Part shown: positions 1 through 64,000 of the stretch, piece by piece | How the letters are laid out: the number at the start of each line of letters is the position of its first letter | How positions within the stretch are numbered: position 1 is the first letter of the stretch | NCBI GenBank assembly: GCA_044226015.1 | Contig: JBGAHS010000004.1 | Location: 1 to 64,000 of the forward strand | Reading direction: 5' to 3' | From: Candidatus Obscuribacteraceae bacterium | Lineage (GTDB): Bacteria; Cyanobacteriota; Vampirovibrionia; Obscuribacterales; Obscuribacteraceae | Length of the DNA: 64,000 nt | Program-made: the position numbers and the translations under genes | The notes under the pieces: model-generated | What the model was told of the DNA's origin: nothing | Seen by the model: only the letters and a program-made list of their open reading frames with translations | Databases searched by the model: none

Positions 1-2483
1 CACCGGCACAAGATACTGGATGGGGAGCACCGCCTCCAGCGCAAGCACCAGCACAAGATACTGGATGGGGAGCACCGCCTCCAGCGCAAGCACCAGCACA
101 AGATACTGGATGGGGAGCACCGCCTCCAGCGCAAGCACCAGCACAAGACACTGGATGGGGAGCACCGCCTCCAGCGCAAGCACCAGCACAAGACACTGCC
201 TGGGGAGCGCCGCCAGCGCAAGCCCCTGACACCGCGGGTAGTGCCTGGGGGGCAGCTGCAGCACCTGCAGCTGCGGGTGACGATGTCTGGGGAAGTACCG
301 CTCCAGAAGCTCCGTCAGCTGAAGGCTGGAATGAGTCTGGTTGGGATAACAAATCTGGAAGTGACGCATGGGAACAGACCGCTGAACCGGCGCAAGAAGC
401 CTGGGGCGAAGAAGCGCAAGCTGCTTCTGCTGTAGAAGGTTGGGGTGCTGAATCTCAAGGCGGAGAGCCCTGGGGTGAAGAACCGTCTCCGTCAGCAGAC
501 GCTTGGGGCGCTGCTACTGATCCACATCAGTCTCCAGAAGCTGCCTGGGGAGCTCAGGAACCTGAAGCTGACTGGGCTGCAGCAGAAGCCGAAGCTGCCA
601 GACCTGCCGCACAGTCGGCCGAGTCGTGGTCTGAAGATGCAGAGCAAATTCAGACAGGTATGTGGAAAGCATTTTCATTAGAAGATTCCGGACTTGGTCC
701 GACTAAGAAAGAACAGAAGCCCGCCATGCCTGTGGGCGAAATGTACGAAATGTCAATTCAAGAAAGATTGGCAATGCAGAGACAACAGGATGGAGACTCA
801 GCCGCGGCGCGTGTACAGCCACCGCCACCACCACCACCGAAGCCTTCAGCTCCTGAATTGCCTGCACATATGTCTCAAGCGCAGCCAAAGACAGGACCTG
901 CTCCTGTGCAAGGGCAGCCGGGCGGACCATTGCCTCCGCCACCACAACCAGCTGCCAACCCTACGATTCGTCCTATATCAAGACCGGCTCAGCCTGAACC
1001 TGCGGCAGCACTCCCAGCTCCGGCTGGACCACCGCCAGCTCCGGCTGCACCACCGCCACCACCTCCTGCAGCTCCTGCCGCTCAAGCACCCACGCCGCCG
1101 GTGCCACCTCCGGCTAGACCTGCCGCACCAGGAGTTCCTCCTGCGCCGCCAGCTGGCAAGCCAGCAATTCCCGGCAAGGTGCCTATAGCTGGACCAGGCG
1201 GTAAGCCGTTGCCTCCGAAACCGGGCAGTAAACCACCGGCTCCAGGAAGAATGCCACCACCACCCGGTGCTGGTGCAGCTGCCGCGGCCGCTGGCGCAAA
1301 TCGCATGAAGCTTGATGACAAAGACATGGATAAGATCTTTAAGAATATCGGTGTCAAAGAATCTGAACTAAATACTGGCGCAGTTTCGGAAGCTGCGGCG
1401 CCTGCACCTGCAGCGCCACCACCGCCGCCACCGCCGTTGCCACCTGGTATGTCGGCTCAACAGATTGCACAAATTCCGGGTGCTAAACCGGCACCACCAC
1501 CACCACCAATTCCAGGTGGAGCCCCACAGGCACCACCGCCACCACCACCGGTGCCCTCTAGACCGGGTGCTCCGCCGCCACCACCTGGAAAACCAGGAAT
1601 GCCAGGAGCCGTTCCGCCAGTCAGAGGTGCAGTGCCAGGTCAGCCACCCGCTAAACCGGCCATGGGCGGTGCCGCCCCACCGCCACCAGCACCGAAGCCG
1701 GGACCAGCGCCAGCTCAAGCTCCGCAAGCACCAGCTCAAAAGCCTGCAGGCATGAAGCCTCCAATGGCTCCGCCTCCGGCGAAGAAAGCTGCTGGAAGCG
1801 GTCTGCTTGGGGGCATCGACGATGATGCTATCAATAAAATGTTTGATAAATTAGGTGTGAAAGATCAGCAGCAATCTGCACCGGCTCCAAAAGTCAATGT
1901 TCGCGATGCAGTAAATACTGTGCGTAACGTTGCTCTGGAGACTGGCACCATCGCTAAGCCACCTCGAATTGAAGGTATTAGCAAGTTGGCTGCTTCCACA
2001 AGCAACGAACAAGACACTGGAAGCGGTAAGATCAATTCGATTGGAAAATTCCTTCTTGACCAACAAGACCAGCAACAGCTCGGTAAGCTGACTCAGCAAG
2101 ACCTGGCTGAGAGCAAGGTTAAGGTTTTGACTATGGAAGCCGCAGAAGACATTTACAAAATCTTGAATCACATCAAGACTTTGCCGATGGTTATGGGATC
2201 TTGTATTGTAGGTCACGATGGCATTCCGATTGCTAACAACCTGCCGCAAGATCAGGATCCTGAGACGATCGGAGCAACTGCTCTTGGAATTTATTTCAAT
2301 ACAACTAATACAATTCGCAAGATGGGTCATAACCACCTCTATCAATTGGTTGCCGCTACAGCAAATGGATTGCTAATTATTGCCGACTTCGGTGGTGGCA
2401 TTCTTATCACAGTTAGCAGCGCTAATCAGACTGAGCAGCTGATTCCGTTAATGCGTAATATCTCTCAAATCATTTCGCAATAG
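1..2483 (+). CDS. 5'-truncated large disordered protein: WG/GW-repeat acidic region, poly-proline region, C-terminal Roadblock/LC7 (MglB-like) domain
   Basis: Frame of ORF 660..2483 is open back to position 3 (PAQDTGWGAPPPAQAP...), so the gene starts upstream of the window. C-terminal ~115 aa (ILNHIKTLPMVMGSCIVGHDGIPIANNLPQDQDPETIGATALGIY...LYQLVAATANGLLIIADFGGGILITVS) fits the Roadblock/LC7 pattern. Confidence 0.85.
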   Translation, partial: PAQDTGWGAPPPAQAPAQDTGWGAPPPAQAPAQDTGWGAPPPAQAPAQDTGWGAPPPAQAPAQDTAWGAPPAQAPDTAGSAWGAAAAPAAAGDDVWGSTAPEAPSAEGWNESGWDNKSGSDAWEQTAEPAQEAWGEEAQAASAVEGWGAESQGGEPWGEEPSPSADAWGAATDPHQSPEAAWGAQEPEADWAAAEAEAARPAAQSAESWSEDAEQIQTGMWKAFSLEDSGLGPTKKEQKPAMPVGEMYEMSIQERLAMQRQQDGDSAAARVQPPPPPPPKPSAPELPAHMSQAQPKTGPAPVQGQPGGPLPPPPQPAANPTIRPISRPAQPEPAAALPAPAGPPPAPAAPPPPPPAAPAAQAPTPPVPPPARPAAPGVPPAPPAGKPAIPGKVPIAGPGGKPLPPKPGSKPPAPGRMPPPPGAGAAAAAAGANRMKLDDKDMDKIFKNIGVKESELNTGAVSEAAAPAPAAPPPPPPPLPPGMSAQQIAQIPGAKPAPPPPPIPGGAPQAPPPPPPVPSRPGAPPPPPGKPGMPGAVPPVRGAVPGQPPAKPAMGGAAPPPPAPKPGPAPAQAPQAPAQKPAGMKPPMAPPPAKKAAGSGLLGGIDDDAINKMFDKLGVKDQQQSAPAPKVNVRDAVNTVRNVALETGTIAKPPRIEGISKLAASTSNEQDTGSGKINSIGKFLLDQQDQQQLGKLTQQDLAESKVKVLTMEAAEDIYKILNHIKTLPMVMGSCIVGHDGIPIANNLPQDQDPETIGATALGIYFNTTNTIRKMGHNHLYQLVAATANGLLIIADFGGGILITVSSANQTEQLIPLMRNISQIISQ
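6..222 (+). repeat. 45-bp coding tandem repeat (4 near-identical copies plus a degenerate fifth) encoding AQDTGWGAPPPAQAP
   Basis: GCACAAGATACTGGATGGGGAGCACCGCCTCCAGCGCAAGCACCA at 6, 51, 96 and 141, head-to-tail with no spacers. Confidence 0.95.
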
Positions 2484-2655
2484 TTCAAATATAACTTGGC
2501 GATTCTGATTCTGACTGCGTTCTGGCAATAGTTCATTTATTGTTGGACAGCTGGCTTTGCCGTGCCTTCTGGGGGTATCATTTGACTGCTGTAGAAGCGA
2601 TGTCTCTTGGCATTCGCTTCATGAGCGGGTCCCTCTATAAGTTCAAAAGGCACAC

Positions 2656-4188
2656 ATGGAACTAATACTTGCAAAACCAAATTTTTCGGAGCTTTCTGCC
2701 GATGTACTTGTTGTCGGTGTTTTTCAGGATGAATCTCTTGGTGACGTAATAAAGCAAGCCGATCCTAAATTTCCGGCTGACTTACTTGCTGAACTTGAAG
2801 AACTCTGCAAAGTGGAAAACTTCAAAGGTAAAAGCAAAGAACAAATCAGCTTGTTCACCCAGAAGAAACTTCCCTGCCGAAGGCTGATCATTTGTGGGCT
2901 GGGTAAGAAAGCAGACTATAACAATAACTCAATTCGTAAGTTGACTGCGACATTTGCCAGACAATTCGCGTCAAAGCAAGCCTACCCACACCCGGCATTA
3001 TTTTTGCGTTTTGAATCGAAACCTGAAAATGTTCAAGCGTGTGTCGAAGGTTGGGTGCTGGGTTCTTATACTTTTAACGTGTATAAAACAGTAAAAGACA
3101 ATGGTACTGAGCCTGGTGATAAAACCAAGCGCCTGACGATGGTTGATGCTGGAAATCTCAGCGAAGAAGAGTTCGAAAGATTTTGTTGGCGCGGCCGCAT
3201 CATCGCCGAGTCCACCAATTTTGCGCGCGATTTGATTGCTGAGCCTGCTTGTAATATGACACCAACAAAGCTGGCTAGCGTAGCTGATTCGCTTAGTTCC
3301 GAAACAGTTACTTGCGAAATTCTTGAAGCTGACGAAGTTGCGAAGCTTGGTATGGGTGCTTTCCTTGGCGTTGCTCAAGGGTCTGCAGAGCCGCCGAAGT
3401 TTATTGCACTTCGCTACAAACATTCAAAAGCAAAAAAATCCATTGCTCTTGTGGGCAAAGGCATTACATTCGACTCCGGTGGACTTTCGCTTAAGACTGC
3501 GACTGGCATGGAAACAATGAAATATGACATGACCGGCGCAGCCGTTGTGCTTGGCGTTGTAAAAGCAATGCAAGAACTTCATGCACCAGTTTCAGTAATG
3601 GCTGTTATTCCTGCTTGTGAAAACATGCCCAGTGGAACTGCAACCAAGCCAGGTGACGTGTTGGTGGCAATGAATGGAAAAACCATTGAAGTAAACAATA
3701 CTGATGCTGAAGGGCGACTCACACTCGCGGATGCTCTCGTCTATGTCTGTCAGCAAAAGCCCGATGCAATCATTGATATTGCTACACTTACTGGTGCCGT
3801 CATTTCTGCTCTGGGCAAAGCTGCTGCCGGACTCATGGGGAACGACGACAAGCTTCTTGCTGACATGATTGAAGCTGGTTCTCGAGCTGGTGAAAAGTAC
3901 TGGCAGTTGCCTCTGTTCGACGAATACAAAGAAGGTCTAAAGAGTGACATTGCAGACCTTAAGAATGCTGGCTCTCGCGGAGAAGCCGGGTCATCGTCTG
4001 CAGGTATGTTCTTGAAAGAATTTGTTGACTCTACTCCGTGGGCGCATTTAGACATTGCTGGCTCATCATGGATGGACAAAGACAAGGAAGAGTTGAATAA
4101 GGGTGGTACCGCATTTGGTGTAAGGTCCATTTGCTATTACCTTCTTTCTGCAATGGACGGTGTTGAAAACGTTAAAGAACCTGTCTAA
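2656..4188 (+). CDS. pepA: leucyl aminopeptidase (M17)
   Basis: GKGITFDSGG, MKYDM and NTDAEGRL motifs. Confidence 0.95.
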   Translation: MELILAKPNFSELSADVLVVGVFQDESLGDVIKQADPKFPADLLAELEELCKVENFKGKSKEQISLFTQKKLPCRRLIICGLGKKADYNNNSIRKLTATFARQFASKQAYPHPALFLRFESKPENVQACVEGWVLGSYTFNVYKTVKDNGTEPGDKTKRLTMVDAGNLSEEEFERFCWRGRIIAESTNFARDLIAEPACNMTPTKLASVADSLSSETVTCEILEADEVAKLGMGAFLGVAQGSAEPPKFIALRYKHSKAKKSIALVGKGITFDSGGLSLKTATGMETMKYDMTGAAVVLGVVKAMQELHAPVSVMAVIPACENMPSGTATKPGDVLVAMNGKTIEVNNTDAEGRLTLADALVYVCQQKPDAIIDIATLTGAVISALGKAAAGLMGNDDKLLADMIEAGSRAGEKYWQLPLFDEYKEGLKSDIADLKNAGSRGEAGSSSAGMFLKEFVDSTPWAHLDIAGSSWMDKDKEELNKGGTAFGVRSICYYLLSAMDGVENVKEPV

Positions 4189-4219
4189 GTCTGGGCACTA
4201 GCTTCAGCTGCTTAATCGT

Positions 4220-4253
4220 AAAGCTCCCACTTCAATGGGAGCTTTATTTTTTT
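4220..4253 (+). terminator. intrinsic terminator after pepA
   Basis: AAAGCTCCCA-cttcaa-TGGGAGCTTT followed by a T-tract. Confidence 0.8.
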
Positions 4254-4352
4254 CGGAGCTATATTCTTTTTTTTCAGTACGGTATTTGTGGCAAGTAAAA
4301 ATCTGCACAACAAAAACTTCATTGTGCCACCAGAACTTGGCTCTTGTTGAAG

Positions 4353-6260
4353 CTAACTGCTGTGCACGACCCGCGCAATAGCTGTATCTACAAGTCGCGG
4401 ATCAGTCTGCCTGCGCGCGAAGACCAGGTATGCTTCCATCCATCGACGTAATTCGAGCAATACCGTCGAAACTGGCGTATTGCTAGCTTTTAGCTGACTC
4501 AAGTTAACGCTGACGCGACCGTCTTTATCTATATTGAAACGCGTTGAGCCATTACTGTTGCCGTGAACATAGTGCAGGCTAGATTCGAGCACATTTCTGT
4601 TAACGTCAACACCAAGAATATTGTTCAACTCCGCTGTCATTCGCTGAAACACAGCAAGAGGTTTGAACAATGAAGTCTGTTGAACTTCGACCAGGCGTTT
4701 GTCGATGAACAGTTGAACTGTTTTTAAAACCATATGTGTTGGCCATTCATCGAAGCTCTTAATGACTTCATCCAACGTAGTCAATCCATCAATGAGAGCT
4801 ACAACTCTGGGCATTTTTTGTTTGTCGTGTTCTGAAACAGGTGTTTCATCAAAATATTTCAGTGGAGCCTGCGCAATTTTCGCCCACTCTTCATCGAAGT
4901 TAAGCACACGTTCGAGAATCACATTGCGCTGTCCAGGTTGCATTGAAATGATCTGATTGACATTGTCCTGAAATAGAGCGGCATCGAGCAAAAGCTTATC
5001 CAGTGGAGAACGTAGCTGGCATGCTTCGTCCCATCCCCCATCAACAGTGCCATCTCGAAAAACAAAAATTCCCTCTGTCCAACTTACTAGGAACTCCGAT
5101 ACAGCATCGTGTCCAGCTAATTTGCCCAGTCGAGAATGTGTTGGACGCCCATCTTTGAACACGATGTTGAAGCTCTTATCTCTGTCTTCTACAGTGAGTG
5201 TGCCTGTTTTTTTCGCTGTTGCAATTGATTGCAATAAACCCGCCCCGTCGATTGCACCGAGTGAGCCAATCATCGAGTTCTTCATCGTTTCGATGCTTCT
5301 CTTCCTGCTGGCTGGAGATGAATCTGCTGTATCAACTTTATGATAGCCACCATAGAGGTATTGATCGTGCAGCAGAATTTCAAGTTCTCTTGTGTTGATG
5401 AAGCCTTTTCTGACGGCGAGTAGTCCGAGGAATGTTTTCTGGTGTCGTCCCCATCCTTCACCAGCCTGCATCTCAAGCAATTCTTCTAGCTGTGCCGCTG
5501 TGATAATTCCGGCTGCTACAAGATATCTGCCCAGCCTGAATGGCTTGTGATTGTGGTAGCAATTCGCCAGAAACTGAATTCTTGTGAATACCGGATAGAT
5601 AAAGTAGCTCGTCTCTAACTCTTGCAGTAGTCGAAGTGTTTCATCAGGGTGAATCTTATGGTGTGTTTCCATATGATTGATCATTGATTCCACTGATGTG
5701 TAATCATCAATGCACTGCAACACCCAGCCCTTCGTCGGAGCCAGTTCAAAGGCTTCTTTTGCTTGCTTGCCTCGAGGAGTCAGTACTGGAGTTGAAGTGT
5801 ACAAGATGTGATTTGCAAGAGTGCTGCCACCACCACGCATTCTTCTGCGGTCGATACCAGATACGGTGGCGCACACGTAGTCGGCCAGCATCGGATAGCG
5901 AGCAAAAATTCCAAATGGGCTGTCGTACACATTGAACGTGAGTCCACCACTAGGGTCATCTTTTGTCAAAGTTACAGCGGAGTCGGCTTTGATGAAAAGC
6001 AAGACGCCATGCGGCTTTAGTAAGCGTCGCGCGTAAGCATGGAATTTGACGAGCGAGTCGAGAGGCAATGAAAAACCAGTGTTCATCAAATCGATAACAA
6101 GACCGTCATATCGTTTCTCATCGCGCAGCAGTCTCTCAAACTCCGCGAAGAGATTCTCGCGATAAGCGTAAGTGAGATAATTCAAGCTAGAAGAATCGGC
6201 GAGCGTCTCCTCTTCGTCCGCAGACGAATTTCGGGTTCCACCATATTCAGGGCTCAACAC
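4353..6260 (-). CDS. DUF4388 (PatA-N-like) domain protein with MshEN-type c-di-GMP-binding motif
   Basis: RLGRYLVAAGIITAAQLEELLEMQ plus a second degenerate copy; GSLGAIDGAGLLQSIATAKKTGTLTV...G.F.F is typical of DUF4388. Confidence 0.75.
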   Translation of the reverse strand: MLSPEYGGTRNSSADEEETLADSSSLNYLTYAYRENLFAEFERLLRDEKRYDGLVIDLMNTGFSLPLDSLVKFHAYARRLLKPHGVLLFIKADSAVTLTKDDPSGGLTFNVYDSPFGIFARYPMLADYVCATVSGIDRRRMRGGGSTLANHILYTSTPVLTPRGKQAKEAFELAPTKGWVLQCIDDYTSVESMINHMETHHKIHPDETLRLLQELETSYFIYPVFTRIQFLANCYHNHKPFRLGRYLVAAGIITAAQLEELLEMQAGEGWGRHQKTFLGLLAVRKGFINTRELEILLHDQYLYGGYHKVDTADSSPASRKRSIETMKNSMIGSLGAIDGAGLLQSIATAKKTGTLTVEDRDKSFNIVFKDGRPTHSRLGKLAGHDAVSEFLVSWTEGIFVFRDGTVDGGWDEACQLRSPLDKLLLDAALFQDNVNQIISMQPGQRNVILERVLNFDEEWAKIAQAPLKYFDETPVSEHDKQKMPRVVALIDGLTTLDEVIKSFDEWPTHMVLKTVQLFIDKRLVEVQQTSLFKPLAVFQRMTAELNNILGVDVNRNVLESSLHYVHGNSNGSTRFNIDKDGRVSVNLSQLKASNTPVSTVLLELRRWMEAYLVFARRQTDPRLVDTAIARVVHSS

Positions 6261-6320
6261 GGTCTTGACTTCTTCTGCGAGGCATTCTGGCCTTTATATG
6301 CCCAGAAAGGACGCAATTCA

Positions 6321-7757
6321 CTATTTCTTTTTGACTAAAGGAGTAGTCACGCCCGCTGGGGCGCTTGCATCTTTCGGAGCTTCTGCTTTCTGTTCGAATT
6401 TACTATAACTTGGGTAGTAGCGGGCGGTTTCTGCAAGGTAAGGGTCAGGAGGGGCAATAAAAATCGCTTTTATCTGCCAGCCAGCTTTGAATTTGCCGAC
6501 ATCGAAAATAAGGTCATCTTTGCCTATGTTTATGAGGCGAAATCTGCTGCCTTTTCCAGCTGGCAACGACATTTCCACTACCTTGCTCGAAGAATCTAGC
6601 GAGCGGCCTTGCAAACCCAAGTATTTGGGAAGGCTAACCAGGGCTGAAGCGGACTTTGGGTCTGCCACGCAAGATTTTTCTACATCTGTGCGACCCTGAG
6701 CAAGGGCTTGCATAAACTGGTAAACCACAGAGAATGCGTCTTCATCTGGAATGGATGTGGCAACCTGAAAACCAGTGTCTGTGTTGCGCAGCCAGAATTT
6801 GTAGGTTGCTGATTCGGCTTCAGGCAAAAGGCGTTTGTTGCCGTTAGCATCGGTAGTGGCAATCATCTTACCCACATTGAAAATGAGATCGTTCCCGCGA
6901 AATCCGACTCTACCGGAAACATTGTTTGTCAGAAATGAAGGCAACTGTGTGTTGAAATCGGACTCTTCGACCCATCCGCCTTCACCCAGCTTGTAGGCAA
7001 TCAAAGCCAGCGAGCCATCTTCTGCATCGCCTGCAAGTATCAGCCTTCGCCCGGAATCCTTAATTGACACCATGCCGGCGTCTTTGATGTTTAAATCCTT
7101 GGACAATGCAATGTCCTGGAACCTAACGCTGACGCTGTTCACGACTTTCTTGTGCCGACCGACTCCAACAACAGTCTGGTGGACATCAAACCACTGCAAA
7201 AGCGCTTTATTGCGTTCTGTGGCTTTTGGAAACGTCCAGAGTCGAATTCCATTGGCTTCCAATACACGTGGCTTGAAGTCGCTAAGGTAAGGATTGTCTT
7301 TAATTAGCAGCACAGGTGAGAGTCTCAGTCCGCTCTGTGCTGCCAGGCAGCTGCGCAATCCAGCCAAGATTTGGCTGTAGGCTTGAGCCGAGGGCGCCGC
7401 CTTGTATGCTTTGACCGCCTGCTCTAGAGCTGCTGAATAGAATGTTTTCGCTGCTACGACCGGCTCTGCAGTTCCTTCCGTAGCAGCTGCATCGGGGTTC
7501 TGTTCCTGAGCAGAGCTGTCGGGACTTGTCTTTGCGGCTGCGGGCGCTGCGCTTGCTGTGCTTGCTGTCTTTTTGGCAGCAGTTGCGGCTACTGCGTTTG
7601 CCTGTTTTGCTGGCGATTTTATGACATTGCCTGGAACCACTGAGAGATAATGCTCTGAATCCTCTCCAAAGCAGGGTTGCAGACTCAAGGCGAGCAATGA
7701 AAGATACAGGTATATCTGGTGTTTGCTCTTTGGATATGCGCTTGTTGACTTATTCAT
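6321..7757 (-). CDS. secreted hypothetical protein
   Basis: 478-aa ORF with hydrophobic N-terminal signal, Ala-rich linker and globular C-terminal part. Confidence 0.7.
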   Translation of the reverse strand: MNKSTSAYPKSKHQIYLYLSLLALSLQPCFGEDSEHYLSVVPGNVIKSPAKQANAVAATAAKKTASTASAAPAAAKTSPDSSAQEQNPDAAATEGTAEPVVAAKTFYSAALEQAVKAYKAAPSAQAYSQILAGLRSCLAAQSGLRLSPVLLIKDNPYLSDFKPRVLEANGIRLWTFPKATERNKALLQWFDVHQTVVGVGRHKKVVNSVSVRFQDIALSKDLNIKDAGMVSIKDSGRRLILAGDAEDGSLALIAYKLGEGGWVEESDFNTQLPSFLTNNVSGRVGFRGNDLIFNVGKMIATTDANGNKRLLPEAESATYKFWLRNTDTGFQVATSIPDEDAFSVVYQFMQALAQGRTDVEKSCVADPKSASALVSLPKYLGLQGRSLDSSSKVVEMSLPAGKGSRFRLINIGKDDLIFDVGKFKAGWQIKAIFIAPPDPYLAETARYYPSYSKFEQKAEAPKDASAPAGVTTPLVKKK

Positions 7758-8107
7758 TTCATTTACTCTTCAAAGTTCAGATTTGCGGAACTCGCTCTGC
7801 AAGCGCCTCGCCTCTGCGCCTACAAGGGTCAATTATACGATCTGGCAAAGTTCTAAATCCCATACGCAAAGAAAGTGACGCGATTCTTTTAATTTCAGAC
7901 TAGAGTCCAGTCTCCGAGCTGGCTATTTTCGTCCTTCCAAATGCCATTAATAAGATGGGAGATTAGAACCTTTCTAATCTTTGTTTTGCAACTCCCGAAG
8001 TGACCGATCTGAGGATCTTGGCAGGCTGTTTTTTAATCTGATTATCTGTTTTTCAGAATTAATCAATGACAACCCCCTTTAAGCGTGGGGGAATTCCCAT
8101 TTATCGT

Positions 8108-8136
8108 TTGACTTGGGCGTTTCCGGGCTGTAGATT
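8108..8136 (+). promoter_or_regulatory. sigma70-type promoter of the LysM gene
   Basis: TTGACT-17 bp-TAGATT, ending about 30 bp upstream of ATG 8169. Confidence 0.5.
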
Positions 8137-8168
8137 ATTCCTCAGCTTGCAAAGGGAATGCGCACTCA

Positions 8169-10496
8169 ATGACTTACGAGTCTTCAATCACACCAACCGG
8201 GGGCGAGGTAGCCCACACCACAGCGGCAGCAGCTGAAGCATCAGTTGCTCATGTCGAGAGCCAGCTTACGGCTCAAGTTGACGTGACCGCTGCGCATAAG
8301 TTTTTTCAACCAGTCGCTACTGGATTACCAACACCTACTTTCACTGGCGCTGAGACCGCTGTAGCGGGCAAAGCCGCTGCACTCGCTGCCAGCTCAGGAG
8401 CCGAGGCTCAGGTTATCACCGCTGCTTCGAAGGCAATTGGCTCTGTGGTGGCAGGTGCAGGTGAAGCTGCCGCGATGGGCGCACACGCCATAGCTGGCGC
8501 AGCTGAAGTGTCTCCAGTTATTCAATTGATAATGAAACTTCCAGGTTTGGGCGGCGTTGCTCAAACTTTCTTCGAATGGTTGGCCTCATTGTTTGTGGCC
8601 CCAGATTTTTCCAATTTGTTCGACCCCAAGATGTGGGCTGAGTTGGGTGGTTCGCTGCAAGCTAACCTCGCCAAACTGGCTTCTCAGGGTGTGAGCGCTG
8701 AACACTTCCAGGTTCCACTTTCGATGCTTCCCGGAAATGCTCCATTCTTGCATCAAATTGGCATGCAGGCCGGAACTCAATTCAGTGACATGCAGAGCAT
8801 CAGTCATTTCAGTGCTAATGGCTTGACCAATCAAGGCGGGCTCAGCGGACTGAGCATGAAGGACCCGATGAATGTTGCCGGTCCTCTGGACCTCAAGAAA
8901 GCTCAGTTTGAAATGGGGCAGTCTGCAAATCCACACAGTCTTCAAGTCGACGGCAAAATGAGCGGTCCTCATATGAGTGGTGAGCACAATCCTAACTTCC
9001 TCGCTGGCACAAAGCGTCTCTTTGCTGACCAGGCTTCGCAACAAAATTCCTTGCTTTCTCAATCGAATGTGAGTGCCGGTAACACCGTCGCTAACAATGT
9101 CCCTGCGAACGCCTCAAGCATGAACATCAGCTCGAATAGCTTCTCTCCGGCACAAGAGACTAGCGCAGCACCGGCTAACTACAATGTTTCTGATGGTATC
9201 ATCAGCGGACCAAGCGTCTCCTCTACCAACATTGGTTATCAACTCAGTGATGCATCGTCCGCAAGCTCTGCGGTAGATAAGGCTAGCGCTTTGTCTCCTT
9301 CAGGCGCTGTCGGTGATACTCTCGGCGGCAACAATTTGCTAGCTTCAAACGATGTGCCTGGTGGCGGATTTGGTGGCGGTTATTTCAAGCCAGCTGTACC
9401 AGCAAGCACCGGTGACAGTTCTTATTTCCAGAGTGCAAGCCGTGCTCCAATCACAGAGCTTAAAGCTGAGCCAATGTCATTGTTGAAGAAAGCAAATCCG
9501 AACATCGGTAAAGTTCCAGATAAAGGTGTGACTGATCACATAGGTCATCAATCTAAGGGTGCGATGAATGCTAACTCTGCGCCTGCAGCACCAGCACCAT
9601 CACCTTCTCATTCTCAAGCTCCGATGGATCAAATTTCGCATCGCGGTCATCATGCAGCAGCCGAGTCGGCACCGAAACATGTCGCTCACAAGGTATCTGC
9701 TGATGCTCATCCTAAAGTCCATCATGCTGCTAAGCACGTAGAGCGCGTTGCACAGCAACCGGCTGCTCAAGATCAAGCACAGCAAGTTTCATACGAACAA
9801 CAACAGGTTGCTCAAGAAGTTCCACAAGCTGGCGACCAGCAGCTTGCTTCTAACTATCATGTTCAATCCGGAGACAATTTGTGGGATATCGCTCGCAAGC
9901 AGCTCGGCGATGGAACTCGTTGGCAAGAAATTTACAAGCTAAATACCGATGTTATTGGTGCTAACCCAAGTTTGATTCACACCGGTATTGATTTGAAACT
10001 TCCGGGTGCTGATGGCACTCAGATCACCGATGCCAGCACCGGTTCGTACACAGTACAGCCAGGCGACAATCTCTGGGATATCTCTAAAGAGAAGTTGGGT
10101 GATGGAAGCCGTTGGGGTGAGATCTTTGATGCAAACAAAGCCATCATCGGTGACAACCCGAGAATGATCTTCGGTGGACAGCAGCTGCAAATGCCAGGTG
10201 CTCCACAATTGCAAATCAGCCAGGCTCCAGTAGCTCCGGCGACACCAGTAGCACAAGTTCCACAGCAAGTAGTTGCCCCGCAAGCTCAACTATCACCTGT
10301 GCAACAAGCTGCTCCGGTGTACCAACCTGAGGCTCAGCTTTCGCAAGCTCCACAGCAGTCATATCTTAGCGGACCCGGCGCCGCTGGTGCGGCTACCTTG
10401 GATCCTACTCTGGTTCCGAGACAAGATGCTGGTCCGGTGTCTGCCTCCCTGGCACCTGATTTGTCCTTCTTGAGCAATCCTAAGACTGGTCGCTAA
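8169..10496 (+). CDS. large low-complexity protein with two LysM domains
   Basis: YHVQSGDNLWDIARKQLGDGTRWQEIYKLN...LKLP and YTVQPGDNLWDISKEKLGDGSRWGEIFDAN...LQMP; no classical signal peptide. Confidence 0.9.
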   Translation: MTYESSITPTGGEVAHTTAAAAEASVAHVESQLTAQVDVTAAHKFFQPVATGLPTPTFTGAETAVAGKAAALAASSGAEAQVITAASKAIGSVVAGAGEAAAMGAHAIAGAAEVSPVIQLIMKLPGLGGVAQTFFEWLASLFVAPDFSNLFDPKMWAELGGSLQANLAKLASQGVSAEHFQVPLSMLPGNAPFLHQIGMQAGTQFSDMQSISHFSANGLTNQGGLSGLSMKDPMNVAGPLDLKKAQFEMGQSANPHSLQVDGKMSGPHMSGEHNPNFLAGTKRLFADQASQQNSLLSQSNVSAGNTVANNVPANASSMNISSNSFSPAQETSAAPANYNVSDGIISGPSVSSTNIGYQLSDASSASSAVDKASALSPSGAVGDTLGGNNLLASNDVPGGGFGGGYFKPAVPASTGDSSYFQSASRAPITELKAEPMSLLKKANPNIGKVPDKGVTDHIGHQSKGAMNANSAPAAPAPSPSHSQAPMDQISHRGHHAAAESAPKHVAHKVSADAHPKVHHAAKHVERVAQQPAAQDQAQQVSYEQQQVAQEVPQAGDQQLASNYHVQSGDNLWDIARKQLGDGTRWQEIYKLNTDVIGANPSLIHTGIDLKLPGADGTQITDASTGSYTVQPGDNLWDISKEKLGDGSRWGEIFDANKAIIGDNPRMIFGGQQLQMPGAPQLQISQAPVAPATPVAQVPQQVVAPQAQLSPVQQAAPVYQPEAQLSQAPQQSYLSGPGAAGAATLDPTLVPRQDAGPVSASLAPDLSFLSNPKTGR

Positions 10497-10799
10497 TTTC
10501 AACGTAATCTGAATTATCAGCAAAGTATGATGCAGTGCTGCCGAGCAGATTGCATTAATGTAGAGTGGTATTCATGGTGCCTTCAGGGAAGTGCAAGATA
10601 CCTCTATCCTGGAAAGCCCGTTGAAACCAAAGAGCGGTGTTAGATCTCTATCCTTACGGCTTGAAGTATATCTGGAATGGCATTTTTGGAAGCAAATAGG
10701 GGCAGCTTAAACTATTCGGGATAATCAAGGAAATGGGCAAGATTTGTCCTAACTAACCGGCTATGATTTAGTGCGGTGATAGTGTGGATTGGAGTGCTC

Positions 10800-11714
10800 A
10801 TGCGCGTATTATTGACCGGTGGTGCAGGCGACCTCGGACAGATGCTTTGTTCTTCCCTGATTGGCATGGGTCACACGCCCGTAGTGTTCGACATCAAGGC
10901 GCCACCGGCTGCTAAGCAAGCAGCCGGTGCGATTCCTTCCACACAATCTATTGAATATATCAATGGATCCATCATAAATAGAGAGCAGCTGCGAAGCTCA
11001 ATGGCAGAGGTTGACACAGTAGTGCACATTGCTGCGTGGCACGGAATTCACGAGCATCGCAAAGAGAAAGATGCATACGATTTTTGGGATTTAAATGCGA
11101 CGGGCACCTTTAATGTGTTTCAATCCGCCACTGAATGTGGTGTCAATGACATCGTGTTTGTTTCCAGTACAAGCATTGATGATCGATATGGTATTTACGG
11201 ACATAGCAAAATCATCGGAGAAGAACTTGCTCGTGCTTATGCCGATCGCCACGCAAAGAACATTATAACTCTGCGACCCAGAGCCTTTATTCCGCCGTGG
11301 AACAAGTCTGCATATTCCACTTTTATCGAATGGGCAAAGTGGTATTGGAAAGGTGCTGTGCACATTTCTGATGTGAATCAGTCTGTAGTCAAAAGCATAG
11401 AATTTCTAAGTTCTCAATCTGAAAAGCTTAAGGCACCATTGTTCCTGACGGTTGATGGTGCCTATCAGTACACAGAGGAAGACTTAGAAAATTGGGACGC
11501 TGAGGGACCAGGGTCTACTTTTCGGAATTACTACAATCAATTCTACGAATTGGCCGTGTCGCTGGGTTTTGACCCAACACTAAAACCAAAACGGTTGGAC
11601 ATTAGTGATACAACAAGGCTGATTAACTACAGGCCGCTTTATAGCCTGAAAACGTTATTGCTCGAACTGAAAATGTATGGGGCTGAAGGTCCTTATGCTG
11701 ATCGCCAGCCGTGA
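10800..11714 (+). CDS. NAD-dependent epimerase/dehydratase family protein
   Basis: VLLTGGAGDLG Rossmann motif and YGHSK (YxxxK); ATG 10800 follows GGAG. Confidence 0.88.
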   Translation: MRVLLTGGAGDLGQMLCSSLIGMGHTPVVFDIKAPPAAKQAAGAIPSTQSIEYINGSIINREQLRSSMAEVDTVVHIAAWHGIHEHRKEKDAYDFWDLNATGTFNVFQSATECGVNDIVFVSSTSIDDRYGIYGHSKIIGEELARAYADRHAKNIITLRPRAFIPPWNKSAYSTFIEWAKWYWKGAVHISDVNQSVVKSIEFLSSQSEKLKAPLFLTVDGAYQYTEEDLENWDAEGPGSTFRNYYNQFYELAVSLGFDPTLKPKRLDISDTTRLINYRPLYSLKTLLLELKMYGAEGPYADRQP

Positions 11715-11784
11715 TTCTATTTCTTTGGCAAGAGTGTGCTTGTATTTTCTGAGGCAAACGCGTTAGATGCATTATTGCTCGATT

Positions 11785-12441
11785 CTACTTCTTCTCAACA
11801 TTTTCCTTTTGTTCGGGTGGTCTGGGCGCAGGTCTTAGAGCTGGAACAGCTGCCTTGCTCAGCAGGTATTGCGTAGCAAAGGCGTTTGATACTACTAATA
11901 CGTCGCTTGCAAGATCTCTCAGATTAGAACTGCTTTGCTTGATGGGATCCTTTTCGCTTCCAGTTTTGGGATCTTTTTCGCTTCCAGTTTTGGGAGCTGC
12001 TTTGTTGCCAGCATCAGGAGATTCAGGCGATTTGCTTTCTTGCTTTGGAGTATTGAGCGGCTTACCGTCTTCTTTGACTGGTACTGGCGCAAAACGATTG
12101 GCACCAAGTGAAAATTGTGTCGCCACGAGATCCGCAACAAGATCCGCAGCCAGTTGCCTAAGGTTTGACTGGGTCTCTTTAACTTGCTCAGTGTTGTTCT
12201 TTTCTGACTGCCCTGCTCTCCTGCTAGAGTCAGGTGATCCTTGCTCTTTGTCGGAAGGGTTTTTGGCTGCTGCCTTTGGTGCATCGGACGGTGAGCTCGA
12301 TGCGGGCAACTCTGCAGAGACTTGTTGAGATCGAGTTTTCAAAACTGGCATATCCTGCCACAGAGATAAGGACAAATCAGGTGCTGAGCTTGTGCTCAGG
12401 TTGTTCCTTTGTAACTCTTCAATAGTTTCTAAGTTGCTCAT
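11785..12441 (-). CDS. low-complexity hypothetical protein with internal duplication
   Basis: Likely start MSNLETIEE (GGGAGA upstream); duplicated segment (SNLRQLAADL..ATQFSL / SNLRDLASDV..ATQYLL) and KTGSEKDP x2. Confidence 0.6.
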   Translation of the reverse strand: MSNLETIEELQRNNLSTSSAPDLSLSLWQDMPVLKTRSQQVSAELPASSSPSDAPKAAAKNPSDKEQGSPDSSRRAGQSEKNNTEQVKETQSNLRQLAADLVADLVATQFSLGANRFAPVPVKEDGKPLNTPKQESKSPESPDAGNKAAPKTGSEKDPKTGSEKDPIKQSSSNLRDLASDVLVVSNAFATQYLLSKAAVPALRPAPRPPEQKENVEKK

Positions 12442-12551
12442 TTGATCTTTCTCCCGATTCTCATTTCGACTTGCACCCATGACATAAAGGTAAGTTGTAC
12501 GGATGACTCGAAGGTGACATCCGCCACCGCCAGAGGATATGGAAAAATGTG

Positions 12552-12580
12552 TTGACAAACATACGTTTGTATGGCATTAT
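12552..12580 (+). promoter_or_regulatory. near-consensus sigma70 promoter with overlapping palindromic operator
   Basis: TTGACA-17 bp-CATTAT with extended -10 TG; ACAAAC-ATAC-GTTTGT at 12555-12570. Confidence 0.7.
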
Positions 12581-12586
12581 GCCACT

Positions 12587-12820
12587 AAGTGGTTACGTTA
12601 GCTGAGAGTGCTCGGCTGAAGTAATCATGTCCGGGTCAGGCCAATTGCGCGGATCTGGAAACGAGGGCCGACATGAGTCGTCTAGGCGGTGCATGTCGGG
12701 GATGGCAGCCCCCCCTCGTTTTCCAAGGTCCGCTAGAAGCGCTGCTTAAAAACCCGGCCGGCGATTCTCTAAAAAGCGATCCATTTCGCTTACGAGCGAA
12801 GGATACGCGCTGTCTTTATT
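12587..12820 (+). ncRNA. candidate structured non-coding RNA (family unidentified)
   Basis: Promoter upstream, several nested helices, terminator-like hairpin at the 3' end, no credible ORF, next gene convergent. Confidence 0.55.
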
Positions 12821-12823
12821 TTT
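12771..12823. terminator. probable bidirectional terminator hairpin
   Basis: GCGATCC-AT-TTCGCT-tacg-AGCGAA-GGATACGC with an A-tract before and a T-rich tract after. Confidence 0.6.
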
Positions 12824-13169
12824 GCCAGCACAAAAATGAGTTGTTTTCTGTGCATCCCATTGCGCTAATTACAGCCTCATTGGCAAAGCCCGGTAACTTA
12901 GAGATTTTTTCAAGCAGTGAAATCTTTGTCGCCCATTCCTGGCTTACGATTGTTCCACCTTTTTCGCCTTCAAGAACAAAAAAGACATCCTCCAAATAAG
13001 GACCCTGGTCTGTTGTGACAATGGTTATTTTCTTCAGCTCATCCCACTTAACTGATTCCATTGTTCCATCTGATATCTCGCGCCTCAAGCCGTTCTCATC
13101 CATAAAGAACTGATCTGATAAACGCGGTTTTGCGAGCTCCCGAAAAAAATTCATGATCAAATCAAGCAT
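12816..13169 (-). CDS. hypothetical protein
   Basis: 117-aa ORF with GAGGAG RBS, directly downstream of the TetR gene. Confidence 0.7.
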   Translation of the reverse strand: MLDLIMNFFRELAKPRLSDQFFMDENGLRREISDGTMESVKWDELKKITIVTTDQGPYLEDVFFVLEGEKGGTIVSQEWATKISLLEKISKLPGFANEAVISAMGCTENNSFLCWQK

Positions 13170-13187
13170 ATCATTCTCCTCAAATTC

Positions 13188-13799
13188 TCAGGTTCGTGGA
13201 GATTGCGCCTCAATAGCTCCTTTTGCCATTGCAAGGACGGTTGGTGCAGCAAAACCTGGCTCAAGAAGCTCTGGTGCAGAGACGAGCATTCTGTAAGAGC
13301 CCTCGATTGCCGCGAAAATTCCAAGCGCAATCGCACGTTTGGTATTCAAATTCTTTTTTCTTTTCTTCAAAACTCGTTCGACTATATGTTCAAGTTCAGT
13401 GATTTTTGATGCTGAAATTGACTGGTATAGTTCTCTGACTTCTTTGACTCTCAGCGCTTCTGCCCCTATTGCAATCCAACATGCAACGGCAGAGACATCG
13501 GCGTCTTCTCCGATAGCGAGGTGGGCGTTCACGAATGCCGTTAATTCATGTTCAGCATCGCTTTGTCCCGCTAGCAACTTTCTATAACGTTCTTCCAGTT
13601 TTTTCGAAAGGTGCTCTAAGAGAGCCAATAAAATATCGAGTTTGGAGTGAAAGTGATAATGCACCAATCCTGGTGTCAATTTTGCTTTCGCTGCAATTGA
13701 TTGAATTGTTGCGCCATCATACCCATCTTCAGCCATAACCTGGCCTAAAGCCTCCACAATTTGGCTTTGACGAAATTCTCGGTTTGAAGGTCTGGGCAT
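13188..13799 (-). CDS. TetR/AcrR family transcriptional regulator (BetI-like C-terminus)
   Basis: GYDGATIQSIAAKAKLTPGLVHYHFHSK helix-turn-helix; likely start MPRPSN. Confidence 0.9.
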   Translation of the reverse strand: MPRPSNREFRQSQIVEALGQVMAEDGYDGATIQSIAAKAKLTPGLVHYHFHSKLDILLALLEHLSKKLEERYRKLLAGQSDAEHELTAFVNAHLAIGEDADVSAVACWIAIGAEALRVKEVRELYQSISASKITELEHIVERVLKKRKKNLNTKRAIALGIFAAIEGSYRMLVSAPELLEPGFAAPTVLAMAKGAIEAQSPRT

Positions 13800-13813
13800 T
13801 GTTTTAGATTCTT

Positions 13814-13829
13814 GGTTGGTTAACCAACC
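13814..13829. promoter_or_regulatory. perfect 16-bp palindrome, likely TetR operator
   Basis: GGTTGGTTAACCAACC, ~15 bp upstream of the TetR start, between divergent genes. Confidence 0.7.
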
Positions 13830-13914
13830 TAAATATACCACAATGGCGTATTGATTGCATAGCCCTTTTAGCTTCCTTTCTTTTGTTGTGCTACCCTATG
13901 TCGAACTTATAGGG

Positions 13915-15462
13915 ATGAGGTTAATGCAGCTATCTCAGTGTCTTTTTTGTATTGGCTTGTTTTTTGCGCTTGGCACTGCAGCAGCAAACGCTGCAGTTTC
14001 AGAAGCCAGTCTGAATGCAGCGCTTACGAAGCTTGACCAAAACGCGCAAGAACAAATCAATGAGCACAAAATCGTTGGTATGGCCGTGGGTGTTGTTTAC
14101 AAAGACAAGCTTGTTTTTGCCAAGGGATATGGACCAAGAGAACTGAGCAAACCCGCACAGATTGATCCCGAGACAGTCTTTCAATTGGCTTCCGTATCCA
14201 AACCGGTCAGCGCAACTGTTGTTGCAGAACTGGTTGGTGAAGGCAAAATTAGCTGGGACACTAAGATAAGTAGTTTGGATCCTGCATTTCAAATGTATGA
14301 CCCCTATGTTACGAAGGAACTCACTATAAGAGACCTTTACTCTCATCGAAGCGGTTTGCCAGAGCATGCTGGTGATTTGCTCGAGGATATCGGGTTTAAC
14401 CGTGAGCAGGTCTTGCACCGTATGCGGTATCAGAAGCCAGAGTCGAGTTTTCGCGCTGCCTACGCATATACAAACTTCGGATTGACAGAAGGCGCTATTG
14501 CAGCGTGCAAAGCTTATGGTACAAGTTGGGAACAAGCCTCTGCAGCAAAGCTCTTTCAGCCTCTTTCCATGAATTCCAGCAGTTCGACGTTTTCAGGTTT
14601 TGATTCACAGGCTAACAAAGCACTTTCCCATGTTAGAGAAAATGGAACTTGGGTTCATCGAATCACCCGTCAACCAGATGCTCAATCACCTGCAGGTGGA
14701 GTAAGTTCATCAGTGAATGATCTCTCAAAATGGATGAGACTTGTGCTCAACAAAGGAAAGTTTGACGGTAAGCAAATCGTCAACGAAGATTCGCTTGTCG
14801 AGATAATGCATCCCCAGATGCTGACTAATTTCAATCCGCTAAATGGATTGCCATCTTTCTATGGATTAGGAATGAATGTAAGGTATGACACCGAAGGCAA
14901 GCTGCGGCTGGGTCATTCTGGTGCGTTTGCGCTGGGGAATGCTACATGCATAGACATGATTCCGTCAGAGCAACTCGGTGTAATAGTTTTGACAAACTCT
15001 GAACCCGTGGGAGTTGCAGAAGCGCTGAGCAATTCATTCATGGACAATTTCTTGTATGGGAAAGATACAATTGATTGGTTTGCTTTGTTCAAGAAAATCT
15101 TTTCTGACCCAAGCACATTTGGTTTAGATAGGCAATTTGATTACTCTGTTCCTCCTAAGACAATCAGTCGTCCACTGGATGCAGCAGCATACCTTGGAAA
15201 ATATGGCGATGAGTTTTACGGCACAATTGAGATTACTGAAGATAGTGGCAAGCTATCGCTGTTAATTGGACCCAACAAAACAAAGTATCCGCTTCAACAT
15301 TACGACAGGGACACTTTTACTTTTCTTCCAATAGGCGAAAATGCACAAGGTCGGTCTGGAGTGACTTTCACGATTGGGTCAAATGGAATTGCGCAGAAGC
15401 TGCAAATTGAATTGTTATCCAAAGATGGACATGGCAGTTTTGATCGTTTGAGTTCCAAGTAG
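13915..15462 (+). CDS. secreted serine hydrolase (beta-lactamase/AmpC family) with DUF3471-like C-terminus
   Basis: Signal peptide; ASVSK (SxxK), YTN and GHSG motifs. Confidence 0.88.
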   Translation: MRLMQLSQCLFCIGLFFALGTAAANAAVSEASLNAALTKLDQNAQEQINEHKIVGMAVGVVYKDKLVFAKGYGPRELSKPAQIDPETVFQLASVSKPVSATVVAELVGEGKISWDTKISSLDPAFQMYDPYVTKELTIRDLYSHRSGLPEHAGDLLEDIGFNREQVLHRMRYQKPESSFRAAYAYTNFGLTEGAIAACKAYGTSWEQASAAKLFQPLSMNSSSSTFSGFDSQANKALSHVRENGTWVHRITRQPDAQSPAGGVSSSVNDLSKWMRLVLNKGKFDGKQIVNEDSLVEIMHPQMLTNFNPLNGLPSFYGLGMNVRYDTEGKLRLGHSGAFALGNATCIDMIPSEQLGVIVLTNSEPVGVAEALSNSFMDNFLYGKDTIDWFALFKKIFSDPSTFGLDRQFDYSVPPKTISRPLDAAAYLGKYGDEFYGTIEITEDSGKLSLLIGPNKTKYPLQHYDRDTFTFLPIGENAQGRSGVTFTIGSNGIAQKLQIELLSKDGHGSFDRLSSK

Positions 15463-15478
15463 TCGCTCTGAAATTGAA

Positions 15479-16594
15479 TCAGCCGTGATGCTTTTGCAAC
15501 GACATTAGTATGCAGTTGCTTATGTCAGATTCGCTTGCAAAATTGATTCCATCTGATGCAGATTGAACAAAGTCGACACCCAGATTCTGCACCTCAGAGC
15601 TTGCAACACTGCCAGCGACAAACCAGAGGGGTTTATTGTAATCTTGGCAAAGCTTTTTTAGCGAGCCGATTACTTTACCCTGAAGTGAGCTTGCGTCTAT
15701 TCTTCCTTCGCCGCTTATTACCAGGTCACAATTGCGTATCTGATTTTCGAGATCAAGAATTTTTGACAGCCAATCAAATCCCGAAATGATTTCCGCGTTC
15801 AGGGCAAGTGCCAGTCCAAATCCGGTTCCGCCAGCTGCGCCTGCTCCGGGAATGCTTCGAGCGCTCTTGTCTAAGTGTGATTCAATCACATCTGCAAAAT
15901 GTGCTAAGTTATGATCTAGCATTTCAACCTGTGCAGGGCTTGCACCTTTTTGTGGACCAAAGACATGCGCGGCTCCCATGGGTCCCAAAAGAGGGCTACT
16001 AACATCAGTTGCTATCTTAAAGCGGCGTCCCTTGATTCGCGTATGCAGAGGACTTAGATCGCAAGATACAATCTGGTTCAACATGCCTCCACCAGTTGGT
16101 ACAAGTAAGTTTCCATCGTAGTCAAAGAAACGTGCACCCAGTTCGTAGAGTGCGGCGCTGCCACCATCTGTAGAGGCGCTACCGCCAATAGCTATGAATA
16201 TTTGCTGACTTATAGTTCGGGTTAGGGCTTCTGCAATAACAGTTCCGAGCCCTCGCGTGTGTGTGTCCATTGGGCAAAGTTGGTCTTTCTTGAGACCAGC
16301 TATGCCACAAGCAGACGCAAGTTCAACTACTGCTATTTGATCAGTTTTCAACCAGAGCGCTTCTCTGATTTCATTGCACGCTCCTGAGACTCTTGTTTTC
16401 TCAACCTTGCCGCCCAAAGATAAGGACAATGCTTCAATCGTTCCGTCCCCTCCGTCGGCGATTGGTAAAAGCGTCGACTCAATCTCTTTCTTTGAAAGAC
16501 TGGCAAATGTCTTTATGCCGCATTCCATTGCCAGTGCAACTTGAGCTGGCGACAGACTGCCTTTGTAGGCTGTGGGCGCGACGAGAATTCTCAT
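15479..16594 (-). CDS. glycerate kinase
   Basis: APTAYKGSL, PIADGGDGT, GGSASTDGG, FGPQKGA and GEGRID motifs. Confidence 0.92.
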   Translation of the reverse strand: MRILVAPTAYKGSLSPAQVALAMECGIKTFASLSKKEIESTLLPIADGGDGTIEALSLSLGGKVEKTRVSGACNEIREALWLKTDQIAVVELASACGIAGLKKDQLCPMDTHTRGLGTVIAEALTRTISQQIFIAIGGSASTDGGSAALYELGARFFDYDGNLLVPTGGGMLNQIVSCDLSPLHTRIKGRRFKIATDVSSPLLGPMGAAHVFGPQKGASPAQVEMLDHNLAHFADVIESHLDKSARSIPGAGAAGGTGFGLALALNAEIISGFDWLSKILDLENQIRNCDLVISGEGRIDASSLQGKVIGSLKKLCQDYNKPLWFVAGSVASSEVQNLGVDFVQSASDGINFASESDISNCILMSLQKHHG

Positions 16595-16598
16595 TCAA

Positions 16599-17480
16599 TC
16601 ATCCGAGAATGTATTCTGATGTGTCTAGCTTGAGAGTCTGCAACGAACAGGCAAGTACGTTTCTACATGCAAACAAAAGAGCAATTTTTGCCTTAACCAG
16701 CTCTGTGTTTCCGCTTAATATGGTCGTCTTCCCGAGAAAGCTTTCCAGTAAAAACGATGCACGCTCAGCAAATTCGAAGGTTTCTTGCTTGAGGTTGAGG
16801 CACTTCGCCTCATCGCCCAAGTTGAGATCAAAAAACTGAGACAAGTGAAGTAACAAGTTGCGAACAGGGTCATCTAAGCTGTTGTCATGTCCTTTTTCTT
16901 GCTCTTTCTTTTCTTTGAATAGAGTCGCTATAAGCCCACTAACATTGGTTTTGCTAGTGAAGAACTGTGAGAGATCAGTGATAGCCAGTAGCGCAGGAGT
17001 TTCTCGTAGAGACTCTAAATTGAGTTGTGGATTCGTAGCTAAACGAACAAATGAGCTGCAACGTGCATAGGCGTATTTAATTGGAAAGCTACTTCGTCCC
17101 GCTACTATAGGTTCTTCGTTTGCCTGAGAAGCCGGTAGATTAGCTATCTTCCAATTCAACAACTCTTCCAAAAGGCGCTGCAAAAATTCGTCTTTGATTT
17201 TGAAATTGATGAATCCGTTATTTGCAATTTGGGTGTCTGCAAGATCTGCCAGTTCGTTTTTTGCAAATTCGCAAATAGTCTGTGCTGTGGTCAGGGGACT
17301 CATTCTCGCTAAAGCCGCTAGTTTCAAAGCAATGCCGCAGGCATAATCGCCGAATTCTTTCCTGCGCGGAGCGCTAATAACTATTGCTTCTTCAAAGGGT
17401 TGCGTGAGCGGTATTTTTCCTTGCTTCACAGCAAAGTCACATGCATTCGCAACAGCCGCTGCTAACTTTTTCTTGATCAC
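16599..17480 (-). CDS. ArgRS-like protein: N-terminal domain plus DALR anticodon-binding domain, no catalytic core
   Basis: EFGDYACGIALKLA...GFINF (Arg_tRNA_synt_N) and IKYAYARCSSFVR (DALR); only 293 aa, no HIGH motif. Confidence 0.7.
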   Translation of the reverse strand: MIKKKLAAAVANACDFAVKQGKIPLTQPFEEAIVISAPRRKEFGDYACGIALKLAALARMSPLTTAQTICEFAKNELADLADTQIANNGFINFKIKDEFLQRLLEELLNWKIANLPASQANEEPIVAGRSSFPIKYAYARCSSFVRLATNPQLNLESLRETPALLAITDLSQFFTSKTNVSGLIATLFKEKKEQEKGHDNSLDDPVRNLLLHLSQFFDLNLGDEAKCLNLKQETFEFAERASFLLESFLGKTTILSGNTELVKAKIALLFACRNVLACSLQTLKLDTSEYILG

Positions 17481-17609
17481 TCTGAGTCCTTTTCATTTTT
17501 GCTGCCTGATTATAACCTCTTGAATTATCAGGACAAAACTGTGTCAGTCTGGTTTTTGCGCCTTATGGACGAATCGACCGTGCCTTTTAGAAGGGGGCTT
17601 CAGCAACAA

Positions 17610-17640
17610 GAAAAAAAACGGCGCCGAATTCGACGCCGTA
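17610..17640 (-). terminator. intrinsic terminator of the ECF sigma operon
   Basis: ACGGCG-ccgaattcga-CGCCGT stem with a U-tract on the minus strand. Confidence 0.6.
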
Positions 17641-17661
17641 AAATGCTATGTGTAATCGCGT

Positions 17662-18165
17662 TTAGTGTTGCTGAATTGCCCACTTAACTTTATGGATGAT
17701 ATCCATGAAGCCACCTTGCTCTTCTGTTTGTGGAGCCGTAGCAGCTGACTGCTGCCTGGTGGCGATCATCTGTTGCATCATCGCTTCCAGGTGATGCTGT
17801 TGATCTTGATTCAAAATTGCACGTTTCTTCAAATAATTCGTGGTGGCTTCGTTGCGAAGCTGTTCTTTTAAATGAGCAATCCGCTGGTTTGTAGCCATAA
17901 TATCGAGCGGATCAGATTTTGGGTCCATCAATAGTTTTGCGAGTTTGCGTTGCTCGACCAGAATTTCCGGCTGCATACGCATGTACTTGCCGTTCCAGTC
18001 ATGCTCTAGCGCCTGCACTTGTTGTGTTTGAGGCTGCGAGAGATTGAGCTTCTTCCAATCAACACAGCTTTTGCCATCTTCGCCTTCAGCGAGGGCAAAA
18101 CTGCCACTCATGAAAGACGCTCCAATTGCCAGTGTAATTGCGTTTACTCTACTACTGATTCTCAT
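17662..18165 (-). CDS. periplasmic Spy/CpxP-like protein
   Basis: Signal peptide; LNLSQPQ and ILNQDQ (LTxxQ-like) motifs; helical. Confidence 0.7.
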   Translation of the reverse strand: MRISSRVNAITLAIGASFMSGSFALAEGEDGKSCVDWKKLNLSQPQTQQVQALEHDWNGKYMRMQPEILVEQRKLAKLLMDPKSDPLDIMATNQRIAHLKEQLRNEATTNYLKKRAILNQDQQHHLEAMMQQMIATRQQSAATAPQTEEQGGFMDIIHKVKWAIQQH

Positions 18166-19048
18166 ATACCATCGCTTCCGCCATATCGGCAGGTTCTCCC
18201 AATGCAGATTCTATCAAGTAAGACTCCGCAGTAACAGGTCTTACACTCACTGTAGGACCAGAATTCATTCCAAAAAACATGGTGACGGCTGCTAGCAAAC
18301 CTGCTACCACCACTGCTGACGCAGCATACAGGTGGACAGGGCGAATATTTGTCGGTGTTTTCTTTTTCTCGCGAGGAGCAAATTGAACCACCTGCATCTT
18401 CGCTTTAATTTCAGGCCAGAGATCGAAGTCTTCTGGTATTTCGGGCTGGTAGTTTTCCCGAAGCATTGTGCCAGTCTGAGTAATCAGTGTCAGATTCTCT
18501 CGGCAATCTGTACATTCCAGTAAATGGCTGGTTATTGTGCGATGTCGATCGGGCGTGACCTCTCTGTCATAGTAGGTTGAGAGATCGTCTCTAATTAACT
18601 GGCAATCTTCGTCAAGACGATTTTTTATGCCTGCCCACAAATCTACTTCCATCGCTGGCATTTCTAAGCCGCGGGAAAGCAATCCATTGACCTGCGATAG
18701 ATCCTGAAACATACCGTGGCATGGAGTGCATGCTTGCAAGTGCTCGCTTACTCCCTCTTTGGCTGGAACTATAAGCTCGCCATCGAGATATGCCGAAAAG
18801 TCTTCTTGAATCGTTTCACAAATACTTGGAAGCTTATCTGCAAGCCCAGCCCATATGTCTGGGCAAACTGCCACGGCTGCTAGTTTTGCCTGTGCCAAGA
18901 CTTTTGACGTGTCCCTGAATTGCACATGCAAAGTCTGGCAAGACACACAACCGGTGATATGTTCCGATACTTCTGAGTGACGAGTTTTTTCTAACTCACC
19001 GTCAACATAGGCGGAAATATCTTCTTTAAACTCTGCGCACGCTGTCAT
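18152..19048 (-). CDS. membrane anti-sigma factor with three zf-HC2 (ZAS) domains
   Basis: HITGCVSC, HLQACTPC and HLLECTDC, each preceded by a C..SAY.DGE-like motif; single C-terminal TM helix; overlaps the sigma gene. Confidence 0.88.
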   Translation of the reverse strand: MTACAEFKEDISAYVDGELEKTRHSEVSEHITGCVSCQTLHVQFRDTSKVLAQAKLAAVAVCPDIWAGLADKLPSICETIQEDFSAYLDGELIVPAKEGVSEHLQACTPCHGMFQDLSQVNGLLSRGLEMPAMEVDLWAGIKNRLDEDCQLIRDDLSTYYDREVTPDRHRTITSHLLECTDCRENLTLITQTGTMLRENYQPEIPEDFDLWPEIKAKMQVVQFAPREKKKTPTNIRPVHLYAASAVVVAGLLAAVTMFFGMNSGPTVSVRPVTAESYLIESALGEPADMAEAMVYENQ

Positions 19049-19674
19049 CCGCTGGAGACCTCACTAGACCCCTGACGTTGTAAATAAGGCTGGAGCAACT
19101 CTTGCAACTTAGTCCTGGCGCGCGCTATGCGCGATTTAACCGTTCCCATTTCGGTCTTGGTTAGTATTGCAATTTCCTCGTAGCTCAACCCCTCCACTTC
19201 TCGCAAGACGATGGCGGTTCGAAACTGTTCCGGCAATTTTGCCATTGCGTCCCTAATTACATGAGAAAGTTCTTGATTTAGTATTTTCTCATCTGGCAGG
19301 GTGCTTGAGTCTGGAATGTCACGAGTTGTGTTGTCCCCTTCATCTGAATCAGATTCGAGTCCCTCGTCCATAGATATAGTAGGGACGCGGCGGGGACGGC
19401 GGCGTAGCTCATCATAAAAAAGGTTGGTGACAATTTGCGTCAACCATCCTCTAAAGGAGCCGGGATTCCTTAAATTGTTTATCGAGCGCCATACCCTTAT
19501 GAAAACTTCCTGGGCTAAATCAGAGGTGTCAGACCAGTCTGGTGCCAACTGGTAAAGTAACGCGAACACCGTACGCTGATGTCTTTTCACTAACTCTTCA
19601 AAAGCCGCGGGATCGCGCTTCTGGCACGCCAGAACCAAATCTCTATCGCTCTTTTGACTATAGACTGTCGCCAT
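19045..19674 (-). CDS. ECF RNA polymerase sigma factor (SigG/RpoE-like)
   Basis: DLAQEVFIRVW, FRGWL and LREVEGLSYEEIA...GTVKSRIARAR motifs. Confidence 0.93.
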   Translation of the reverse strand: MATVYSQKSDRDLVLACQKRDPAAFEELVKRHQRTVFALLYQLAPDWSDTSDLAQEVFIRVWRSINNLRNPGSFRGWLTQIVTNLFYDELRRRPRRVPTISMDEGLESDSDEGDNTTRDIPDSSTLPDEKILNQELSHVIRDAMAKLPEQFRTAIVLREVEGLSYEEIAILTKTEMGTVKSRIARARTKLQELLQPYLQRQGSSEVSSG

Positions 19675-20117
19675 ATCACTCCTCTTCTGATGAGGTCAGG
19701 CTCGGTAAGAGGCGCTCCGCAGCCTGCCACATTATGCCTAATATGGTAACACTATAATTTGCAAGAGCAAGCCGAAACCCTTTGTTAATCGTGCTCAGCG
19801 TGTATATCGAATGTCTATGCGAATTGATTAAAGCTTGAGGGAAGGTCTTGAATCTCGCGGAGAATTATGGCTGTCTGGAACTTCCTATTTCAGATTTATG
19901 TATTGTCCTTCGAAAGCGGCTTGGGAAGGCATCTACCAGAATGAATCGCTGCTCGCTTTTGTAAGAAGTCTTATTGTTTCTCTTCCCTGGCTCCAGTTGC
20001 GAGCTTCGGCACTTTATTACACTCAGTTTAAGCCAGAACTGACACGGTTTATCGAGCATTCCTGTTAAACTTGATCGTTCAGAACATTGCATTTAACTGG
20101 CATAGGAGAAAAGTTCA

Positions 20118-21371
20118 GTGCCAAACCGACATCTATTTACTTCGGAGTCCGTGACTGAAGGACATCCAGACAAAGTTTGTGACCAAATCTCTGACGCGAT
20201 ATTGGACAAAATCCTTACGCAAGACCCTACAGGACGCGTAGCTGCAGAATGTACAGTGACCACTGGTTTGGTCATGGTGGTCGGAGAAATCAACACCACA
20301 GCACAAATTGACGTTGCTGAAGTTGTGCGTAAGACCGTTTCGGAAATTGGTTATGAAGGCGAGCGTGGCGGCGGTTTCGACGCTAAGACCTGTGCTGTTC
20401 TAGTAAGTCTGGACAAGCAATCTCCTGACATCGCTGGTGGCGTTGATCAGGCGCTTGAAAAACGAGGAAATTCTAAGGGCGATGAGTTCGACCAGATCGG
20501 CGCTGGCGACCAGGGCATGATGTTCGGCTTCGCTTGTGATGAAACCCCTGAATACATGCCGATGCCAATTCTGGTTTCACACCGAATTGCAAGAAGACTT
20601 TCAGAAGTGCGAAAACTGGGCGTTTTGAAGTACCTTCGTCCAGATGGCAAGACTCAAGTTACCGTTGAATACGAAGGTGATAAGCCAGTGCGCTTGCACT
20701 CTATCGTTATTTCCACGCAACATGAGCCCACAATCGACGGTTTGACAGATAACGCCGCTATTCAAGCTCGCATCGAAGAAGACTTGAAGAAGTACGTTGT
20801 AAGTCCGTTATTCCAAGATTTGAGCGTAAAGCCAGATGCTGAGACCCGCTATTACATCAACCCATCGGGTAGATTCGTCCTCGGCGGACCGCAAGCAGAC
20901 GCGGGTTTGACCGGACGCAAGATTATCGTGGATACCTACGGCGGTTACGCTCGTCATGGCGGCGGCGCATTCTCCGGTAAAGATCCAACCAAGGTTGACC
21001 GCAGCGCAGCGTATGCAGCGCGCTATGTAGCAAAGAACATTGTCGCTGCAGGTCTGGCTAGCAAGGCCGAAGTTCAGATTGCGTATGCAATCGGTGTTGC
21101 GCATCCTGTGTCGGTTCTTGTCACAACATTCGGAACAGGCAAGATTTCTGACGAAGAGATCCAGGAGCTTGTAAAGAAGACCTTCGATTTGAGACCCGCT
21201 GCAATCATCAAGAATCTCGAATTGAACCTGCTTCCAAAGCAGAACAACGGCAAGTTCTATCAAAACGTAGCTGCCTACGGGCACTTCGGCCGCACAGATC
21301 TCGACCTGCCATGGGAAAAACTCGACAAAGTTGATGTTCTTAAGAAAGCACTTGAAAAGGTCGCTCATTAA
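20118..21371 (+). CDS. metK: S-adenosylmethionine synthetase
   Basis: [19 protein letters not shown] and GGGAFSGKD motifs. Confidence 0.97.
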
Positions 21372-21411
21372 TCTCATCAGCTTCGATAAGTCGAATCATA
21401 AATTCAGCAGT

Positions 21412-21446
21412 ACCCCCCGGACATATCCAAGATGTCCGGGGGGTAT
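21412..21446 (+). terminator. stem-loop after metK
   Basis: CCCCCGGACAT-atccaag-ATGTCCGGGGG. Confidence 0.65.
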
Positions 21447-21496
21447 AATTCATCTCGTGCACGGGCTATGAAAAGCCGAATGGAGAGAAAAACCAG

Positions 21497-22498
21497 GTGA
21501 CTGCAGAAAAAAAGATGGAATTAGCCGGTTATCTGGTTGTAAATTCCGGCACACCTGATGCCTACTTCTTTGAGTTGGAACACGGTAAGTTGCTCGAAAT
21601 AGGGCGCAAGCCTGGCTCTCCCACTGGTCCGCGGAAGTTGGTTTTGCCAGTGCCTGAAGTCTCCAGCCTTCACGCAGAGTTGCGTCCGGGCACGGAGGGC
21701 TGGTGCGTTCGTGACAATAGCTCTACGAATGGCACTCGTCTCAATGGCAATTGGCTTTCTGCCGGACAAGATTATTTATTGAAGAATGGCGACCATATTA
21801 AAATTGCCCAGGTTGACCTTATCGTAAATTTGCCGGAGTCGGCTCCGCAGCGTGGTGACGATGTTGTTCGTGAAGAAGATGAGCATGAGCGCACGCAGCT
21901 GCATATCAAACTTATGACCGCGACAATTCTTGTAGCGGACATTCGCGCGTTCACGACACTTTCTGAACAGTATTCGGACCAACCGAATATCGTTATGCAA
22001 GCTGCTCAGCGTGTGTTTGCGAGGTTTCACGATGACATTCGGCGCAACCAGGGGCAAGTCGAAAAGATTGCTGGTGACGCTGTTATGGCTTACTGGCAGG
22101 GAGACGATAGACCCGGCGCCGACTCAGCGAGTTGCGCCATACAAGCTTGCTTCACCGCATTGCGCATAAAAGAGTCGGTTCCTCAGATTGCGTCCAACCA
22201 GCAAGATTGGCCATTCCGTGAATATCCGTTACAGGTAGACATTGCTCTGGCTACGGGGCCCGTGGCGGCAGGCGTCCTGGGTGCAGGAAAATCAAGTTTG
22301 GCGGTACTTGGAGACACTGCAAACCTCGCGTTTCGAATGGAGAAGTTGATTGGTGTTGACCGTCCCGGAGACATCATCGTTGATGGTGCTACTCACGATA
22401 TGGCGCAGAATCATTTCAATTTCGAAGGGCTTGGCTCTCAGGTTGTTAAAGGGCGTCAGCGTCCGGTTGACCTTTTCAGATTGCTTGGTCAACGGTGA
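21497..22498 (+). CDS. FHA domain plus class III adenylate/guanylate cyclase
   Basis: FHA motifs IGR, VSSLHA, SSTNGT; cyclase motifs ADIRAFT, KIAGDAVM, GDTANLAFRME, VKGR. Confidence 0.9.
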   Translation: MTAEKKMELAGYLVVNSGTPDAYFFELEHGKLLEIGRKPGSPTGPRKLVLPVPEVSSLHAELRPGTEGWCVRDNSSTNGTRLNGNWLSAGQDYLLKNGDHIKIAQVDLIVNLPESAPQRGDDVVREEDEHERTQLHIKLMTATILVADIRAFTTLSEQYSDQPNIVMQAAQRVFARFHDDIRRNQGQVEKIAGDAVMAYWQGDDRPGADSASCAIQACFTALRIKESVPQIASNQQDWPFREYPLQVDIALATGPVAAGVLGAGKSSLAVLGDTANLAFRMEKLIGVDRPGDIIVDGATHDMAQNHFNFEGLGSQVVKGRQRPVDLFRLLGQR

Positions 22499-24018
22499 GT
22501 TCAACTCTTTCTGAAGCCATAGGACAACTCATCATCGGCAAAGTTCAAGGTTTAGAACTTGATGATGGAAATAAAACTTGCCTGAAGAATGGAACCATCG
22601 GCGGTATCACACTCTTCAAAGAGAATGTGGAGTCGATAGAACAGCTGATGAATCTTTGCGATTCAATTCGGCTGTTTAGTTATCATCCCAGGTTTATTGC
22701 TGTGGATCAGGAAGGCGGTCCCGTACAGCGTTTAGATCAGATCATCAGTCCCCTGCCATCTATGATGGCATTGGGTGAGAGCGATGATCTCAAGCGATTG
22801 AACATGGTGATTAGTATAGCGGCAAGGCAAATGAGTTTGCTTGGTATCAATTGTGTTCTTGCCCCTGTGCTGGATATAAACACTAACCCGGCTAATCCAA
22901 TTATTGGTACCAGAGCATTTTCTTCTTCGCCTGATCAAGTTGCCAGGCTTGGTGCTTCAGTGATGCGTAGTTACCTTGATGCCGGACTACTGCCCGTCGC
23001 GAAACATTTTCCTGGGCATGGCGACACAGATATGGACTCACATTTGGCGTTACCTAAACTTTCGTGCAGCAGCGAGCGACTGAACGAAATTGAACTTTTT
23101 CCATTTAAAGAAAACTTGCTACTTACGCCTGCAATTTTGGTTGCTCACCTCTGGATAGAATGTCTAGATCCACAGGAAACATTGCCATCTTCTCTCTCCT
23201 ACAATGTTTGTACAAAGCTGCTAAAAGAAGAGCTAGGGTATCAACGCTTATTGGTAAGCGACGATATGCTAATGAAAGCAATCACGAGTAAATGGGGATT
23301 GGCCGAAGCTTGTGTTAGAGCCGTTGAAGCTGGTTTAGATTTGTTGTTGGTCTGTTCGACGGCTGACGATTGTATGCTGGCTCATACCGCACTGATGGAA
23401 GCTGTAAAAACTGGACGTTTAAGTGAAGAACGAATTGCTCAGTCGATAAAAGCAAGAAACGCGGCACTAAAAATGTTGCCGGCCCATGAAGAAATTGAAA
23501 GAGGGCGGCGAATTTCTGCTTTGAAAAAATCGATTGCCGCCGCTGAGCCTGTGATGTCCGAGGCATCCAGTTCTGCAATCGAGTTGAGCAGGGGAATTCC
23601 CAGAACAATCTTCCTTGCGGATTCGCGAATAGACCTGTTTGTTCCAGACCATCCTCGCTATGCGCTGAAATATAGGGATGAATTATTGGCACAAATCCCG
23701 TCATTGAAAGAGCGATTATTCGAACATCGCTATTCAGTCTCTCCTTCGGCCGCAGAGATCGAGAACTTGCTTGCAGAATGCGGTGAGAATTGCATAATGG
23801 TGACCTTTCGAGCCACAATAAATAGGGAGCAAATTGCGCTTGCTAATTCTCTCCACATGAAGGCAAAACGCCACCTGTTGATAGCTAGTGATGTTCCATA
23901 TGATCTCGATGCATTGCCTGATTGGGATGATGCAATTTCCGTGTTTGATCCTTCAGATCTCGCTGTGAAGGCATTCGCAAAAGTAATGAAAAAGCAACTC
24001 AGCCAATTACTTACCTGA
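22495..24018 (+). CDS. nagZ: beta-N-acetylhexosaminidase (GH3)
   Basis: VDQEGG and KHFPGHGDTDMDSH signature. Confidence 0.9.
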   Translation: MSSTLSEAIGQLIIGKVQGLELDDGNKTCLKNGTIGGITLFKENVESIEQLMNLCDSIRLFSYHPRFIAVDQEGGPVQRLDQIISPLPSMMALGESDDLKRLNMVISIAARQMSLLGINCVLAPVLDINTNPANPIIGTRAFSSSPDQVARLGASVMRSYLDAGLLPVAKHFPGHGDTDMDSHLALPKLSCSSERLNEIELFPFKENLLLTPAILVAHLWIECLDPQETLPSSLSYNVCTKLLKEELGYQRLLVSDDMLMKAITSKWGLAEACVRAVEAGLDLLLVCSTADDCMLAHTALMEAVKTGRLSEERIAQSIKARNAALKMLPAHEEIERGRRISALKKSIAAAEPVMSEASSSAIELSRGIPRTIFLADSRIDLFVPDHPRYALKYRDELLAQIPSLKERLFEHRYSVSPSAAEIENLLAECGENCIMVTFRATINREQIALANSLHMKAKRHLLIASDVPYDLDALPDWDDAISVFDPSDLAVKAFAKVMKKQLSQLLT

Positions 24019-24025
24019 GGTTATT

Positions 24026-24469
24026 GTGAAAAGCGAAAAGCAAGACAAGCGCACCGTTGCCGATACCAATCGTGAGTTCTACAAGCACTGGACAGCGATT
24101 AAGCTCAGGTATGGGGATACCGATAGGCAAGGTCATATCAATAACGCGGTGTATTGTACGCTTTATGAATCTGGGCGAGTTGACTTCTTATTTGATGGAC
24201 AGCAATCGGTAGCAGGACCCGGCACATCATATGTTATTGCCAAAATAGCTTTGGATTATCTGCACGAGATGCACTTTCCGGGTACTGTAGAAATAGCTTC
24301 CCGTGTCACCAGAATTGGTGGCAGTAGTTTTACCGTTGCGCAGGCAATCTTTTTTCAAGGTAAATGCTCTTCTACCGCGGAATCTGTCATTGTGCAGCTA
24401 GATGAGTCCACTGGAAAGCCCCTGACAATTACCGAATCTTTGCGGAAGCGACTTGAAGCGATTTCATGA
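24026..24469 (+). CDS. acyl-CoA thioesterase (4HBT/YbgC family)
   Basis: RYGDTDRQGHINNAVY motif. Confidence 0.9.
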   Translation: MKSEKQDKRTVADTNREFYKHWTAIKLRYGDTDRQGHINNAVYCTLYESGRVDFLFDGQQSVAGPGTSYVIAKIALDYLHEMHFPGTVEIASRVTRIGGSSFTVAQAIFFQGKCSSTAESVIVQLDESTGKPLTITESLRKRLEAIS

Positions 24470-24610
24470 CGACATTCGCGCAGGCTCTACGCCTGATTTC
24501 GCTTTCGTTTACCCATTTCTGATTTCACTTCGTTTAATCACTAAACTCGCGGGCATATAGACGGAAGATGTCGGCTCTAAAGTCAAAACAACATTTTTAA
24601 CGGGCAATAT

Positions 24611-25546
24611 ATGGCAATACAACAACAGCAGCTAGACCCCAAGCAGCAGGCCGTCATGATTGTGGTCGTTGTACTTGTTCTAGTCCTGGCGATTGGATTC
24701 TCGGGATACATGGCGTCGTCTCAGACTCGAGAAATTACCGAAATGCCATTGACCAAGCTAAAGGAACTGCATCCTACCCATCTGCGAGTTAAGGGACCAT
24801 CTCCTCAGGGTGGACAAAATCTAAAACCTGCTCCTGCTGGTGCCAGATATATTCATTATGATTCTTCCGTGGGAAAGCTTGGTGCCTGGATTATTTCTCC
24901 ACAAAAAGGAGCTAACACGTTTTCTGATTCAAATGGGCAAAAACATCCAGCGATTTTGTGGGGACATGGCGGCTTCGCGCTTGGCACAAGTGACATCAAG
25001 GACGTCTATCCTTTTACCTATGCAGGCTATGTTGTACTTATTCCATCGTGGCGCGGCGAAAATGGCAACCCAGGAAATTTTGAGATGTGTTACGGAGAAG
25101 TAGAGGATGCCTTAGCTGCATTGAATTACTTGAAGTCTCGTTCGGATGTGGATGCGGATCATATATACGCGGCGGGGCATTCGTCCGGTGCGACGCTTGC
25201 ACTCTTGCTGGCTGAGGAAACTGAGGACTTAAAAGCTGTCAGTGCCTGTGGTGGCTATCCCGATATGTCTGCTCAAACCTATGAGAACGCTCCGTTCAAT
25301 GGATCCGATATTTATGAAACTGCTTGTAGAGCTCCTGGCCTGCATACTAAATTTCTCAACTGCCCTGCGCTGTTAGTGTATGGAAGTGATGAGAAACATT
25401 ACTTGTCGCAAGCGCAGAAAATGAAGATGGCAGCAGTGAAGCAGCGCAAGAAGGTAGCGGTTGAGACTATACCTAATTCAGATCACTTTAAGGCGCTGGC
25501 ACCAGCAATAGAAAAAATGATTGAGTTCTTCAAGGAAAATAGTTAG
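24611..25546 (+). CDS. membrane-anchored alpha/beta hydrolase (S9-like)
   Basis: N-terminal TM helix; HGG, GHSSG nucleophile, C-terminal DH. Confidence 0.85.
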   Translation: MAIQQQQLDPKQQAVMIVVVVLVLVLAIGFSGYMASSQTREITEMPLTKLKELHPTHLRVKGPSPQGGQNLKPAPAGARYIHYDSSVGKLGAWIISPQKGANTFSDSNGQKHPAILWGHGGFALGTSDIKDVYPFTYAGYVVLIPSWRGENGNPGNFEMCYGEVEDALAALNYLKSRSDVDADHIYAAGHSSGATLALLLAEETEDLKAVSACGGYPDMSAQTYENAPFNGSDIYETACRAPGLHTKFLNCPALLVYGSDEKHYLSQAQKMKMAAVKQRKKVAVETIPNSDHFKALAPAIEKMIEFFKENS

Positions 25547-25548
25547 CT

Positions 25549-26283
25549 TTAGCGCACAGCAAGCATCAGTGAAGAGACGGCCAGCGAGCCCATAACCACT
25601 TTCTTGAAGGTGTTTGTTGGAATGTGTTTGGCAATGTTTTTGCCGCTCCAGGAACCAATAATGGTAACAAATGCTAGCCACACCGAAAGCGCCCAGAATT
25701 CAGCTGGAATGTTTAGCGAACTTTGGTAGACCGCAAGCTTCACCATGTGTAGTATCAATGAACATGTCGCATCGGTGGCAATGAACTCAACTGGGGACAT
25801 CTCCAGGGATAGAAATGCCAGGGGACCTAAGGGACCTGCGGTGCCGATCATTCCTGAAAGAAAGCCAGCCATCGCGGCAAAAGGCAAGAAGTACTTTTCC
25901 GACTTTTGAGTTTGTTCGTCTGTTGGACGCTTGAAGAAGTTTATGGCGATAAACAAAACCAGGCAGGTTCCAATTACATGCATGAGAATGCCTTTGTTGA
26001 GATGTACAAAAGCATAACTTCCCAGAATAGTGGTAGGCACAGCCACTGAAGCAAATCTCAATAGCGCGCGCCATCTTATTGAATGCCATGATAGAGACGC
26101 ACGTGATGCGTTACTTACAATTTGAATTGAGGTGAGCATGGGAACAGCATTTTGTACTCCCACGATCGTCGAGAGAATCGGCAGCAATAACAAGCCACCG
26201 CCAGATCCAATACTTCCTGAAAGAAGCGCAGCAAAAAACGTAGCCACAACAATGGCGCATAGAGATATTAAGGACACGCTCAA
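25549..26283 (-). CDS. sulfite exporter TauE/SafE family membrane protein
   Basis: Polytopic; GSGGGLLLLP and GFLSGMIGTAGP motifs. Confidence 0.88.
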   Translation of the reverse strand: MSVSLISLCAIVVATFFAALLSGSIGSGGGLLLLPILSTIVGVQNAVPMLTSIQIVSNASRASLSWHSIRWRALLRFASVAVPTTILGSYAFVHLNKGILMHVIGTCLVLFIAINFFKRPTDEQTQKSEKYFLPFAAMAGFLSGMIGTAGPLGPLAFLSLEMSPVEFIATDATCSLILHMVKLAVYQSSLNIPAEFWALSVWLAFVTIIGSWSGKNIAKHIPTNTFKKVVMGSLAVSSLMLAVR

Positions 26284-26396
26284 ACCTTCGCTAAGTCACA
26301 CTATGCAAGAAATTGACGACGCGCCTATCGTGATGTTCCGACGAAGAGAGAAAAAATACAAATTCTTTTTGATGAAGACTCAAGAGTCCTCAATGT

Positions 26397-27278
26397 TTAG
26401 TCGATTGCTTCGGCTTGTTTCGACTCCAGCAAAGCTCGTTGAGCCACTGTGGAAACGGCGGCGCGAAGCAGGGCTCCAAGCTCGTCGCTTTTTCTATAGC
26501 GTGGGGCATGCATACTTATTACTCTGTCTGTACTCAGAAATTCCAGCAAGGCTCGTTTCGCTGAGCGCTGCTCCAATGGGTTGAAGATTCCAAATGCCAT
26601 TCCGCCCATGCGTTTAACTAGTGAAAAGCATGGGATATCAGTGAGACCGTCGCCCACGTAAATCATGTTTTTGAACGGAATGCGTCGTTTAGCCGCTGGC
26701 ACATCTTTGTTTACTGCATATTTATTTTCTTCGACATGCAGGGGGCTGATGCCTTTGTTGATTTCGAAAATGTACCTTGTCTTTTCGGTGAAAGTAACGC
26801 ATTTCTTGATTTGATATATGACACCAGTGCGTGGGTGCTCTGCGAATTGGCACCCATATATAGCTGTGAAGTTTCTCTTTAGAAGCGGGATCTCAGCTAG
26901 CATGTCCTGGAGCCCGCCAGAAATTATGTAGAACTCAAGATTTATGTCTTTTGAGACAGTGGACGCGATTTCTCTAAGTTCCTTAAACAAGGAAGGAACT
27001 CCTGGGTAGAAGCTGTTTGAAAGAGTCTTTCCAAAATCGCGCAGTTTGGCGTTGGTCATCATTCCGAGTGGACGATCCTTGCCGGTGTTATCAAGGAGTC
27101 TGTTTAGATATGCAAGTGCAGGTTCATAGCCTGTCAGAAGCAAGTCTTTAACAGTGTTTCCCCAGAACTCTTCAGGGTCGATGCCATGAACTCTGACGAG
27201 CTCGGTAGTCGAGTCTGGCATCAATGTATCGTCAAAATCAAAAATCACTGCGATGTTTTTCACGCGGCATTCTCTCAA
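26397..27278 (-). CDS. HAD-superfamily hydrolase
   Basis: DFDDTL, IISGG and YVGDGLTDIP motifs. Confidence 0.88.
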   Translation of the reverse strand: MRECRVKNIAVIFDFDDTLMPDSTTELVRVHGIDPEEFWGNTVKDLLLTGYEPALAYLNRLLDNTGKDRPLGMMTNAKLRDFGKTLSNSFYPGVPSLFKELREIASTVSKDINLEFYIISGGLQDMLAEIPLLKRNFTAIYGCQFAEHPRTGVIYQIKKCVTFTEKTRYIFEINKGISPLHVEENKYAVNKDVPAAKRRIPFKNMIYVGDGLTDIPCFSLVKRMGGMAFGIFNPLEQRSAKRALLEFLSTDRVISMHAPRYRKSDELGALLRAAVSTVAQRALLESKQAEAID

Positions 27279-27482
27279 AGAGCGGCTTTCTGTCTAGGTC
27301 TTAATTGTCGCAGACAAGCAATGGATTCGTTCAGCATTAAAACAATCACAGTTTTCCCGTCCTAAAATTTCGATTGATGATCGTTGCAGAGAGGTAAGCG
27401 CAAATCGAAATTTGTTAAGCCCATTGTCGGCAGGTAGTTTTTTTCAAGCGTTGCGCGCGTGTGGACAGAATGGAGAATGAGA

Positions 27483-28853
27483 ATGTTTTTGAAGAATATT
27501 GGCAGGAAATCTGGTCGAGGAATCACGAAGGCATCTTCTGCAGTCATGACTATGCTCTTGGCACTGTCTGCGGTGAGTGCCCATCTCCCTTCAGGTGCTG
27601 CCGAAAGCAAGCTACGAATACCAACCAATAAAGTAAAAAGAACTCCGGCTCCTGTTTATGATTGCAGTCCGGACATACTTTTGATTATGCCTAATGCCTC
27701 ATCAGATAATGAAGACCTAGACAAGGTTTTGAAGGAAGCGCACGGAACCATTGTCGGTTCTATGGGTGAGGGAAAGCTGAAGTGTTTGATTTACAGAACA
27801 GAGAAGGGTCATTTTATTGATACCGAAAAGAAGTTTATGAAAGACCGTGAGCACTTCAAGTACATCTCTCGCAATTACAGATTTCGTGCCCAGCTAGTGC
27901 CAAACGATCCTCAGTTCACCAGTGAATGGCACCTCGGCGCCATCAATGCGCCCCGCGCCTGGGACACCACCATGGGGAACAGCACCAAGGTTGCAATTTT
28001 CGATACCGGATGCCAGTCTAGTGTCGCAGATCTCAGTGGCAAGACGCAGAAAGGCTATGATGCCACTTCCGCCGGAGCCCGATTGACTGTGCTGGGGGGA
28101 CCTGGACCATTAGGAGACCTTCTTGGTGGTTTAGGCGGTGAGCTCTCTAGCGGTGCTCAAACAGACGTTCAAGGACATGGAACAATGGTGGCAACTACTG
28201 CCGCTGCTTCCGCTAATAACAGTGTAAATGTAGCCGGTGTCGCACCTGGTGCCACAGTGTATCCTGTGCAAATTGCAGGTTCAAATGGCATGACCGATGA
28301 CATTGCAATAATGGCCGGTTTGCTCAATATGAGCATTACTGGCAACAGGATAGTTAATATTAGCTATGCCGCTCCTCCACCAGTGGGTTTCACGAATGCA
28401 GCATTGCATGCTCCTCTGCATGTCTATATGCAAGAGTTTCATGACCTTGAGGGCGGCTTGATTTTCATTTCTTCTGGCAATGATGGCATTTTCGACCCAA
28501 ATCCAATGGTTCCATATCTGAATGTCGTATCAGCAATTGATCCCTCAATGACGCTAACAAATTTTTCGAACTGGGGTCTCTCGACTACTTTTACTGCACC
28601 AGGGCAGGGGATAGTTTGCACCGGCCGTGATGGCAGTGTAAAGACTGTGAATGGAACCTCTTTCTCAAGCCCAATTGTTGCGGGCATTGCGGCTCTTGTC
28701 TGGAACGCGAACCCAGCCTTGCCTAATTTCATGGTTGAAAACATCTTGAAAGCCAGTTGCTTTAAAGCCGGCTCTGCACCATGGACTCCTTACTTCGGTT
28801 TTGGAATGCCTGATGCTTCTAAAGCTGTCAGAATGGCTCGTGGTGGCATCTAA
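27483..28853 (+). CDS. secreted subtilisin-like S8 serine protease
   Basis: Signal/pro-region; catalytic triad IFDTG, GHGTMVA, GTSFSSP. Confidence 0.92.
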   Translation: MFLKNIGRKSGRGITKASSAVMTMLLALSAVSAHLPSGAAESKLRIPTNKVKRTPAPVYDCSPDILLIMPNASSDNEDLDKVLKEAHGTIVGSMGEGKLKCLIYRTEKGHFIDTEKKFMKDREHFKYISRNYRFRAQLVPNDPQFTSEWHLGAINAPRAWDTTMGNSTKVAIFDTGCQSSVADLSGKTQKGYDATSAGARLTVLGGPGPLGDLLGGLGGELSSGAQTDVQGHGTMVATTAAASANNSVNVAGVAPGATVYPVQIAGSNGMTDDIAIMAGLLNMSITGNRIVNISYAAPPPVGFTNAALHAPLHVYMQEFHDLEGGLIFISSGNDGIFDPNPMVPYLNVVSAIDPSMTLTNFSNWGLSTTFTAPGQGIVCTGRDGSVKTVNGTSFSSPIVAGIAALVWNANPALPNFMVENILKASCFKAGSAPWTPYFGFGMPDASKAVRMARGGI

Positions 28854-28880
28854 GAAATTCTGTAAGTTTTTTTCACGCCC

Positions 28881-28912
28881 CCAAGAGCGCCGACGAGGCG
28901 CTCTTGTGCTTT
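28881..28912 (+). terminator. stem-loop after the subtilase gene
   Basis: CAAGAGCGCC-gacga-GGCGCTCTTG. Confidence 0.55.
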
Positions 28913-29035
28913 ATGTGCCCGGGAAGGCTTGAGGCTTTGAAGCGTTGAGTAAGCTCTAATAATGCAGCTCTCCTAATTTGCTTCCAATTGACTGTAAGTA
29001 ATTCAGTCCGAGAGAGCGGTCTAGTGTTGGAGTAG

Positions 29036-29596
29036 ATGAATCTTATGTCGATAGGGGCGAGGTCCAGAGCCAGGCAGACAAAAGGCGCTGCTATCACCGA
29101 ATTTGGTGCAGCATTTGTAGTCCTTGTTATTTTCTTGTTCGTTCCGTTAGTAAATATGAGTTTCATCGGAGTAAAGTTCTTGATTGCGCAGGGGGCTATA
29201 CAGGAGTTTGCCCATCGCCTGGCTCTGGCAGAAAAGCGCAGTGACTCATATACGACTCTGGCATCTGACGAGTGGTGGAGTGATTTTTGTTCGAAATGTG
29301 GTGTAGAAATAGAGCACAAGAAACTCAGTTTGATAGTTTGTTCCACCAATTCTTCTGAAAAGCTAAGTCTTGCTAGCGGACAAAAAGTTCCTGTAGATTG
29401 GCTTCCTGGAGGAGCAAAGGCTCCTTGTATTTACACCTATGACTTGACTGTAACTGTGTCTGTGCCGCCGATTTACTCTGGTGGACCAGCGGTTCCGGGC
29501 ATCACTTCACCTTTAGCATTTCAACTTGACGGCAGATCTGCCTGGGAGAACCTCAGCAGAAACCCAGCAAGTACGGAGTATTTTATCAATGAATAA
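29036..29596 (+). CDS. TadE-like pseudopilin
   Basis: Class III (prepilin) signal RQTKG|AAITEF with Glu at +5, followed by a hydrophobic helix. Confidence 0.75.
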   Translation: MNLMSIGARSRARQTKGAAITEFGAAFVVLVIFLFVPLVNMSFIGVKFLIAQGAIQEFAHRLALAEKRSDSYTTLASDEWWSDFCSKCGVEIEHKKLSLIVCSTNSSEKLSLASGQKVPVDWLPGGAKAPCIYTYDLTVTVSVPPIYSGGPAVPGITSPLAFQLDGRSAWENLSRNPASTEYFINE

Positions 29597-30182
29597 GTTT
29601 CTTCTATCTCTTCTCACCGTATGTGGTGTCAGTGCTGTTTCTTGCTCGATTGTTTTTGCCGCTCCACAGATTTCTAAGCCTTTTGAGTGGACCATCGAAA
29701 TCAAGACTGAATCGGTACCGCGCCAATTTCAATATAATACTTCCGGTATAAAAGACGTAGTGAAAGCTAAGATGCAGTACTACAGCATGGATCATGTTGA
29801 CGACAAAACAGATTATGAGAGTCTCTGGTATTCTCATTCTAAAGCGCTCGGTATGGAACGCCATCACAAAATGGAAATAAAGCAAGGCGATGCCGTCGCT
29901 ATTCGAGTCTTGCACAAAGACGCTTCAACAAACAATGATGAGCGCCGAGCCGCTGGCAAAGCTGTAGTAAAAGCAGTTTTAGATGCTAACCTGAATAAGA
30001 ATATGGTCGCCACAATTAAAGTGCCGTCGTCCTCTTTCTACGAAATTTCATCAGAACTTCAAAACTATCATTTTTCTCCCTCGCCTGATAGCGGCGATGA
30101 AACTCCAATTAATAGCGACATGAATCTATTTCTTGAATCGGAACCTTCCGGCATGACTCAGAGTTTTGTTCATTATAGATAG
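29589..30182 (+). CDS. secreted hypothetical protein
   Basis: ATG overlaps the TadE-like stop; signal peptide MNKFLLSLL...VFA. Confidence 0.7.
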   Translation: MNKFLLSLLTVCGVSAVSCSIVFAAPQISKPFEWTIEIKTESVPRQFQYNTSGIKDVVKAKMQYYSMDHVDDKTDYESLWYSHSKALGMERHHKMEIKQGDAVAIRVLHKDASTNNDERRAAGKAVVKAVLDANLNKNMVATIKVPSSSFYEISSELQNYHFSPSPDSGDETPINSDMNLFLESEPSGMTQSFVHYR

Positions 30183-30337
30183 AGTGAATAACAGTCTTCG
30201 ACGATGGGCTGAAGCGCTTGCGGAAGTACGCAAAAACACCGCACTCACTTACAGGTCTGCTCGGTCAAATTGAACCTCCATCCATTTACTCATTAAGAGT
30301 AGATTCTAATCAGGTTGGTTGGCTGGATGGTATTTTT

Positions 30338-30835
30338 ATGGGTTTGAGAATAGAAAATGGTGAAGCTGCAGGCTCAAAGACTTCGGCGCCTGGGGACCTT
30401 TCTCATGCATTAGTTTGTGATGCATATTCGCCTGAAGGTATATCGGGCGGCGGCAGACTTGAACTCAATCTCAGTGGACAAGCTGGAGCAGGTACAGGTG
30501 TTCAGTTGCCTGAGCTAGACCTTAGTGGTGACAAGCACGCGTTGCCGATTCCGAAGCCACTTGAGGAGACTAAAGCAAAAGATGAAGGGCTTGATCACAA
30601 GCCTATGTATAAATTGCCTCACTATCTCCTGAGCGATGAGCAAAAACATCGAATAGATACATACTTACGGCTAAACAAGCTGAATCAATATGGAGACCCA
30701 CTGGGAGCTACTTATCCTGCAGGAGATCCGATGATTGATGAGCGCACCGGTCAAAGAATGAATCGCTATGATTTTGTTCTTGCCAGAGTGAAAAAGCCTG
30801 GCTTGGACAGAGACAAATTGGTGAAGGCTGAATAG
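30338..30835 (+). CDS. hypothetical protein (N-terminal LPxLxL motif, small C-terminal domain LNQYGDP...DERTG)
   Basis: Open frame; likely ATG at 30338. Confidence 0.65.
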   Translation: MGLRIENGEAAGSKTSAPGDLSHALVCDAYSPEGISGGGRLELNLSGQAGAGTGVQLPELDLSGDKHALPIPKPLEETKAKDEGLDHKPMYKLPHYLLSDEQKHRIDTYLRLNKLNQYGDPLGATYPAGDPMIDERTGQRMNRYDFVLARVKKPGLDRDKLVKAE

Positions 30836-30948
30836 GTTTTGCCAGAGAAAGAACTGTCTCATAATTGAATTGCATTGCACACTGACAGCCTAAATTCTCA
30901 TCGTTTGTTGTTGAACTCTTATTCGCAACAAGAGAGAGAGGATGTTTT

Positions 30949-31809
30949 ATGAGCAAACGCAATCGAGGAAACATGTTGGTTCTCTCGGGTGTGCTAGTAA
31001 CTGTCAATGCGATTGGCTTATTGATCGCCAGTTCATTTGGAAGTCTTTATTTCGTGCATAATCGGCTTCAGTCAACTGCTGATGAGATTGCACTGGAAGG
31101 CGCAAGAAAGCTCAACGAACAAGACCAGCTTGGTCAGATGAACAATATGATCGCACGGTCACGGCAGCTTGTTTTTGATTCCGGAAAATCAATGGACGAT
31201 GCAAATGAGCACATGAGTCACTTGTCAGAGCTGGCAGAACAATTGCACGAGGAAGCTCGAGAGGGCGCCATGCTTATGGAAGCTGAAAGAGTAAAGCTGC
31301 GTACGATTAGCAAGAGCGAAGCGCAGGCTGCCATGCTTGATCGTTTCAATCAAATAAAAAATGGACATGCTCTGAATTTACCATGGCTGCAAGTGTCCGT
31401 TCCGGTGACACCTGTAATTACATTTGGAAAAGTCGATAAAGTTCAATCGAATGTACCGGAAATTGTGGGACTGGATGAACTCACAACAGAAGATCAGAGC
31501 AAGCAATATGTATCTAGCGATGGAAGCAAGTTGTACAAAGAAGGCATTAATGCTCACCTGCCAGGAAGTTCACATGATGGTGATCTGAATTTTTTCCTCT
31601 CCTCATTGCCTGCCCCGGTTTTGGACAGCGTTTCGCCAGCGCGCGCTGTCCTTGCCAGCAAGTTCAAGTCCAATTCTTCCGATCAACTCACTTCCGCTGT
31701 GCAAGTTGAACTTAAAGTAGGAGTTGATACCGGACTTGGTGCCTCTGCTCATAGTGATTTGAAAGCTTTGGGAACTGCAGAAGCTACCGGCGGACAAAAA
31801 ATGATGTAA
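30949..31809 (+). CDS. Tad domain (TadG-like) pseudopilin
   Basis: KRNRG|NMLVL followed by a TM helix and RLQSTADEIALEGA (Tad motif LQxAADxAALxGA). Confidence 0.78.
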   Translation: MSKRNRGNMLVLSGVLVTVNAIGLLIASSFGSLYFVHNRLQSTADEIALEGARKLNEQDQLGQMNNMIARSRQLVFDSGKSMDDANEHMSHLSELAEQLHEEAREGAMLMEAERVKLRTISKSEAQAAMLDRFNQIKNGHALNLPWLQVSVPVTPVITFGKVDKVQSNVPEIVGLDELTTEDQSKQYVSSDGSKLYKEGINAHLPGSSHDGDLNFFLSSLPAPVLDSVSPARAVLASKFKSNSSDQLTSAVQVELKVGVDTGLGASAHSDLKALGTAEATGGQKMM

Positions 31810-31821
31810 GAAATAAAAGTA

Positions 31822-31852
31822 AAAAAGTACTCTGCAAACGCGGAGTACTTTT
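31822..31852 (+). terminator. intrinsic terminator
   Basis: AAAAGTACTCTGC-aaac-GCGGAGTACTTTT. Confidence 0.65.
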
Positions 31853-32136
31853 CAGTGAAGTTTCGAGCTCGCAAATCATTTTTGATGCCAATGTAGAAGA
31901 CAAGATATATTGTCAATACTGTTTGGCAACCGCAGGGACAAGTTTGTTCTACACAAGATTTTCGCGTCTCGGCAGATTTAATTCTTACCGCAAAGCCAGT
32001 GCAAAGACTGATCTCTGAAAGCCTCTGTTTGCAGTGCATAACAGATTTCCATCTGCAGAGAAATGAAAGCTCGTGTCTTAGCTGACAATCATTCTCATTA
32101 TCTCAATACAAGGCAAACATTGTGTATATAAAGGAC

Positions 32137-32412
32137 TTATCCTTTAACGGCAGTCATTACAACCGGTTGGCGACCCTTTTGAACGTAGGCGCGAACCAAA
32201 TTTTTCACTTCGCAATTGCTGTTCGATAAATCAACAATGTACGGGAGAACCTCTGGATTGAACTCCACCTTGTCGTAAGGGGTGCCTGATTCATCAACGA
32301 ACTTGCCGCGGATCTCATAGTCGTTTTCGCACAGATGTTTCACCGTGGGGTTCACGAAATATCCAATCGTTTGACCCAACCCAGTACTTACTCTTGCTTT
32401 GACTTCACTCAT
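32137..32412 (-). CDS. small hypothetical protein
   Basis: 91-aa ORF with AAGGA RBS and globular composition; divergent from the ferredoxin gene. Confidence 0.7.
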   Translation of the reverse strand: MSEVKARVSTGLGQTIGYFVNPTVKHLCENDYEIRGKFVDESGTPYDKVEFNPEVLPYIVDLSNSNCEVKNLVRAYVQKGRQPVVMTAVKG

Positions 32413-32612
32413 GGTCTACATCATCCTTTTTGCAAATGGAAAGTATTCTTTCTCAATACCCATACGAAATTATCTCAGCATCCAAATTTCCGTCATTTGA
32501 TTCAAGAAATGTGTTAAGAAATAGGAGGTGCAAACCGGTCGTGAGGAAGTCTCACGATAGTGGTAAAAGACCTATACATCGTTACCAAACGAGAAAGAAA
32601 AGGAGACGGTAA

Positions 32613-32837
32613 ATGGCCTACACAATCGTTGCGGATGTTTGCGAAGGCATCGCAGATTGTATTCCAGTTTGTCCAGTTGAATGTATCCACTGGGCAGAAG
32701 GGAAGACAAACGTTAAGGGCACCAAGTACACCTACATCGATGATTCAACATGCATTGACTGTGGTGCTTGCTTGTCAGTATGCCCTATCGAAGGCGCCAT
32801 TCTTGACGAGTGGAAGCCAGAGCTGCAAAAGCCCTAG
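32613..32837 (+). CDS. di-cluster ferredoxin, probably 7Fe ([3Fe-4S][4Fe-4S])
   Basis: CEGIADCIPVCP (lacks the second Cys) and CIDCGACLSVCP; AGGAG RBS; resembles cyanobacterial bacterial-type ferredoxins. Confidence 0.92.
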   Translation: MAYTIVADVCEGIADCIPVCPVECIHWAEGKTNVKGTKYTYIDDSTCIDCGACLSVCPIEGAILDEWKPELQKP

Positions 32838-32857
32838 CCATTATAAGTCCCTATCGA

Positions 32858-32892
32858 AGATGGTGCCATCACATGTGGTGGCACCATTTTTC
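32858..32892 (+). terminator. intrinsic terminator after ferredoxin
   Basis: ATGGTGCCATCAC-at-GTGGTGGCACCAT-TTTT. Confidence 0.75.
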
Positions 32893-32988
32893 ATTGGGAT
32901 TTTAGCGCTTTTCCAGTAGTCGGCGGAATTTGCTTGTGCTTTTCATCTCAGGCAAGCTGAGCACAATATCCGTGAGCGCGCCGAAGAG

Positions 32989-33702
32989 CTACCCGATGGC
33001 AACTTTCCAGAATTGGTCGGCTTGAACTCTGATCTGTTCCATTCTCTTTTGAAGTTCGGCCTGCAGTTGTGTCATCTCCTCATCACTGGCACCTTTTGGC
33101 ACCCGCATGGGTTCACCGTATATGTATACGATAGGTGTTGACCACCATGGCGCCATAAAACGATCCCATGACTTCATCCACCATGTACTGCGCGCACTGC
33201 AGACAAACGGAACTATGGGTGCCTGGGTCATTTCTGCCATACGAATGACTCCAGGTTTTACTTCAAAGATAGGTCCACGCGGACCGTCTACCATGAAAAC
33301 CAGGTCCTGATTGTTCTTTACAGCATCCATTAGCTCAAGCCCGCCCTTGACGGCTCCCTGCTTCGATGAACCTCTGGCTATGCTGAAGCCCAGGCGAATG
33401 CCAGCACGAGCGATCATTTCGCCGTCACGGCTCGGACTCATCAAAATTGTTAAGCGCCGTCTTGGATGCAGCCCGAGTGCTCCGACCATGCGTCCGTGAT
33501 AGAAGGACCATATGACCGGCTTGCGGTTTTCGCCCTCTGCAAGTACCTCTTGAGCACCCGGTGCGTAAAATTTGATAATTCGATAACTTCGATCAAAAAA
33601 GCCAGTTCCGTCACTGCAGACGACTTCCAGAAAATTCATCCGAATTGTGTCCAGGATTGGAAAACGGCTGAGCAGCTCTCTGATTTTTATGCGTCGACTC
33701 AT
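32989..33702 (-). CDS. lysophospholipid acyltransferase family (DUF374) protein
   Basis: FYHGR, SPSRDGE, RGSS, VDGPRGP and SWDRF motifs. Confidence 0.88.
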   Translation of the reverse strand: MSRRIKIRELLSRFPILDTIRMNFLEVVCSDGTGFFDRSYRIIKFYAPGAQEVLAEGENRKPVIWSFYHGRMVGALGLHPRRRLTILMSPSRDGEMIARAGIRLGFSIARGSSKQGAVKGGLELMDAVKNNQDLVFMVDGPRGPIFEVKPGVIRMAEMTQAPIVPFVCSARSTWWMKSWDRFMAPWWSTPIVYIYGEPMRVPKGASDEEMTQLQAELQKRMEQIRVQADQFWKVAIG

Positions 33703-33844
33703 TGCTAAATTTCGATCCTGAACACACTTTTATGTTACATGACAATCCCCCATTCATTGCCAGTAGGGGCTATGTAGGGCATGGACATGATATTATTAAC
33801 CACTGCCTAAGAGTAAAACAAGATATCAAAGTGGAATTACAGGA

Positions 33845-34114
33845 ATGTCACTAGAAGCGAACAAGAAGCAAACAGTCATCGAAACACACAAGACACACGA
33901 CAAAGACACCGGTTCGCCGGAAGTTCAAGTCGCGATTTTGACTGAAAGAATCAATCAACTCACAGAACACCTTCGCTCACACTCAAAAGATTTTCACAGC
34001 AGACGCGGACTTTTGATGATGGTTGGAAAGAGAAGAAGACTTCTCCAATATCTGAGCAAGGAAGACCATAGTCGCTACAAAAACCTAATTGACAAGCTGG
34101 GATTGAGACGATAA
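33845..34114 (+). CDS. rpsO: 30S ribosomal protein S15
   Basis: [13 protein letters not shown]...[17 protein letters not shown]. Confidence 0.98.
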
Positions 34115-34121
34115 GTAATTG

Positions 34122-34156
34122 CAGGCGGGCAACCATCCCGCCTTCTTTTCTTTTTG
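34122..34156 (+). terminator. intrinsic terminator between rpsO and pnp
   Basis: AGGCGGG-caaccat-CCCGCCT followed by a T-rich tract. Confidence 0.7.
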
Positions 34157-34277
34157 GGGTCAAGAATCCAAGTCCTGTCATCCCAGTCAATTTTTTTCAA
34201 TTCCAGTTTATTTGCAGACCGCCTTGGGGGTCTGTTTTTCAGTATCAGGCTGTTTTTTTTATTAAGGTTCATAGAAG

Positions 34278-36431
34278 ATGTCAATAGAAATGCAAACAAA
34301 GACCCAATCCTTTTCAATAGAGATTGATGGCAAAACAGTAGAATTCACAACCGGAAGAATGGCAAAGCAAGCCAGCGGTGCAGTCGAAGTGAAGTGTGGA
34401 GACACAATGCTTCTCGTCACTTGCACAGCAGGTAAGACACCACGCGACGGTATCGATTACTTCCCACTGCTCGTAGACTTCGAAGAGAAGCTTTATGCAG
34501 TTGGCAGAATCCCGGGAAGTTTCACCCGGCGTGAAGGCAAGATGCCCGACAAAGCGATTCTCGTAAGCCGCTTAATCGACCGTCCGCTCCGCCCTCTTTT
34601 CAACTACAACTACAGAAACGATGTAATGGTAGTTGCAATTTGTATGAGTTCAGACCAGGTCAACCCACCAGACACCCTGGCTATGCTGGGTGCTTCGGTT
34701 GCAGTTGAACTCGCATCACTTCCTTTTAATGGCCCAATCGGTGCAGTAAGAGTGGGTCGCGTTGAAGGCAGATTCATCGCAAACCCAAGCTACGAACAAA
34801 TGGAAGCTTCCGATCTCGACCTCGTCGTTGCAGGCACCGAAAGCTCGATCATGATGGTTGAAGCCGGTTCGCAAATGGTCAGCGAGCGCGACATGCTCGC
34901 TGCTATCGATTATGCTCACAACGCAATCAAGCGTCAGTGCGAAGCTCAGAATGCTTTCATGAAGCAGTTGGGCATCGAGAAGTCCAACTTCGAAGGCGCT
35001 CCAAAGAATGAAGAATTGGACCGCATCATTCGCGAAAACACCACAGAAAAGTTGAAAGCTTCCATGGACGGTGTAACCGATAAAGCTGTCAGAAATGGTT
35101 TTATTGACGAAGCAAAAGCAGCTATTAATGAAGCGATTGCCGCGTTGCCAGAAGACCATCCACTGCGTAATGAAGCAAAATTGCCGATCGCAGCAATGCT
35201 TGAAGAGTACGAAGCAGAGTTGATGCGCGCTCAGGTTCTCGAAACCGGTAAGCGTGCTGACGGTCGTAGATGCGACGAAATTCGTCCGATTACTGTTGAA
35301 GTCGGCGTTGTTCCCCGCGCTCATGGCTCGGGTTTGTTTACACGTGGCACCACTCAGGTTCTCTCAGTTTGCACTTTGGGAACAGCAGGAGATGCGCAGA
35401 AGCTGGATTCAGTCGATCCACAAAAAGAACGTCGCTACCTGCACCACTACAATTTCCCGGGCTGGTCGGTAGGCGAAGTTAAGCCTAATCGTGGACCTGG
35501 CAGAAGAGAAATCGGACACGGCGCACTCGCTGAGCGCGCACTTACAGCGGCTCTTCCAAGCATGGATGAGTTCCCGTATGTAATTCGTGTTGTTTCAGAA
35601 GTACTCGAGTCAAATGGTTCTACTAGCATGGCGTCAACCTGCGGTTCGACCCTCGCTTTGCTCGACGCTGGCGTTCCACTCAAAGCACCAGTGGCAGGCA
35701 TCGCAATGGGCTTGATACTGGAAGGCGACCGCTTCGCGATTCTTTCGGACATTCAAGGTCTGGAAGATTTCCTCGGTGACATGGACTTCAAGGTCACCGG
35801 AACCCGCGATGGTATCACCGCCCTTCAGATGGACATCAAGATTGAAGGTATCTCTCTCGACATCATGAAGGTAGCGCTAGAACAGGCTCGCAAGGGACGC
35901 ATGCACATCCTCGATAAGATGGATGCAGTCATAGACCGTCCAAGAGCTGAGCTCTCCAAATGGGCTCCGAGAATCCTTACGATCCATATTGATCCAGATG
36001 ATATCGGAACCGTCATTGGACCAGGCGGTAAGATGATTCGTAAGATTATCGAAGAGACTGGTGCAACTATTGACATCGAAGATGATGGCACCGTTCGCAT
36101 CGCGTCAGTTGAAGCCGCTGGCGGCGAAGCTGCTCGCGACACAATTATCCGCATGTTGAAGAGAATCACTGTGGGTGAAGTTTATGCCGGACGCGTTACG
36201 CGCATCATTCCAGTCGGAGCTTTCGTTGAAGTTCTGCCAGGAAAAGAAGGCATGGTCCATATTTCGCAACTCGAAAACCGTCGCGTAGAGAAGGTTGAAG
36301 ACGTTGTGTCAGTTGGACAGAGAGTCATTGTAAAGGTCAAAGAAATTGACGACAGAAACAGAGTGAATCTGACGATGAAAGGCGTTAGCGCTGAAGAGCG
36401 GGCCGCTATTGAAGGCGTCAGCAAAAACTAA
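34278..36431 (+). CDS. pnp: polyribonucleotide nucleotidyltransferase
   Basis: Two RNase PH domains (SRLIDRPLRP, SNGSTSMAS, GDMDFKV), KH and S1 domains; follows rpsO. Confidence 0.98.
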   Translation: MSIEMQTKTQSFSIEIDGKTVEFTTGRMAKQASGAVEVKCGDTMLLVTCTAGKTPRDGIDYFPLLVDFEEKLYAVGRIPGSFTRREGKMPDKAILVSRLIDRPLRPLFNYNYRNDVMVVAICMSSDQVNPPDTLAMLGASVAVELASLPFNGPIGAVRVGRVEGRFIANPSYEQMEASDLDLVVAGTESSIMMVEAGSQMVSERDMLAAIDYAHNAIKRQCEAQNAFMKQLGIEKSNFEGAPKNEELDRIIRENTTEKLKASMDGVTDKAVRNGFIDEAKAAINEAIAALPEDHPLRNEAKLPIAAMLEEYEAELMRAQVLETGKRADGRRCDEIRPITVEVGVVPRAHGSGLFTRGTTQVLSVCTLGTAGDAQKLDSVDPQKERRYLHHYNFPGWSVGEVKPNRGPGRREIGHGALAERALTAALPSMDEFPYVIRVVSEVLESNGSTSMASTCGSTLALLDAGVPLKAPVAGIAMGLILEGDRFAILSDIQGLEDFLGDMDFKVTGTRDGITALQMDIKIEGISLDIMKVALEQARKGRMHILDKMDAVIDRPRAELSKWAPRILTIHIDPDDIGTVIGPGGKMIRKIIEETGATIDIEDDGTVRIASVEAAGGEAARDTIIRMLKRITVGEVYAGRVTRIIPVGAFVEVLPGKEGMVHISQLENRRVEKVEDVVSVGQRVIVKVKEIDDRNRVNLTMKGVSAEERAAIEGVSKN

Positions 36432-36455
36432 TCGCTCATTGATCTATCAATATTT

Positions 36456-36484
36456 AGAGGGCTCTTTCGAGAGCCCTCTTTTTC
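36456..36484 (+). terminator. intrinsic terminator after pnp
   Basis: AGAGGGCTCT-ttcg-AGAGCCCTCT-TTTT. Confidence 0.88.
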
Positions 36485-36663
36485 ATGCTTACTTAAATGA
36501 TCAGCTGTGCTTCCGCCATGAGAACGAGGGTGCTATCCATTTGGATATCTAAGCGATGAGTGATGGGATCCATCCTCCTCCAGACCAGCACCGGCTCTCC
36601 TTCCCAATGAAACGGGATTCTGCAGAAGAGCTAAAGGAAATGGTCTCGAGAGCAGAAATGAAA

Positions 36664-36689
36664 GAGGGGGAGAACTGCTTCTCCCCCTG
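36664..36689 (-). terminator. stem-loop downstream of the HU gene
   Basis: AGGGGGAGAA-ctgc-TTCTCCCCCT. Confidence 0.6.
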
Positions 36690-36719
36690 CTACTACTATT
36701 TTTCTTGGCCGACCATTGA

Positions 36720-36998
36720 CTATTTGACGCGGTCTTTGAATTCTTTTCCTGCCTTGAACGCCGGCACTCTTTGTGCGGGGACGTGAATCTTTGGTCCACC
36801 CGGGTTCTGAGGATTGTTGTTTTCTCTTGCCTGTCTGTTTCGTGGTTCAAACGCTCCGAAACCAACCAGTGTAACTCGCTCGCCAGCGGCAACTTTTTCG
36901 ACAATCACTTCGGTGAGCACACCGATCATTTCTTCTACCGACTTCTTTGTATTGTTTGTTCTAGCCGCAATTTCTGCAGCCAAATCTGCTTTGTTCAC
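36720..36998 (-). CDS. hup: DNA-binding protein HU
   Basis: GTG start after GGAGGAG; NKADL...VTLVGFGAF...VPAFKAGKEFKDRV. Confidence 0.93.
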   Translation of the reverse strand: MNKADLAAEIAARTNNTKKSVEEMIGVLTEVIVEKVAAGERVTLVGFGAFEPRNRQARENNNPQNPGGPKIHVPAQRVPAFKAGKEFKDRVK

Positions 36999-37378
36999 TG
37001 AGACTCCTCCACTCGGCATACGAGCTAATTCACGTAACCCGCAAGGATACAGCACTCTGGGGCACAGGACAAGCCCAGAACTGATAAATTTCGCCGCTTA
37101 ACAAGCCGCAAATCGGGGTGCTTGCAAAGTGATATTGGGCGGGTTGCTAAGCGGGTCCGGCATAAGTTTCAAAAAAATCTTTGCAAAGATAATTAGCTCG
37201 CATCGACATCTTTGCAACTGGCTCGATGCACCACCCCGTTTGAAAAGTGGCGTTCAAAAGCCCTATTATTTTGGGGGTAGATCGATGATTTTGAACTGCG
37301 TAAAATTACGATATTTTCCCCTTGGATCGTGTGAGATCCCGAATTTTTTTGGGAACAAATACAGAGTAGCGGATTAGA

Positions 37379-37783
37379 GTGAGAGAAACGTTGACAGAGA
37401 CGGCTTCAGCAACAAAGCAGACTGACTCGAGACACGTGTCGTTTACTGCGGCAAATGCTGCAGAATCGAAGAAAGCAACATCTACTCTCGTTCTTGATGT
37501 GCAGACGGTGACACCACTTGCTGATTACTTTGTGATTACAGGCGGACAATCGTCTACCCAGGTCAGAGCTATTGCAGACGCGATAGTTGAAGAGTTGGGA
37601 AAACTCGGACTTCGAGCGAAGTCAATCGAGGGTAAGACAGAGGGTCGTTGGGTTCTACTGGATTTTGAGAACATCATAGTTCACATCCTCCAGGAGGACG
37701 AACGAAACAAATACAAGCTCGAACAATTCTGGAACCACGCCTTAATCGTGGACCGACAAGAATGGTACCGAGAAGCAGACTGA
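37379..37783 (+). CDS. rsfS: ribosome silencing factor (Iojap)
   Basis: ADYFVITGG.S.TQVRAIA, WVLLDF and YKLEQFW motifs. Confidence 0.95.
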   Translation: MRETLTETASATKQTDSRHVSFTAANAAESKKATSTLVLDVQTVTPLADYFVITGGQSSTQVRAIADAIVEELGKLGLRAKSIEGKTEGRWVLLDFENIIVHILQEDERNKYKLEQFWNHALIVDRQEWYREAD

Positions 37784-37842
37784 TAGAAACGGCCGACCAA
37801 GGAGACCAAAGGCAGTAATGCCTGTGTCATTAGGGGAACGAT

Positions 37843-38994
37843 ATGAGCTTCAGAACAAGACTTCAAACATTCGTCGAGAATCGCCAAAAGATTCAAATCT
37901 GGTACGGAATGGGATGCCATAACACGGTTACCGGGCGTGTTCTTAACGTTGATCACGACCACATTGACATGGAATCGTATTCCCATGAAAGCGATGGTCA
38001 GATCCACATTCGCCGAATTCTGGTGCCTCTGCATTTGATTCTGCACATCGACATCACAAGTGCCGAAGTTGAAGATTCTGATGAAGACATCACTGTCAGC
38101 TTTGACGCCGAAAAAAATAGTACGCCAGCGCTGGCAGTTGTAGACCTGCCGGAGCCACCCCGTGGATACGCGGTGAGAGTGCTTTCGCAATTGAATGCAT
38201 CATTCTCCAATCGGTTTTCCAGAATGTGTCCAGGACCAGGTGGAATTTACTTCGCTGTTGACGGCAGCGTATGGCATATCGATTCCGCTGGACAGATGAC
38301 TGAATATGCTCGCATTCGCGGCAACACAACAATTTCAGGTCTACGTTTCGACCGCAAGAGCGTTCTTTACGTAGCAACAATTCAGGGAACGGTTTACAAA
38401 ATCGACCCGAACAAGAGTGGCAGAGTTCTCGCCCAGCTCGATGGCAGCTTGACCGGCGGCGGCACTTTCCTCTCAGACCTGGTGCTCACACAGAGTGATG
38501 ACGTGGTTGTATCAAACTTCCCCTCCAACACTGGTGGCATCTTCAAGATTGACCGCGCAGGTGACTACGAAGTCGTGGTCGGCGGAGCAGGTCATGGAAC
38601 TCAGGGGCTACTCATCGACCAGGACGGTCATCTCTGGGGACTAGAGCACTCAACAGGCTCAGTGGTGAAACGAACACTCGAAGGTAGAGAGCTGGCTAGA
38701 GTGCAAGTGGCGGAACCGGAAGCCTTTAACTTCGCGGATGGATTTGATGGCAACCTCGCTATCGACAGCCTCGGACGCATCTATGTGACAGCTGGACGCT
38801 CGGGAATGGTTTATCGCGTCAATCGTGACGGCAAGGTAGATACTTTCCTCAGCGGATTGGTCAACCCGACCGGGGTTACCTTCAGCCAGGACGGAACACT
38901 CTTCGTACTCGAAGCAGGACGTTCCAGAGTACTGCGAATCATCGCCCTCGACAAAGCTGACAGAGCTGCTTCTGAAAAAAGCGCCCTGAGCTAA
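37843..38994 (+). CDS. N-terminal Sm/Hfq-like domain fused to an SMP-30/NHL-like beta-propeller
   Basis: Propeller blades (GLRFDRKSVLYV, NLAIDSLGRIYV, NPTGVTFSQDGTLFV); N-terminal ~70 aa helix plus beta pattern. Confidence 0.7.
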   Translation: MSFRTRLQTFVENRQKIQIWYGMGCHNTVTGRVLNVDHDHIDMESYSHESDGQIHIRRILVPLHLILHIDITSAEVEDSDEDITVSFDAEKNSTPALAVVDLPEPPRGYAVRVLSQLNASFSNRFSRMCPGPGGIYFAVDGSVWHIDSAGQMTEYARIRGNTTISGLRFDRKSVLYVATIQGTVYKIDPNKSGRVLAQLDGSLTGGGTFLSDLVLTQSDDVVVSNFPSNTGGIFKIDRAGDYEVVVGGAGHGTQGLLIDQDGHLWGLEHSTGSVVKRTLEGRELARVQVAEPEAFNFADGFDGNLAIDSLGRIYVTAGRSGMVYRVNRDGKVDTFLSGLVNPTGVTFSQDGTLFVLEAGRSRVLRIIALDKADRAASEKSALS

Positions 38995-39012
38995 GCGGGC
39001 AAAATGAAATTC

Positions 39013-39047
39013 GAGGGGCGGTGCGAAAGCATCGCCCTTTACTTTTG
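39013..39047 (+). terminator. intrinsic terminator
   Basis: GGGCGGTGC-gaaa-GCATCGCCC-TTT. Confidence 0.75.
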
Positions 39048-39295
39048 ATGATGATTTGATTCAGTGAATGAGCTTATCGAATTCTTCTGCAATGCATTTG
39101 GATTCTTTCGCTTTTTGCGAATCTCTCGATTCAACTTTGAGTGAGTCGATCTGGAAATTTGTCGCGCTTTCGCAGTACATTCATTCTAAATCGAATGATG
39201 CCTGCTAATGTCCCGTCTTGTGTGACACGTTTGGCTATAGCCCATCCATGTTCATCAGATGGGTCTGAATTAGGTCAGTCACTGTCTTCTCGTTT

Positions 39296-39745
39296 TCATG
39301 CGGGGTGCTTATCCAGCGCTTCTTTCAATCGGGAGAAAACAACTTTACCCCAGGCATATTCGAAGTACTTACGACCTTCCTGCCAATCCGCACCATCACC
39401 CCAGCCAGCCTGAATAAGCTTGAGCTTGCTACCCGTGCCTCTGGGCAGGAATTTGAGAATTACAATCGTTCTCTGCTCTCTTATTTCAGGCAGGTCTTCG
39501 GGAAAATTCCAGGTGAAACTGAGCATTTTTTCGTGCTCGACTGCCATTACTCTCTGTCCGTCTGCGCCTCGTTTTCCTGGCGGATTGTCTGGAAAGAAGA
39601 AGATTTCGAAGGGACCGTCCGGTTTGATTTCGATCTTGCAGGCGGGTGCAAGGAATGAGCGCAAGCCCTCTTCAGTTGTCCAGGCTTTCCAGACTTCAGG
39701 GACAGACGCATCCAGATCGATTTCCAGCTCTAGTGCTTCCATCAC
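39296..39745 (-). CDS. SRPBCC/AHSA1 domain protein
   Basis: DASVPEVWKAWTTEEGLRSF and LSFTW motifs. Confidence 0.88.
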   Translation of the reverse strand: MMEALELEIDLDASVPEVWKAWTTEEGLRSFLAPACKIEIKPDGPFEIFFFPDNPPGKRGADGQRVMAVEHEKMLSFTWNFPEDLPEIREQRTIVILKFLPRGTGSKLKLIQAGWGDGADWQEGRKYFEYAWGKVVFSRLKEALDKHPA

Positions 39746-39768
39746 GAACTCCTTTGCCAGGCACGAAA

Positions 39769-41673
39769 CTATTTGGTCGCTGCGAGAACCGATTCCTCTT
39801 TGTAGAGAGATTCAATCAATTCCTTGTATTTGTTTTTGAGCACATTGCGTTTTATCTTGAGTGTAGCCGTCAATTCGCCATTCTCAACAGATAGCTCTTG
39901 CGAAAGGATGGAGAAGTTGCGCACTCGCTCGTAGTCTGCAAGAACTGCACATTTCTTGTTGATTTCGCTCTTAAGATATTTGTTGAACTCAGTATGTCCG
40001 GTGAGTTCAGCGAAGTCTTTGTAGACCCAACCTTTTTCATTTGCAAATTCGCAGCTAGCCTGCTCGTCAAGCGTTAGCAAGGCTACTAGAGTCTTCTTCT
40101 TATCACCGAACACAATAGCTTGCGAAATCAGCGGAATGGTTTTGAGCACGTTTTCGATTTTTTGAGGAGCAATATTTTTTCCGGCGGAGTTAACGATGAT
40201 GTCTTTCTTGCGATCTGTAATTTTCAAATAACCGTCGCTATCAACTTCGCCAATATCACCAGTGCAGAACCATTCGTCGTTGAAGACTTCAGAAGTCATA
40301 TCTTCAGCCTTGTAATAGCCTTTGAATATGCTTGGTCCCTTAAAGCAGATTTCTCCATCTTCAGCGATTTTGATTTCAACGCATTTGATTTTAGGTCCAA
40401 CTGTTCCAAACTTATTTTTGTCCATGCGATTAACATTTGTCGGCGCAGCTGTTTCTGTGAGTCCATAGCCTTCCAAAACTGAGATGCCAACGACGTTGAA
40501 GAATTCAACTACTTCTCTGGTGGCTGGTGCTCCACCGGTGACAATTAGGCGAAGTTTAGGACCAATGCGCTCTCTCAGTTTGCTGAGAACCAGCTTTTCA
40601 GCTAGCCAGTATTTTGCTTTCAACAAGGAACCCACTTTTCTCGAAGAGTTCTTGTGATTTTGAACTTCTTTGCCAACTTCAAGCGCCCATTCGATCATTT
40701 TTCTGGCTCTGCCAGAAGCACCATCGATGCCCGCACGGACTTTGCTGTAAATCTTGTCGAGAATACGTGGGACGACGAGCATGGCAGTCGGCTGCGCTTC
40801 CCCCATGTTCTTTGCCACATGTTCAATGCCTTCGGCATAAGCACATGTGCATCCACTGTATATCCAGTAGTATTCTCCACAAATTCTTTCAAAAACGTGG
40901 GAGAGAGGTAGGAAGGATAAAAACGTGTCTTCACCACCAATTGGCAGTATTTCTGGCAGATCTTCCAGCACGCTGAGTATGTTGTCGTGTGTGAGCATCA
41001 CTCCTTTAGGAGTGCCCGTGGTGCCAGATGTGTAGATGATTGTGGCGAGCTTTTCTCTGCTGTGTTCATTGAGCCTGCTCTCTAACAGCTCTTCTTTCTT
41101 TTCGAGTGCACGTCCTAGCTCGAGGAGATGCTCTACTCCAATGAGCAAATCAGCGTCGACACCTAGCTCTGTAATCGACTTACCTTTTCCAGGTGCCGTC
41201 ATCAGAACGAGTTTCTCTACTTTTGGAATCTTTGCTTTGACAGAGAGTATTCGATTGAGCAATTGCTCGTTGTAAACGAAGACAACTTTCGCTTCGGAGT
41301 TGTTCAGAATGTGTTCAAGGTCCGAACTTGAGCTGGTTGGATATATCGGAACAGACACACCACCTGCGGTGATAATTGACATATCGGCTGCAACCCAGTG
41401 ATGCGAGGTCGGCGCCAGGATGGCGGCAGTTTCGCCTGACTGCAGGCCCAGGGACATGAGTCCATAAGCCATATCTCTGACCAGCATACTGAAGTCTTGC
41501 CAGTTCATATCACGATATGGTGCGCGATTCTCTTTGTAGCGCAACGCCGTTTTACTAGCTGATTGTGCAGCTCGTTCTTGCAGAAGATGGGCTAGAGACT
41601 GTGCCACGAATTGCTCCTTTGACGCTTGATGGTCTGTAGACCGTTCAATTGAAAGCGAATGTTCCAAGTTCAT
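39769..41673 (-). CDS. long-chain acyl-CoA/acyl-ACP synthetase (AMP-forming)
   Basis: IIYTSGTTGTPKG, GYGLTE, TGDIG, DRKKD and LTATLKIKR motifs. Confidence 0.93.
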   Translation of the reverse strand: MNLEHSLSIERSTDHQASKEQFVAQSLAHLLQERAAQSASKTALRYKENRAPYRDMNWQDFSMLVRDMAYGLMSLGLQSGETAAILAPTSHHWVAADMSIITAGGVSVPIYPTSSSSDLEHILNNSEAKVVFVYNEQLLNRILSVKAKIPKVEKLVLMTAPGKGKSITELGVDADLLIGVEHLLELGRALEKKEELLESRLNEHSREKLATIIYTSGTTGTPKGVMLTHDNILSVLEDLPEILPIGGEDTFLSFLPLSHVFERICGEYYWIYSGCTCAYAEGIEHVAKNMGEAQPTAMLVVPRILDKIYSKVRAGIDGASGRARKMIEWALEVGKEVQNHKNSSRKVGSLLKAKYWLAEKLVLSKLRERIGPKLRLIVTGGAPATREVVEFFNVVGISVLEGYGLTETAAPTNVNRMDKNKFGTVGPKIKCVEIKIAEDGEICFKGPSIFKGYYKAEDMTSEVFNDEWFCTGDIGEVDSDGYLKITDRKKDIIVNSAGKNIAPQKIENVLKTIPLISQAIVFGDKKKTLVALLTLDEQASCEFANEKGWVYKDFAELTGHTEFNKYLKSEINKKCAVLADYERVRNFSILSQELSVENGELTATLKIKRNVLKNKYKELIESLYKEESVLAATK

Positions 41674-41842
41674 TATATTCAGTTATCGAGAGGTCTCAAA
41701 TTGTCCCAATCTCATGAACAGTGCCAATAGCTGACAACTTCGAAAGGCTGGTCATTTCAAGCTCGTAAAGAGTTTTTTCATATTGAAACAAAGGCAATAG
41801 AATGTGCTTTTCTTAAGCAAGTTTTCTGAGCGTTCGTTAAGC

Positions 41843-42703
41843 CTATTTCCTGCGTGATTTGTCTAATTCATCAATCCAGTTTTTGATTTCATCAGCGACT
41901 TCGTCAACCTGAGGGTCAAACATGAGGTCATGCCAGGCGTCTGTCATGTGAACGTGCTTTTTGAAGGGTGCCGTCAGGCGCTTGAACAGGCGCTCATTTA
42001 CCTCATTGTTTACGACTTTTTCCTGTCCTGCGGTTATCATCAATATTGGAACATTCACGGACTTCAGATTTGCAAGTACGTGTTTTGATAACTTGAGTAA
42101 CTCAAAAAGCATATACCCAGGTACAGCTACTTTCTTGGAAGTGTCGTTGTCCAGCCAAGTTAGGACATTTTTGTCTCTCGTAACTATTTCAAATCCATAT
42201 GGCAATGCGACTTCTTTCTGAGGACTCAGAAGTGCAGAGAGAACTGATCTGATTTTGTACGGAAGTGAAAAAGTTTTTGGATGCCCGTCAAATCCTGGTG
42301 AAAATATTACGATGCCATCTGGCTCAACTAAAGCGCTGCTCGCCATAACAACGAGCCCGCCCATACTGTTTCCCATCAGATAAAACGGCAAAGTCGCATA
42401 CTTCTTTTTGATCGAATTTACCAGCTCAACCAGATCAGAAATCCAATCGCGGTATGAATGCAACCCTTTGTCAGAGCGTGATCCAAAACCTTTCTGATCG
42501 TATGCAATGACAAAAAAATGTCGAGAGGCTAACTCTTTTGCTGCTGCTTCAAACCATCCACTATGCGCTCCCAGCCCGTGCACAAGCAGTGCTACAGCGG
42601 ATGATTCGTCGACGTTTCCCCATGTGCGCACGCGGAATTTCTCTGCCTGAATACTAAATTCTTCGAACTTGCAAGATGGGTCTAGAACTAAACTTGGTAT
42701 CAT
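41843..42703 (-). CDS. alpha/beta hydrolase (lysophospholipase-like)
   Basis: VHGLGAH, DQKGFG, GNSMGG and WHDL motifs. Confidence 0.88.
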   Translation of the reverse strand: MIPSLVLDPSCKFEEFSIQAEKFRVRTWGNVDESSAVALLVHGLGAHSGWFEAAAKELASRHFFVIAYDQKGFGSRSDKGLHSYRDWISDLVELVNSIKKKYATLPFYLMGNSMGGLVVMASSALVEPDGIVIFSPGFDGHPKTFSLPYKIRSVLSALLSPQKEVALPYGFEIVTRDKNVLTWLDNDTSKKVAVPGYMLFELLKLSKHVLANLKSVNVPILMITAGQEKVVNNEVNERLFKRLTAPFKKHVHMTDAWHDLMFDPQVDEVADEIKNWIDELDKSRRK

Positions 42704-42724
42704 CGCTCTTCTCTGTGCTTCTAA

Positions 42725-44191
42725 CTAACGTTCTTTTACGACTGGCAATTCCCTTATCAATCTGCCCTTCCAATAGATCAACACTGATAGCTGGTGCTCA
42801 GCTCTGACGATATTCGGACAAGAAAAGTAAAGCACTCTTGTCTGTCCTGCTAGCATCGGATGGCTACTTCCTGCTGCAGAAACAGTCACGGTGCCCATCT
42901 TCTTCTTTGATGTTTTGTCATAAAAAGCGACTGTCAAAGAAAGATCAGCAATAGGGTCGCTGCCAATATTCTTTAGTTTAATTTCCCCTTCCGGAGTAAA
43001 GCTCCCCTTAGACAGCCAGATTCGCGAGGTCGCCAATGAAATAGGCGGATTGCCGGGCAGGCTATCAGGATTCTCAGTTGCCTTAATAGGTTCAGCTTCA
43101 GGGTTCAATTCTTTTTGTAGGGCTTTGATCATTTCTGCCACTCGCTCTATGCGGCTCTTGACGCTGAGTGATTCCTCAAGCTTGTTCTTCTTAGTCAGCT
43201 CAAGTTGCCAATCGACAAGCGCTGACTCAAGATTCTTCATCAAGTCGAGGTCCTTGGGCGAAAGATTGCTGGCTTCCTCCAGTGCTCTAACTGCGCCGGC
43301 ATAGTTAGCTAATTTCATATCGATTGACGCCAGCATTTGATAATTTTCGACGCTGTGCTCTTTATCTGCAAGCTCAGAAGCGGCTTCTTGTGCGCCCTGG
43401 TAGTCTTCGGTTTTAATTGAGAGGTCTATTAATTTGTGGCGCGCTTCAAGATTGTTTGGGTCAGCTTTGCAAACAAGTTTCAAATGTGTGTTAGCTTTTG
43501 CGCATTCGCCATTTTTTGTATAGAGATTTGCAAGTGCAATTCTGCTAGCTGGCTCATCGGCAAAGGTCAGGCTCTTTTCCAATAATTCTATGGCTTTGTT
43601 ATCGTTGCCTTCTTGTGTTTCTTCAATAGCCGCTTGTTGTCGGTATAGTTCTGCTAGCGTATGTGTTTGTTTGTCTGAGCGTGAGCCTTCCATGCTCGCA
43701 AGTGTTTCTAGATGCGAAATCGCTTGAGCGATTTCCCCCTTTTTTGCCTCATCGTCTGACCATTCTGTATAGATTGTTTTTCTTTCTTCTAGAAAATCGG
43801 TGCTTGGACAGAGAGGAATGGTCGAGTTCAGAAGCTTTTCTGCTTCACCAAAATCGAACCTTTGTCGGTAATACTTTGAGAAATTCAAAACAATGGGCGT
43901 AATTGTCTGGCAAGAAATTTTTTGCTTAATCGCCGTATCTAATGCAGTTCTTCCTTCTGCGAGTCTGTCAGTACTCAGGTAACATTGCGCCAACCAGGGA
44001 AGGTACATGCTGCTATCGGGCTGTTTTTGAGCCAGGTCTTCAAGAATAGGCAAGGCCGCCGCCGCGCGATTCGCTTTAATCAACGAAATCGCTTCTTCCA
44101 GAGGCGTTTGAGGAATATGTATGAAAAAAGCAAGAGGAGCCAACAAGAGCACGAGCAAGATCCAGAGCCACTTAGGAGGCTTTCGCTTCAC
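42725..44191 (-). CDS. membrane-anchored TPR protein
   Basis: N-terminal TM helix, multiple TPR-like helical repeats, C-terminal beta-rich domain. Confidence 0.8.
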   Translation of the reverse strand: MKRKPPKWLWILLVLLLAPLAFFIHIPQTPLEEAISLIKANRAAAALPILEDLAQKQPDSSMYLPWLAQCYLSTDRLAEGRTALDTAIKQKISCQTITPIVLNFSKYYRQRFDFGEAEKLLNSTIPLCPSTDFLEERKTIYTEWSDDEAKKGEIAQAISHLETLASMEGSRSDKQTHTLAELYRQQAAIEETQEGNDNKAIELLEKSLTFADEPASRIALANLYTKNGECAKANTHLKLVCKADPNNLEARHKLIDLSIKTEDYQGAQEAASELADKEHSVENYQMLASIDMKLANYAGAVRALEEASNLSPKDLDLMKNLESALVDWQLELTKKNKLEESLSVKSRIERVAEMIKALQKELNPEAEPIKATENPDSLPGNPPISLATSRIWLSKGSFTPEGEIKLKNIGSDPIADLSLTVAFYDKTSKKKMGTVTVSAAGSSHPMLAGQTRVLYFSCPNIVRAEHQLSVLIYWKGRLIRELPVVKER

Positions 44192-44388
44192 AGTAGCTGA
44201 CGAACTTGTATTCGATTCGTCGTGTAGGTTTCCGGCTATGACGACTCTCCCGCTCTCGTTTCTTGTATCTGTTTATTAAATCATGAACTTAGACTGCCAG
44301 GCGTTGCGCTGTTTCTGCGCTTACCGTGTGCATATAATTGCTAAGTGTTAGACTATCAGCAAGATATAGCGAAAGGGATGCCTGTCTA

Positions 44389-44856
44389 ATGGAAAGTGCT
44401 GAAACACCTCCTTGCAAGCACGAGTATGTCCGAATTTTTCAGCGAAAGCTGAAAGGGCTCGAACGACGATTAGTTTCGACTAAAGCTTACCTGCCGGTCG
44501 GTTTCAAAATGGCTGACTTCGGCCATTTGAGTGAAGGCAGCTTCTGTTTCTGCACAAAGTGTCGAGCCAGGCTCTTTCCCAAGCGCACAGCTGCGGAGAA
44601 AGCTCAAGCCCGACTCGCCAACCAGGCGAAAATGGCTGCCGCTGCAGAGGCAAGAGAAGCAGACTACGATTCTGATAGTTCTGTTGAAGACTTTGTTGAC
44701 AGTTTGCTGGCTGAAGACGCTGAAGAAGAGGATGATAAGAAAAATTCAGCTGCTTCAATATCTGTGGAAGAACTTGAAATTGTGCCTACAGAACTGGAAG
44801 AGCTAGCTGAAAGTGGGTCTGATCTTTCAGAAGAAGACGAGTCCGACGACGGTTAG
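44389..44856 (+). CDS. hypothetical protein with putative Zn site and acidic tail
   Basis: CKH...CFCTKC and a very acidic C-terminal ~65 aa. Confidence 0.7.
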   Translation: MESAETPPCKHEYVRIFQRKLKGLERRLVSTKAYLPVGFKMADFGHLSEGSFCFCTKCRARLFPKRTAAEKAQARLANQAKMAAAAEAREADYDSDSSVEDFVDSLLAEDAEEEDDKKNSAASISVEELEIVPTELEELAESGSDLSEEDESDDG

Positions 44857-44898
44857 TTCGCGCTATCTGCAACAATTGCATCTTGATGGGAGGATAAA

Positions 44899-45036
44899 AT
44901 GAATTCAGCAGGGTTACTTATGAAGCTCTTTCTAGCGCTGATTGCGTTTCCGCCATTTTATATAGTCGCAAAATATTTGCGTTGGTGCAGTAAACAAGAA
45001 CAAGATAAGATTGAACAGGACGAAGAAGAGTCCTAA
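44899..45036 (+). CDS. small single-pass membrane protein (45 aa)
   Basis: GGAGG RBS then MNSAGLLMKLFLALIAFPPFYIVAKYLRWCSKQEQDKIEQDEEES*; below the ORF-track cutoff. Confidence 0.65.
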   Translation: MNSAGLLMKLFLALIAFPPFYIVAKYLRWCSKQEQDKIEQDEEES

Positions 45037-45177
45037 TTTAGGCTCTTGCCTTCGTTTGCACCGCACATTTTCAGCAATTTGTGGGAAGATGAGTACAGGG
45101 GCTACGAATTTTACTATTTGACTTTACTTCCAGTTTGAGCACTTTTGTGTAGTCCTCGCCCGGCTGGTGACAATAAA

Positions 45178-45771
45178 ATGGCACGATACCTGGCAAGAAT
45201 TATCAGAGCTGTCGTCGTCTCCATTTTTGGGGTTGGCGGTGGCATTGGCATGCTCGCCTTTATTGCTCTGGTTGTCCTGCGGTCAGACCAGATAACAGCA
45301 ATAGAAATGGCAATTCAGTCAGCGATTGTCATCGGGCTGGCGTTTGGTTGCTTTATGGCACTTGTATTCCTTCTGACTGATTTGACCATGCGCTTGACAG
45401 TAGCCCACGGTCGTTATGAAGAAATTTGGGAACTTGAGCAAACCCGAACCATAGAGCTTAAAGGCAGTCTTCGAGATGTCAGACGCCTCTGTCGTGAGGC
45501 ACTGCTGGCGGTGCCAAATTTAAAGTCTGTGGCAGAGGAAAGCGACCAACCGGGGCTAACTGCATCAACGGGAAACAGCTGGCGTTCGGCTGGCGAACAA
45601 GTCGAAGTAAGCTTTGAACCAGTAGAGGAAAATCGCTGGATGATTAAATGCGAGAGTCACTGTACCCAAAAGAATATCGCATACGATTACGCGAAGAATT
45701 ACGAAAATGTGGAGAGCTGGTTACGCCGTCTTTCCAAGCTTCGAGAAGACCAGGAAAAAGCTCTTGGGTGA
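45178..45771 (+). CDS. membrane protein (two TM helices plus soluble domain)
   Basis: Two hydrophobic helices; C-terminal DYAKNYENVE. Confidence 0.75.
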   Translation: MARYLARIIRAVVVSIFGVGGGIGMLAFIALVVLRSDQITAIEMAIQSAIVIGLAFGCFMALVFLLTDLTMRLTVAHGRYEEIWELEQTRTIELKGSLRDVRRLCREALLAVPNLKSVAEESDQPGLTASTGNSWRSAGEQVEVSFEPVEENRWMIKCESHCTQKNIAYDYAKNYENVESWLRRLSKLREDQEKALG

Positions 45772-45827
45772 AATGTGACGATCAGCTGGCAAATTTGGTG
45801 GTTTAGTGATGCCACTGTATTTGATGC

Positions 45828-46208
45828 CTAAGTTTTTTTTCTCAGGTCTGGAACTAGTAGATTGAATGGAAGATTTGATTTCGTATTGGTGTGCAAAAAC
45901 ATATGCCTGTCGCCTTCTTTTCCCATGTACCGACAGACTACTGTTTCTCCTACAGTGAACGCTGTCGCAGAATTCAGCACACCTAACCATCCAGTGCTTG
46001 GAACGAACACCGAATAACTTTGTTGATCAACAGCAATGATTTTGCATTGAAACAGTGGAATGCTCTTCTTATTACTTTTTGAGGCGGACATGGGCGATAT
46101 GCTTGATGGAAGGCGCTCGTGCAATATCTCTTTAGCCTCTTCTTCGGAAAGACCGAGAATGCTTGCTAACTTAGCAATGCTGCTTTGCTTATCGAATTGC
46201 TCAGCCAT
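45828..46208 (-). CDS. hypothetical protein
   Basis: 126-aa ORF with GGGAG RBS; possible OB-like C-terminal half. Confidence 0.6.
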   Translation of the reverse strand: MAEQFDKQSSIAKLASILGLSEEEAKEILHERLPSSISPMSASKSNKKSIPLFQCKIIAVDQQSYSVFVPSTGWLGVLNSATAFTVGETVVCRYMGKEGDRHMFLHTNTKSNLPFNLLVPDLRKKT

Positions 46209-46393
46209 GAGTTTAACTCCCGTCTCTATAGATTATCGCAGTTTTGCCTTGCCTTTGTTCTAAATTACAGTCTGTTAGAAGAGCCTATTTTGCCTTCCCC
46301 TTTCGTATAACAAGAATTGCTTACTTGTAAACATCTAGGCAATCAAATAAAAATGTGAAAGACTTTTGTGCGGCTATTTTGGAGGTCTTTTGT

Positions 46394-47599
46394 TTGAAGA
46401 AGTATTCCTTATTTCTGGCAGCTTTTGCTTTGATGCTTGCTTCGCCCAATATCTCCCTGGCAGAAGGCTCTAACAAGATTTCATTCAAAACCCTCTGGTC
46501 CGCGCCAAACACGGAAATATCGAGCGCAAGTTTTTTCAAGAATGGCAAGTCTATTCTGATCTGCAGGCGCGCTCATATGCCTGACGGACACGAGGCGGAA
46601 GCTTACGGAGAAAAGGAAATCATAGCGATGGATGCCCGCGCTAAGAAAGATCCTCGCTGGAATGATCCCGAAGTAGTTTCTATATCGATACCGCAGGGAA
46701 AAGCAGAGAAGATTGACTTTGGCTGGAATCCGGTCAGCTCGCGAGATGATAGCCGAGTGTTCTACTCAAGCCAGAAAACCTCTATCACGGGCAAGCGCGT
46801 GTTAGCGAAAACCCAGGAGATGAATGAAATTTGCGCTTATGATAATTTGACTAAGAAGATTTCAGTCTTGGCAAAACCAGCTAAAGGCTATCTCGATACG
46901 CCGATGCTGAGCCCTGATGGGCGAAGCTTAGCATACGAAATTTGTGATGTGGTAAATGGCGATTATGGTGGATGCGTTGGTTTAGGTTTGATTGATCTCA
47001 GTACCGGTAAATTCAAAGCTGGAGTAAAACCAGCAGAGCACCACAAGCTACCCGACTTGATTCGAACACCATTCTGGGCGGAAGATCAGTTGATTGCAGT
47101 GCGAGAAATTCCCTTGAAACCTGGTGTTTACATGTCCGATGCCTATGCCAAAGAAATTGTCAATTGCACGAATGGCGTGAAAGTTCTTTATAAAAGCAAA
47201 GCTAATTCTGAAGCCGATTTCAAAGCAAAGCTTTCCTCTGACAATATGATTGAGGTTTTTGACGACGAAAAGCATCTGAAACTTGATACTAAGACTGGTA
47301 AACAGATTCGGATTGAGGACCGTCGAACGCCTCCATACATTTATAGTCCTGACAAAAAGTTCCGTATTCTTCAAACCGATAACATTGAAGTGCAAGCTGT
47401 TAAAACAGGCAAAGTGATAGTGAAGCTGAAGAATCCGGTGGATCCTTCGGCTGACGGGTGTCTTGATCCACAACTCATCTGGTCTGCTGACTCAAGTATG
47501 CTTGCTCTAATTGTTGATAAAGCAAAAAATGTGAAAGGGCAAATGGTGTTCGATCGCAGCGAATTAAAAATTCTAGACCTGCGCAATGTGAAAATTTAA
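46394..47599 (+). CDS. secreted beta-propeller (TolB/PD40-like) protein
   Basis: TTG start after GGAGG; signal peptide; LSPDGRSLAY, YSPDKKF and WSADSSMLA repeats. Confidence 0.75.
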   Translation: MKKYSLFLAAFALMLASPNISLAEGSNKISFKTLWSAPNTEISSASFFKNGKSILICRRAHMPDGHEAEAYGEKEIIAMDARAKKDPRWNDPEVVSISIPQGKAEKIDFGWNPVSSRDDSRVFYSSQKTSITGKRVLAKTQEMNEICAYDNLTKKISVLAKPAKGYLDTPMLSPDGRSLAYEICDVVNGDYGGCVGLGLIDLSTGKFKAGVKPAEHHKLPDLIRTPFWAEDQLIAVREIPLKPGVYMSDAYAKEIVNCTNGVKVLYKSKANSEADFKAKLSSDNMIEVFDDEKHLKLDTKTGKQIRIEDRRTPPYIYSPDKKFRILQTDNIEVQAVKTGKVIVKLKNPVDPSADGCLDPQLIWSADSSMLALIVDKAKNVKGQMVFDRSELKILDLRNVKI

Positions 47600-47654
47600 G
47601 ACGCCGCGTGATGCTATCATAAGGTGGTTTAGCGCAGTCAGGTCAAGGCAATTC

Positions 47655-48647
47655 GTGAGCCAATTTGATGAAAATGAACCGGTAGAAGAAGTTCAATCAG
47701 CGGGTTCTTCGGAGATTGGTAGCAGTCAGGGGCTAACGATTAAAGTTCCTGCTGCTGTGGGAAATTTTGGTCCTGGTTTTGAAACCTTCGGTTTAGCTGT
47801 AAATCTCTATCTCCGTGTGTCCGTAAAGGTTCAGGCTCCGAGAAAAAAACAAGGTATTGAAATTGTTCTGAGGGGTAGTATCGCTGAGCAAGTTCCGAGT
47901 GACTCCACTAACTTGATTGCTAAAGTCATTGAACATGCCTGGCCGCAAGATCCTCGTCTCCTGTCGTGCTTGAGCGTCACTATAGAGTCAGGCATTCCAG
48001 TTTCTGTTGGACTGGGGTCGAGTGCCACTGCCACTATATCTGGTGTTACAGCAGCACTAGCGTTGAGTGGAATTCCTTTGGAAAAGGGACGAATATTTGA
48101 CCTCGTGTTGAAAGTCGAAGGGCACGCTGAAAGCGCTTGTGCCTCTGTTTTTGGGGGATTTACCCTCTGTGCTCCTAACATAATTCCGGGCGATTATCTG
48201 CCAAGGAAATTGGTCTGGCCTGATAAGTGGAAACTAATAGCGGTGATGCCGCAATATAAGGTTTCTTCCAAAAAGGCCCGGGCTGCGCTTCCCGCATCTG
48301 TTAGCTATAAAGATGCGATAATGAATGTTCAGAGAGCCGCACTGCTTGTAGAAGCAGTGGCAGCTGGCGACGATGAGGGAATGCGAGCTGCTTTGAGGGA
48401 TCGCCTGCATGAGCCTTATAAAGGAAAGCTTGTGCCAGAATTAGCAGATCTTAGAAAATACCTTCAAGAAAGCGATGCGCTGGGAACGGTACTTAGTGGA
48501 AGCGGTCCGACCATGCTGACAATTGTGAATGAACGCTACAAGACGGGTGTAATTCAACAGTTGGAGTCCTGGGTTGAAGGTCAAAAGACTCCATGCCAGC
48601 TTATGGAATTACAAGTTGATACAGATGGCTTGATTGTGGACTCGTGA
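47655..48647 (+). CDS. thrB: homoserine kinase
   Basis: VPA...NFGPGF, IPVSVGLGSSA, DRLHEPY and LSGSGPT GHMP motifs. Confidence 0.9.
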   Translation: MSQFDENEPVEEVQSAGSSEIGSSQGLTIKVPAAVGNFGPGFETFGLAVNLYLRVSVKVQAPRKKQGIEIVLRGSIAEQVPSDSTNLIAKVIEHAWPQDPRLLSCLSVTIESGIPVSVGLGSSATATISGVTAALALSGIPLEKGRIFDLVLKVEGHAESACASVFGGFTLCAPNIIPGDYLPRKLVWPDKWKLIAVMPQYKVSSKKARAALPASVSYKDAIMNVQRAALLVEAVAAGDDEGMRAALRDRLHEPYKGKLVPELADLRKYLQESDALGTVLSGSGPTMLTIVNERYKTGVIQQLESWVEGQKTPCQLMELQVDTDGLIVDS

Positions 48648-48916
48648 GCTTCCGGTAATCAGCGTCCCAATACGCGAAACAGTGTACGAAAATCCGCAAA
48701 AATTAGTACTCATAAACACTTTGGGCTGCACCATGAGAACAATTCCACCATTAACGGGCGTTAATGAGTGTGTGATTGAACAGTGTATCTTGCCAAAATT
48801 TTGCCACAATTAAATCACTGGGACCTTTTACTCATTAAATGAAATTCGCGACAAGCATCTACCTTGTTCGCGCGGCGTCGGCTCAGTCAATTCAGTTACG
48901 GGGAGCGGATTGGACA

Positions 48917-50116
48917 ATGGGCAACGAAAATGTTCGTGATAATTCTGAAGCAGCTGTGCGTGATAAATCCAGAGAAGGGTCTGAAGAAAGACAAGCAACT
49001 GGTGCATTGCAAGAACAAGCAAATGATATTCGCAAAAACGAAAGACCTTCGGCAATAGCTGCTGACGAAAAATCTCTCGGCTTGCCAACGCTTTCTCTCG
49101 TTGACACCACCCCTGGTGCAAAAGACCTCTTCGACATGCATCAGGGCGCTGTTGATAAGAAAACTGCTGCTGAGCGAGTTGATGATGTCAGAAACGGTGG
49201 TCAGAAGATATTAGACCCCGACAAAACTTCTTCCAAGCATCTGACGGAAGCACAGGAAAAAGATGGACTCGTTCAATCAAAGGAAGGACCATATCAGGTA
49301 GCAGAACGTTTGTTGGGTAAGAGTGCATCACAAGAAGAGAAGATGGCGCTAGTGAAGGCTATGAGAAGCCAGTACAACGAGGAGACTGCTAACAAAGATC
49401 CCCATATGAAGAGCCTTTCTGTTGGTCGCAGCCTCCTGAACGAGCAGAACTATGACAAAGTCATTGCTAATATCAAGGACGAAGCTCTCCAGAAGAGCGT
49501 AGTTTCTAAGTTAGAGCAAAAGCAAAACAACGAGCCAAAGAAAGTTGAGCCTAAGCAAGATGACCAGAAAAAACTCGAACCTAAGGTTGAGCCAAAAGTA
49601 GAACCAAAAGTTGAGCCAAAGGTTGAGCCTAAAGTAGAACCTAAAAAAGAAGATCCAAAAGACTCCAAAGCTGAGCCTGGCAAGGATGCTCCAAAGCCTG
49701 AAAAGGCAGAACCGGTAGAGCAAAAGCTTGGGCCGTTAGGCTCGAAGTTTATTCCAGTTACAGAGAAGCAACCAGAAAAATCCACTATTGCTTCAGTTTA
49801 CAGCTCCGGTCATACGACGGCTTCTACCCGTCATTTCAATCCCAATGAGCCTACTGTCGCCATCAAACCAGAGGTTGCTAAAGCCATGGGGCTCCGTTTC
49901 GGAGACGTTATAAAAATAACGCGCGGGGAAAAGAGCACGGAAGCCGTGTACACCGATGCTGGTCCGTTCGTTAAGGGACGCGCAATTGACCTTTCTACAG
50001 CTGTAGGACGAAGACTCGGAATTACTTCTGATGGTATCGGAATCGCTCCCGTTAAGTTCGAGAAGATCGGAAGAGAGCCAGGTTTCATGGGGCACTCCAA
50101 AAGAAAACGCCACTAA
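48917..50116 (+). CDS. RlpA-like double-psi beta-barrel (lytic transglycosylase-like) protein with long N-terminal extension
   Basis: C-terminal ASVY...TDAGPFVKGRAIDLS; KVEP linker; no Sec signal; start after GGGAG. Confidence 0.8.
   Translation: MGNENVRDNSEAAVRDKSREGSEERQATGALQEQANDIRKNERPSAIAADEKSLGLPTLSLVDTTPGAKDLFDMHQGAVDKKTAAERVDDVRNGGQKILDPDKTSSKHLTEAQEKDGLVQSKEGPYQVAERLLGKSASQEEKMALVKAMRSQYNEETANKDPHMKSLSVGRSLLNEQNYDKVIANIKDEALQKSVVSKLEQKQNNEPKKVEPKQDDQKKLEPKVEPKVEPKVEPKVEPKVEPKKEDPKDSKAEPGKDAPKPEKAEPVEQKLGPLGSKFIPVTEKQPEKSTIASVYSSGHTTASTRHFNPNEPTVAIKPEVAKAMGLRFGDVIKITRGEKSTEAVYTDAGPFVKGRAIDLSTAVGRRLGITSDGIGIAPVKFEKIGREPGFMGHSKRKRH
49571..49642 (+). repeat. 12-bp coding tandem repeat (K[LV]EP x6)
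   Basis: KLEPKVEPKVEPKVEPKVEPKVEP with synonymous codon variation. Confidence 0.85.
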
Positions 50117-50332
50117 GAAGCAGGTGAAAAGTGCCAGCAATGACACTTCTTTCCACGCGGTCATTTCTTGATGAAGGTCTGATTGCCGGTAGAGATTTCA
50201 TTTAGTTAATCAATTCTATCGTTGGCAACCTGAGCAATTGCAGCTCGTTCTTGGTTAAAGCATGAGAGCCATCACCGGGAATTGTGGAATAGTCTCAGAG
50301 TATAATCTCTGGGCTGATTGGAGTTGTGAGGA

Positions 50333-51421
50333 ATGACCGAACAGGGCGCAATTGCTCTACCTTCTGTGGAATCTCGAGTCTTTGGAGTACTCTCTGATGG
50401 AACCGAGATTCGAGAATACACATTGCGAAATTCTCGTGGGATGGTTTTGAAGGTCATAAATTATGGCGCTGTCATTACAGAGTGCCTGGTTCCCGATCTC
50501 CATGGTGAGACAGTCAACGTCTGTCTGGGTTTTGATAATTTGGAATCGTATGTTGCCAAACATCCTCGCTTTGGCTCAACCATTGGGCGATATGCTAATC
50601 GAATAAGTAACGCCCAGTTCAAGCTTGACGGTAAGACCTATAAGCTTGCGGCTAATAAGGGCACTAGTACCATCCATGGTGGCAATGTTGGTTTTGACAA
50701 GAAGGTTTGGAAGGTCGAAGATACTGGACACACTCCAGCAAATGCTTGGATAGAAATGAGCTACCTTAGCCCCGACATGGAAGAGGGGTTTCCTGGAAAT
50801 TTGAAGGTTGAGATTACTTTCGCACTAGATGAGAGCAATTCTGTTTTCATTAAATACAGAGCGAAGTCAGATAAGCCTACTCCTGTAAATTTGACTAACC
50901 ACAGCTATTTCAATCTTGCAGGCGCTGGCAACGGAAATGTCCTATCTCACGTGGTCAGTTTCAACTCGAATTTATACACTCCTTTGAATGACAGCCTTGT
51001 TCCGACGGGAGAAATAGCTCCTGTGGACAACACTCCGTTCGATTTCAGGCGTCTCACGAAGATAGGCGCTCGAATCGAAAAGGCAGGCGGGTACGATCTG
51101 AATTACATCATTAATGGGAGCCCTGGAGTCATAGGAAGCGCAGGTGCGGTCATCGATCCAGATTCTGGGCGTGTTTTGAGCGTATACACAGACCAGCCAG
51201 CCTTCCAGTTCTTTACTGCCAACTCTTTTGATGGCTCCATCGTAGGAAAGGGTGGCGCCTACAACGCCTATGCAGGATTTTGCATCGAAACTCAGCATTA
51301 TCCAGACAGCGTGAACCAGCCATCGTTTCCCAACACAATTCTGCGTCCCGAAGAAGAGTTTTCCTCAGTAACACAGTACGCCTTTTCAAATATGCCCCAC
51401 GGCTGGATCTTCTTCGAATAG
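50333..51421 (+). CDS. galM: aldose 1-epimerase (galactose mutarotase)
   Basis: GRYANRI, IHGG, NLTNHSYFNL and FCIETQHYPD motifs. Confidence 0.95.
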   Translation: MTEQGAIALPSVESRVFGVLSDGTEIREYTLRNSRGMVLKVINYGAVITECLVPDLHGETVNVCLGFDNLESYVAKHPRFGSTIGRYANRISNAQFKLDGKTYKLAANKGTSTIHGGNVGFDKKVWKVEDTGHTPANAWIEMSYLSPDMEEGFPGNLKVEITFALDESNSVFIKYRAKSDKPTPVNLTNHSYFNLAGAGNGNVLSHVVSFNSNLYTPLNDSLVPTGEIAPVDNTPFDFRRLTKIGARIEKAGGYDLNYIINGSPGVIGSAGAVIDPDSGRVLSVYTDQPAFQFFTANSFDGSIVGKGGAYNAYAGFCIETQHYPDSVNQPSFPNTILRPEEEFSSVTQYAFSNMPHGWIFFE

Positions 51422-51525
51422 TCTCAGCTGGCTGCTGTTTCTATAACCGCTTTCACGATTTCACAATCAGCTAACGTTGTGCGTCTAAATTGTTTAGAAC
51501 AGGGCACCGGAATTTGAGGTGAGTG

Positions 51526-52299
51526 ATGAGCGCTAAATATAGAAATAGAAAGAAAGGCAGAAGAGTAAACGGCAGTGTTCTTTTTGAGTCTGCAGCCGGC
51601 ATGACCGTTATTAGTATTTTCTTGGTGCTTGTTTCTGCCTTTGCGGTTAACACTTTCAGCTATATGGTTTATGGAGCAAAGATTCAAGTCATTGCAAATG
51701 CAGTTGCGAAGCAGGTAAGCAATCGTACATTCTGGTTGGGTGCTCGTCGCCCGCTATTTCAGCGCACCGGCAGTGGTCTAGCAAAGACTAGAGAACTTGC
51801 AAATGACTATGCGAAAAGACTTGGTGAAATTTACGGTTTGCCAATTTCTCCTGTAGTCACTTTTCCTGATGCGCCTGATGAACAGGTTAACGGTGTTGCG
51901 TTTACTCCTGTTACCGTGTCAATGTCGCAGATTCCGCTGCCGTTTAAGTTTCGTTCTATCTTTCCTGAGTTCTTTAGTGTTTCAGCAGTTGGTATCGCAT
52001 CCGAACAAGTCGATGCCCCTCCGGCGTTCATTCGGCTTGGATTTAAGCTAATAGATCCTTCTGTATCTAATCCCTCCGTTACTAACAACACGCAGGTCGT
52101 TATGATTCCCGCCTATGGTTTTCAAACCGACTCAGGACTGACAAGCGCCAATCTCGGTGGCACTAGTAATAACAATGATGTGGTAGGTAATCAGCCAGAT
52201 CCTCGCTACTGTTTGTGGGCTGGGATAAATGGACAACTGCGCTCGAATGCGCCATACATTACGGGACCGAACGGAAAACAAATTCTTTCGTTCAATTGA
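51526..52299 (+). CDS. TadE-like pseudopilin with extra C-terminal domain
   Basis: RRVNG|SVLFE class III signal, then TM helix. Confidence 0.7.
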   Translation: MSAKYRNRKKGRRVNGSVLFESAAGMTVISIFLVLVSAFAVNTFSYMVYGAKIQVIANAVAKQVSNRTFWLGARRPLFQRTGSGLAKTRELANDYAKRLGEIYGLPISPVVTFPDAPDEQVNGVAFTPVTVSMSQIPLPFKFRSIFPEFFSVSAVGIASEQVDAPPAFIRLGFKLIDPSVSNPSVTNNTQVVMIPAYGFQTDSGLTSANLGGTSNNNDVVGNQPDPRYCLWAGINGQLRSNAPYITGPNGKQILSFN

Positions 52300-52380
52300 A
52301 ATGTCCCTGGTGTCCGCTTTTTCGAGAGGGGATCTCTGATTGATTCTCAAATGAGTCCCAGAAACAAATCAGCTTTATTC

Positions 52381-52411
52381 AAAGAGTCCACTCAGCTGGA
52401 CTCTTTTCTTT
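52381..52411 (+). terminator. intrinsic terminator between the paralogues
   Basis: AAAGAGTCCA-ctcagc-TGGACTCTTT-TCTTT. Confidence 0.7.
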
Positions 52412-52523
52412 GGAATCGTTCTTTCAGAAAGAGCAGCTTATGTCACAGATGGCTAACGTTTCTCTGTTAACTTATTAACACTGAAGGGAATCTGAGGTGA
52501 GACGAATGCGAAGCAAGGGAATC

Positions 52524-53282
52524 ATGAGAAAGAGCCGAAAAAACAATGGCGCTACTTTAGCTGGAGTTGCTGCTGTTTTGTCGGTTGCTAGCGTTCTGTT
52601 TTTGCTTGTAGCTGCCGTCTGTTTGAATGGATATGCCTTTTACGACTACACTGGAAAAGCTCAAGTCATAGCAGAAGAGGTCGCCAAACTTGTTGGACGA
52701 CGTAGCTATTTTCTTGGCGCTGCACGTCCGCAATTTCAGGCGGCAAACGCTGGTGAAAGCCAGAAACTGGCTCAAAGCTATGCAGAGCATTTAGCGGATG
52801 TACTTCACATTCCACACTCTGCCGGTATCAACATCAAGGTACTATCGAACGAATTGCAAGATTCAAATCTTTCGATGACCAAGGTCCAGGTGGAGTTGAG
52901 CAATGTTAGTTTACCCGCCGATATCGCTGGCGTGCTTCCGAAGATGGCCGATATTAAAGCTGTTGGCGTTGCATCAGGTGCGTCGGAGGCACCCCCAGCG
53001 TTTGTTCGTTTTGGTTTCAAACTAATCGACCCTTCACAATCGAATCCATCCGTTACCGATGCTACGCAGGTTGTGATGTTGCCTGCCTACGGTTTTCAAA
53101 CTGATTCCGGACTGAATTTTGCTAACCTGGGTGGAACAGCAAATAACAATGATGTTGCAGGCAATCAACCAGACCCAAGTGCTTGCTTATGGGCTGGTAT
53201 AAATGCCTCTCCAGATGCCCTGCGATCAAACGCTCCCTATGTTACAGGACCTGATGGTAAGCGCATAACAGCGTTCAACTAA
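52524..53282 (+). CDS. pseudopilin-like paralogue of the preceding gene
   Basis: RKNNG|ATLAG plus TM helix; C-terminal ~95 aa highly similar to 51526..52299; start could be 52497 or 52506. Confidence 0.7.
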   Translation: MRKSRKNNGATLAGVAAVLSVASVLFLLVAAVCLNGYAFYDYTGKAQVIAEEVAKLVGRRSYFLGAARPQFQAANAGESQKLAQSYAEHLADVLHIPHSAGINIKVLSNELQDSNLSMTKVQVELSNVSLPADIAGVLPKMADIKAVGVASGASEAPPAFVRFGFKLIDPSQSNPSVTDATQVVMLPAYGFQTDSGLNFANLGGTANNNDVAGNQPDPSACLWAGINASPDALRSNAPYVTGPDGKRITAFN

Positions 53283-53311
53283 ACAGTTTTTTCTGGCTCA
53301 TCCTGCAGGTA

Positions 53312-53983
53312 TCAGATCTTGATCTGGTACCCGTATCCCCTTACGTTTAGTATCTGAATTTTGGAGCCGATTGAGCTAAGTTTCTCCCTAAGGCTTGTAA
53401 GAAATACTCGGATGGTACCGCTGCTGATATCAACAGAATCGGGCCAGGCAGTCGCTCTCAGTTCTTCATGAGCAATTATTCGCTTTTGGTTTGAAAAAAG
53501 CAATGCCAATACATCGCATTCTCTTTTGCTCAGTTGAATTGAGTTTCCGTTGCATGAGACCTTACTGGATCCGCTAGACAATTCGAGGTCGCCACAGGAA
53601 ATTGATCCTGGCTCATCGATAGGAGCCCTACGCAAAACTGCTCGAATGAAACCATTGAGTTCTAAATGGTCAATTGGTTTTGTAAGGTAACGATCGGCTC
53701 CGCTGTCAAATCCTTTAACTTTGTCAGGAGAAGAGCTTCTTGCAGTTAGCATTATTACAGGAGTTGCGCCGCCCGATTGTCGGTATTTTTGCAAGAGTTC
53801 AGGACCTGTCATGCCAGGCATTTCCCAGTCGAAGATCAAAACATCATAGTCGTATGTCTTGATAAAGTCCCAGGCTTCTTCAGCCGTACTGCAGCAGTCA
53901 ACGCCATGACGTTCTTGCTGCAAAATATCTCTCACAAGCTCTCTTGTGTCTTTGTCATCGTCAACGATCAAAACTTTGGCCAT
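53312..53983 (-). CDS. OmpR-family response regulator
   Basis: VDDD, phospho-Asp DWEMP, YLTKP, winged helix ending VRGYGY. Confidence 0.93.
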   Translation of the reverse strand: MAKVLIVDDDKDTRELVRDILQQERHGVDCCSTAEEAWDFIKTYDYDVLIFDWEMPGMTGPELLQKYRQSGGATPVIMLTARSSSPDKVKGFDSGADRYLTKPIDHLELNGFIRAVLRRAPIDEPGSISCGDLELSSGSSKVSCNGNSIQLSKRECDVLALLFSNQKRIIAHEELRATAWPDSVDISSGTIRVFLTSLREKLSSIGSKIQILNVRGYGYQIKI

Positions 53984-53992
53984 ATCAATTAC

Positions 53993-55444
53993 TCAAAGGG
54001 CTTCTATCTCAGCTGCAGGTACTGTGAACCAGAATGTACTGCCTTGAGAATTACTATCGACTCCGATTTTACCACCGTGCAAATCAACGAGCATTTTTGC
54101 AATCGGTAAACCAAGACCTGTGCTGCCTTTCTTGGAGCGCTTATCGTCTGGAACCTGCTCGTATGGAAGAAATATGACTTCTCTGAAATTCTCTGGAACG
54201 CCAGGTCCATGGTCCTGAATTCTTACTTTCAGAAAGGATTCTTCTCTCTCGTAGTCTATTTCTATAGCTGTATCTTTGCCAGTGAACTTAATTGCATTGC
54301 CGAGCAAATTGATGATTACTTGTGCTAGTCTTTCGGGATCAGCAACAATCATTTCATTGCAGCTCTCTGCCTTTAACTGCACACTCTTTGCTTTTGCGAT
54401 CGGCTCAAGTTCGTTGATACAGTCTTCAACCACATCATCGATTCTCACAGATGACAGAGTAAGTTTCAACTTTCCGGATTTCAGTTTTTCCAGATCAAGG
54501 ATGTCGTTCACGAGACCTGTTAGTCGTTTTACGACCCGGACTGAGCTCTCCAGTCTATATTCCTGATCATCATTCAGCTCCCCGTAAACACCCGAGCAGA
54601 GCGCGCCCAGTGCTAAATTTAGAGCTGCTAGTGGATTACGAAGGTCGTGGGTCACCATCGCCACAAGCTGTTCTTTTCGTGCTTCAATTTCTCGTAGCTC
54701 ATTTGTCATTTTATGAAAGAATCTGTCGAGTGCTGCCAACTCGTCTTTTCCTTCAAGCGGAGGATTGAGCTTTTCTCCAGACGGTAGTTTGTTTGTATTA
54801 TCGATAATTACGTTGAAACGTTTTGCGAAATCCCTGGCGAACAAAAGCAAGAGTCCTGCGCTCATCAACATGTTGATCAAAAAACCGCCGATAACTGCTG
54901 ACAGGAACAATGTTCTTCCTTGTTTGATGCTCTTGCTTTCGTCGTAACTGGTTCGAGTTCGTTGAGAAAGAATCGATTCAATATCGCTAAGCAGCTCTCC
55001 TACGTCACTCTGAATTTCAAGCGCCTTAAGCTGTTTGCTTCCAATTGAAGAGGCGTCGAGATCCATACTCTGTCTGACTTCTATAAGTTCTCCCAGAACC
55101 TTTTTCAAACTTCGTGAAGTCTTTTTTGCGCTTGCTCCTTCCACATTGTTTTGTGTGGCAAGCAAGTTCATTACCTCAGTTTTTCTCTCAAGCTTTTCGT
55201 AAACACTATCGAATCCCTTTAGAAATGTCTTGTCTCGTGAATAAGCGAAAGCTGAAATCATTCCGATTGCTCGATAACAAAGCGTGGAAGTCGTCATCAG
55301 ATCTGTAGTCTGATTGCGATATTGGAGGTCTCTAAAGTTGATCTGTTCCACTGTTCTAAAGGCGCCCAGAAGTACCAGTACAAATATGAACTGCGCCAAG
55401 ATTGGCGTAGCAAGAAGCAAAATTACCCGTTGAATAAAGGTCAT
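53993..55444 (-). CDS. sensor histidine kinase (two TM, HAMP, HisKA, HATPase)
   Basis: THDLRNPL, NLLGNAIKF, DHGPG and GLGLPI motifs. Confidence 0.93.
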   Translation of the reverse strand: MTFIQRVILLLATPILAQFIFVLVLLGAFRTVEQINFRDLQYRNQTTDLMTTSTLCYRAIGMISAFAYSRDKTFLKGFDSVYEKLERKTEVMNLLATQNNVEGASAKKTSRSLKKVLGELIEVRQSMDLDASSIGSKQLKALEIQSDVGELLSDIESILSQRTRTSYDESKSIKQGRTLFLSAVIGGFLINMLMSAGLLLLFARDFAKRFNVIIDNTNKLPSGEKLNPPLEGKDELAALDRFFHKMTNELREIEARKEQLVAMVTHDLRNPLAALNLALGALCSGVYGELNDDQEYRLESSVRVVKRLTGLVNDILDLEKLKSGKLKLTLSSVRIDDVVEDCINELEPIAKAKSVQLKAESCNEMIVADPERLAQVIINLLGNAIKFTGKDTAIEIDYEREESFLKVRIQDHGPGVPENFREVIFLPYEQVPDDKRSKKGSTGLGLPIAKMLVDLHGGKIGVDSNSQGSTFWFTVPAAEIEAL

Positions 55445-55561
55445 GTCTGCGGCTGATAAATGCAAAATTCACACGTTCTTAGTTAACTTTGCCCTGTTTT
55501 TGACACTCTAAATCGAGAATTAGTAAGCGTTTGTGGAAAGGAACTAAGAGGAGGAGCGAAC

Positions 55562-57673
55562 ATCAAGTCTATTAACGATGCCAGCCTCGAACAAAGAAAC
55601 ACTCTGCTTTGCCTCTTCGCTTTGCAGGTAGTTCTTAGTATTGGTCTGATTGCGTTGGCGAACTCGGCCTGGTTTTCGAAATACTATAACCTCAGAATGC
55701 GCGAAAATTGTATGGCGGGCTATCTAAATTCAAATGAGCGGGATCCGTCCCTGCTTTTAGATGCACTCAGGTACAGCTCTGCATCCGGCGAGTCGAACAG
55801 TGCAAACTTGACCGTATTGGAAGAACTGGCTATTTCGAGTGCAAGTAAAAATCTGCGTATGTCTGATTCCGCGCTTGCAAAGATTCGGATTCTTTCAAAT
55901 TCCAAAAGTGATTCTGCTGAAATCGCTCAGAAAAAGGAAGCTCGAATAAGACTGCATCGAGCTCTGGCATTCTTACAGCGGGAGGAAATTGACAGTGCCC
56001 AGAAGGAACTCAATTCTGTATTGTCGATTTTGCAGGGGCTGCCTGAGAAAAGCAAGAAGATTTTTCTAATTGCGCAGTACTTTTCCTGCGCAAGTACCTG
56101 TGCTCGGGCACGTGGAGATAGAGGTGCAGCTGCAGCATTTAGTTCCGCTCGAGATGGGCTCAAAGATCCAGTTCTGGCAAAACAGATTTATCTCAAATAT
56201 AAATTGCCTGGTTTTGAATCTGACTTCTCTGCCGATTATCGCGCACTATTTTATTTGGCGAAGTACCGGAGAAGCTCCAAGCAGAGTGAAAGGCAAATCG
56301 CTCTAACTCAAATGCGTCCTTATCTGACTGATGATGGGCTCAGCAAGTCTAGCAAAGCTGCTCTTTTGTTAGAGTTGGCATATCATGCAGCGAATACGCA
56401 AGATCTTGCTCTGGAAAACTTGCTATTGGCAGAATGGTTAAAGCTAAAGAGTCCATCGGCTCAGGCAAGTTTAGAAGAAATTGTAAGTCTCTCGCCCTTG
56501 CTTGATATAGCTGCAAGCACAGGCAATAGTGCTGCAGGTATTGATCTCTTAGAGCACTACGTTGAAGCTGTTGAATTGAAGAAGATAAGACCTGAAGCGT
56601 GGTCGGTATGGTTTGAAAATTTGGACGTATTTTGTTTGCAGGTTAAATTATTTCCGATTCCAGAAGCTTATCGAGAGCGAATTGATCGGATTTGCCAGAG
56701 GGTTCAAGCAATCGCTTTTTCCGATGGAAAGTCTTGTGCGTCAATCGAACTCATCAGGCTAGGACTTTTGGAAGATAAGGAAAAATTTGCTGATGCCGAA
56801 AAAGAATTCCTGCAGAAGGTGCTTGTGGATCGGCAATTTGAACGGTTGATGCCTGCTCCCGCACGATTTCTGATTTTCACTTCGTTGATTGATAGACTTT
56901 CAGTTGGTTTGCAAAGGAACTTCGGACCTGAAAGCCGGCGCCGATTTATTTCAGCTGTGCTCGCAAGCAATAAGCTGTCTAAGGAGGTTAAAGCAAACAC
57001 TGCAGTTTTAGCTGCAAAAATGGAGCACGATTATGATGCCAAATCTACGAGCAGAACTAATGAAATACTGCTTAAATATGCTAATGATCCAAGCTTGAAG
57101 CAACAACATTATGAGCTTGAGGACACGCTGTTGCGCTTTTATTGTTGGGCTGGAGATCTATCACACGGTGCCGAATTTTATTCTCGCATGAAATCTGAGT
57201 TGAAAGCAGAACCTGCGTTGCTGGTTTCACACTGTCATTCTGCGCTTAGCTGGTTGCGAGCGTTTCCATCGTACAAACCAGATTGGCACCAGGTTTGTGT
57301 CGAAAAGAAATTTCCCGATGCGATTTTTCGGGATGGATTTCAGCTTATAAAATATTTGAAAAACGATAAACAGCGTGTTGAATACACCTTATGGTTTGCC
57401 CAATATGAACTTTGTAGAGGAGACAAAGATGGCTGCATCAAGCTCTGCGATAGTATTCTGATGAACAGTGAGAACACTAAGTACAGCGTGTATTTCCCCG
57501 CAAAAATTCTGCGAGAACAGTTAGCTGGCAACAACAATCTGCCGCAAGGAAAGATCTCGTGTGTTAAAGGTACGAGGGATGAGCTGGCATGTCTCTGGTC
57601 TTTGCTATTCACTGCTGGATATAAATTGGAATCTGATCGAGTGAAGAATCTGACTGAGCGAATCGCAGAGTAG
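55562..57673 (+). CDS. membrane-anchored helical-repeat hypothetical protein
   Basis: Long ORF (track start TTG 55622); frame open upstream to an ATC at 55562 that follows GGAGG. Confidence 0.65.
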   Translation: MKSINDASLEQRNTLLCLFALQVVLSIGLIALANSAWFSKYYNLRMRENCMAGYLNSNERDPSLLLDALRYSSASGESNSANLTVLEELAISSASKNLRMSDSALAKIRILSNSKSDSAEIAQKKEARIRLHRALAFLQREEIDSAQKELNSVLSILQGLPEKSKKIFLIAQYFSCASTCARARGDRGAAAAFSSARDGLKDPVLAKQIYLKYKLPGFESDFSADYRALFYLAKYRRSSKQSERQIALTQMRPYLTDDGLSKSSKAALLLELAYHAANTQDLALENLLLAEWLKLKSPSAQASLEEIVSLSPLLDIAASTGNSAAGIDLLEHYVEAVELKKIRPEAWSVWFENLDVFCLQVKLFPIPEAYRERIDRICQRVQAIAFSDGKSCASIELIRLGLLEDKEKFADAEKEFLQKVLVDRQFERLMPAPARFLIFTSLIDRLSVGLQRNFGPESRRRFISAVLASNKLSKEVKANTAVLAAKMEHDYDAKSTSRTNEILLKYANDPSLKQQHYELEDTLLRFYCWAGDLSHGAEFYSRMKSELKAEPALLVSHCHSALSWLRAFPSYKPDWHQVCVEKKFPDAIFRDGFQLIKYLKNDKQRVEYTLWFAQYELCRGDKDGCIKLCDSILMNSENTKYSVYFPAKILREQLAGNNNLPQGKISCVKGTRDELACLWSLLFTAGYKLESDRVKNLTERIAE

Positions 57674-57674
57674 C

Positions 57675-58703
57675 CTATTTCTTCTCAAACTTCGCCTTTG
57701 AACCTAGATATTTCTCGGCTTCGCCAGAATCTAACCATCGCCAGGAAGCCTCGTCGTTCTTGAGGGCTGCATCAAGGAAATGTAGCGTAATTACCTGTAT
57801 CATTTCTTGGTAATTGGCATCTGTTTCTTTTCCTGGACGGAAACTTCGTCCTCCAAATGTCGCATGGTCAGCTCCTATGAAATTTGCAAGATATTGATGT
57901 GGTGCAGATATGTTGTCGAACGGAATTCGCCGCTCACTGGCAGAGGTATTGCCGATTGGTGAGTTATCCTCAGTTCCAGTCAATAATAGACCTGGAATCT
58001 TGATTGTGCCGTAAACCTTTTGGGCGCCGTTGCCTTTTCCGGCTCCGGTGACGGGAGGGCACAAATACACTGCAGCGCTCACTCTCTTATCCGCTAGTGT
58101 GGCATCAGACCATCCTCCTCCCTGTCCGGCGATTGCCAGCGCAGTTCCAGCACCAAAGGAGTGTCCGCCAATAGCAATCTTCGCCAGATTTAACTGTCCC
58201 TTGAAGGGAGGTGTATTGCTATTTTTCTGAAGTTCATTTAGCACAAAAGTTATGTCCCCAGCTCGATCAATCCAGTTCTTTCCATTGGCTGCTGCCTGCA
58301 TTTTCGAAAAAAACGAGGCGCGATCAACCGTGTTGCCTGACTTCCAAACACCACTGTCGCTTCCCGGGTGCTGCACGAAGACGCAGAAGTAACCCTTGCT
58401 GGAAAGATAAGTTCCTAGATATTCGGCGGCTTCCCTCGAGCCACCGAGTCCATGAGAGAAAATAAAAATTGGAAATGGACCTGTGCCCTGCGGCAAATAC
58501 AGTTTTATTGGTATTGTTCTGTGCCGCTGTTCATCTGTCCATTCGAGATATTGTTGATTAGCCGTGTTGCTAGGCGCTTTGTTGAACCGTGCCTGAATTC
58601 TCTCACGCATTGTGGGCTCTTTCTCTGGAGTCGCTCCGATCGCACTCAAGGGTGTCAGCAGAATTAAAGACATCAAAAGTCCGGCAAGAAAAGGTTTGCG
58701 CAT
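57675..58703 (-). CDS. secreted alpha/beta hydrolase (PAF-acetylhydrolase/dienelactone hydrolase-like)
   Basis: Signal peptide; FSHGLGGS, QHPGSD, GHSFG and ADH motifs. Confidence 0.88.
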   Translation of the reverse strand: MRKPFLAGLLMSLILLTPLSAIGATPEKEPTMRERIQARFNKAPSNTANQQYLEWTDEQRHRTIPIKLYLPQGTGPFPIFIFSHGLGGSREAAEYLGTYLSSKGYFCVFVQHPGSDSGVWKSGNTVDRASFFSKMQAAANGKNWIDRAGDITFVLNELQKNSNTPPFKGQLNLAKIAIGGHSFGAGTALAIAGQGGGWSDATLADKRVSAAVYLCPPVTGAGKGNGAQKVYGTIKIPGLLLTGTEDNSPIGNTSASERRIPFDNISAPHQYLANFIGADHATFGGRSFRPGKETDANYQEMIQVITLHFLDAALKNDEASWRWLDSGEAEKYLGSKAKFEKK

Positions 58704-58779
58704 TGTGTTTTTCCAAAAACCGACTTATTAGATTACACCGAGACTTGGAAAAAGTTGCGCCAAAGAATAATTAACTCGT

Positions 58780-60033
58780 TTATGACCCGTGCAGTCTCCG
58801 GTAAGCTGCCGTTCCTTTGACATTGGCCGCCGGAATGTAATTGTCTTTAGACCACCCTGCAACGAATCCATCTTTGGGTCCCATCATGGAAAGGAGAACT
58901 TTTGGAGTTACGGGCTTGAAGTGGCTGCTATTTGCTTTATCAGGGTCACCAATTATGTATTTACCGTCTGAAGTTTTTCCAGCAATGAAGATGTAATGCC
59001 CATTTCCAGTGTGCGGATTTTTTACGTGCCCGATAGCGGAGTGTCCCATAGCGAGTTCTTTGTCCAGATCTTTGAGTGTCTGTTCATCGACTTTCTTGTA
59101 GGAATATGCTTTTGCATTTAGCCCCAGTGTCTCAACTTTGTCCGCCATTGATTGCAGATCGCCTCTGTAGCCACGCCCTATCGTACCAGCCAGTTGTTTG
59201 AAGGACTGAGCTTGTTTTCCATAGTCTACCGGACGACCAGAAAACTGGTCGCTATATAGCATTGCAATTGAAAACGCTGAGCAAGATACTCCATCATCTT
59301 GCGCTTTGTAGAATACTTTTAGATCCTCAATTGACCTGGTTACGTTTAACTTCTTGTCTTGCGGAATGTTGAACCCCGGAAGCTTATCTTGTTGTTTGCT
59401 ATCTGTGCGAATATCGAGGAATGGAATTGTCTGATTTTGCTCTGTTTTTTTATCGTCGTTTCTTATTTCTAAGTATGGAAGTAGTGGTGAGGGGTGCTTT
59501 TGTTTTGCATCTGATGACTTTGCATCAGCCTGTTTTATATCTGCGGGCTTCGGGTCTGCTGGCTTTGTTTCAGAGGATTTTGAATCGGCCTGTCGGGCGT
59601 CTGATGAACCGCTATCGAGCTTTTTCTTTTCTGCATTTCTTGTATCAGCTGCGATTTTCGCGTCAGGTGTCTCTGCCGATTTGTTTTCATTCTTCTTGAT
59701 TCCCTCTCTAATCCACGACGGAACCTCTGCCGTAAGATTCTCGCTTTCATGCTTAGCCGAGGTGAAAGGACTTTTAGAGCTGGCAGGGTCTGCGTCGATA
59801 GACCATGGATTCTTTCGTCCAAATGGACTGTTGCGTGCCGACCCCATGTCTATCTGTAACTGAGGCAGATACGGCTGCTGACTTTGTGATTCTCTTGTAG
59901 TTTGGGAAAAATCAAGGCTGGGCGCATTGATAGAATCTCGCAAAAATCGAGATGCATCAAATTTGATTTCTTGATTCGATGGTGCTTGCGAATCAGTATC
60001 GCGATGGCTGGCACCCTGAGCCAGTTCTGACAT
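58780..60033 (-). CDS. C39-like (papain-fold) peptidase domain protein with disordered N-terminus
   Basis: Q-x5-C (QDDGVSC), GHYIFIAG and IIGDP; likely start MSELAQ; no Sec signal. Confidence 0.8.
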   Translation of the reverse strand: MSELAQGASHRDTDSQAPSNQEIKFDASRFLRDSINAPSLDFSQTTRESQSQQPYLPQLQIDMGSARNSPFGRKNPWSIDADPASSKSPFTSAKHESENLTAEVPSWIREGIKKNENKSAETPDAKIAADTRNAEKKKLDSGSSDARQADSKSSETKPADPKPADIKQADAKSSDAKQKHPSPLLPYLEIRNDDKKTEQNQTIPFLDIRTDSKQQDKLPGFNIPQDKKLNVTRSIEDLKVFYKAQDDGVSCSAFSIAMLYSDQFSGRPVDYGKQAQSFKQLAGTIGRGYRGDLQSMADKVETLGLNAKAYSYKKVDEQTLKDLDKELAMGHSAIGHVKNPHTGNGHYIFIAGKTSDGKYIIGDPDKANSSHFKPVTPKVLLSMMGPKDGFVAGWSKDNYIPAANVKGTAAYRRLHGS

Positions 60034-60317
60034 CAGGTAAGACCTCACTGAGGAGATTGATATTGCAGCCTGAGTTTTACACAGAGGCTTTTGCTTTCTA
60101 ATTAGTAAATTTGCCGCGCCAAGTTGCAGAATAATTTTTCTTTGGTGCAAGAAACGTGCAAAATCGCTAGAAAGTGCTCTAAATTAGCTTGTTCTAGCCC
60201 ATTTCGGTTGTCGTCGATAGTCAAGTGCCCTCTGCTTAACGTTAATCATGAATGAAACTGCTGATTAGGCGACCTCTTAAGTGTTAGGATCTGCCCTACC
60301 GGAGAGGAGAATCAACA

Positions 60318-60656
60318 ATGCAATCAAGAATTGAATTCTTGTACCACACTTTACGCGCCCTGGAATCCGTCGAAATCCAAGTAGGGCAACTCAAAGAGGG
60401 CATTCAAGACTTGCATGACGATTGTGAGCGCCTTCAAGAGTATGGCGTGGAATCGAATGAAGTTGTTGATCAGAGAATAATTGACGCCCTGAGTATTCTT
60501 GATGAGTTGGTCGATTCTTTTGACAATATTCTTGCGAAGCCAGGTGATGATATCAAGACTCAAAGAGAAACAGATTATCGCTACTCTGTTCGAAAAGATG
60601 CAAAGACCGTTGAAATAGCTCTCAAAGAGCATGAACTTCAAGAGTCACATCGATAG
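60318..60656 (+). CDS. small coiled-coil hypothetical protein
   Basis: GAGGAG RBS; heptad helical pattern. Confidence 0.7.
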   Translation: MQSRIEFLYHTLRALESVEIQVGQLKEGIQDLHDDCERLQEYGVESNEVVDQRIIDALSILDELVDSFDNILAKPGDDIKTQRETDYRYSVRKDAKTVEIALKEHELQESHR

Positions 60657-60714
60657 AATGACACCATGAGTGGTGGCACAATGCGCAGAATGTTGCGGCG
60701 TGAAGCTGAACTCG

Positions 60715-61176
60715 TCAACGCGAAAGCTTCGGATGCAATAGTATTCTGCTTTCGCAATGCAAGCGTAAGAGTCGGTAGGTTTCTCTGAAAGCCTTGATGT
60801 CACTGGTGTAAGGGTCGGCGATCTCAGAGTCCTCTGCAATCAAAGCCACTTTCTTCTTCGCGTTTTCGTCAGGAGCCGTTTTGAGGATGCAAGCAATGTT
60901 GTATGCGTCCATGCCAAAAATGTAATCAAACCGTTCGAAATCGCTCTTGAGCAACTTTCTTGCCCTGTGCTTGCTGATGTCTATACCATTTTCTCTGGCT
61001 ACAGCAATCGAGCGATAGTCCGCCGCATTTCCGATATTAAAGTCAGCCGTGCCAGCTGATTCAATAACTCCTAACAGGTTTCGCTCTGCATAAAGGTCTT
61101 TCATGATACCTTCGGCTAGAGGTGAGCGACAAATATTTCCGAGGCAGACAAAAAGAATATTCAAACAGCTCTCCAT
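60715..61176 (-). CDS. low molecular weight protein-tyrosine phosphatase
   Basis: VCLGNICRS P-loop, SAGT and DPY motifs. Confidence 0.93.
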   Translation of the reverse strand: MESCLNILFVCLGNICRSPLAEGIMKDLYAERNLLGVIESAGTADFNIGNAADYRSIAVARENGIDISKHRARKLLKSDFERFDYIFGMDAYNIACILKTAPDENAKKKVALIAEDSEIADPYTSDIKAFRETYRLLRLHCESRILLHPKLSR

Positions 61177-61370
61177 AGACTTGAATTAGGAAACAAAGTG
61201 ATTCCTCTGTCGTCGAGGTTGTTCATTGTAATTAGGCTGAGCTCCTATCAAGACAGTGTTTAGCTTGTTTACATTTTGACTATTAGCCTGGCAATAGGCG
61301 GTCCAGATATAGTGAGCTTGTCAATTTCATGATACAGTAAAGCGAAAATTCTTAGGGAGATCTAGTTGAT

Positions 61371-62066
61371 ATGAAGTGTTCATCAGTGCTCTTAAGCCTG
61401 TTTTTGAGTCTCTCCTTTTCTGCAGTGGCTTTTGCTGCTGATGAACCGGCTGCGCCTGCAGCTCCAGCCGCCCCAACTACTCCAACTACTCCAACTAGCT
61501 CTGCCCCGGAAGCTCCAGCTAAGGCTGAAAAGTCCAAGGCTAAAGATGCTGAGAAGGAGAAGGAAAAAGAGTTAGCTAAAGAAAAAGCGGCTCAGAAGGC
61601 GGCAGAGAAAGCTGCGGAAAAAGCATCAAAGGAATCAAAAGCTGATTCCAAGCCGAAGGAAGCGGAAGCTCCGCCGACTGAAACATTAGTGGATCTCGCT
61701 ACAAAGCATGGGTACTCTGCTGCATGGGCTAACATGTTCAAGGGAGAGTGGAGCATCGCCGCGTGGATTCAAAATCTTGAAGCAAACAGTGCGCCGGTAA
61801 TAGAGACACAAGGGGTCGATGGGCACAGCTACATTCTTGGCTCAATGTGTAAGTCTAACGATTGCGCTAACGATAGGCTCATTGCCATTTTTAACGCTGA
61901 TCATAAGCGCGCATGGGGAGTTCAGATTACCATTCCAGCTGGTGTCGGCAAGGACGGTGAACGTCATCCGAAGAAGTACGCCAACTTAAAATATTATGGT
62001 AACCCTGATGTGAACATGAAGAAGGTTATCGCAGGTTTCCTGGAGAAGGATCCTACCTGGAAGTAA
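61371..62066 (+). CDS. secreted Ivy (inhibitor of vertebrate lysozyme)-family protein
   Basis: Signal peptide, Ala/Lys/Glu linker, YILGSMCKSNDCANDRLIAIF...AWG (compare Ivy CKPHDC). Confidence 0.75.
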   Translation: MKCSSVLLSLFLSLSFSAVAFAADEPAAPAAPAAPTTPTTPTSSAPEAPAKAEKSKAKDAEKEKEKELAKEKAAQKAAEKAAEKASKESKADSKPKEAEAPPTETLVDLATKHGYSAAWANMFKGEWSIAAWIQNLEANSAPVIETQGVDGHSYILGSMCKSNDCANDRLIAIFNADHKRAWGVQITIPAGVGKDGERHPKKYANLKYYGNPDVNMKKVIAGFLEKDPTWK

Positions 62067-62103
62067 GTTGATAAGGCTTGGTATCAATCTCGATACGCTT
62101 TGG

Positions 62104-62604
62104 CTACTGATCTGATTGCGACGAATCATCGAACTGGAGAAACCAATCTCTTGCCATTCTCATTTGGTTAGAGTATGGAAGGCTGCCGGATGCTTTCCAT
62201 TTACCCGACTCAGTTTCGTCTGGTTTTAGTTGAACTTGAATCGGCTCCACGATTGGAACGCCCTCTCGATTTACAAAGTAAATCTCGGGGCTGTGATTGC
62301 ATTTACTATCAAGAAAATTTGCCGGACGACTTTTGTCAATGGCTTGTTCTTTGACTTCAAGCTTGTACTCTAGCTCATCGAAACTTCCGTATTTGCCCTT
62401 ATTTGAGGAGTCATGATAGCGATTAGTCGTGAGTGTAGTTTTCAGGTTTGCGTTTCCAACTGTGACTTCCTTTTCGTCCCAGTCTCTAACAAACTTATTT
62501 TGACAAGAGCGAATGCTGTAGATCGACATAGCTGTGACAATGCTGGTCACTGCCAGCACGCGCATCCCTATGCGGCTAACGGATTGTTCCCTGAATAGGG
62601 ACAT
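62104..62604 (-). CDS. membrane-anchored hypothetical protein
   Basis: 166-aa ORF with GAGG RBS and N-terminal hydrophobic helix. Confidence 0.65.
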   Translation of the reverse strand: MSLFREQSVSRIGMRVLAVTSIVTAMSIYSIRSCQNKFVRDWDEKEVTVGNANLKTTLTTNRYHDSSNKGKYGSFDELEYKLEVKEQAIDKSRPANFLDSKCNHSPEIYFVNREGVPIVEPIQVQLKPDETESGKWKASGSLPYSNQMRMARDWFLQFDDSSQSDQ

Positions 62605-62953
62605 ACTTCCTCTGCACCTTGCCTTTGTTTGTTGAATATTACAACAAACAAGGGGTTGTGTTCAGCAGTTCTTGACAGCGCTCTGCGAATTGCTAGAATA
62701 GACATGTGGTGACATAAGGAGATAGATCATGTTCAGGAGAAGACATAAGTAGAAGGCAGTGAGAGCCAAGCGGCTCCTGCGATGCTTTGTCTGAACATGC
62801 TCCAGTCCCAGAAATTCTAGGAAATGCATATTCATCAGGCGCGCTATTAAGGGTAGCTGACCTTTCACTGCCTAATTTTTTTCGAACGTGCAGTTAGTGG
62901 TGCAGTGATGCTTCGTTGACTCGTAGCCTCTGCACAAATTAGAAAGGTGATTT

Positions 62954-63748
62954 ATGATTTCAAACTTGCAGAGATCATTCAAAAAAATTGGTGCTGATTT
63001 GAAAATTGTTGGGGCTCGGCCCCGGCAGCTCACATCAATTCTGCTGGATGTCATCGAAACTGATGGTGATGAACTATTCGAAATTGCAATTCGAGATGAG
63101 CCTCGTGTGGATATGGAAATATCTGTTCTTGAGGTTCTTCCAAAGGAGAGACATCTCGTGCTTCTCGCTCGTGCGATGAATAACGATGGTGATCTCATAT
63201 CTAAAGAGCACTTCCTCTGTGGTCACGACGAGAGACATCTTTTTGTGGCAGCAGTTGACGGTGTTTCCACTGTCGCAGCAGCGAAAGATTCACTGAAACC
63301 GAATCACATTCGCGCACGTGAAACAGGTCTGAGCGCATTGAAACGAAATCGTCGCCACACCGAACTTTTTGTTCGTCAGGGCGAATGGTTCTTTGAGCCA
63401 GTGTTCGACCTTGCGCCACCGCCCATACGTGTTCGCCGAAATGAGCCCCTTGTAAGAGGTACGGGCAGTAAAGCCCATATTGCTCAATTCGCTTATCGTC
63501 AAGGTGGCGAAGCTGTTCGCGTTTGCAGGCAGTATCCAAATGGGTTAACTGAAGCGGAATACCGCGCCTTGATCGTGAGAGAACCACGCGCCAAGAATTT
63601 CAATTGGCGACACATGGTAAGAGACATGGATGTCTTTGTTACAGGAACCGTGCGGCATCCTGACCATGCGACCGTTGTTCTCCATGGTTGGCACCGAGTT
63701 TTTCTAAATCAGGAACGCCGATTTGCGAGTCTTGCATTTCTCGATTAG
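62954..63748 (+). CDS. hypothetical protein with RQGE and HPDH motifs
   Basis: AAGGTG RBS; FLCGHDERHLFVAAV, RQGEWFF, HPDHATV.L.GWHRV. Confidence 0.8.
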   Translation: MISNLQRSFKKIGADLKIVGARPRQLTSILLDVIETDGDELFEIAIRDEPRVDMEISVLEVLPKERHLVLLARAMNNDGDLISKEHFLCGHDERHLFVAAVDGVSTVAAAKDSLKPNHIRARETGLSALKRNRRHTELFVRQGEWFFEPVFDLAPPPIRVRRNEPLVRGTGSKAHIAQFAYRQGGEAVRVCRQYPNGLTEAEYRALIVREPRAKNFNWRHMVRDMDVFVTGTVRHPDHATVVLHGWHRVFLNQERRFASLAFLD

Positions 63749-63751
63749 TTG

Positions 63752-63790
63752 GAAAGGGCGGGGGAAACCTGCCCTTTCTATCTTTATTTG
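63752..63790. terminator. intrinsic terminator between convergent genes
   Basis: GAAAGGGCGGG-ggaaa-CCTGCCCTTTC followed by a T-rich tract. Confidence 0.75.
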
Positions 63791-63846
63791 CTTTGCTCTC
63801 ATTTGATCAGTTTCTGTTTGAAATCAAATTTTCAGAGCTACGCTGT

Positions 63847-64000
63847 TCATGACTGCGATGGCAGTGCATGGCTTTGCAATTGAAGTTTGACATATACGGG
63901 CAAATGATCCGAACCTACATTGGGTCCTAAGTGGCGATCAATAACCGCGAAATCTTTGCTGACCAGGCAGTGGTCTATTGGTATCAATGGCGGTACCACA
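63847..64000 (-). CDS. 3' end of an endonuclease/exonuclease/phosphatase (EEP) family protein, truncated by the window
   Basis: Minus frame reads ...PLIPIDHCLVSKDFAVIDRHLGPNVGSDHLPVYVKL...* with IDH and GSDH motifs; absent from the ORF track. Confidence 0.8.
   Translation of the reverse strand, partial: VVPPLIPIDHCLVSKDFAVIDRHLGPNVGSDHLPVYVKLQLQSHALPSQS

Follow-up and report, generated by a model that had tools for sequence, protein, structure and literature searches.

A shared N-terminal LPxLx[LI] leader on signal-peptide-free proteins of Obscuribacteraceae, a candidate address label for export

Three unrelated proteins encoded in the first 64,000 nucleotides of contig JBGAHS010000004.1 of a Candidatus Obscuribacteraceae bacterium (the whole of this stretch is referred to as the window) carry the motif LPxLx[LI] at almost the same distance from their start codons. 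The locus raises the question of whether this coincidence exceeds chance and, if so, what purpose the motif serves; a preliminary description of the DNA proposed a lineage-specific targeting signal for a non-Sec route. The Obscuribacterales, a widespread and uncultured group related to Cyanobacteria but non-photosynthetic, have large genomes in which orphan genes abound. In the literature searched no account of their secretion biology was found, and the open literature yielded nothing relevant on the motif.

A leader at a fixed distance from the start

Translation from the ATG codons at 30338, 48917 and 60033 places LPELDL at residue 57 (nt 30506), LPTLSL at residue 56 (nt 49082) and LPQLQI at residue 56 (nt 59868), respectively. 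Three matches sharing one two-residue bin among the 57 genes of the window exceed chance (P ~ 2e-5), which confirms the near-identical placement first reported. The shared leader is genuine and by no means confined to the window. Across the genome (G000) LP.L.[LIV] has its maximum at residues 51–60, with 21 matches compared with 5–11 in each adjacent bin, and 33 matches fall within residues 45–70 where 16.6 are expected (P = 2.5e-4). Among 469 proteins picked on a hydrophilic acidic start alone the motif occurs in 16, against 1.4 in shuffled sequences (maximum 4 in 100), whereas the remaining 4,902 proteins have no excess (25 against 21.8). Positional enrichment over shuffled and other-protein controls, the check proposed at the outset, is thus borne out, and four permuted control patterns gave no excess.

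Approximately 60–80 proteins of G000 carry the leader and lack a signal peptide. It consists of an acidic, disordered stretch of ~20–25 residues, an [LF]xx[ED][AVSLT] segment, a linker and the core LPxLx[LI]xD at residue ~55. The helical upstream element is found by a regular expression, chosen by eye, in 36 of 86 cases compared with 13 (maximum 24 in 500), and a Gibbs search places it barely above shuffled sequences (8.2 against 7.5–7.8). Free iteration of a hidden Markov model, with composition left uncorrected, strayed towards proteins of low complexity and was rejected.

The position match had been said to depend on the start codons chosen. These are backed by independent gene calls for eight homologues, which start at MSEL or MGNE and have the motif at residues 56–57 in five cases (one with LGKLSI at 56); in one further homologue it lies at 59, counted from the second methionine, and in another at 77. 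An in-frame stop occurs no more than 15 codons upstream of the start in 40 of 78 candidates. Upstream starts are present in 20, just one of which gives a hydrophobic stretch. By a hydropathy rule a signal-like start is found in 1 of the 78, compared with 30% genome-wide, and 77 have no predicted membrane segment, so that the reported lack of a Sec/Tat signal holds.

In relatives, profile searches blind to position recovered the motif 48–69 residues after the methionine of the ORF start in 42 of 53 loci outside G000 (18/28, 18/18 and 6/7 by search). Orthologues preserve the motif and its position but their flanks diverge, which argues for selection on the peptide. The leader is present in 11 of the 23 genomes of its family (f1) and in none of 97 other genomes of the class. 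The profile found none in G001, G011 or G025–G027; by count, G001 has 0 in 619 ORFs (800 kb) and G021 0 in 302, compared with 14 in 1,636 in G000. Against 1.84 billion representatives the profile, which is too information-poor for such a library, returned one repetitive unrelated protein, and a search of the ESM Atlas with the leader gave no usable match.

Proteins that carry the leader

The features of the window are collected in Table 1. Orthologues P0008–P0010 of the RlpA-like protein retain the motif. The C39-like protein has a putative triad, Cys251-His346-Asp363, read by eye; its label depends on a precomputed match to PF13529, a family that the Pfam scans run here did not detect, and a PDB sequence search with the domain gave no significant match. 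The later repeats LPYLEI and IPFLDI reported for this protein were seen again, together with a third motif-like copy. Gene 30338, the third carrier named in the preliminary description, does have the core, but it scores as borderline and its two homologues have acidic leaders and the upstream element with no canonical LPxL. The similar N-terminus claimed for gene 12441 is real in so far as APDLSLSLWQD (residues 20–30) fits the helical upstream element; the LPxL core is absent and the gene belongs at most to the wider leader class. A LysM protein (8169–10496) with LPTPTF at residue 54 was rejected as a member, its 13 orthologues not retaining LPTPTF. A scan of the window against Rfam gave no match.

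Table 1. Leader-related features of the window
Feature	Position	Strand	Basis or remark
RlpA-like (DPBB) protein, 399 aa, full leader, no signal peptide	48917..50116	+	model score 24.0
Helical upstream element ATGALQEQAN, residues 27–36, RlpA-like gene	48995..49024	+	
Core LPTLSL, residue 56, RlpA-like gene	49082..49099	+	
DPBB_1 lytic-transglycosylase-like domain (cargo)	49787..50056	+	Pfam PF03330 E 1.3e-6; TIGR00413 below cut-off
Basic C-terminal tail (…SKRKRH), candidate second signal half	50093..50113	+	sequence; class-wide enrichment
C39-like cysteine peptidase, 417 aa, full leader	58780..60033	-	precomputed PF13529; model score 21.0
Core LPQLQI, residue 56, C39-like gene	59851..59868	-	homologues: LPKLQI, LPPLQI, FPDTSI, LGKLSI
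Inner motif-like copies LPYLEI (185), IPFLDI (203), LPGFNI (218), C39-like gene	59365..59481	-	
Shared upstream DNA element, TTCACG-N2-WTTTTCAC type	60144..60161	-	128 nt before C39-like start; 13.0 bits
165-aa orphan, borderline member	30338..30835	+	model score 10.2; 0.33 in wider-class analysis
Core LPELDL, residue 57, gene 30338	30506..30523	+	
218-aa disordered orphan, acidic start, no LPxL core	11785..12441	-	0.84 in wider-class analysis
Upstream element of gene 12441	12352-12384	-	

Genome-wide, 34 of the 78 candidates have a Pfam match: 8 are peptidoglycan-binding or -hydrolysing, 11 protease or transglutaminase-like, 2 nuclease/phosphoesterase, 3 ChaN/HopBA1-like and 3 RHS, and three have housekeeping-type domains (PfkB, thioredoxin and DJ-1). 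The RHS proteins are giants. EF-hand and calpain domains also occur among the cargo. M28 and calpain paralogues elsewhere in G000 bear ordinary signal peptides. A close same-strand downstream gene with a signal-like start follows just 6 of the 78, and classical effector–immunity pairs are therefore rare.

The candidates also differ from other proteins at the opposite end. The net charge of the last 10 residues is +1.21 in members, whereas 2,867 soluble non-members have +0.38 (P = 1.8e-6); the complete members from relatives reach +1.52 (n = 23, P = 2e-3). A charge of at least +2 is reached by 45% against 25%, a class-level tendency that some members do not share. The leader is probably a signal for export, whatever the route, and likely an address label of a kind not previously described.

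The machine that may read the leader

The search for secretion machinery in the genome identified type IV components. G000 has two VirB4 clusters and four coupling ATPases. Every one of the 27 order genomes has VirB4, mostly as two paralogues with orthologues 72–93% identical, and strong matches occur in none of 13 genomes outside the order; VirB4 of this kind was likewise not found in the two genomes of family f3 or in most other orders. The gene order VirB3-like/VirB4/small membrane protein/VirD4 is preserved at the loci of relatives, and by sequence comparison the clusters appear to be vertically inherited order-wide. An extra coupling ATPase is found in 24 of the 27 order genomes and in none of the 13 others. 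Its predicted structure (pLDDT 85; an earlier model from 6 sequences, pLDDT 39, was discarded) resembles Cag-beta, the Legionella T4CC and TrwB, and a PDB sequence search with the ATPase gave no significant match. Five weak, scattered VirB10/TrbI-like matches in G000 fall below the Pfam cut-off, and such matches also occur in 9 of the 13 outside genomes; two of the five adjoin leader genes, an adjacency rejected on finding 0 of 27 in relatives.

The conserved VirB4 clusters, the extra coupling ATPases and the basic C-terminal tails together point to type IV secretion. We tentatively favour the reading that leader and tail form a bipartite translocation signal to the chromosomal type IV system of the order, which has somewhat less than an even chance of being correct. 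The alternating LxLxI residues of the leader would form a β-strand that docks on the coupling ATPase or an adaptor, and the substrate would be threaded unfolded through a VirB4/VirB6-like channel. Cargo would then act in or on neighbouring cells in competition, predation or host manipulation, and fusion of the promoter-plus-leader module to new domains would create new substrates. That the Obscuribacteraceae are predators or cell-manipulating symbionts, with a domesticated type IV system that injects 100–200 proteins per genome (some of more than 7,000 residues) and for which a 60-residue leader is a sufficient address, is possible but doubtful.

Several observations speak against the type IV reading. 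Small-genome relatives retain VirB4, the coupling ATPase and Tad, yet show no leader. Cluster A bears a Replic_Relax relaxase-like gene and so may transport DNA, and VirB4-B of G000 is split by two in-frame stops. Leader genes were not found near type IV genes at any of 11 VirB4, 5 coupling-ATPase or 27 VirB10-like loci, and some cargo domains are of the housekeeping type mentioned above. The type IV genes show no clear sharing of the upstream DNA element (Table 1) with leader genes, no promoter link to type IV or Tad genes having been found, and immunity-like genes next to leader genes are few. Type IV signals are also mostly C-terminal (PMC10025392).

Rather unlikely is a role of the motif in docking instead of export, whereby a chaperone, a scaffold at the cell pole, an AAA+ protease or a protein of the target cell would bind it and any export would be decided elsewhere. 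Extra copies inside or at the C-terminal end of some proteins (18 past residue 110, compared with 9.4 expected; L109 and L116 bear C-terminal copies) and the more than 100 leader-like proteins that have no LPxL core would agree with such a role. A docking site is harder to reconcile with the constant distance from the start, the core lying at residues 45–70 in 71 of 78 candidates on proteins of 73 to 7,753 residues, and with cargo able to act solely outside the cytoplasm.

It is unlikely that the leader directs export or sorting by an unrecognised machine, such as a patchy translocon or vesicle sorting, lost together with it in small genomes. The G001 and G021 samples are missing the leader but keep type IV and Tad genes, 8 leader genes fall in syntenic gaps specific to G000, and ~87% of the proteome lies outside the family-library scans, all of which would fit; no such cluster was present at the P-loop ATPase loci inspected, however, and the basic C-tail agrees with type IV.

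Among the recognised machines, type III secretion is not supported. The chaperone-binding region of its substrates includes a β-motif, and the preliminary description had drawn on this likeness. FlhA/SctV was found neither in G000 (92% complete) nor in any of the 27 order genomes, compared with 13 of 13 other genomes, and YbjN chaperones were absent from G000 with a working control; a CesT search gave 0 of 41 genomes, its control likewise having no match. Of the earlier proposal, the lineage-specific, position-fixed tag on effector-like proteins without signal peptides, seen genome-wide and in relatives, is supported, but the likeness to type III secretion that it drew on is not backed as actual membership. 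TssC and the tail sheath (controls positive) and EccC-type FtsK were also not found in G000.

The Tad/type IV pilus apparatus, a link to which the preliminary description had suggested, might instead read the leader and deliver on contact as in Myxococcus Kil, which we consider quite improbable. All 27 order genomes have CpaB, with a maximum of 4 copies. Two Tad operons are present in G000, as are an RcpA-type secretin and numerous TadE/G-like genes, and some of these lie among the genes of type IV cluster B. Contact killing by Myxococcus via Tad pili is described in the portions available of two reports (PMC12075869, PMC8460266). The partner of Kil, however, is a needleless type III system whose FlhA/SctV marker is absent here, and of the 13 outside-order genomes 5 also have Tad, with no leader found there. 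We also know of no Tad route for cytoplasmic substrates, which counts against this reading.

Very improbable is a shuffled promoter-plus-5′-end module shared by descent and scarcely functional in itself. An upstream DNA element precedes 16 of 78 leader genes (leave-one-out) compared with 59 of 5,469 genes, and leader-only ORFs of 62–74 residues exist, but the element replicates weakly in relatives (2/36), and mean column identity is only 15–16% outside the core, yet core and position are retained in diverged orthologues. A type I (ABC-HlyD-TolC) exporter reading the leader as peptide exporters read theirs is scarcely credible in spite of two HlyB/HlyD/TolC-like operons in G000 (absent from G001) and the EF-hand and calpain cargo, as the adaptor does not co-vary with the leader (not found in leader-positive G007, G010, G015, G020 and G023, but present in leader-negative G011 and G021 and in 6 of 13 outside-order genomes) and the leader has no double-glycine end.

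Comparison with known systems

With the tag, candidate enzymes of antibacterial or host-directed action could be listed by the hundred, and it predicts that the Obscuribacterales live partly as predators or parasites; its brevity suits peptide and reporter-fusion tests. If the route is type IV, a family-wide N-terminal signal would be added to a system with mostly C-terminal recognition. Bipartite signals or basic C-tails are known from VirB/D4, Bartonella and CagA, examples in the available text being the Bartonella BID domain with its basic tail, the N-terminal 20 residues and C-terminus of H. pylori CagA and the Arg tail of Agrobacterium VirF (PMC10025392). The proteins described here similarly have no Sec signal, a basic C-tail and a separate second element, with VirB4/VirD4 present. 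Unlike BID and single-effector signals, the second element is a short, position-fixed N-terminal leader common to dozens of unrelated proteins, and the putative machine is diverged, dispersed and chromosomal.

Chromosomal type IV systems of Patescibacteria, with a vertically inherited VirB4 cluster, have been proposed in the sections available to be co-opted for non-conjugative roles (PMC12102498, PMC12857230). The present system resembles them in its chromosomal VirB4, with best matches of monoderm type (CD1110/CD1115-like), but differs in that its host is diderm, VirB4 occurs as two paralogues, extra coupling ATPases bearing a periplasmic domain are present and one cluster includes the Replic_Relax gene. 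In Vampirovibrio chlorellavorus, of the same class, hydrolases have been proposed to reach prey via a T-type type IV system (PMC4451040, partial text); its VirB4 is plasmid-linked and T-type, and that text describes no signal.

In Xanthomonas, antibacterial type IV effectors likewise share a single tag, the XVIPCD, which is borne by many hydrolases of unrelated kinds, cell-wall enzymes among them, and has the coupling protein as likely receptor. In the accessible text it is a folded C-terminal domain of ~120 residues accompanied by immunity genes (PMC8740702), whereas the present tag is N-terminal, largely disordered and seldom accompanied by immunity-like genes. The XVIPCD domain had no Pfam match in the 78 proteins of G000 or in 34 of relatives. 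Finally, the leader resembles a type III signal with its chaperone-binding domain, as outlined in the available text of PMC10025392, in having a polar disordered start and, 50–100 residues into the protein, a brief stretch of alternating hydrophobic residues. It differs in that FlhA/SctV is missing from all 27 order genomes and no class I chaperone was found; by analogy, the leader may work like a type III signal while belonging to another system.

The leader and its core motif

The leader combines an acidic disordered N-terminus, an upstream segment ([LF]xx[ED]) and a core, LPxLx[LI], at about residue 55. Translation placed the core of the three window genes, encoding a 165-residue orphan (gene 30338), an RlpA-like DPBB protein (48917) and a C39-like peptidase (60033), where the preliminary description had put it. 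The source genome (8.19 Mb, 47% GC, 92% complete) yielded 5,469 genes with our own dicodon model, each start being assigned to the furthest-upstream ATG or to another one in frame, a rule open to error. Genome-wide, LP.L.[LIV] peaks at residues 51–60 (21 matches versus 5–11 in adjacent bins), and the anticipated positional enrichment holds for residues 45–70 (33 versus 16.6 expected, P = 2.5e-4). The excess is confined entirely to proteins with a hydrophilic acidic start (16/469 versus 1.4 shuffled, maximum 4 in 100); the remaining proteins give 25/4,902 versus 21.8 in shuffles. Four permuted control patterns showed no excess in the same test, and LP.L and LP...I were the two best of 57,475 patterns in an unsupervised ranking. 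A position-aware model retrieves 61 proteins at 11 bits or more, training members included, versus 3 shuffled decoys.

The working set of 78 comprises proteins scoring at least 12, minus 5 removed by eye, plus 22 lower-scoring ones chosen by eye and the window genes; 55/78 score at least 12. Its members span 73–7,753 residues, with the core at a median of residue 55 (71/78 within 45–70) and residues 2–45 net negative in 90%. The upstream segment, as the eye-picked pattern [LF]xx[ED][AVSLT], occurs at residues 14–44 in 36/86 versus 13 shuffled, and is marginal by Gibbs sampling alone. APDLSLSLWQD in gene 12441, a 218-residue orphan earlier likened to the others, matches this segment and not the LPxL core. 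Gene 30338 is a borderline member, its two homologues having the acidic leader and upstream segment without a canonical core. A classifier using only residues 2–45 selects 267 genes at a score of at least 0.9, about 40 of which are expected false positives. The selection plainly takes in other kinds of disordered start as well, and the wider class may therefore number 100–200 proteins.

Upstream starts, a doubt raised earlier, hardly ever supply a signal-like stretch: an in-frame stop lies within 15 codons upstream in 40/78, and an upstream start exists in 20/78, one of which gives a hydrophobic stretch. For the two window enzymes, independent gene calls in homologues begin at the methionine chosen previously; their cores lie mostly at residues 56–57, with two at 59 and 77, amid diverged flanks.

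Distribution among relatives

Profiles built from 58 and 77 leaders were used in six-frame searches without position information. They matched 17/24 (E ≤ 1), 58/80 (E ≤ 0.3) and 11/23 (E ≤ 0.05) genomes of the family Obscuribacteraceae, and none of 97 other Vampirovibrionia genomes was matched in the last search. The core lay 48–69 residues past a methionine at the ORF start in 18/28, 18/18 and 6/7 loci outside the source genome and training set, some being orthologues of one another; misses were mostly weak matches within TolC, ABC and kinase genes. The leader is real and was found in this family only, where its distribution is patchy. The profile found no leader in five relatives (G001, G011, G025–G027), and ORF samples gave 0/619 in G001 (800 kb, 19% of the genome) and 0/302 in G021 (400 kb); the same count in the source genome gave 14 in 1,636. 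Eight leader genes fall in synteny gaps specific to the source genome relative to G001. The small-genome G001 sample also lacks the trp operon at the syntenic place, hinting at a more dependent lifestyle.

Cargo and gene setting

By a hydropathy rule, 77/78 leader proteins have no predicted membrane segment and 1/78 has a signal-like start, versus 30% genome-wide. Pfam domains (E ≤ 0.01; first 5,000 residues of two giants) were found in 34/78: eight peptidoglycan-related (amidase_3, glucosaminidase, YkuD, LysM, DPBB; several under curated cut-offs), 11 protease- or transglutaminase-like, two nuclease/phosphoesterase, three ChaN/HopBA1-like and three RHS. Housekeeping-type domains on three proteins count against an effector reading. 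Among leader proteins of relatives, 28/34 had no Pfam match, and annexin, GH5 and EF-hand domains appear in addition. The source genome also encodes paralogues of the M28 and calpain cargo that begin with ordinary signal peptides. Four giants (L064, L071, L018, L022; 3,076–7,753 residues) carry the leader with RHS, FHA, LysM and phosphatase-like domains. The final ten residues are on average more basic (net charge +1.21 versus +0.38 for the genome reference, P = 1.8e-6; +1.52 in 23 complete members from relatives, P = 2e-3 versus the same reference), a property independent of member selection.

Leader genes are mostly monocistronic; in 6/78 a gene whose product has a signal-like start follows closely downstream. 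A TTCACG-N2-WTTTTCAC-type element precedes 16/78 (leave-one-out) versus 59/5,469 genes, often 55–100 nt ahead of the start, with a -10-like A/T-rich box downstream of it; in relatives it precedes only 2/36. It also precedes other leader-like or secreted genes, and its genes form a candidate regulon. Four ORFs of 62–74 residues (L073, L074, L156, L164) consist of the leader only, as remnants or seeds of leader shuffling. Together with the shared element they suggest that new substrates may arise by fusion of a promoter-plus-leader module to new domains; terminal reassortment of this kind has been proposed for T3SS effectors.

Coordinates of features in the window and elsewhere in the source genome (G000; C, contig; L, locus)
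Feature	Position	Strand	Remarks
Roadblock/LC7 protein	window 660-2483	+	607 aa, Pro-rich; domain C-terminal; adjoins M17 peptidase and DUF4388 protein
Double-LysM protein	window 8169-10496	+	775 aa, Ala-rich start, no signal peptide; 18/21 order versus 0/9 other genomes; rejected as leader protein
Arginyl-tRNA synthetase-like	window 16599-17480	-	293 aa; N-terminal and anticodon-binding domains, catalytic core not detected
TadE/TadG-like pseudopilins, scattered	window 29526-30182, 30949-31809, 51523-53282	+	
TTCACG-N2-WTTTTCAC element	window 60144-60161	-	upstream of C39-like gene
Ivy lysozyme inhibitor	window 61371-62066	+	1.3 kb from C39-like gene; may protect the producer from cell-wall hydrolases
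trp operon	G000:C7:760630-766934		
VirB4-B	L088:15272-17977 (G000:C1:183271-185976)		two consecutive in-frame stops
Coupling-protein-like ATPases, three paralogues	L092:5647-12970 (G000:C3:263646-270969); G000:C9:476985-481109		
VirB10/TrbI-like, five	G000:C9:73102-74073; C10:34332-35309; C1:1274326-1275018; C1:210363-211355; C10:323183-324433		signal-like starts, glycine-zipper tails

Candidate machinery and known systems

The leader is probably an export signal by some route. The proposed search for machinery revealed type IV secretion genes in two clusters: A (contig C10: a VirB3-like protein, VirB4, a small membrane protein, VirD4 and Replic_Relax; a VirB6-like protein with several membrane passes is encoded close by) and B (a second VirB4, VirB8-like and two VirB6-like proteins amid TadE/G-like genes; contig C1), the VirB3, VirB6 and VirB8 labels resting on size, topology and position. 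The split VirB4-B, open in relatives (~900–970 residues), is either a pseudogene or an assembly error. VirB4 occurs in 27/27 genomes of the order Obscuribacterales, with orthologues 72–93% identical and conserved gene order; 13 genomes outside gave only two weak matches. Three further coupling-protein-like ATPases, with no relaxase among the neighbours inspected, have N-terminal Cys pairs, a long disordered region, membrane segments and a periplasmic domain. Their family occurs in 24/27 order versus 0/13 other genomes, with higher copy number in several large genomes, and a predicted structure (pLDDT 85) resembles Cag-beta, the Legionella coupling complex and TrwB, and also DndH and HerA. VirB10-like matches are weak and dispersed; one lies ~25 kb from VirB4-B, an arrangement shared by several relatives.

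In a type IV route the core would dock as a β-strand on a coupling ATPase or adaptor, held exposed by the acidic disordered start; the basic tail would aid entry, and unfolded protein would be delivered into neighbouring cells. That the leader serves type IV secretion specifically is credible at slightly under even chances: the machine is retained in relatives without the leader, cluster A may transfer DNA, and neither genomic nor promoter linkage between leader and machine genes was found. Tad, the link suggested earlier and a less likely route, occurs in 27/27 order genomes and in 5/13 outside the order, with 164 TadE/TadG-like starts in the source genome by a loose pattern; type IV pili genes are also present. 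Two type I operons are an unlikely leader machine, their presence not tracking the leader. The type III analogy gained no support as to membership, FlhA/SctV being found neither in the source genome nor among the order (0/27). YbjN chaperones, TssC, tail sheath and EccC-type FtsK were not found in the source genome. Positive controls worked in each of these searches.

The open-access literature searched yielded no description of an LPxL leader or of Obscuribacterales secretion or Melainabacteria signals, and 'secretion' does not occur in the available portion of PMC4040986. As far as the available extracts go, T4SS delivery of hydrolases, with no signal given, was proposed for Vampirovibrio (PMC4451040); several type IV systems show basic tails and bipartite signals (PMC10025392); and an N-terminal Dot/Icm signal is reported in an artificial substrate (PMC10100965), a precedent for type IV machinery that reads the N-terminus. 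The nearest natural systems are framed by the accessible parts of PMC8740702, PMC12102498 and PMC12857230. The leader itself is probably a previously undescribed form of Sec-independent export signal.
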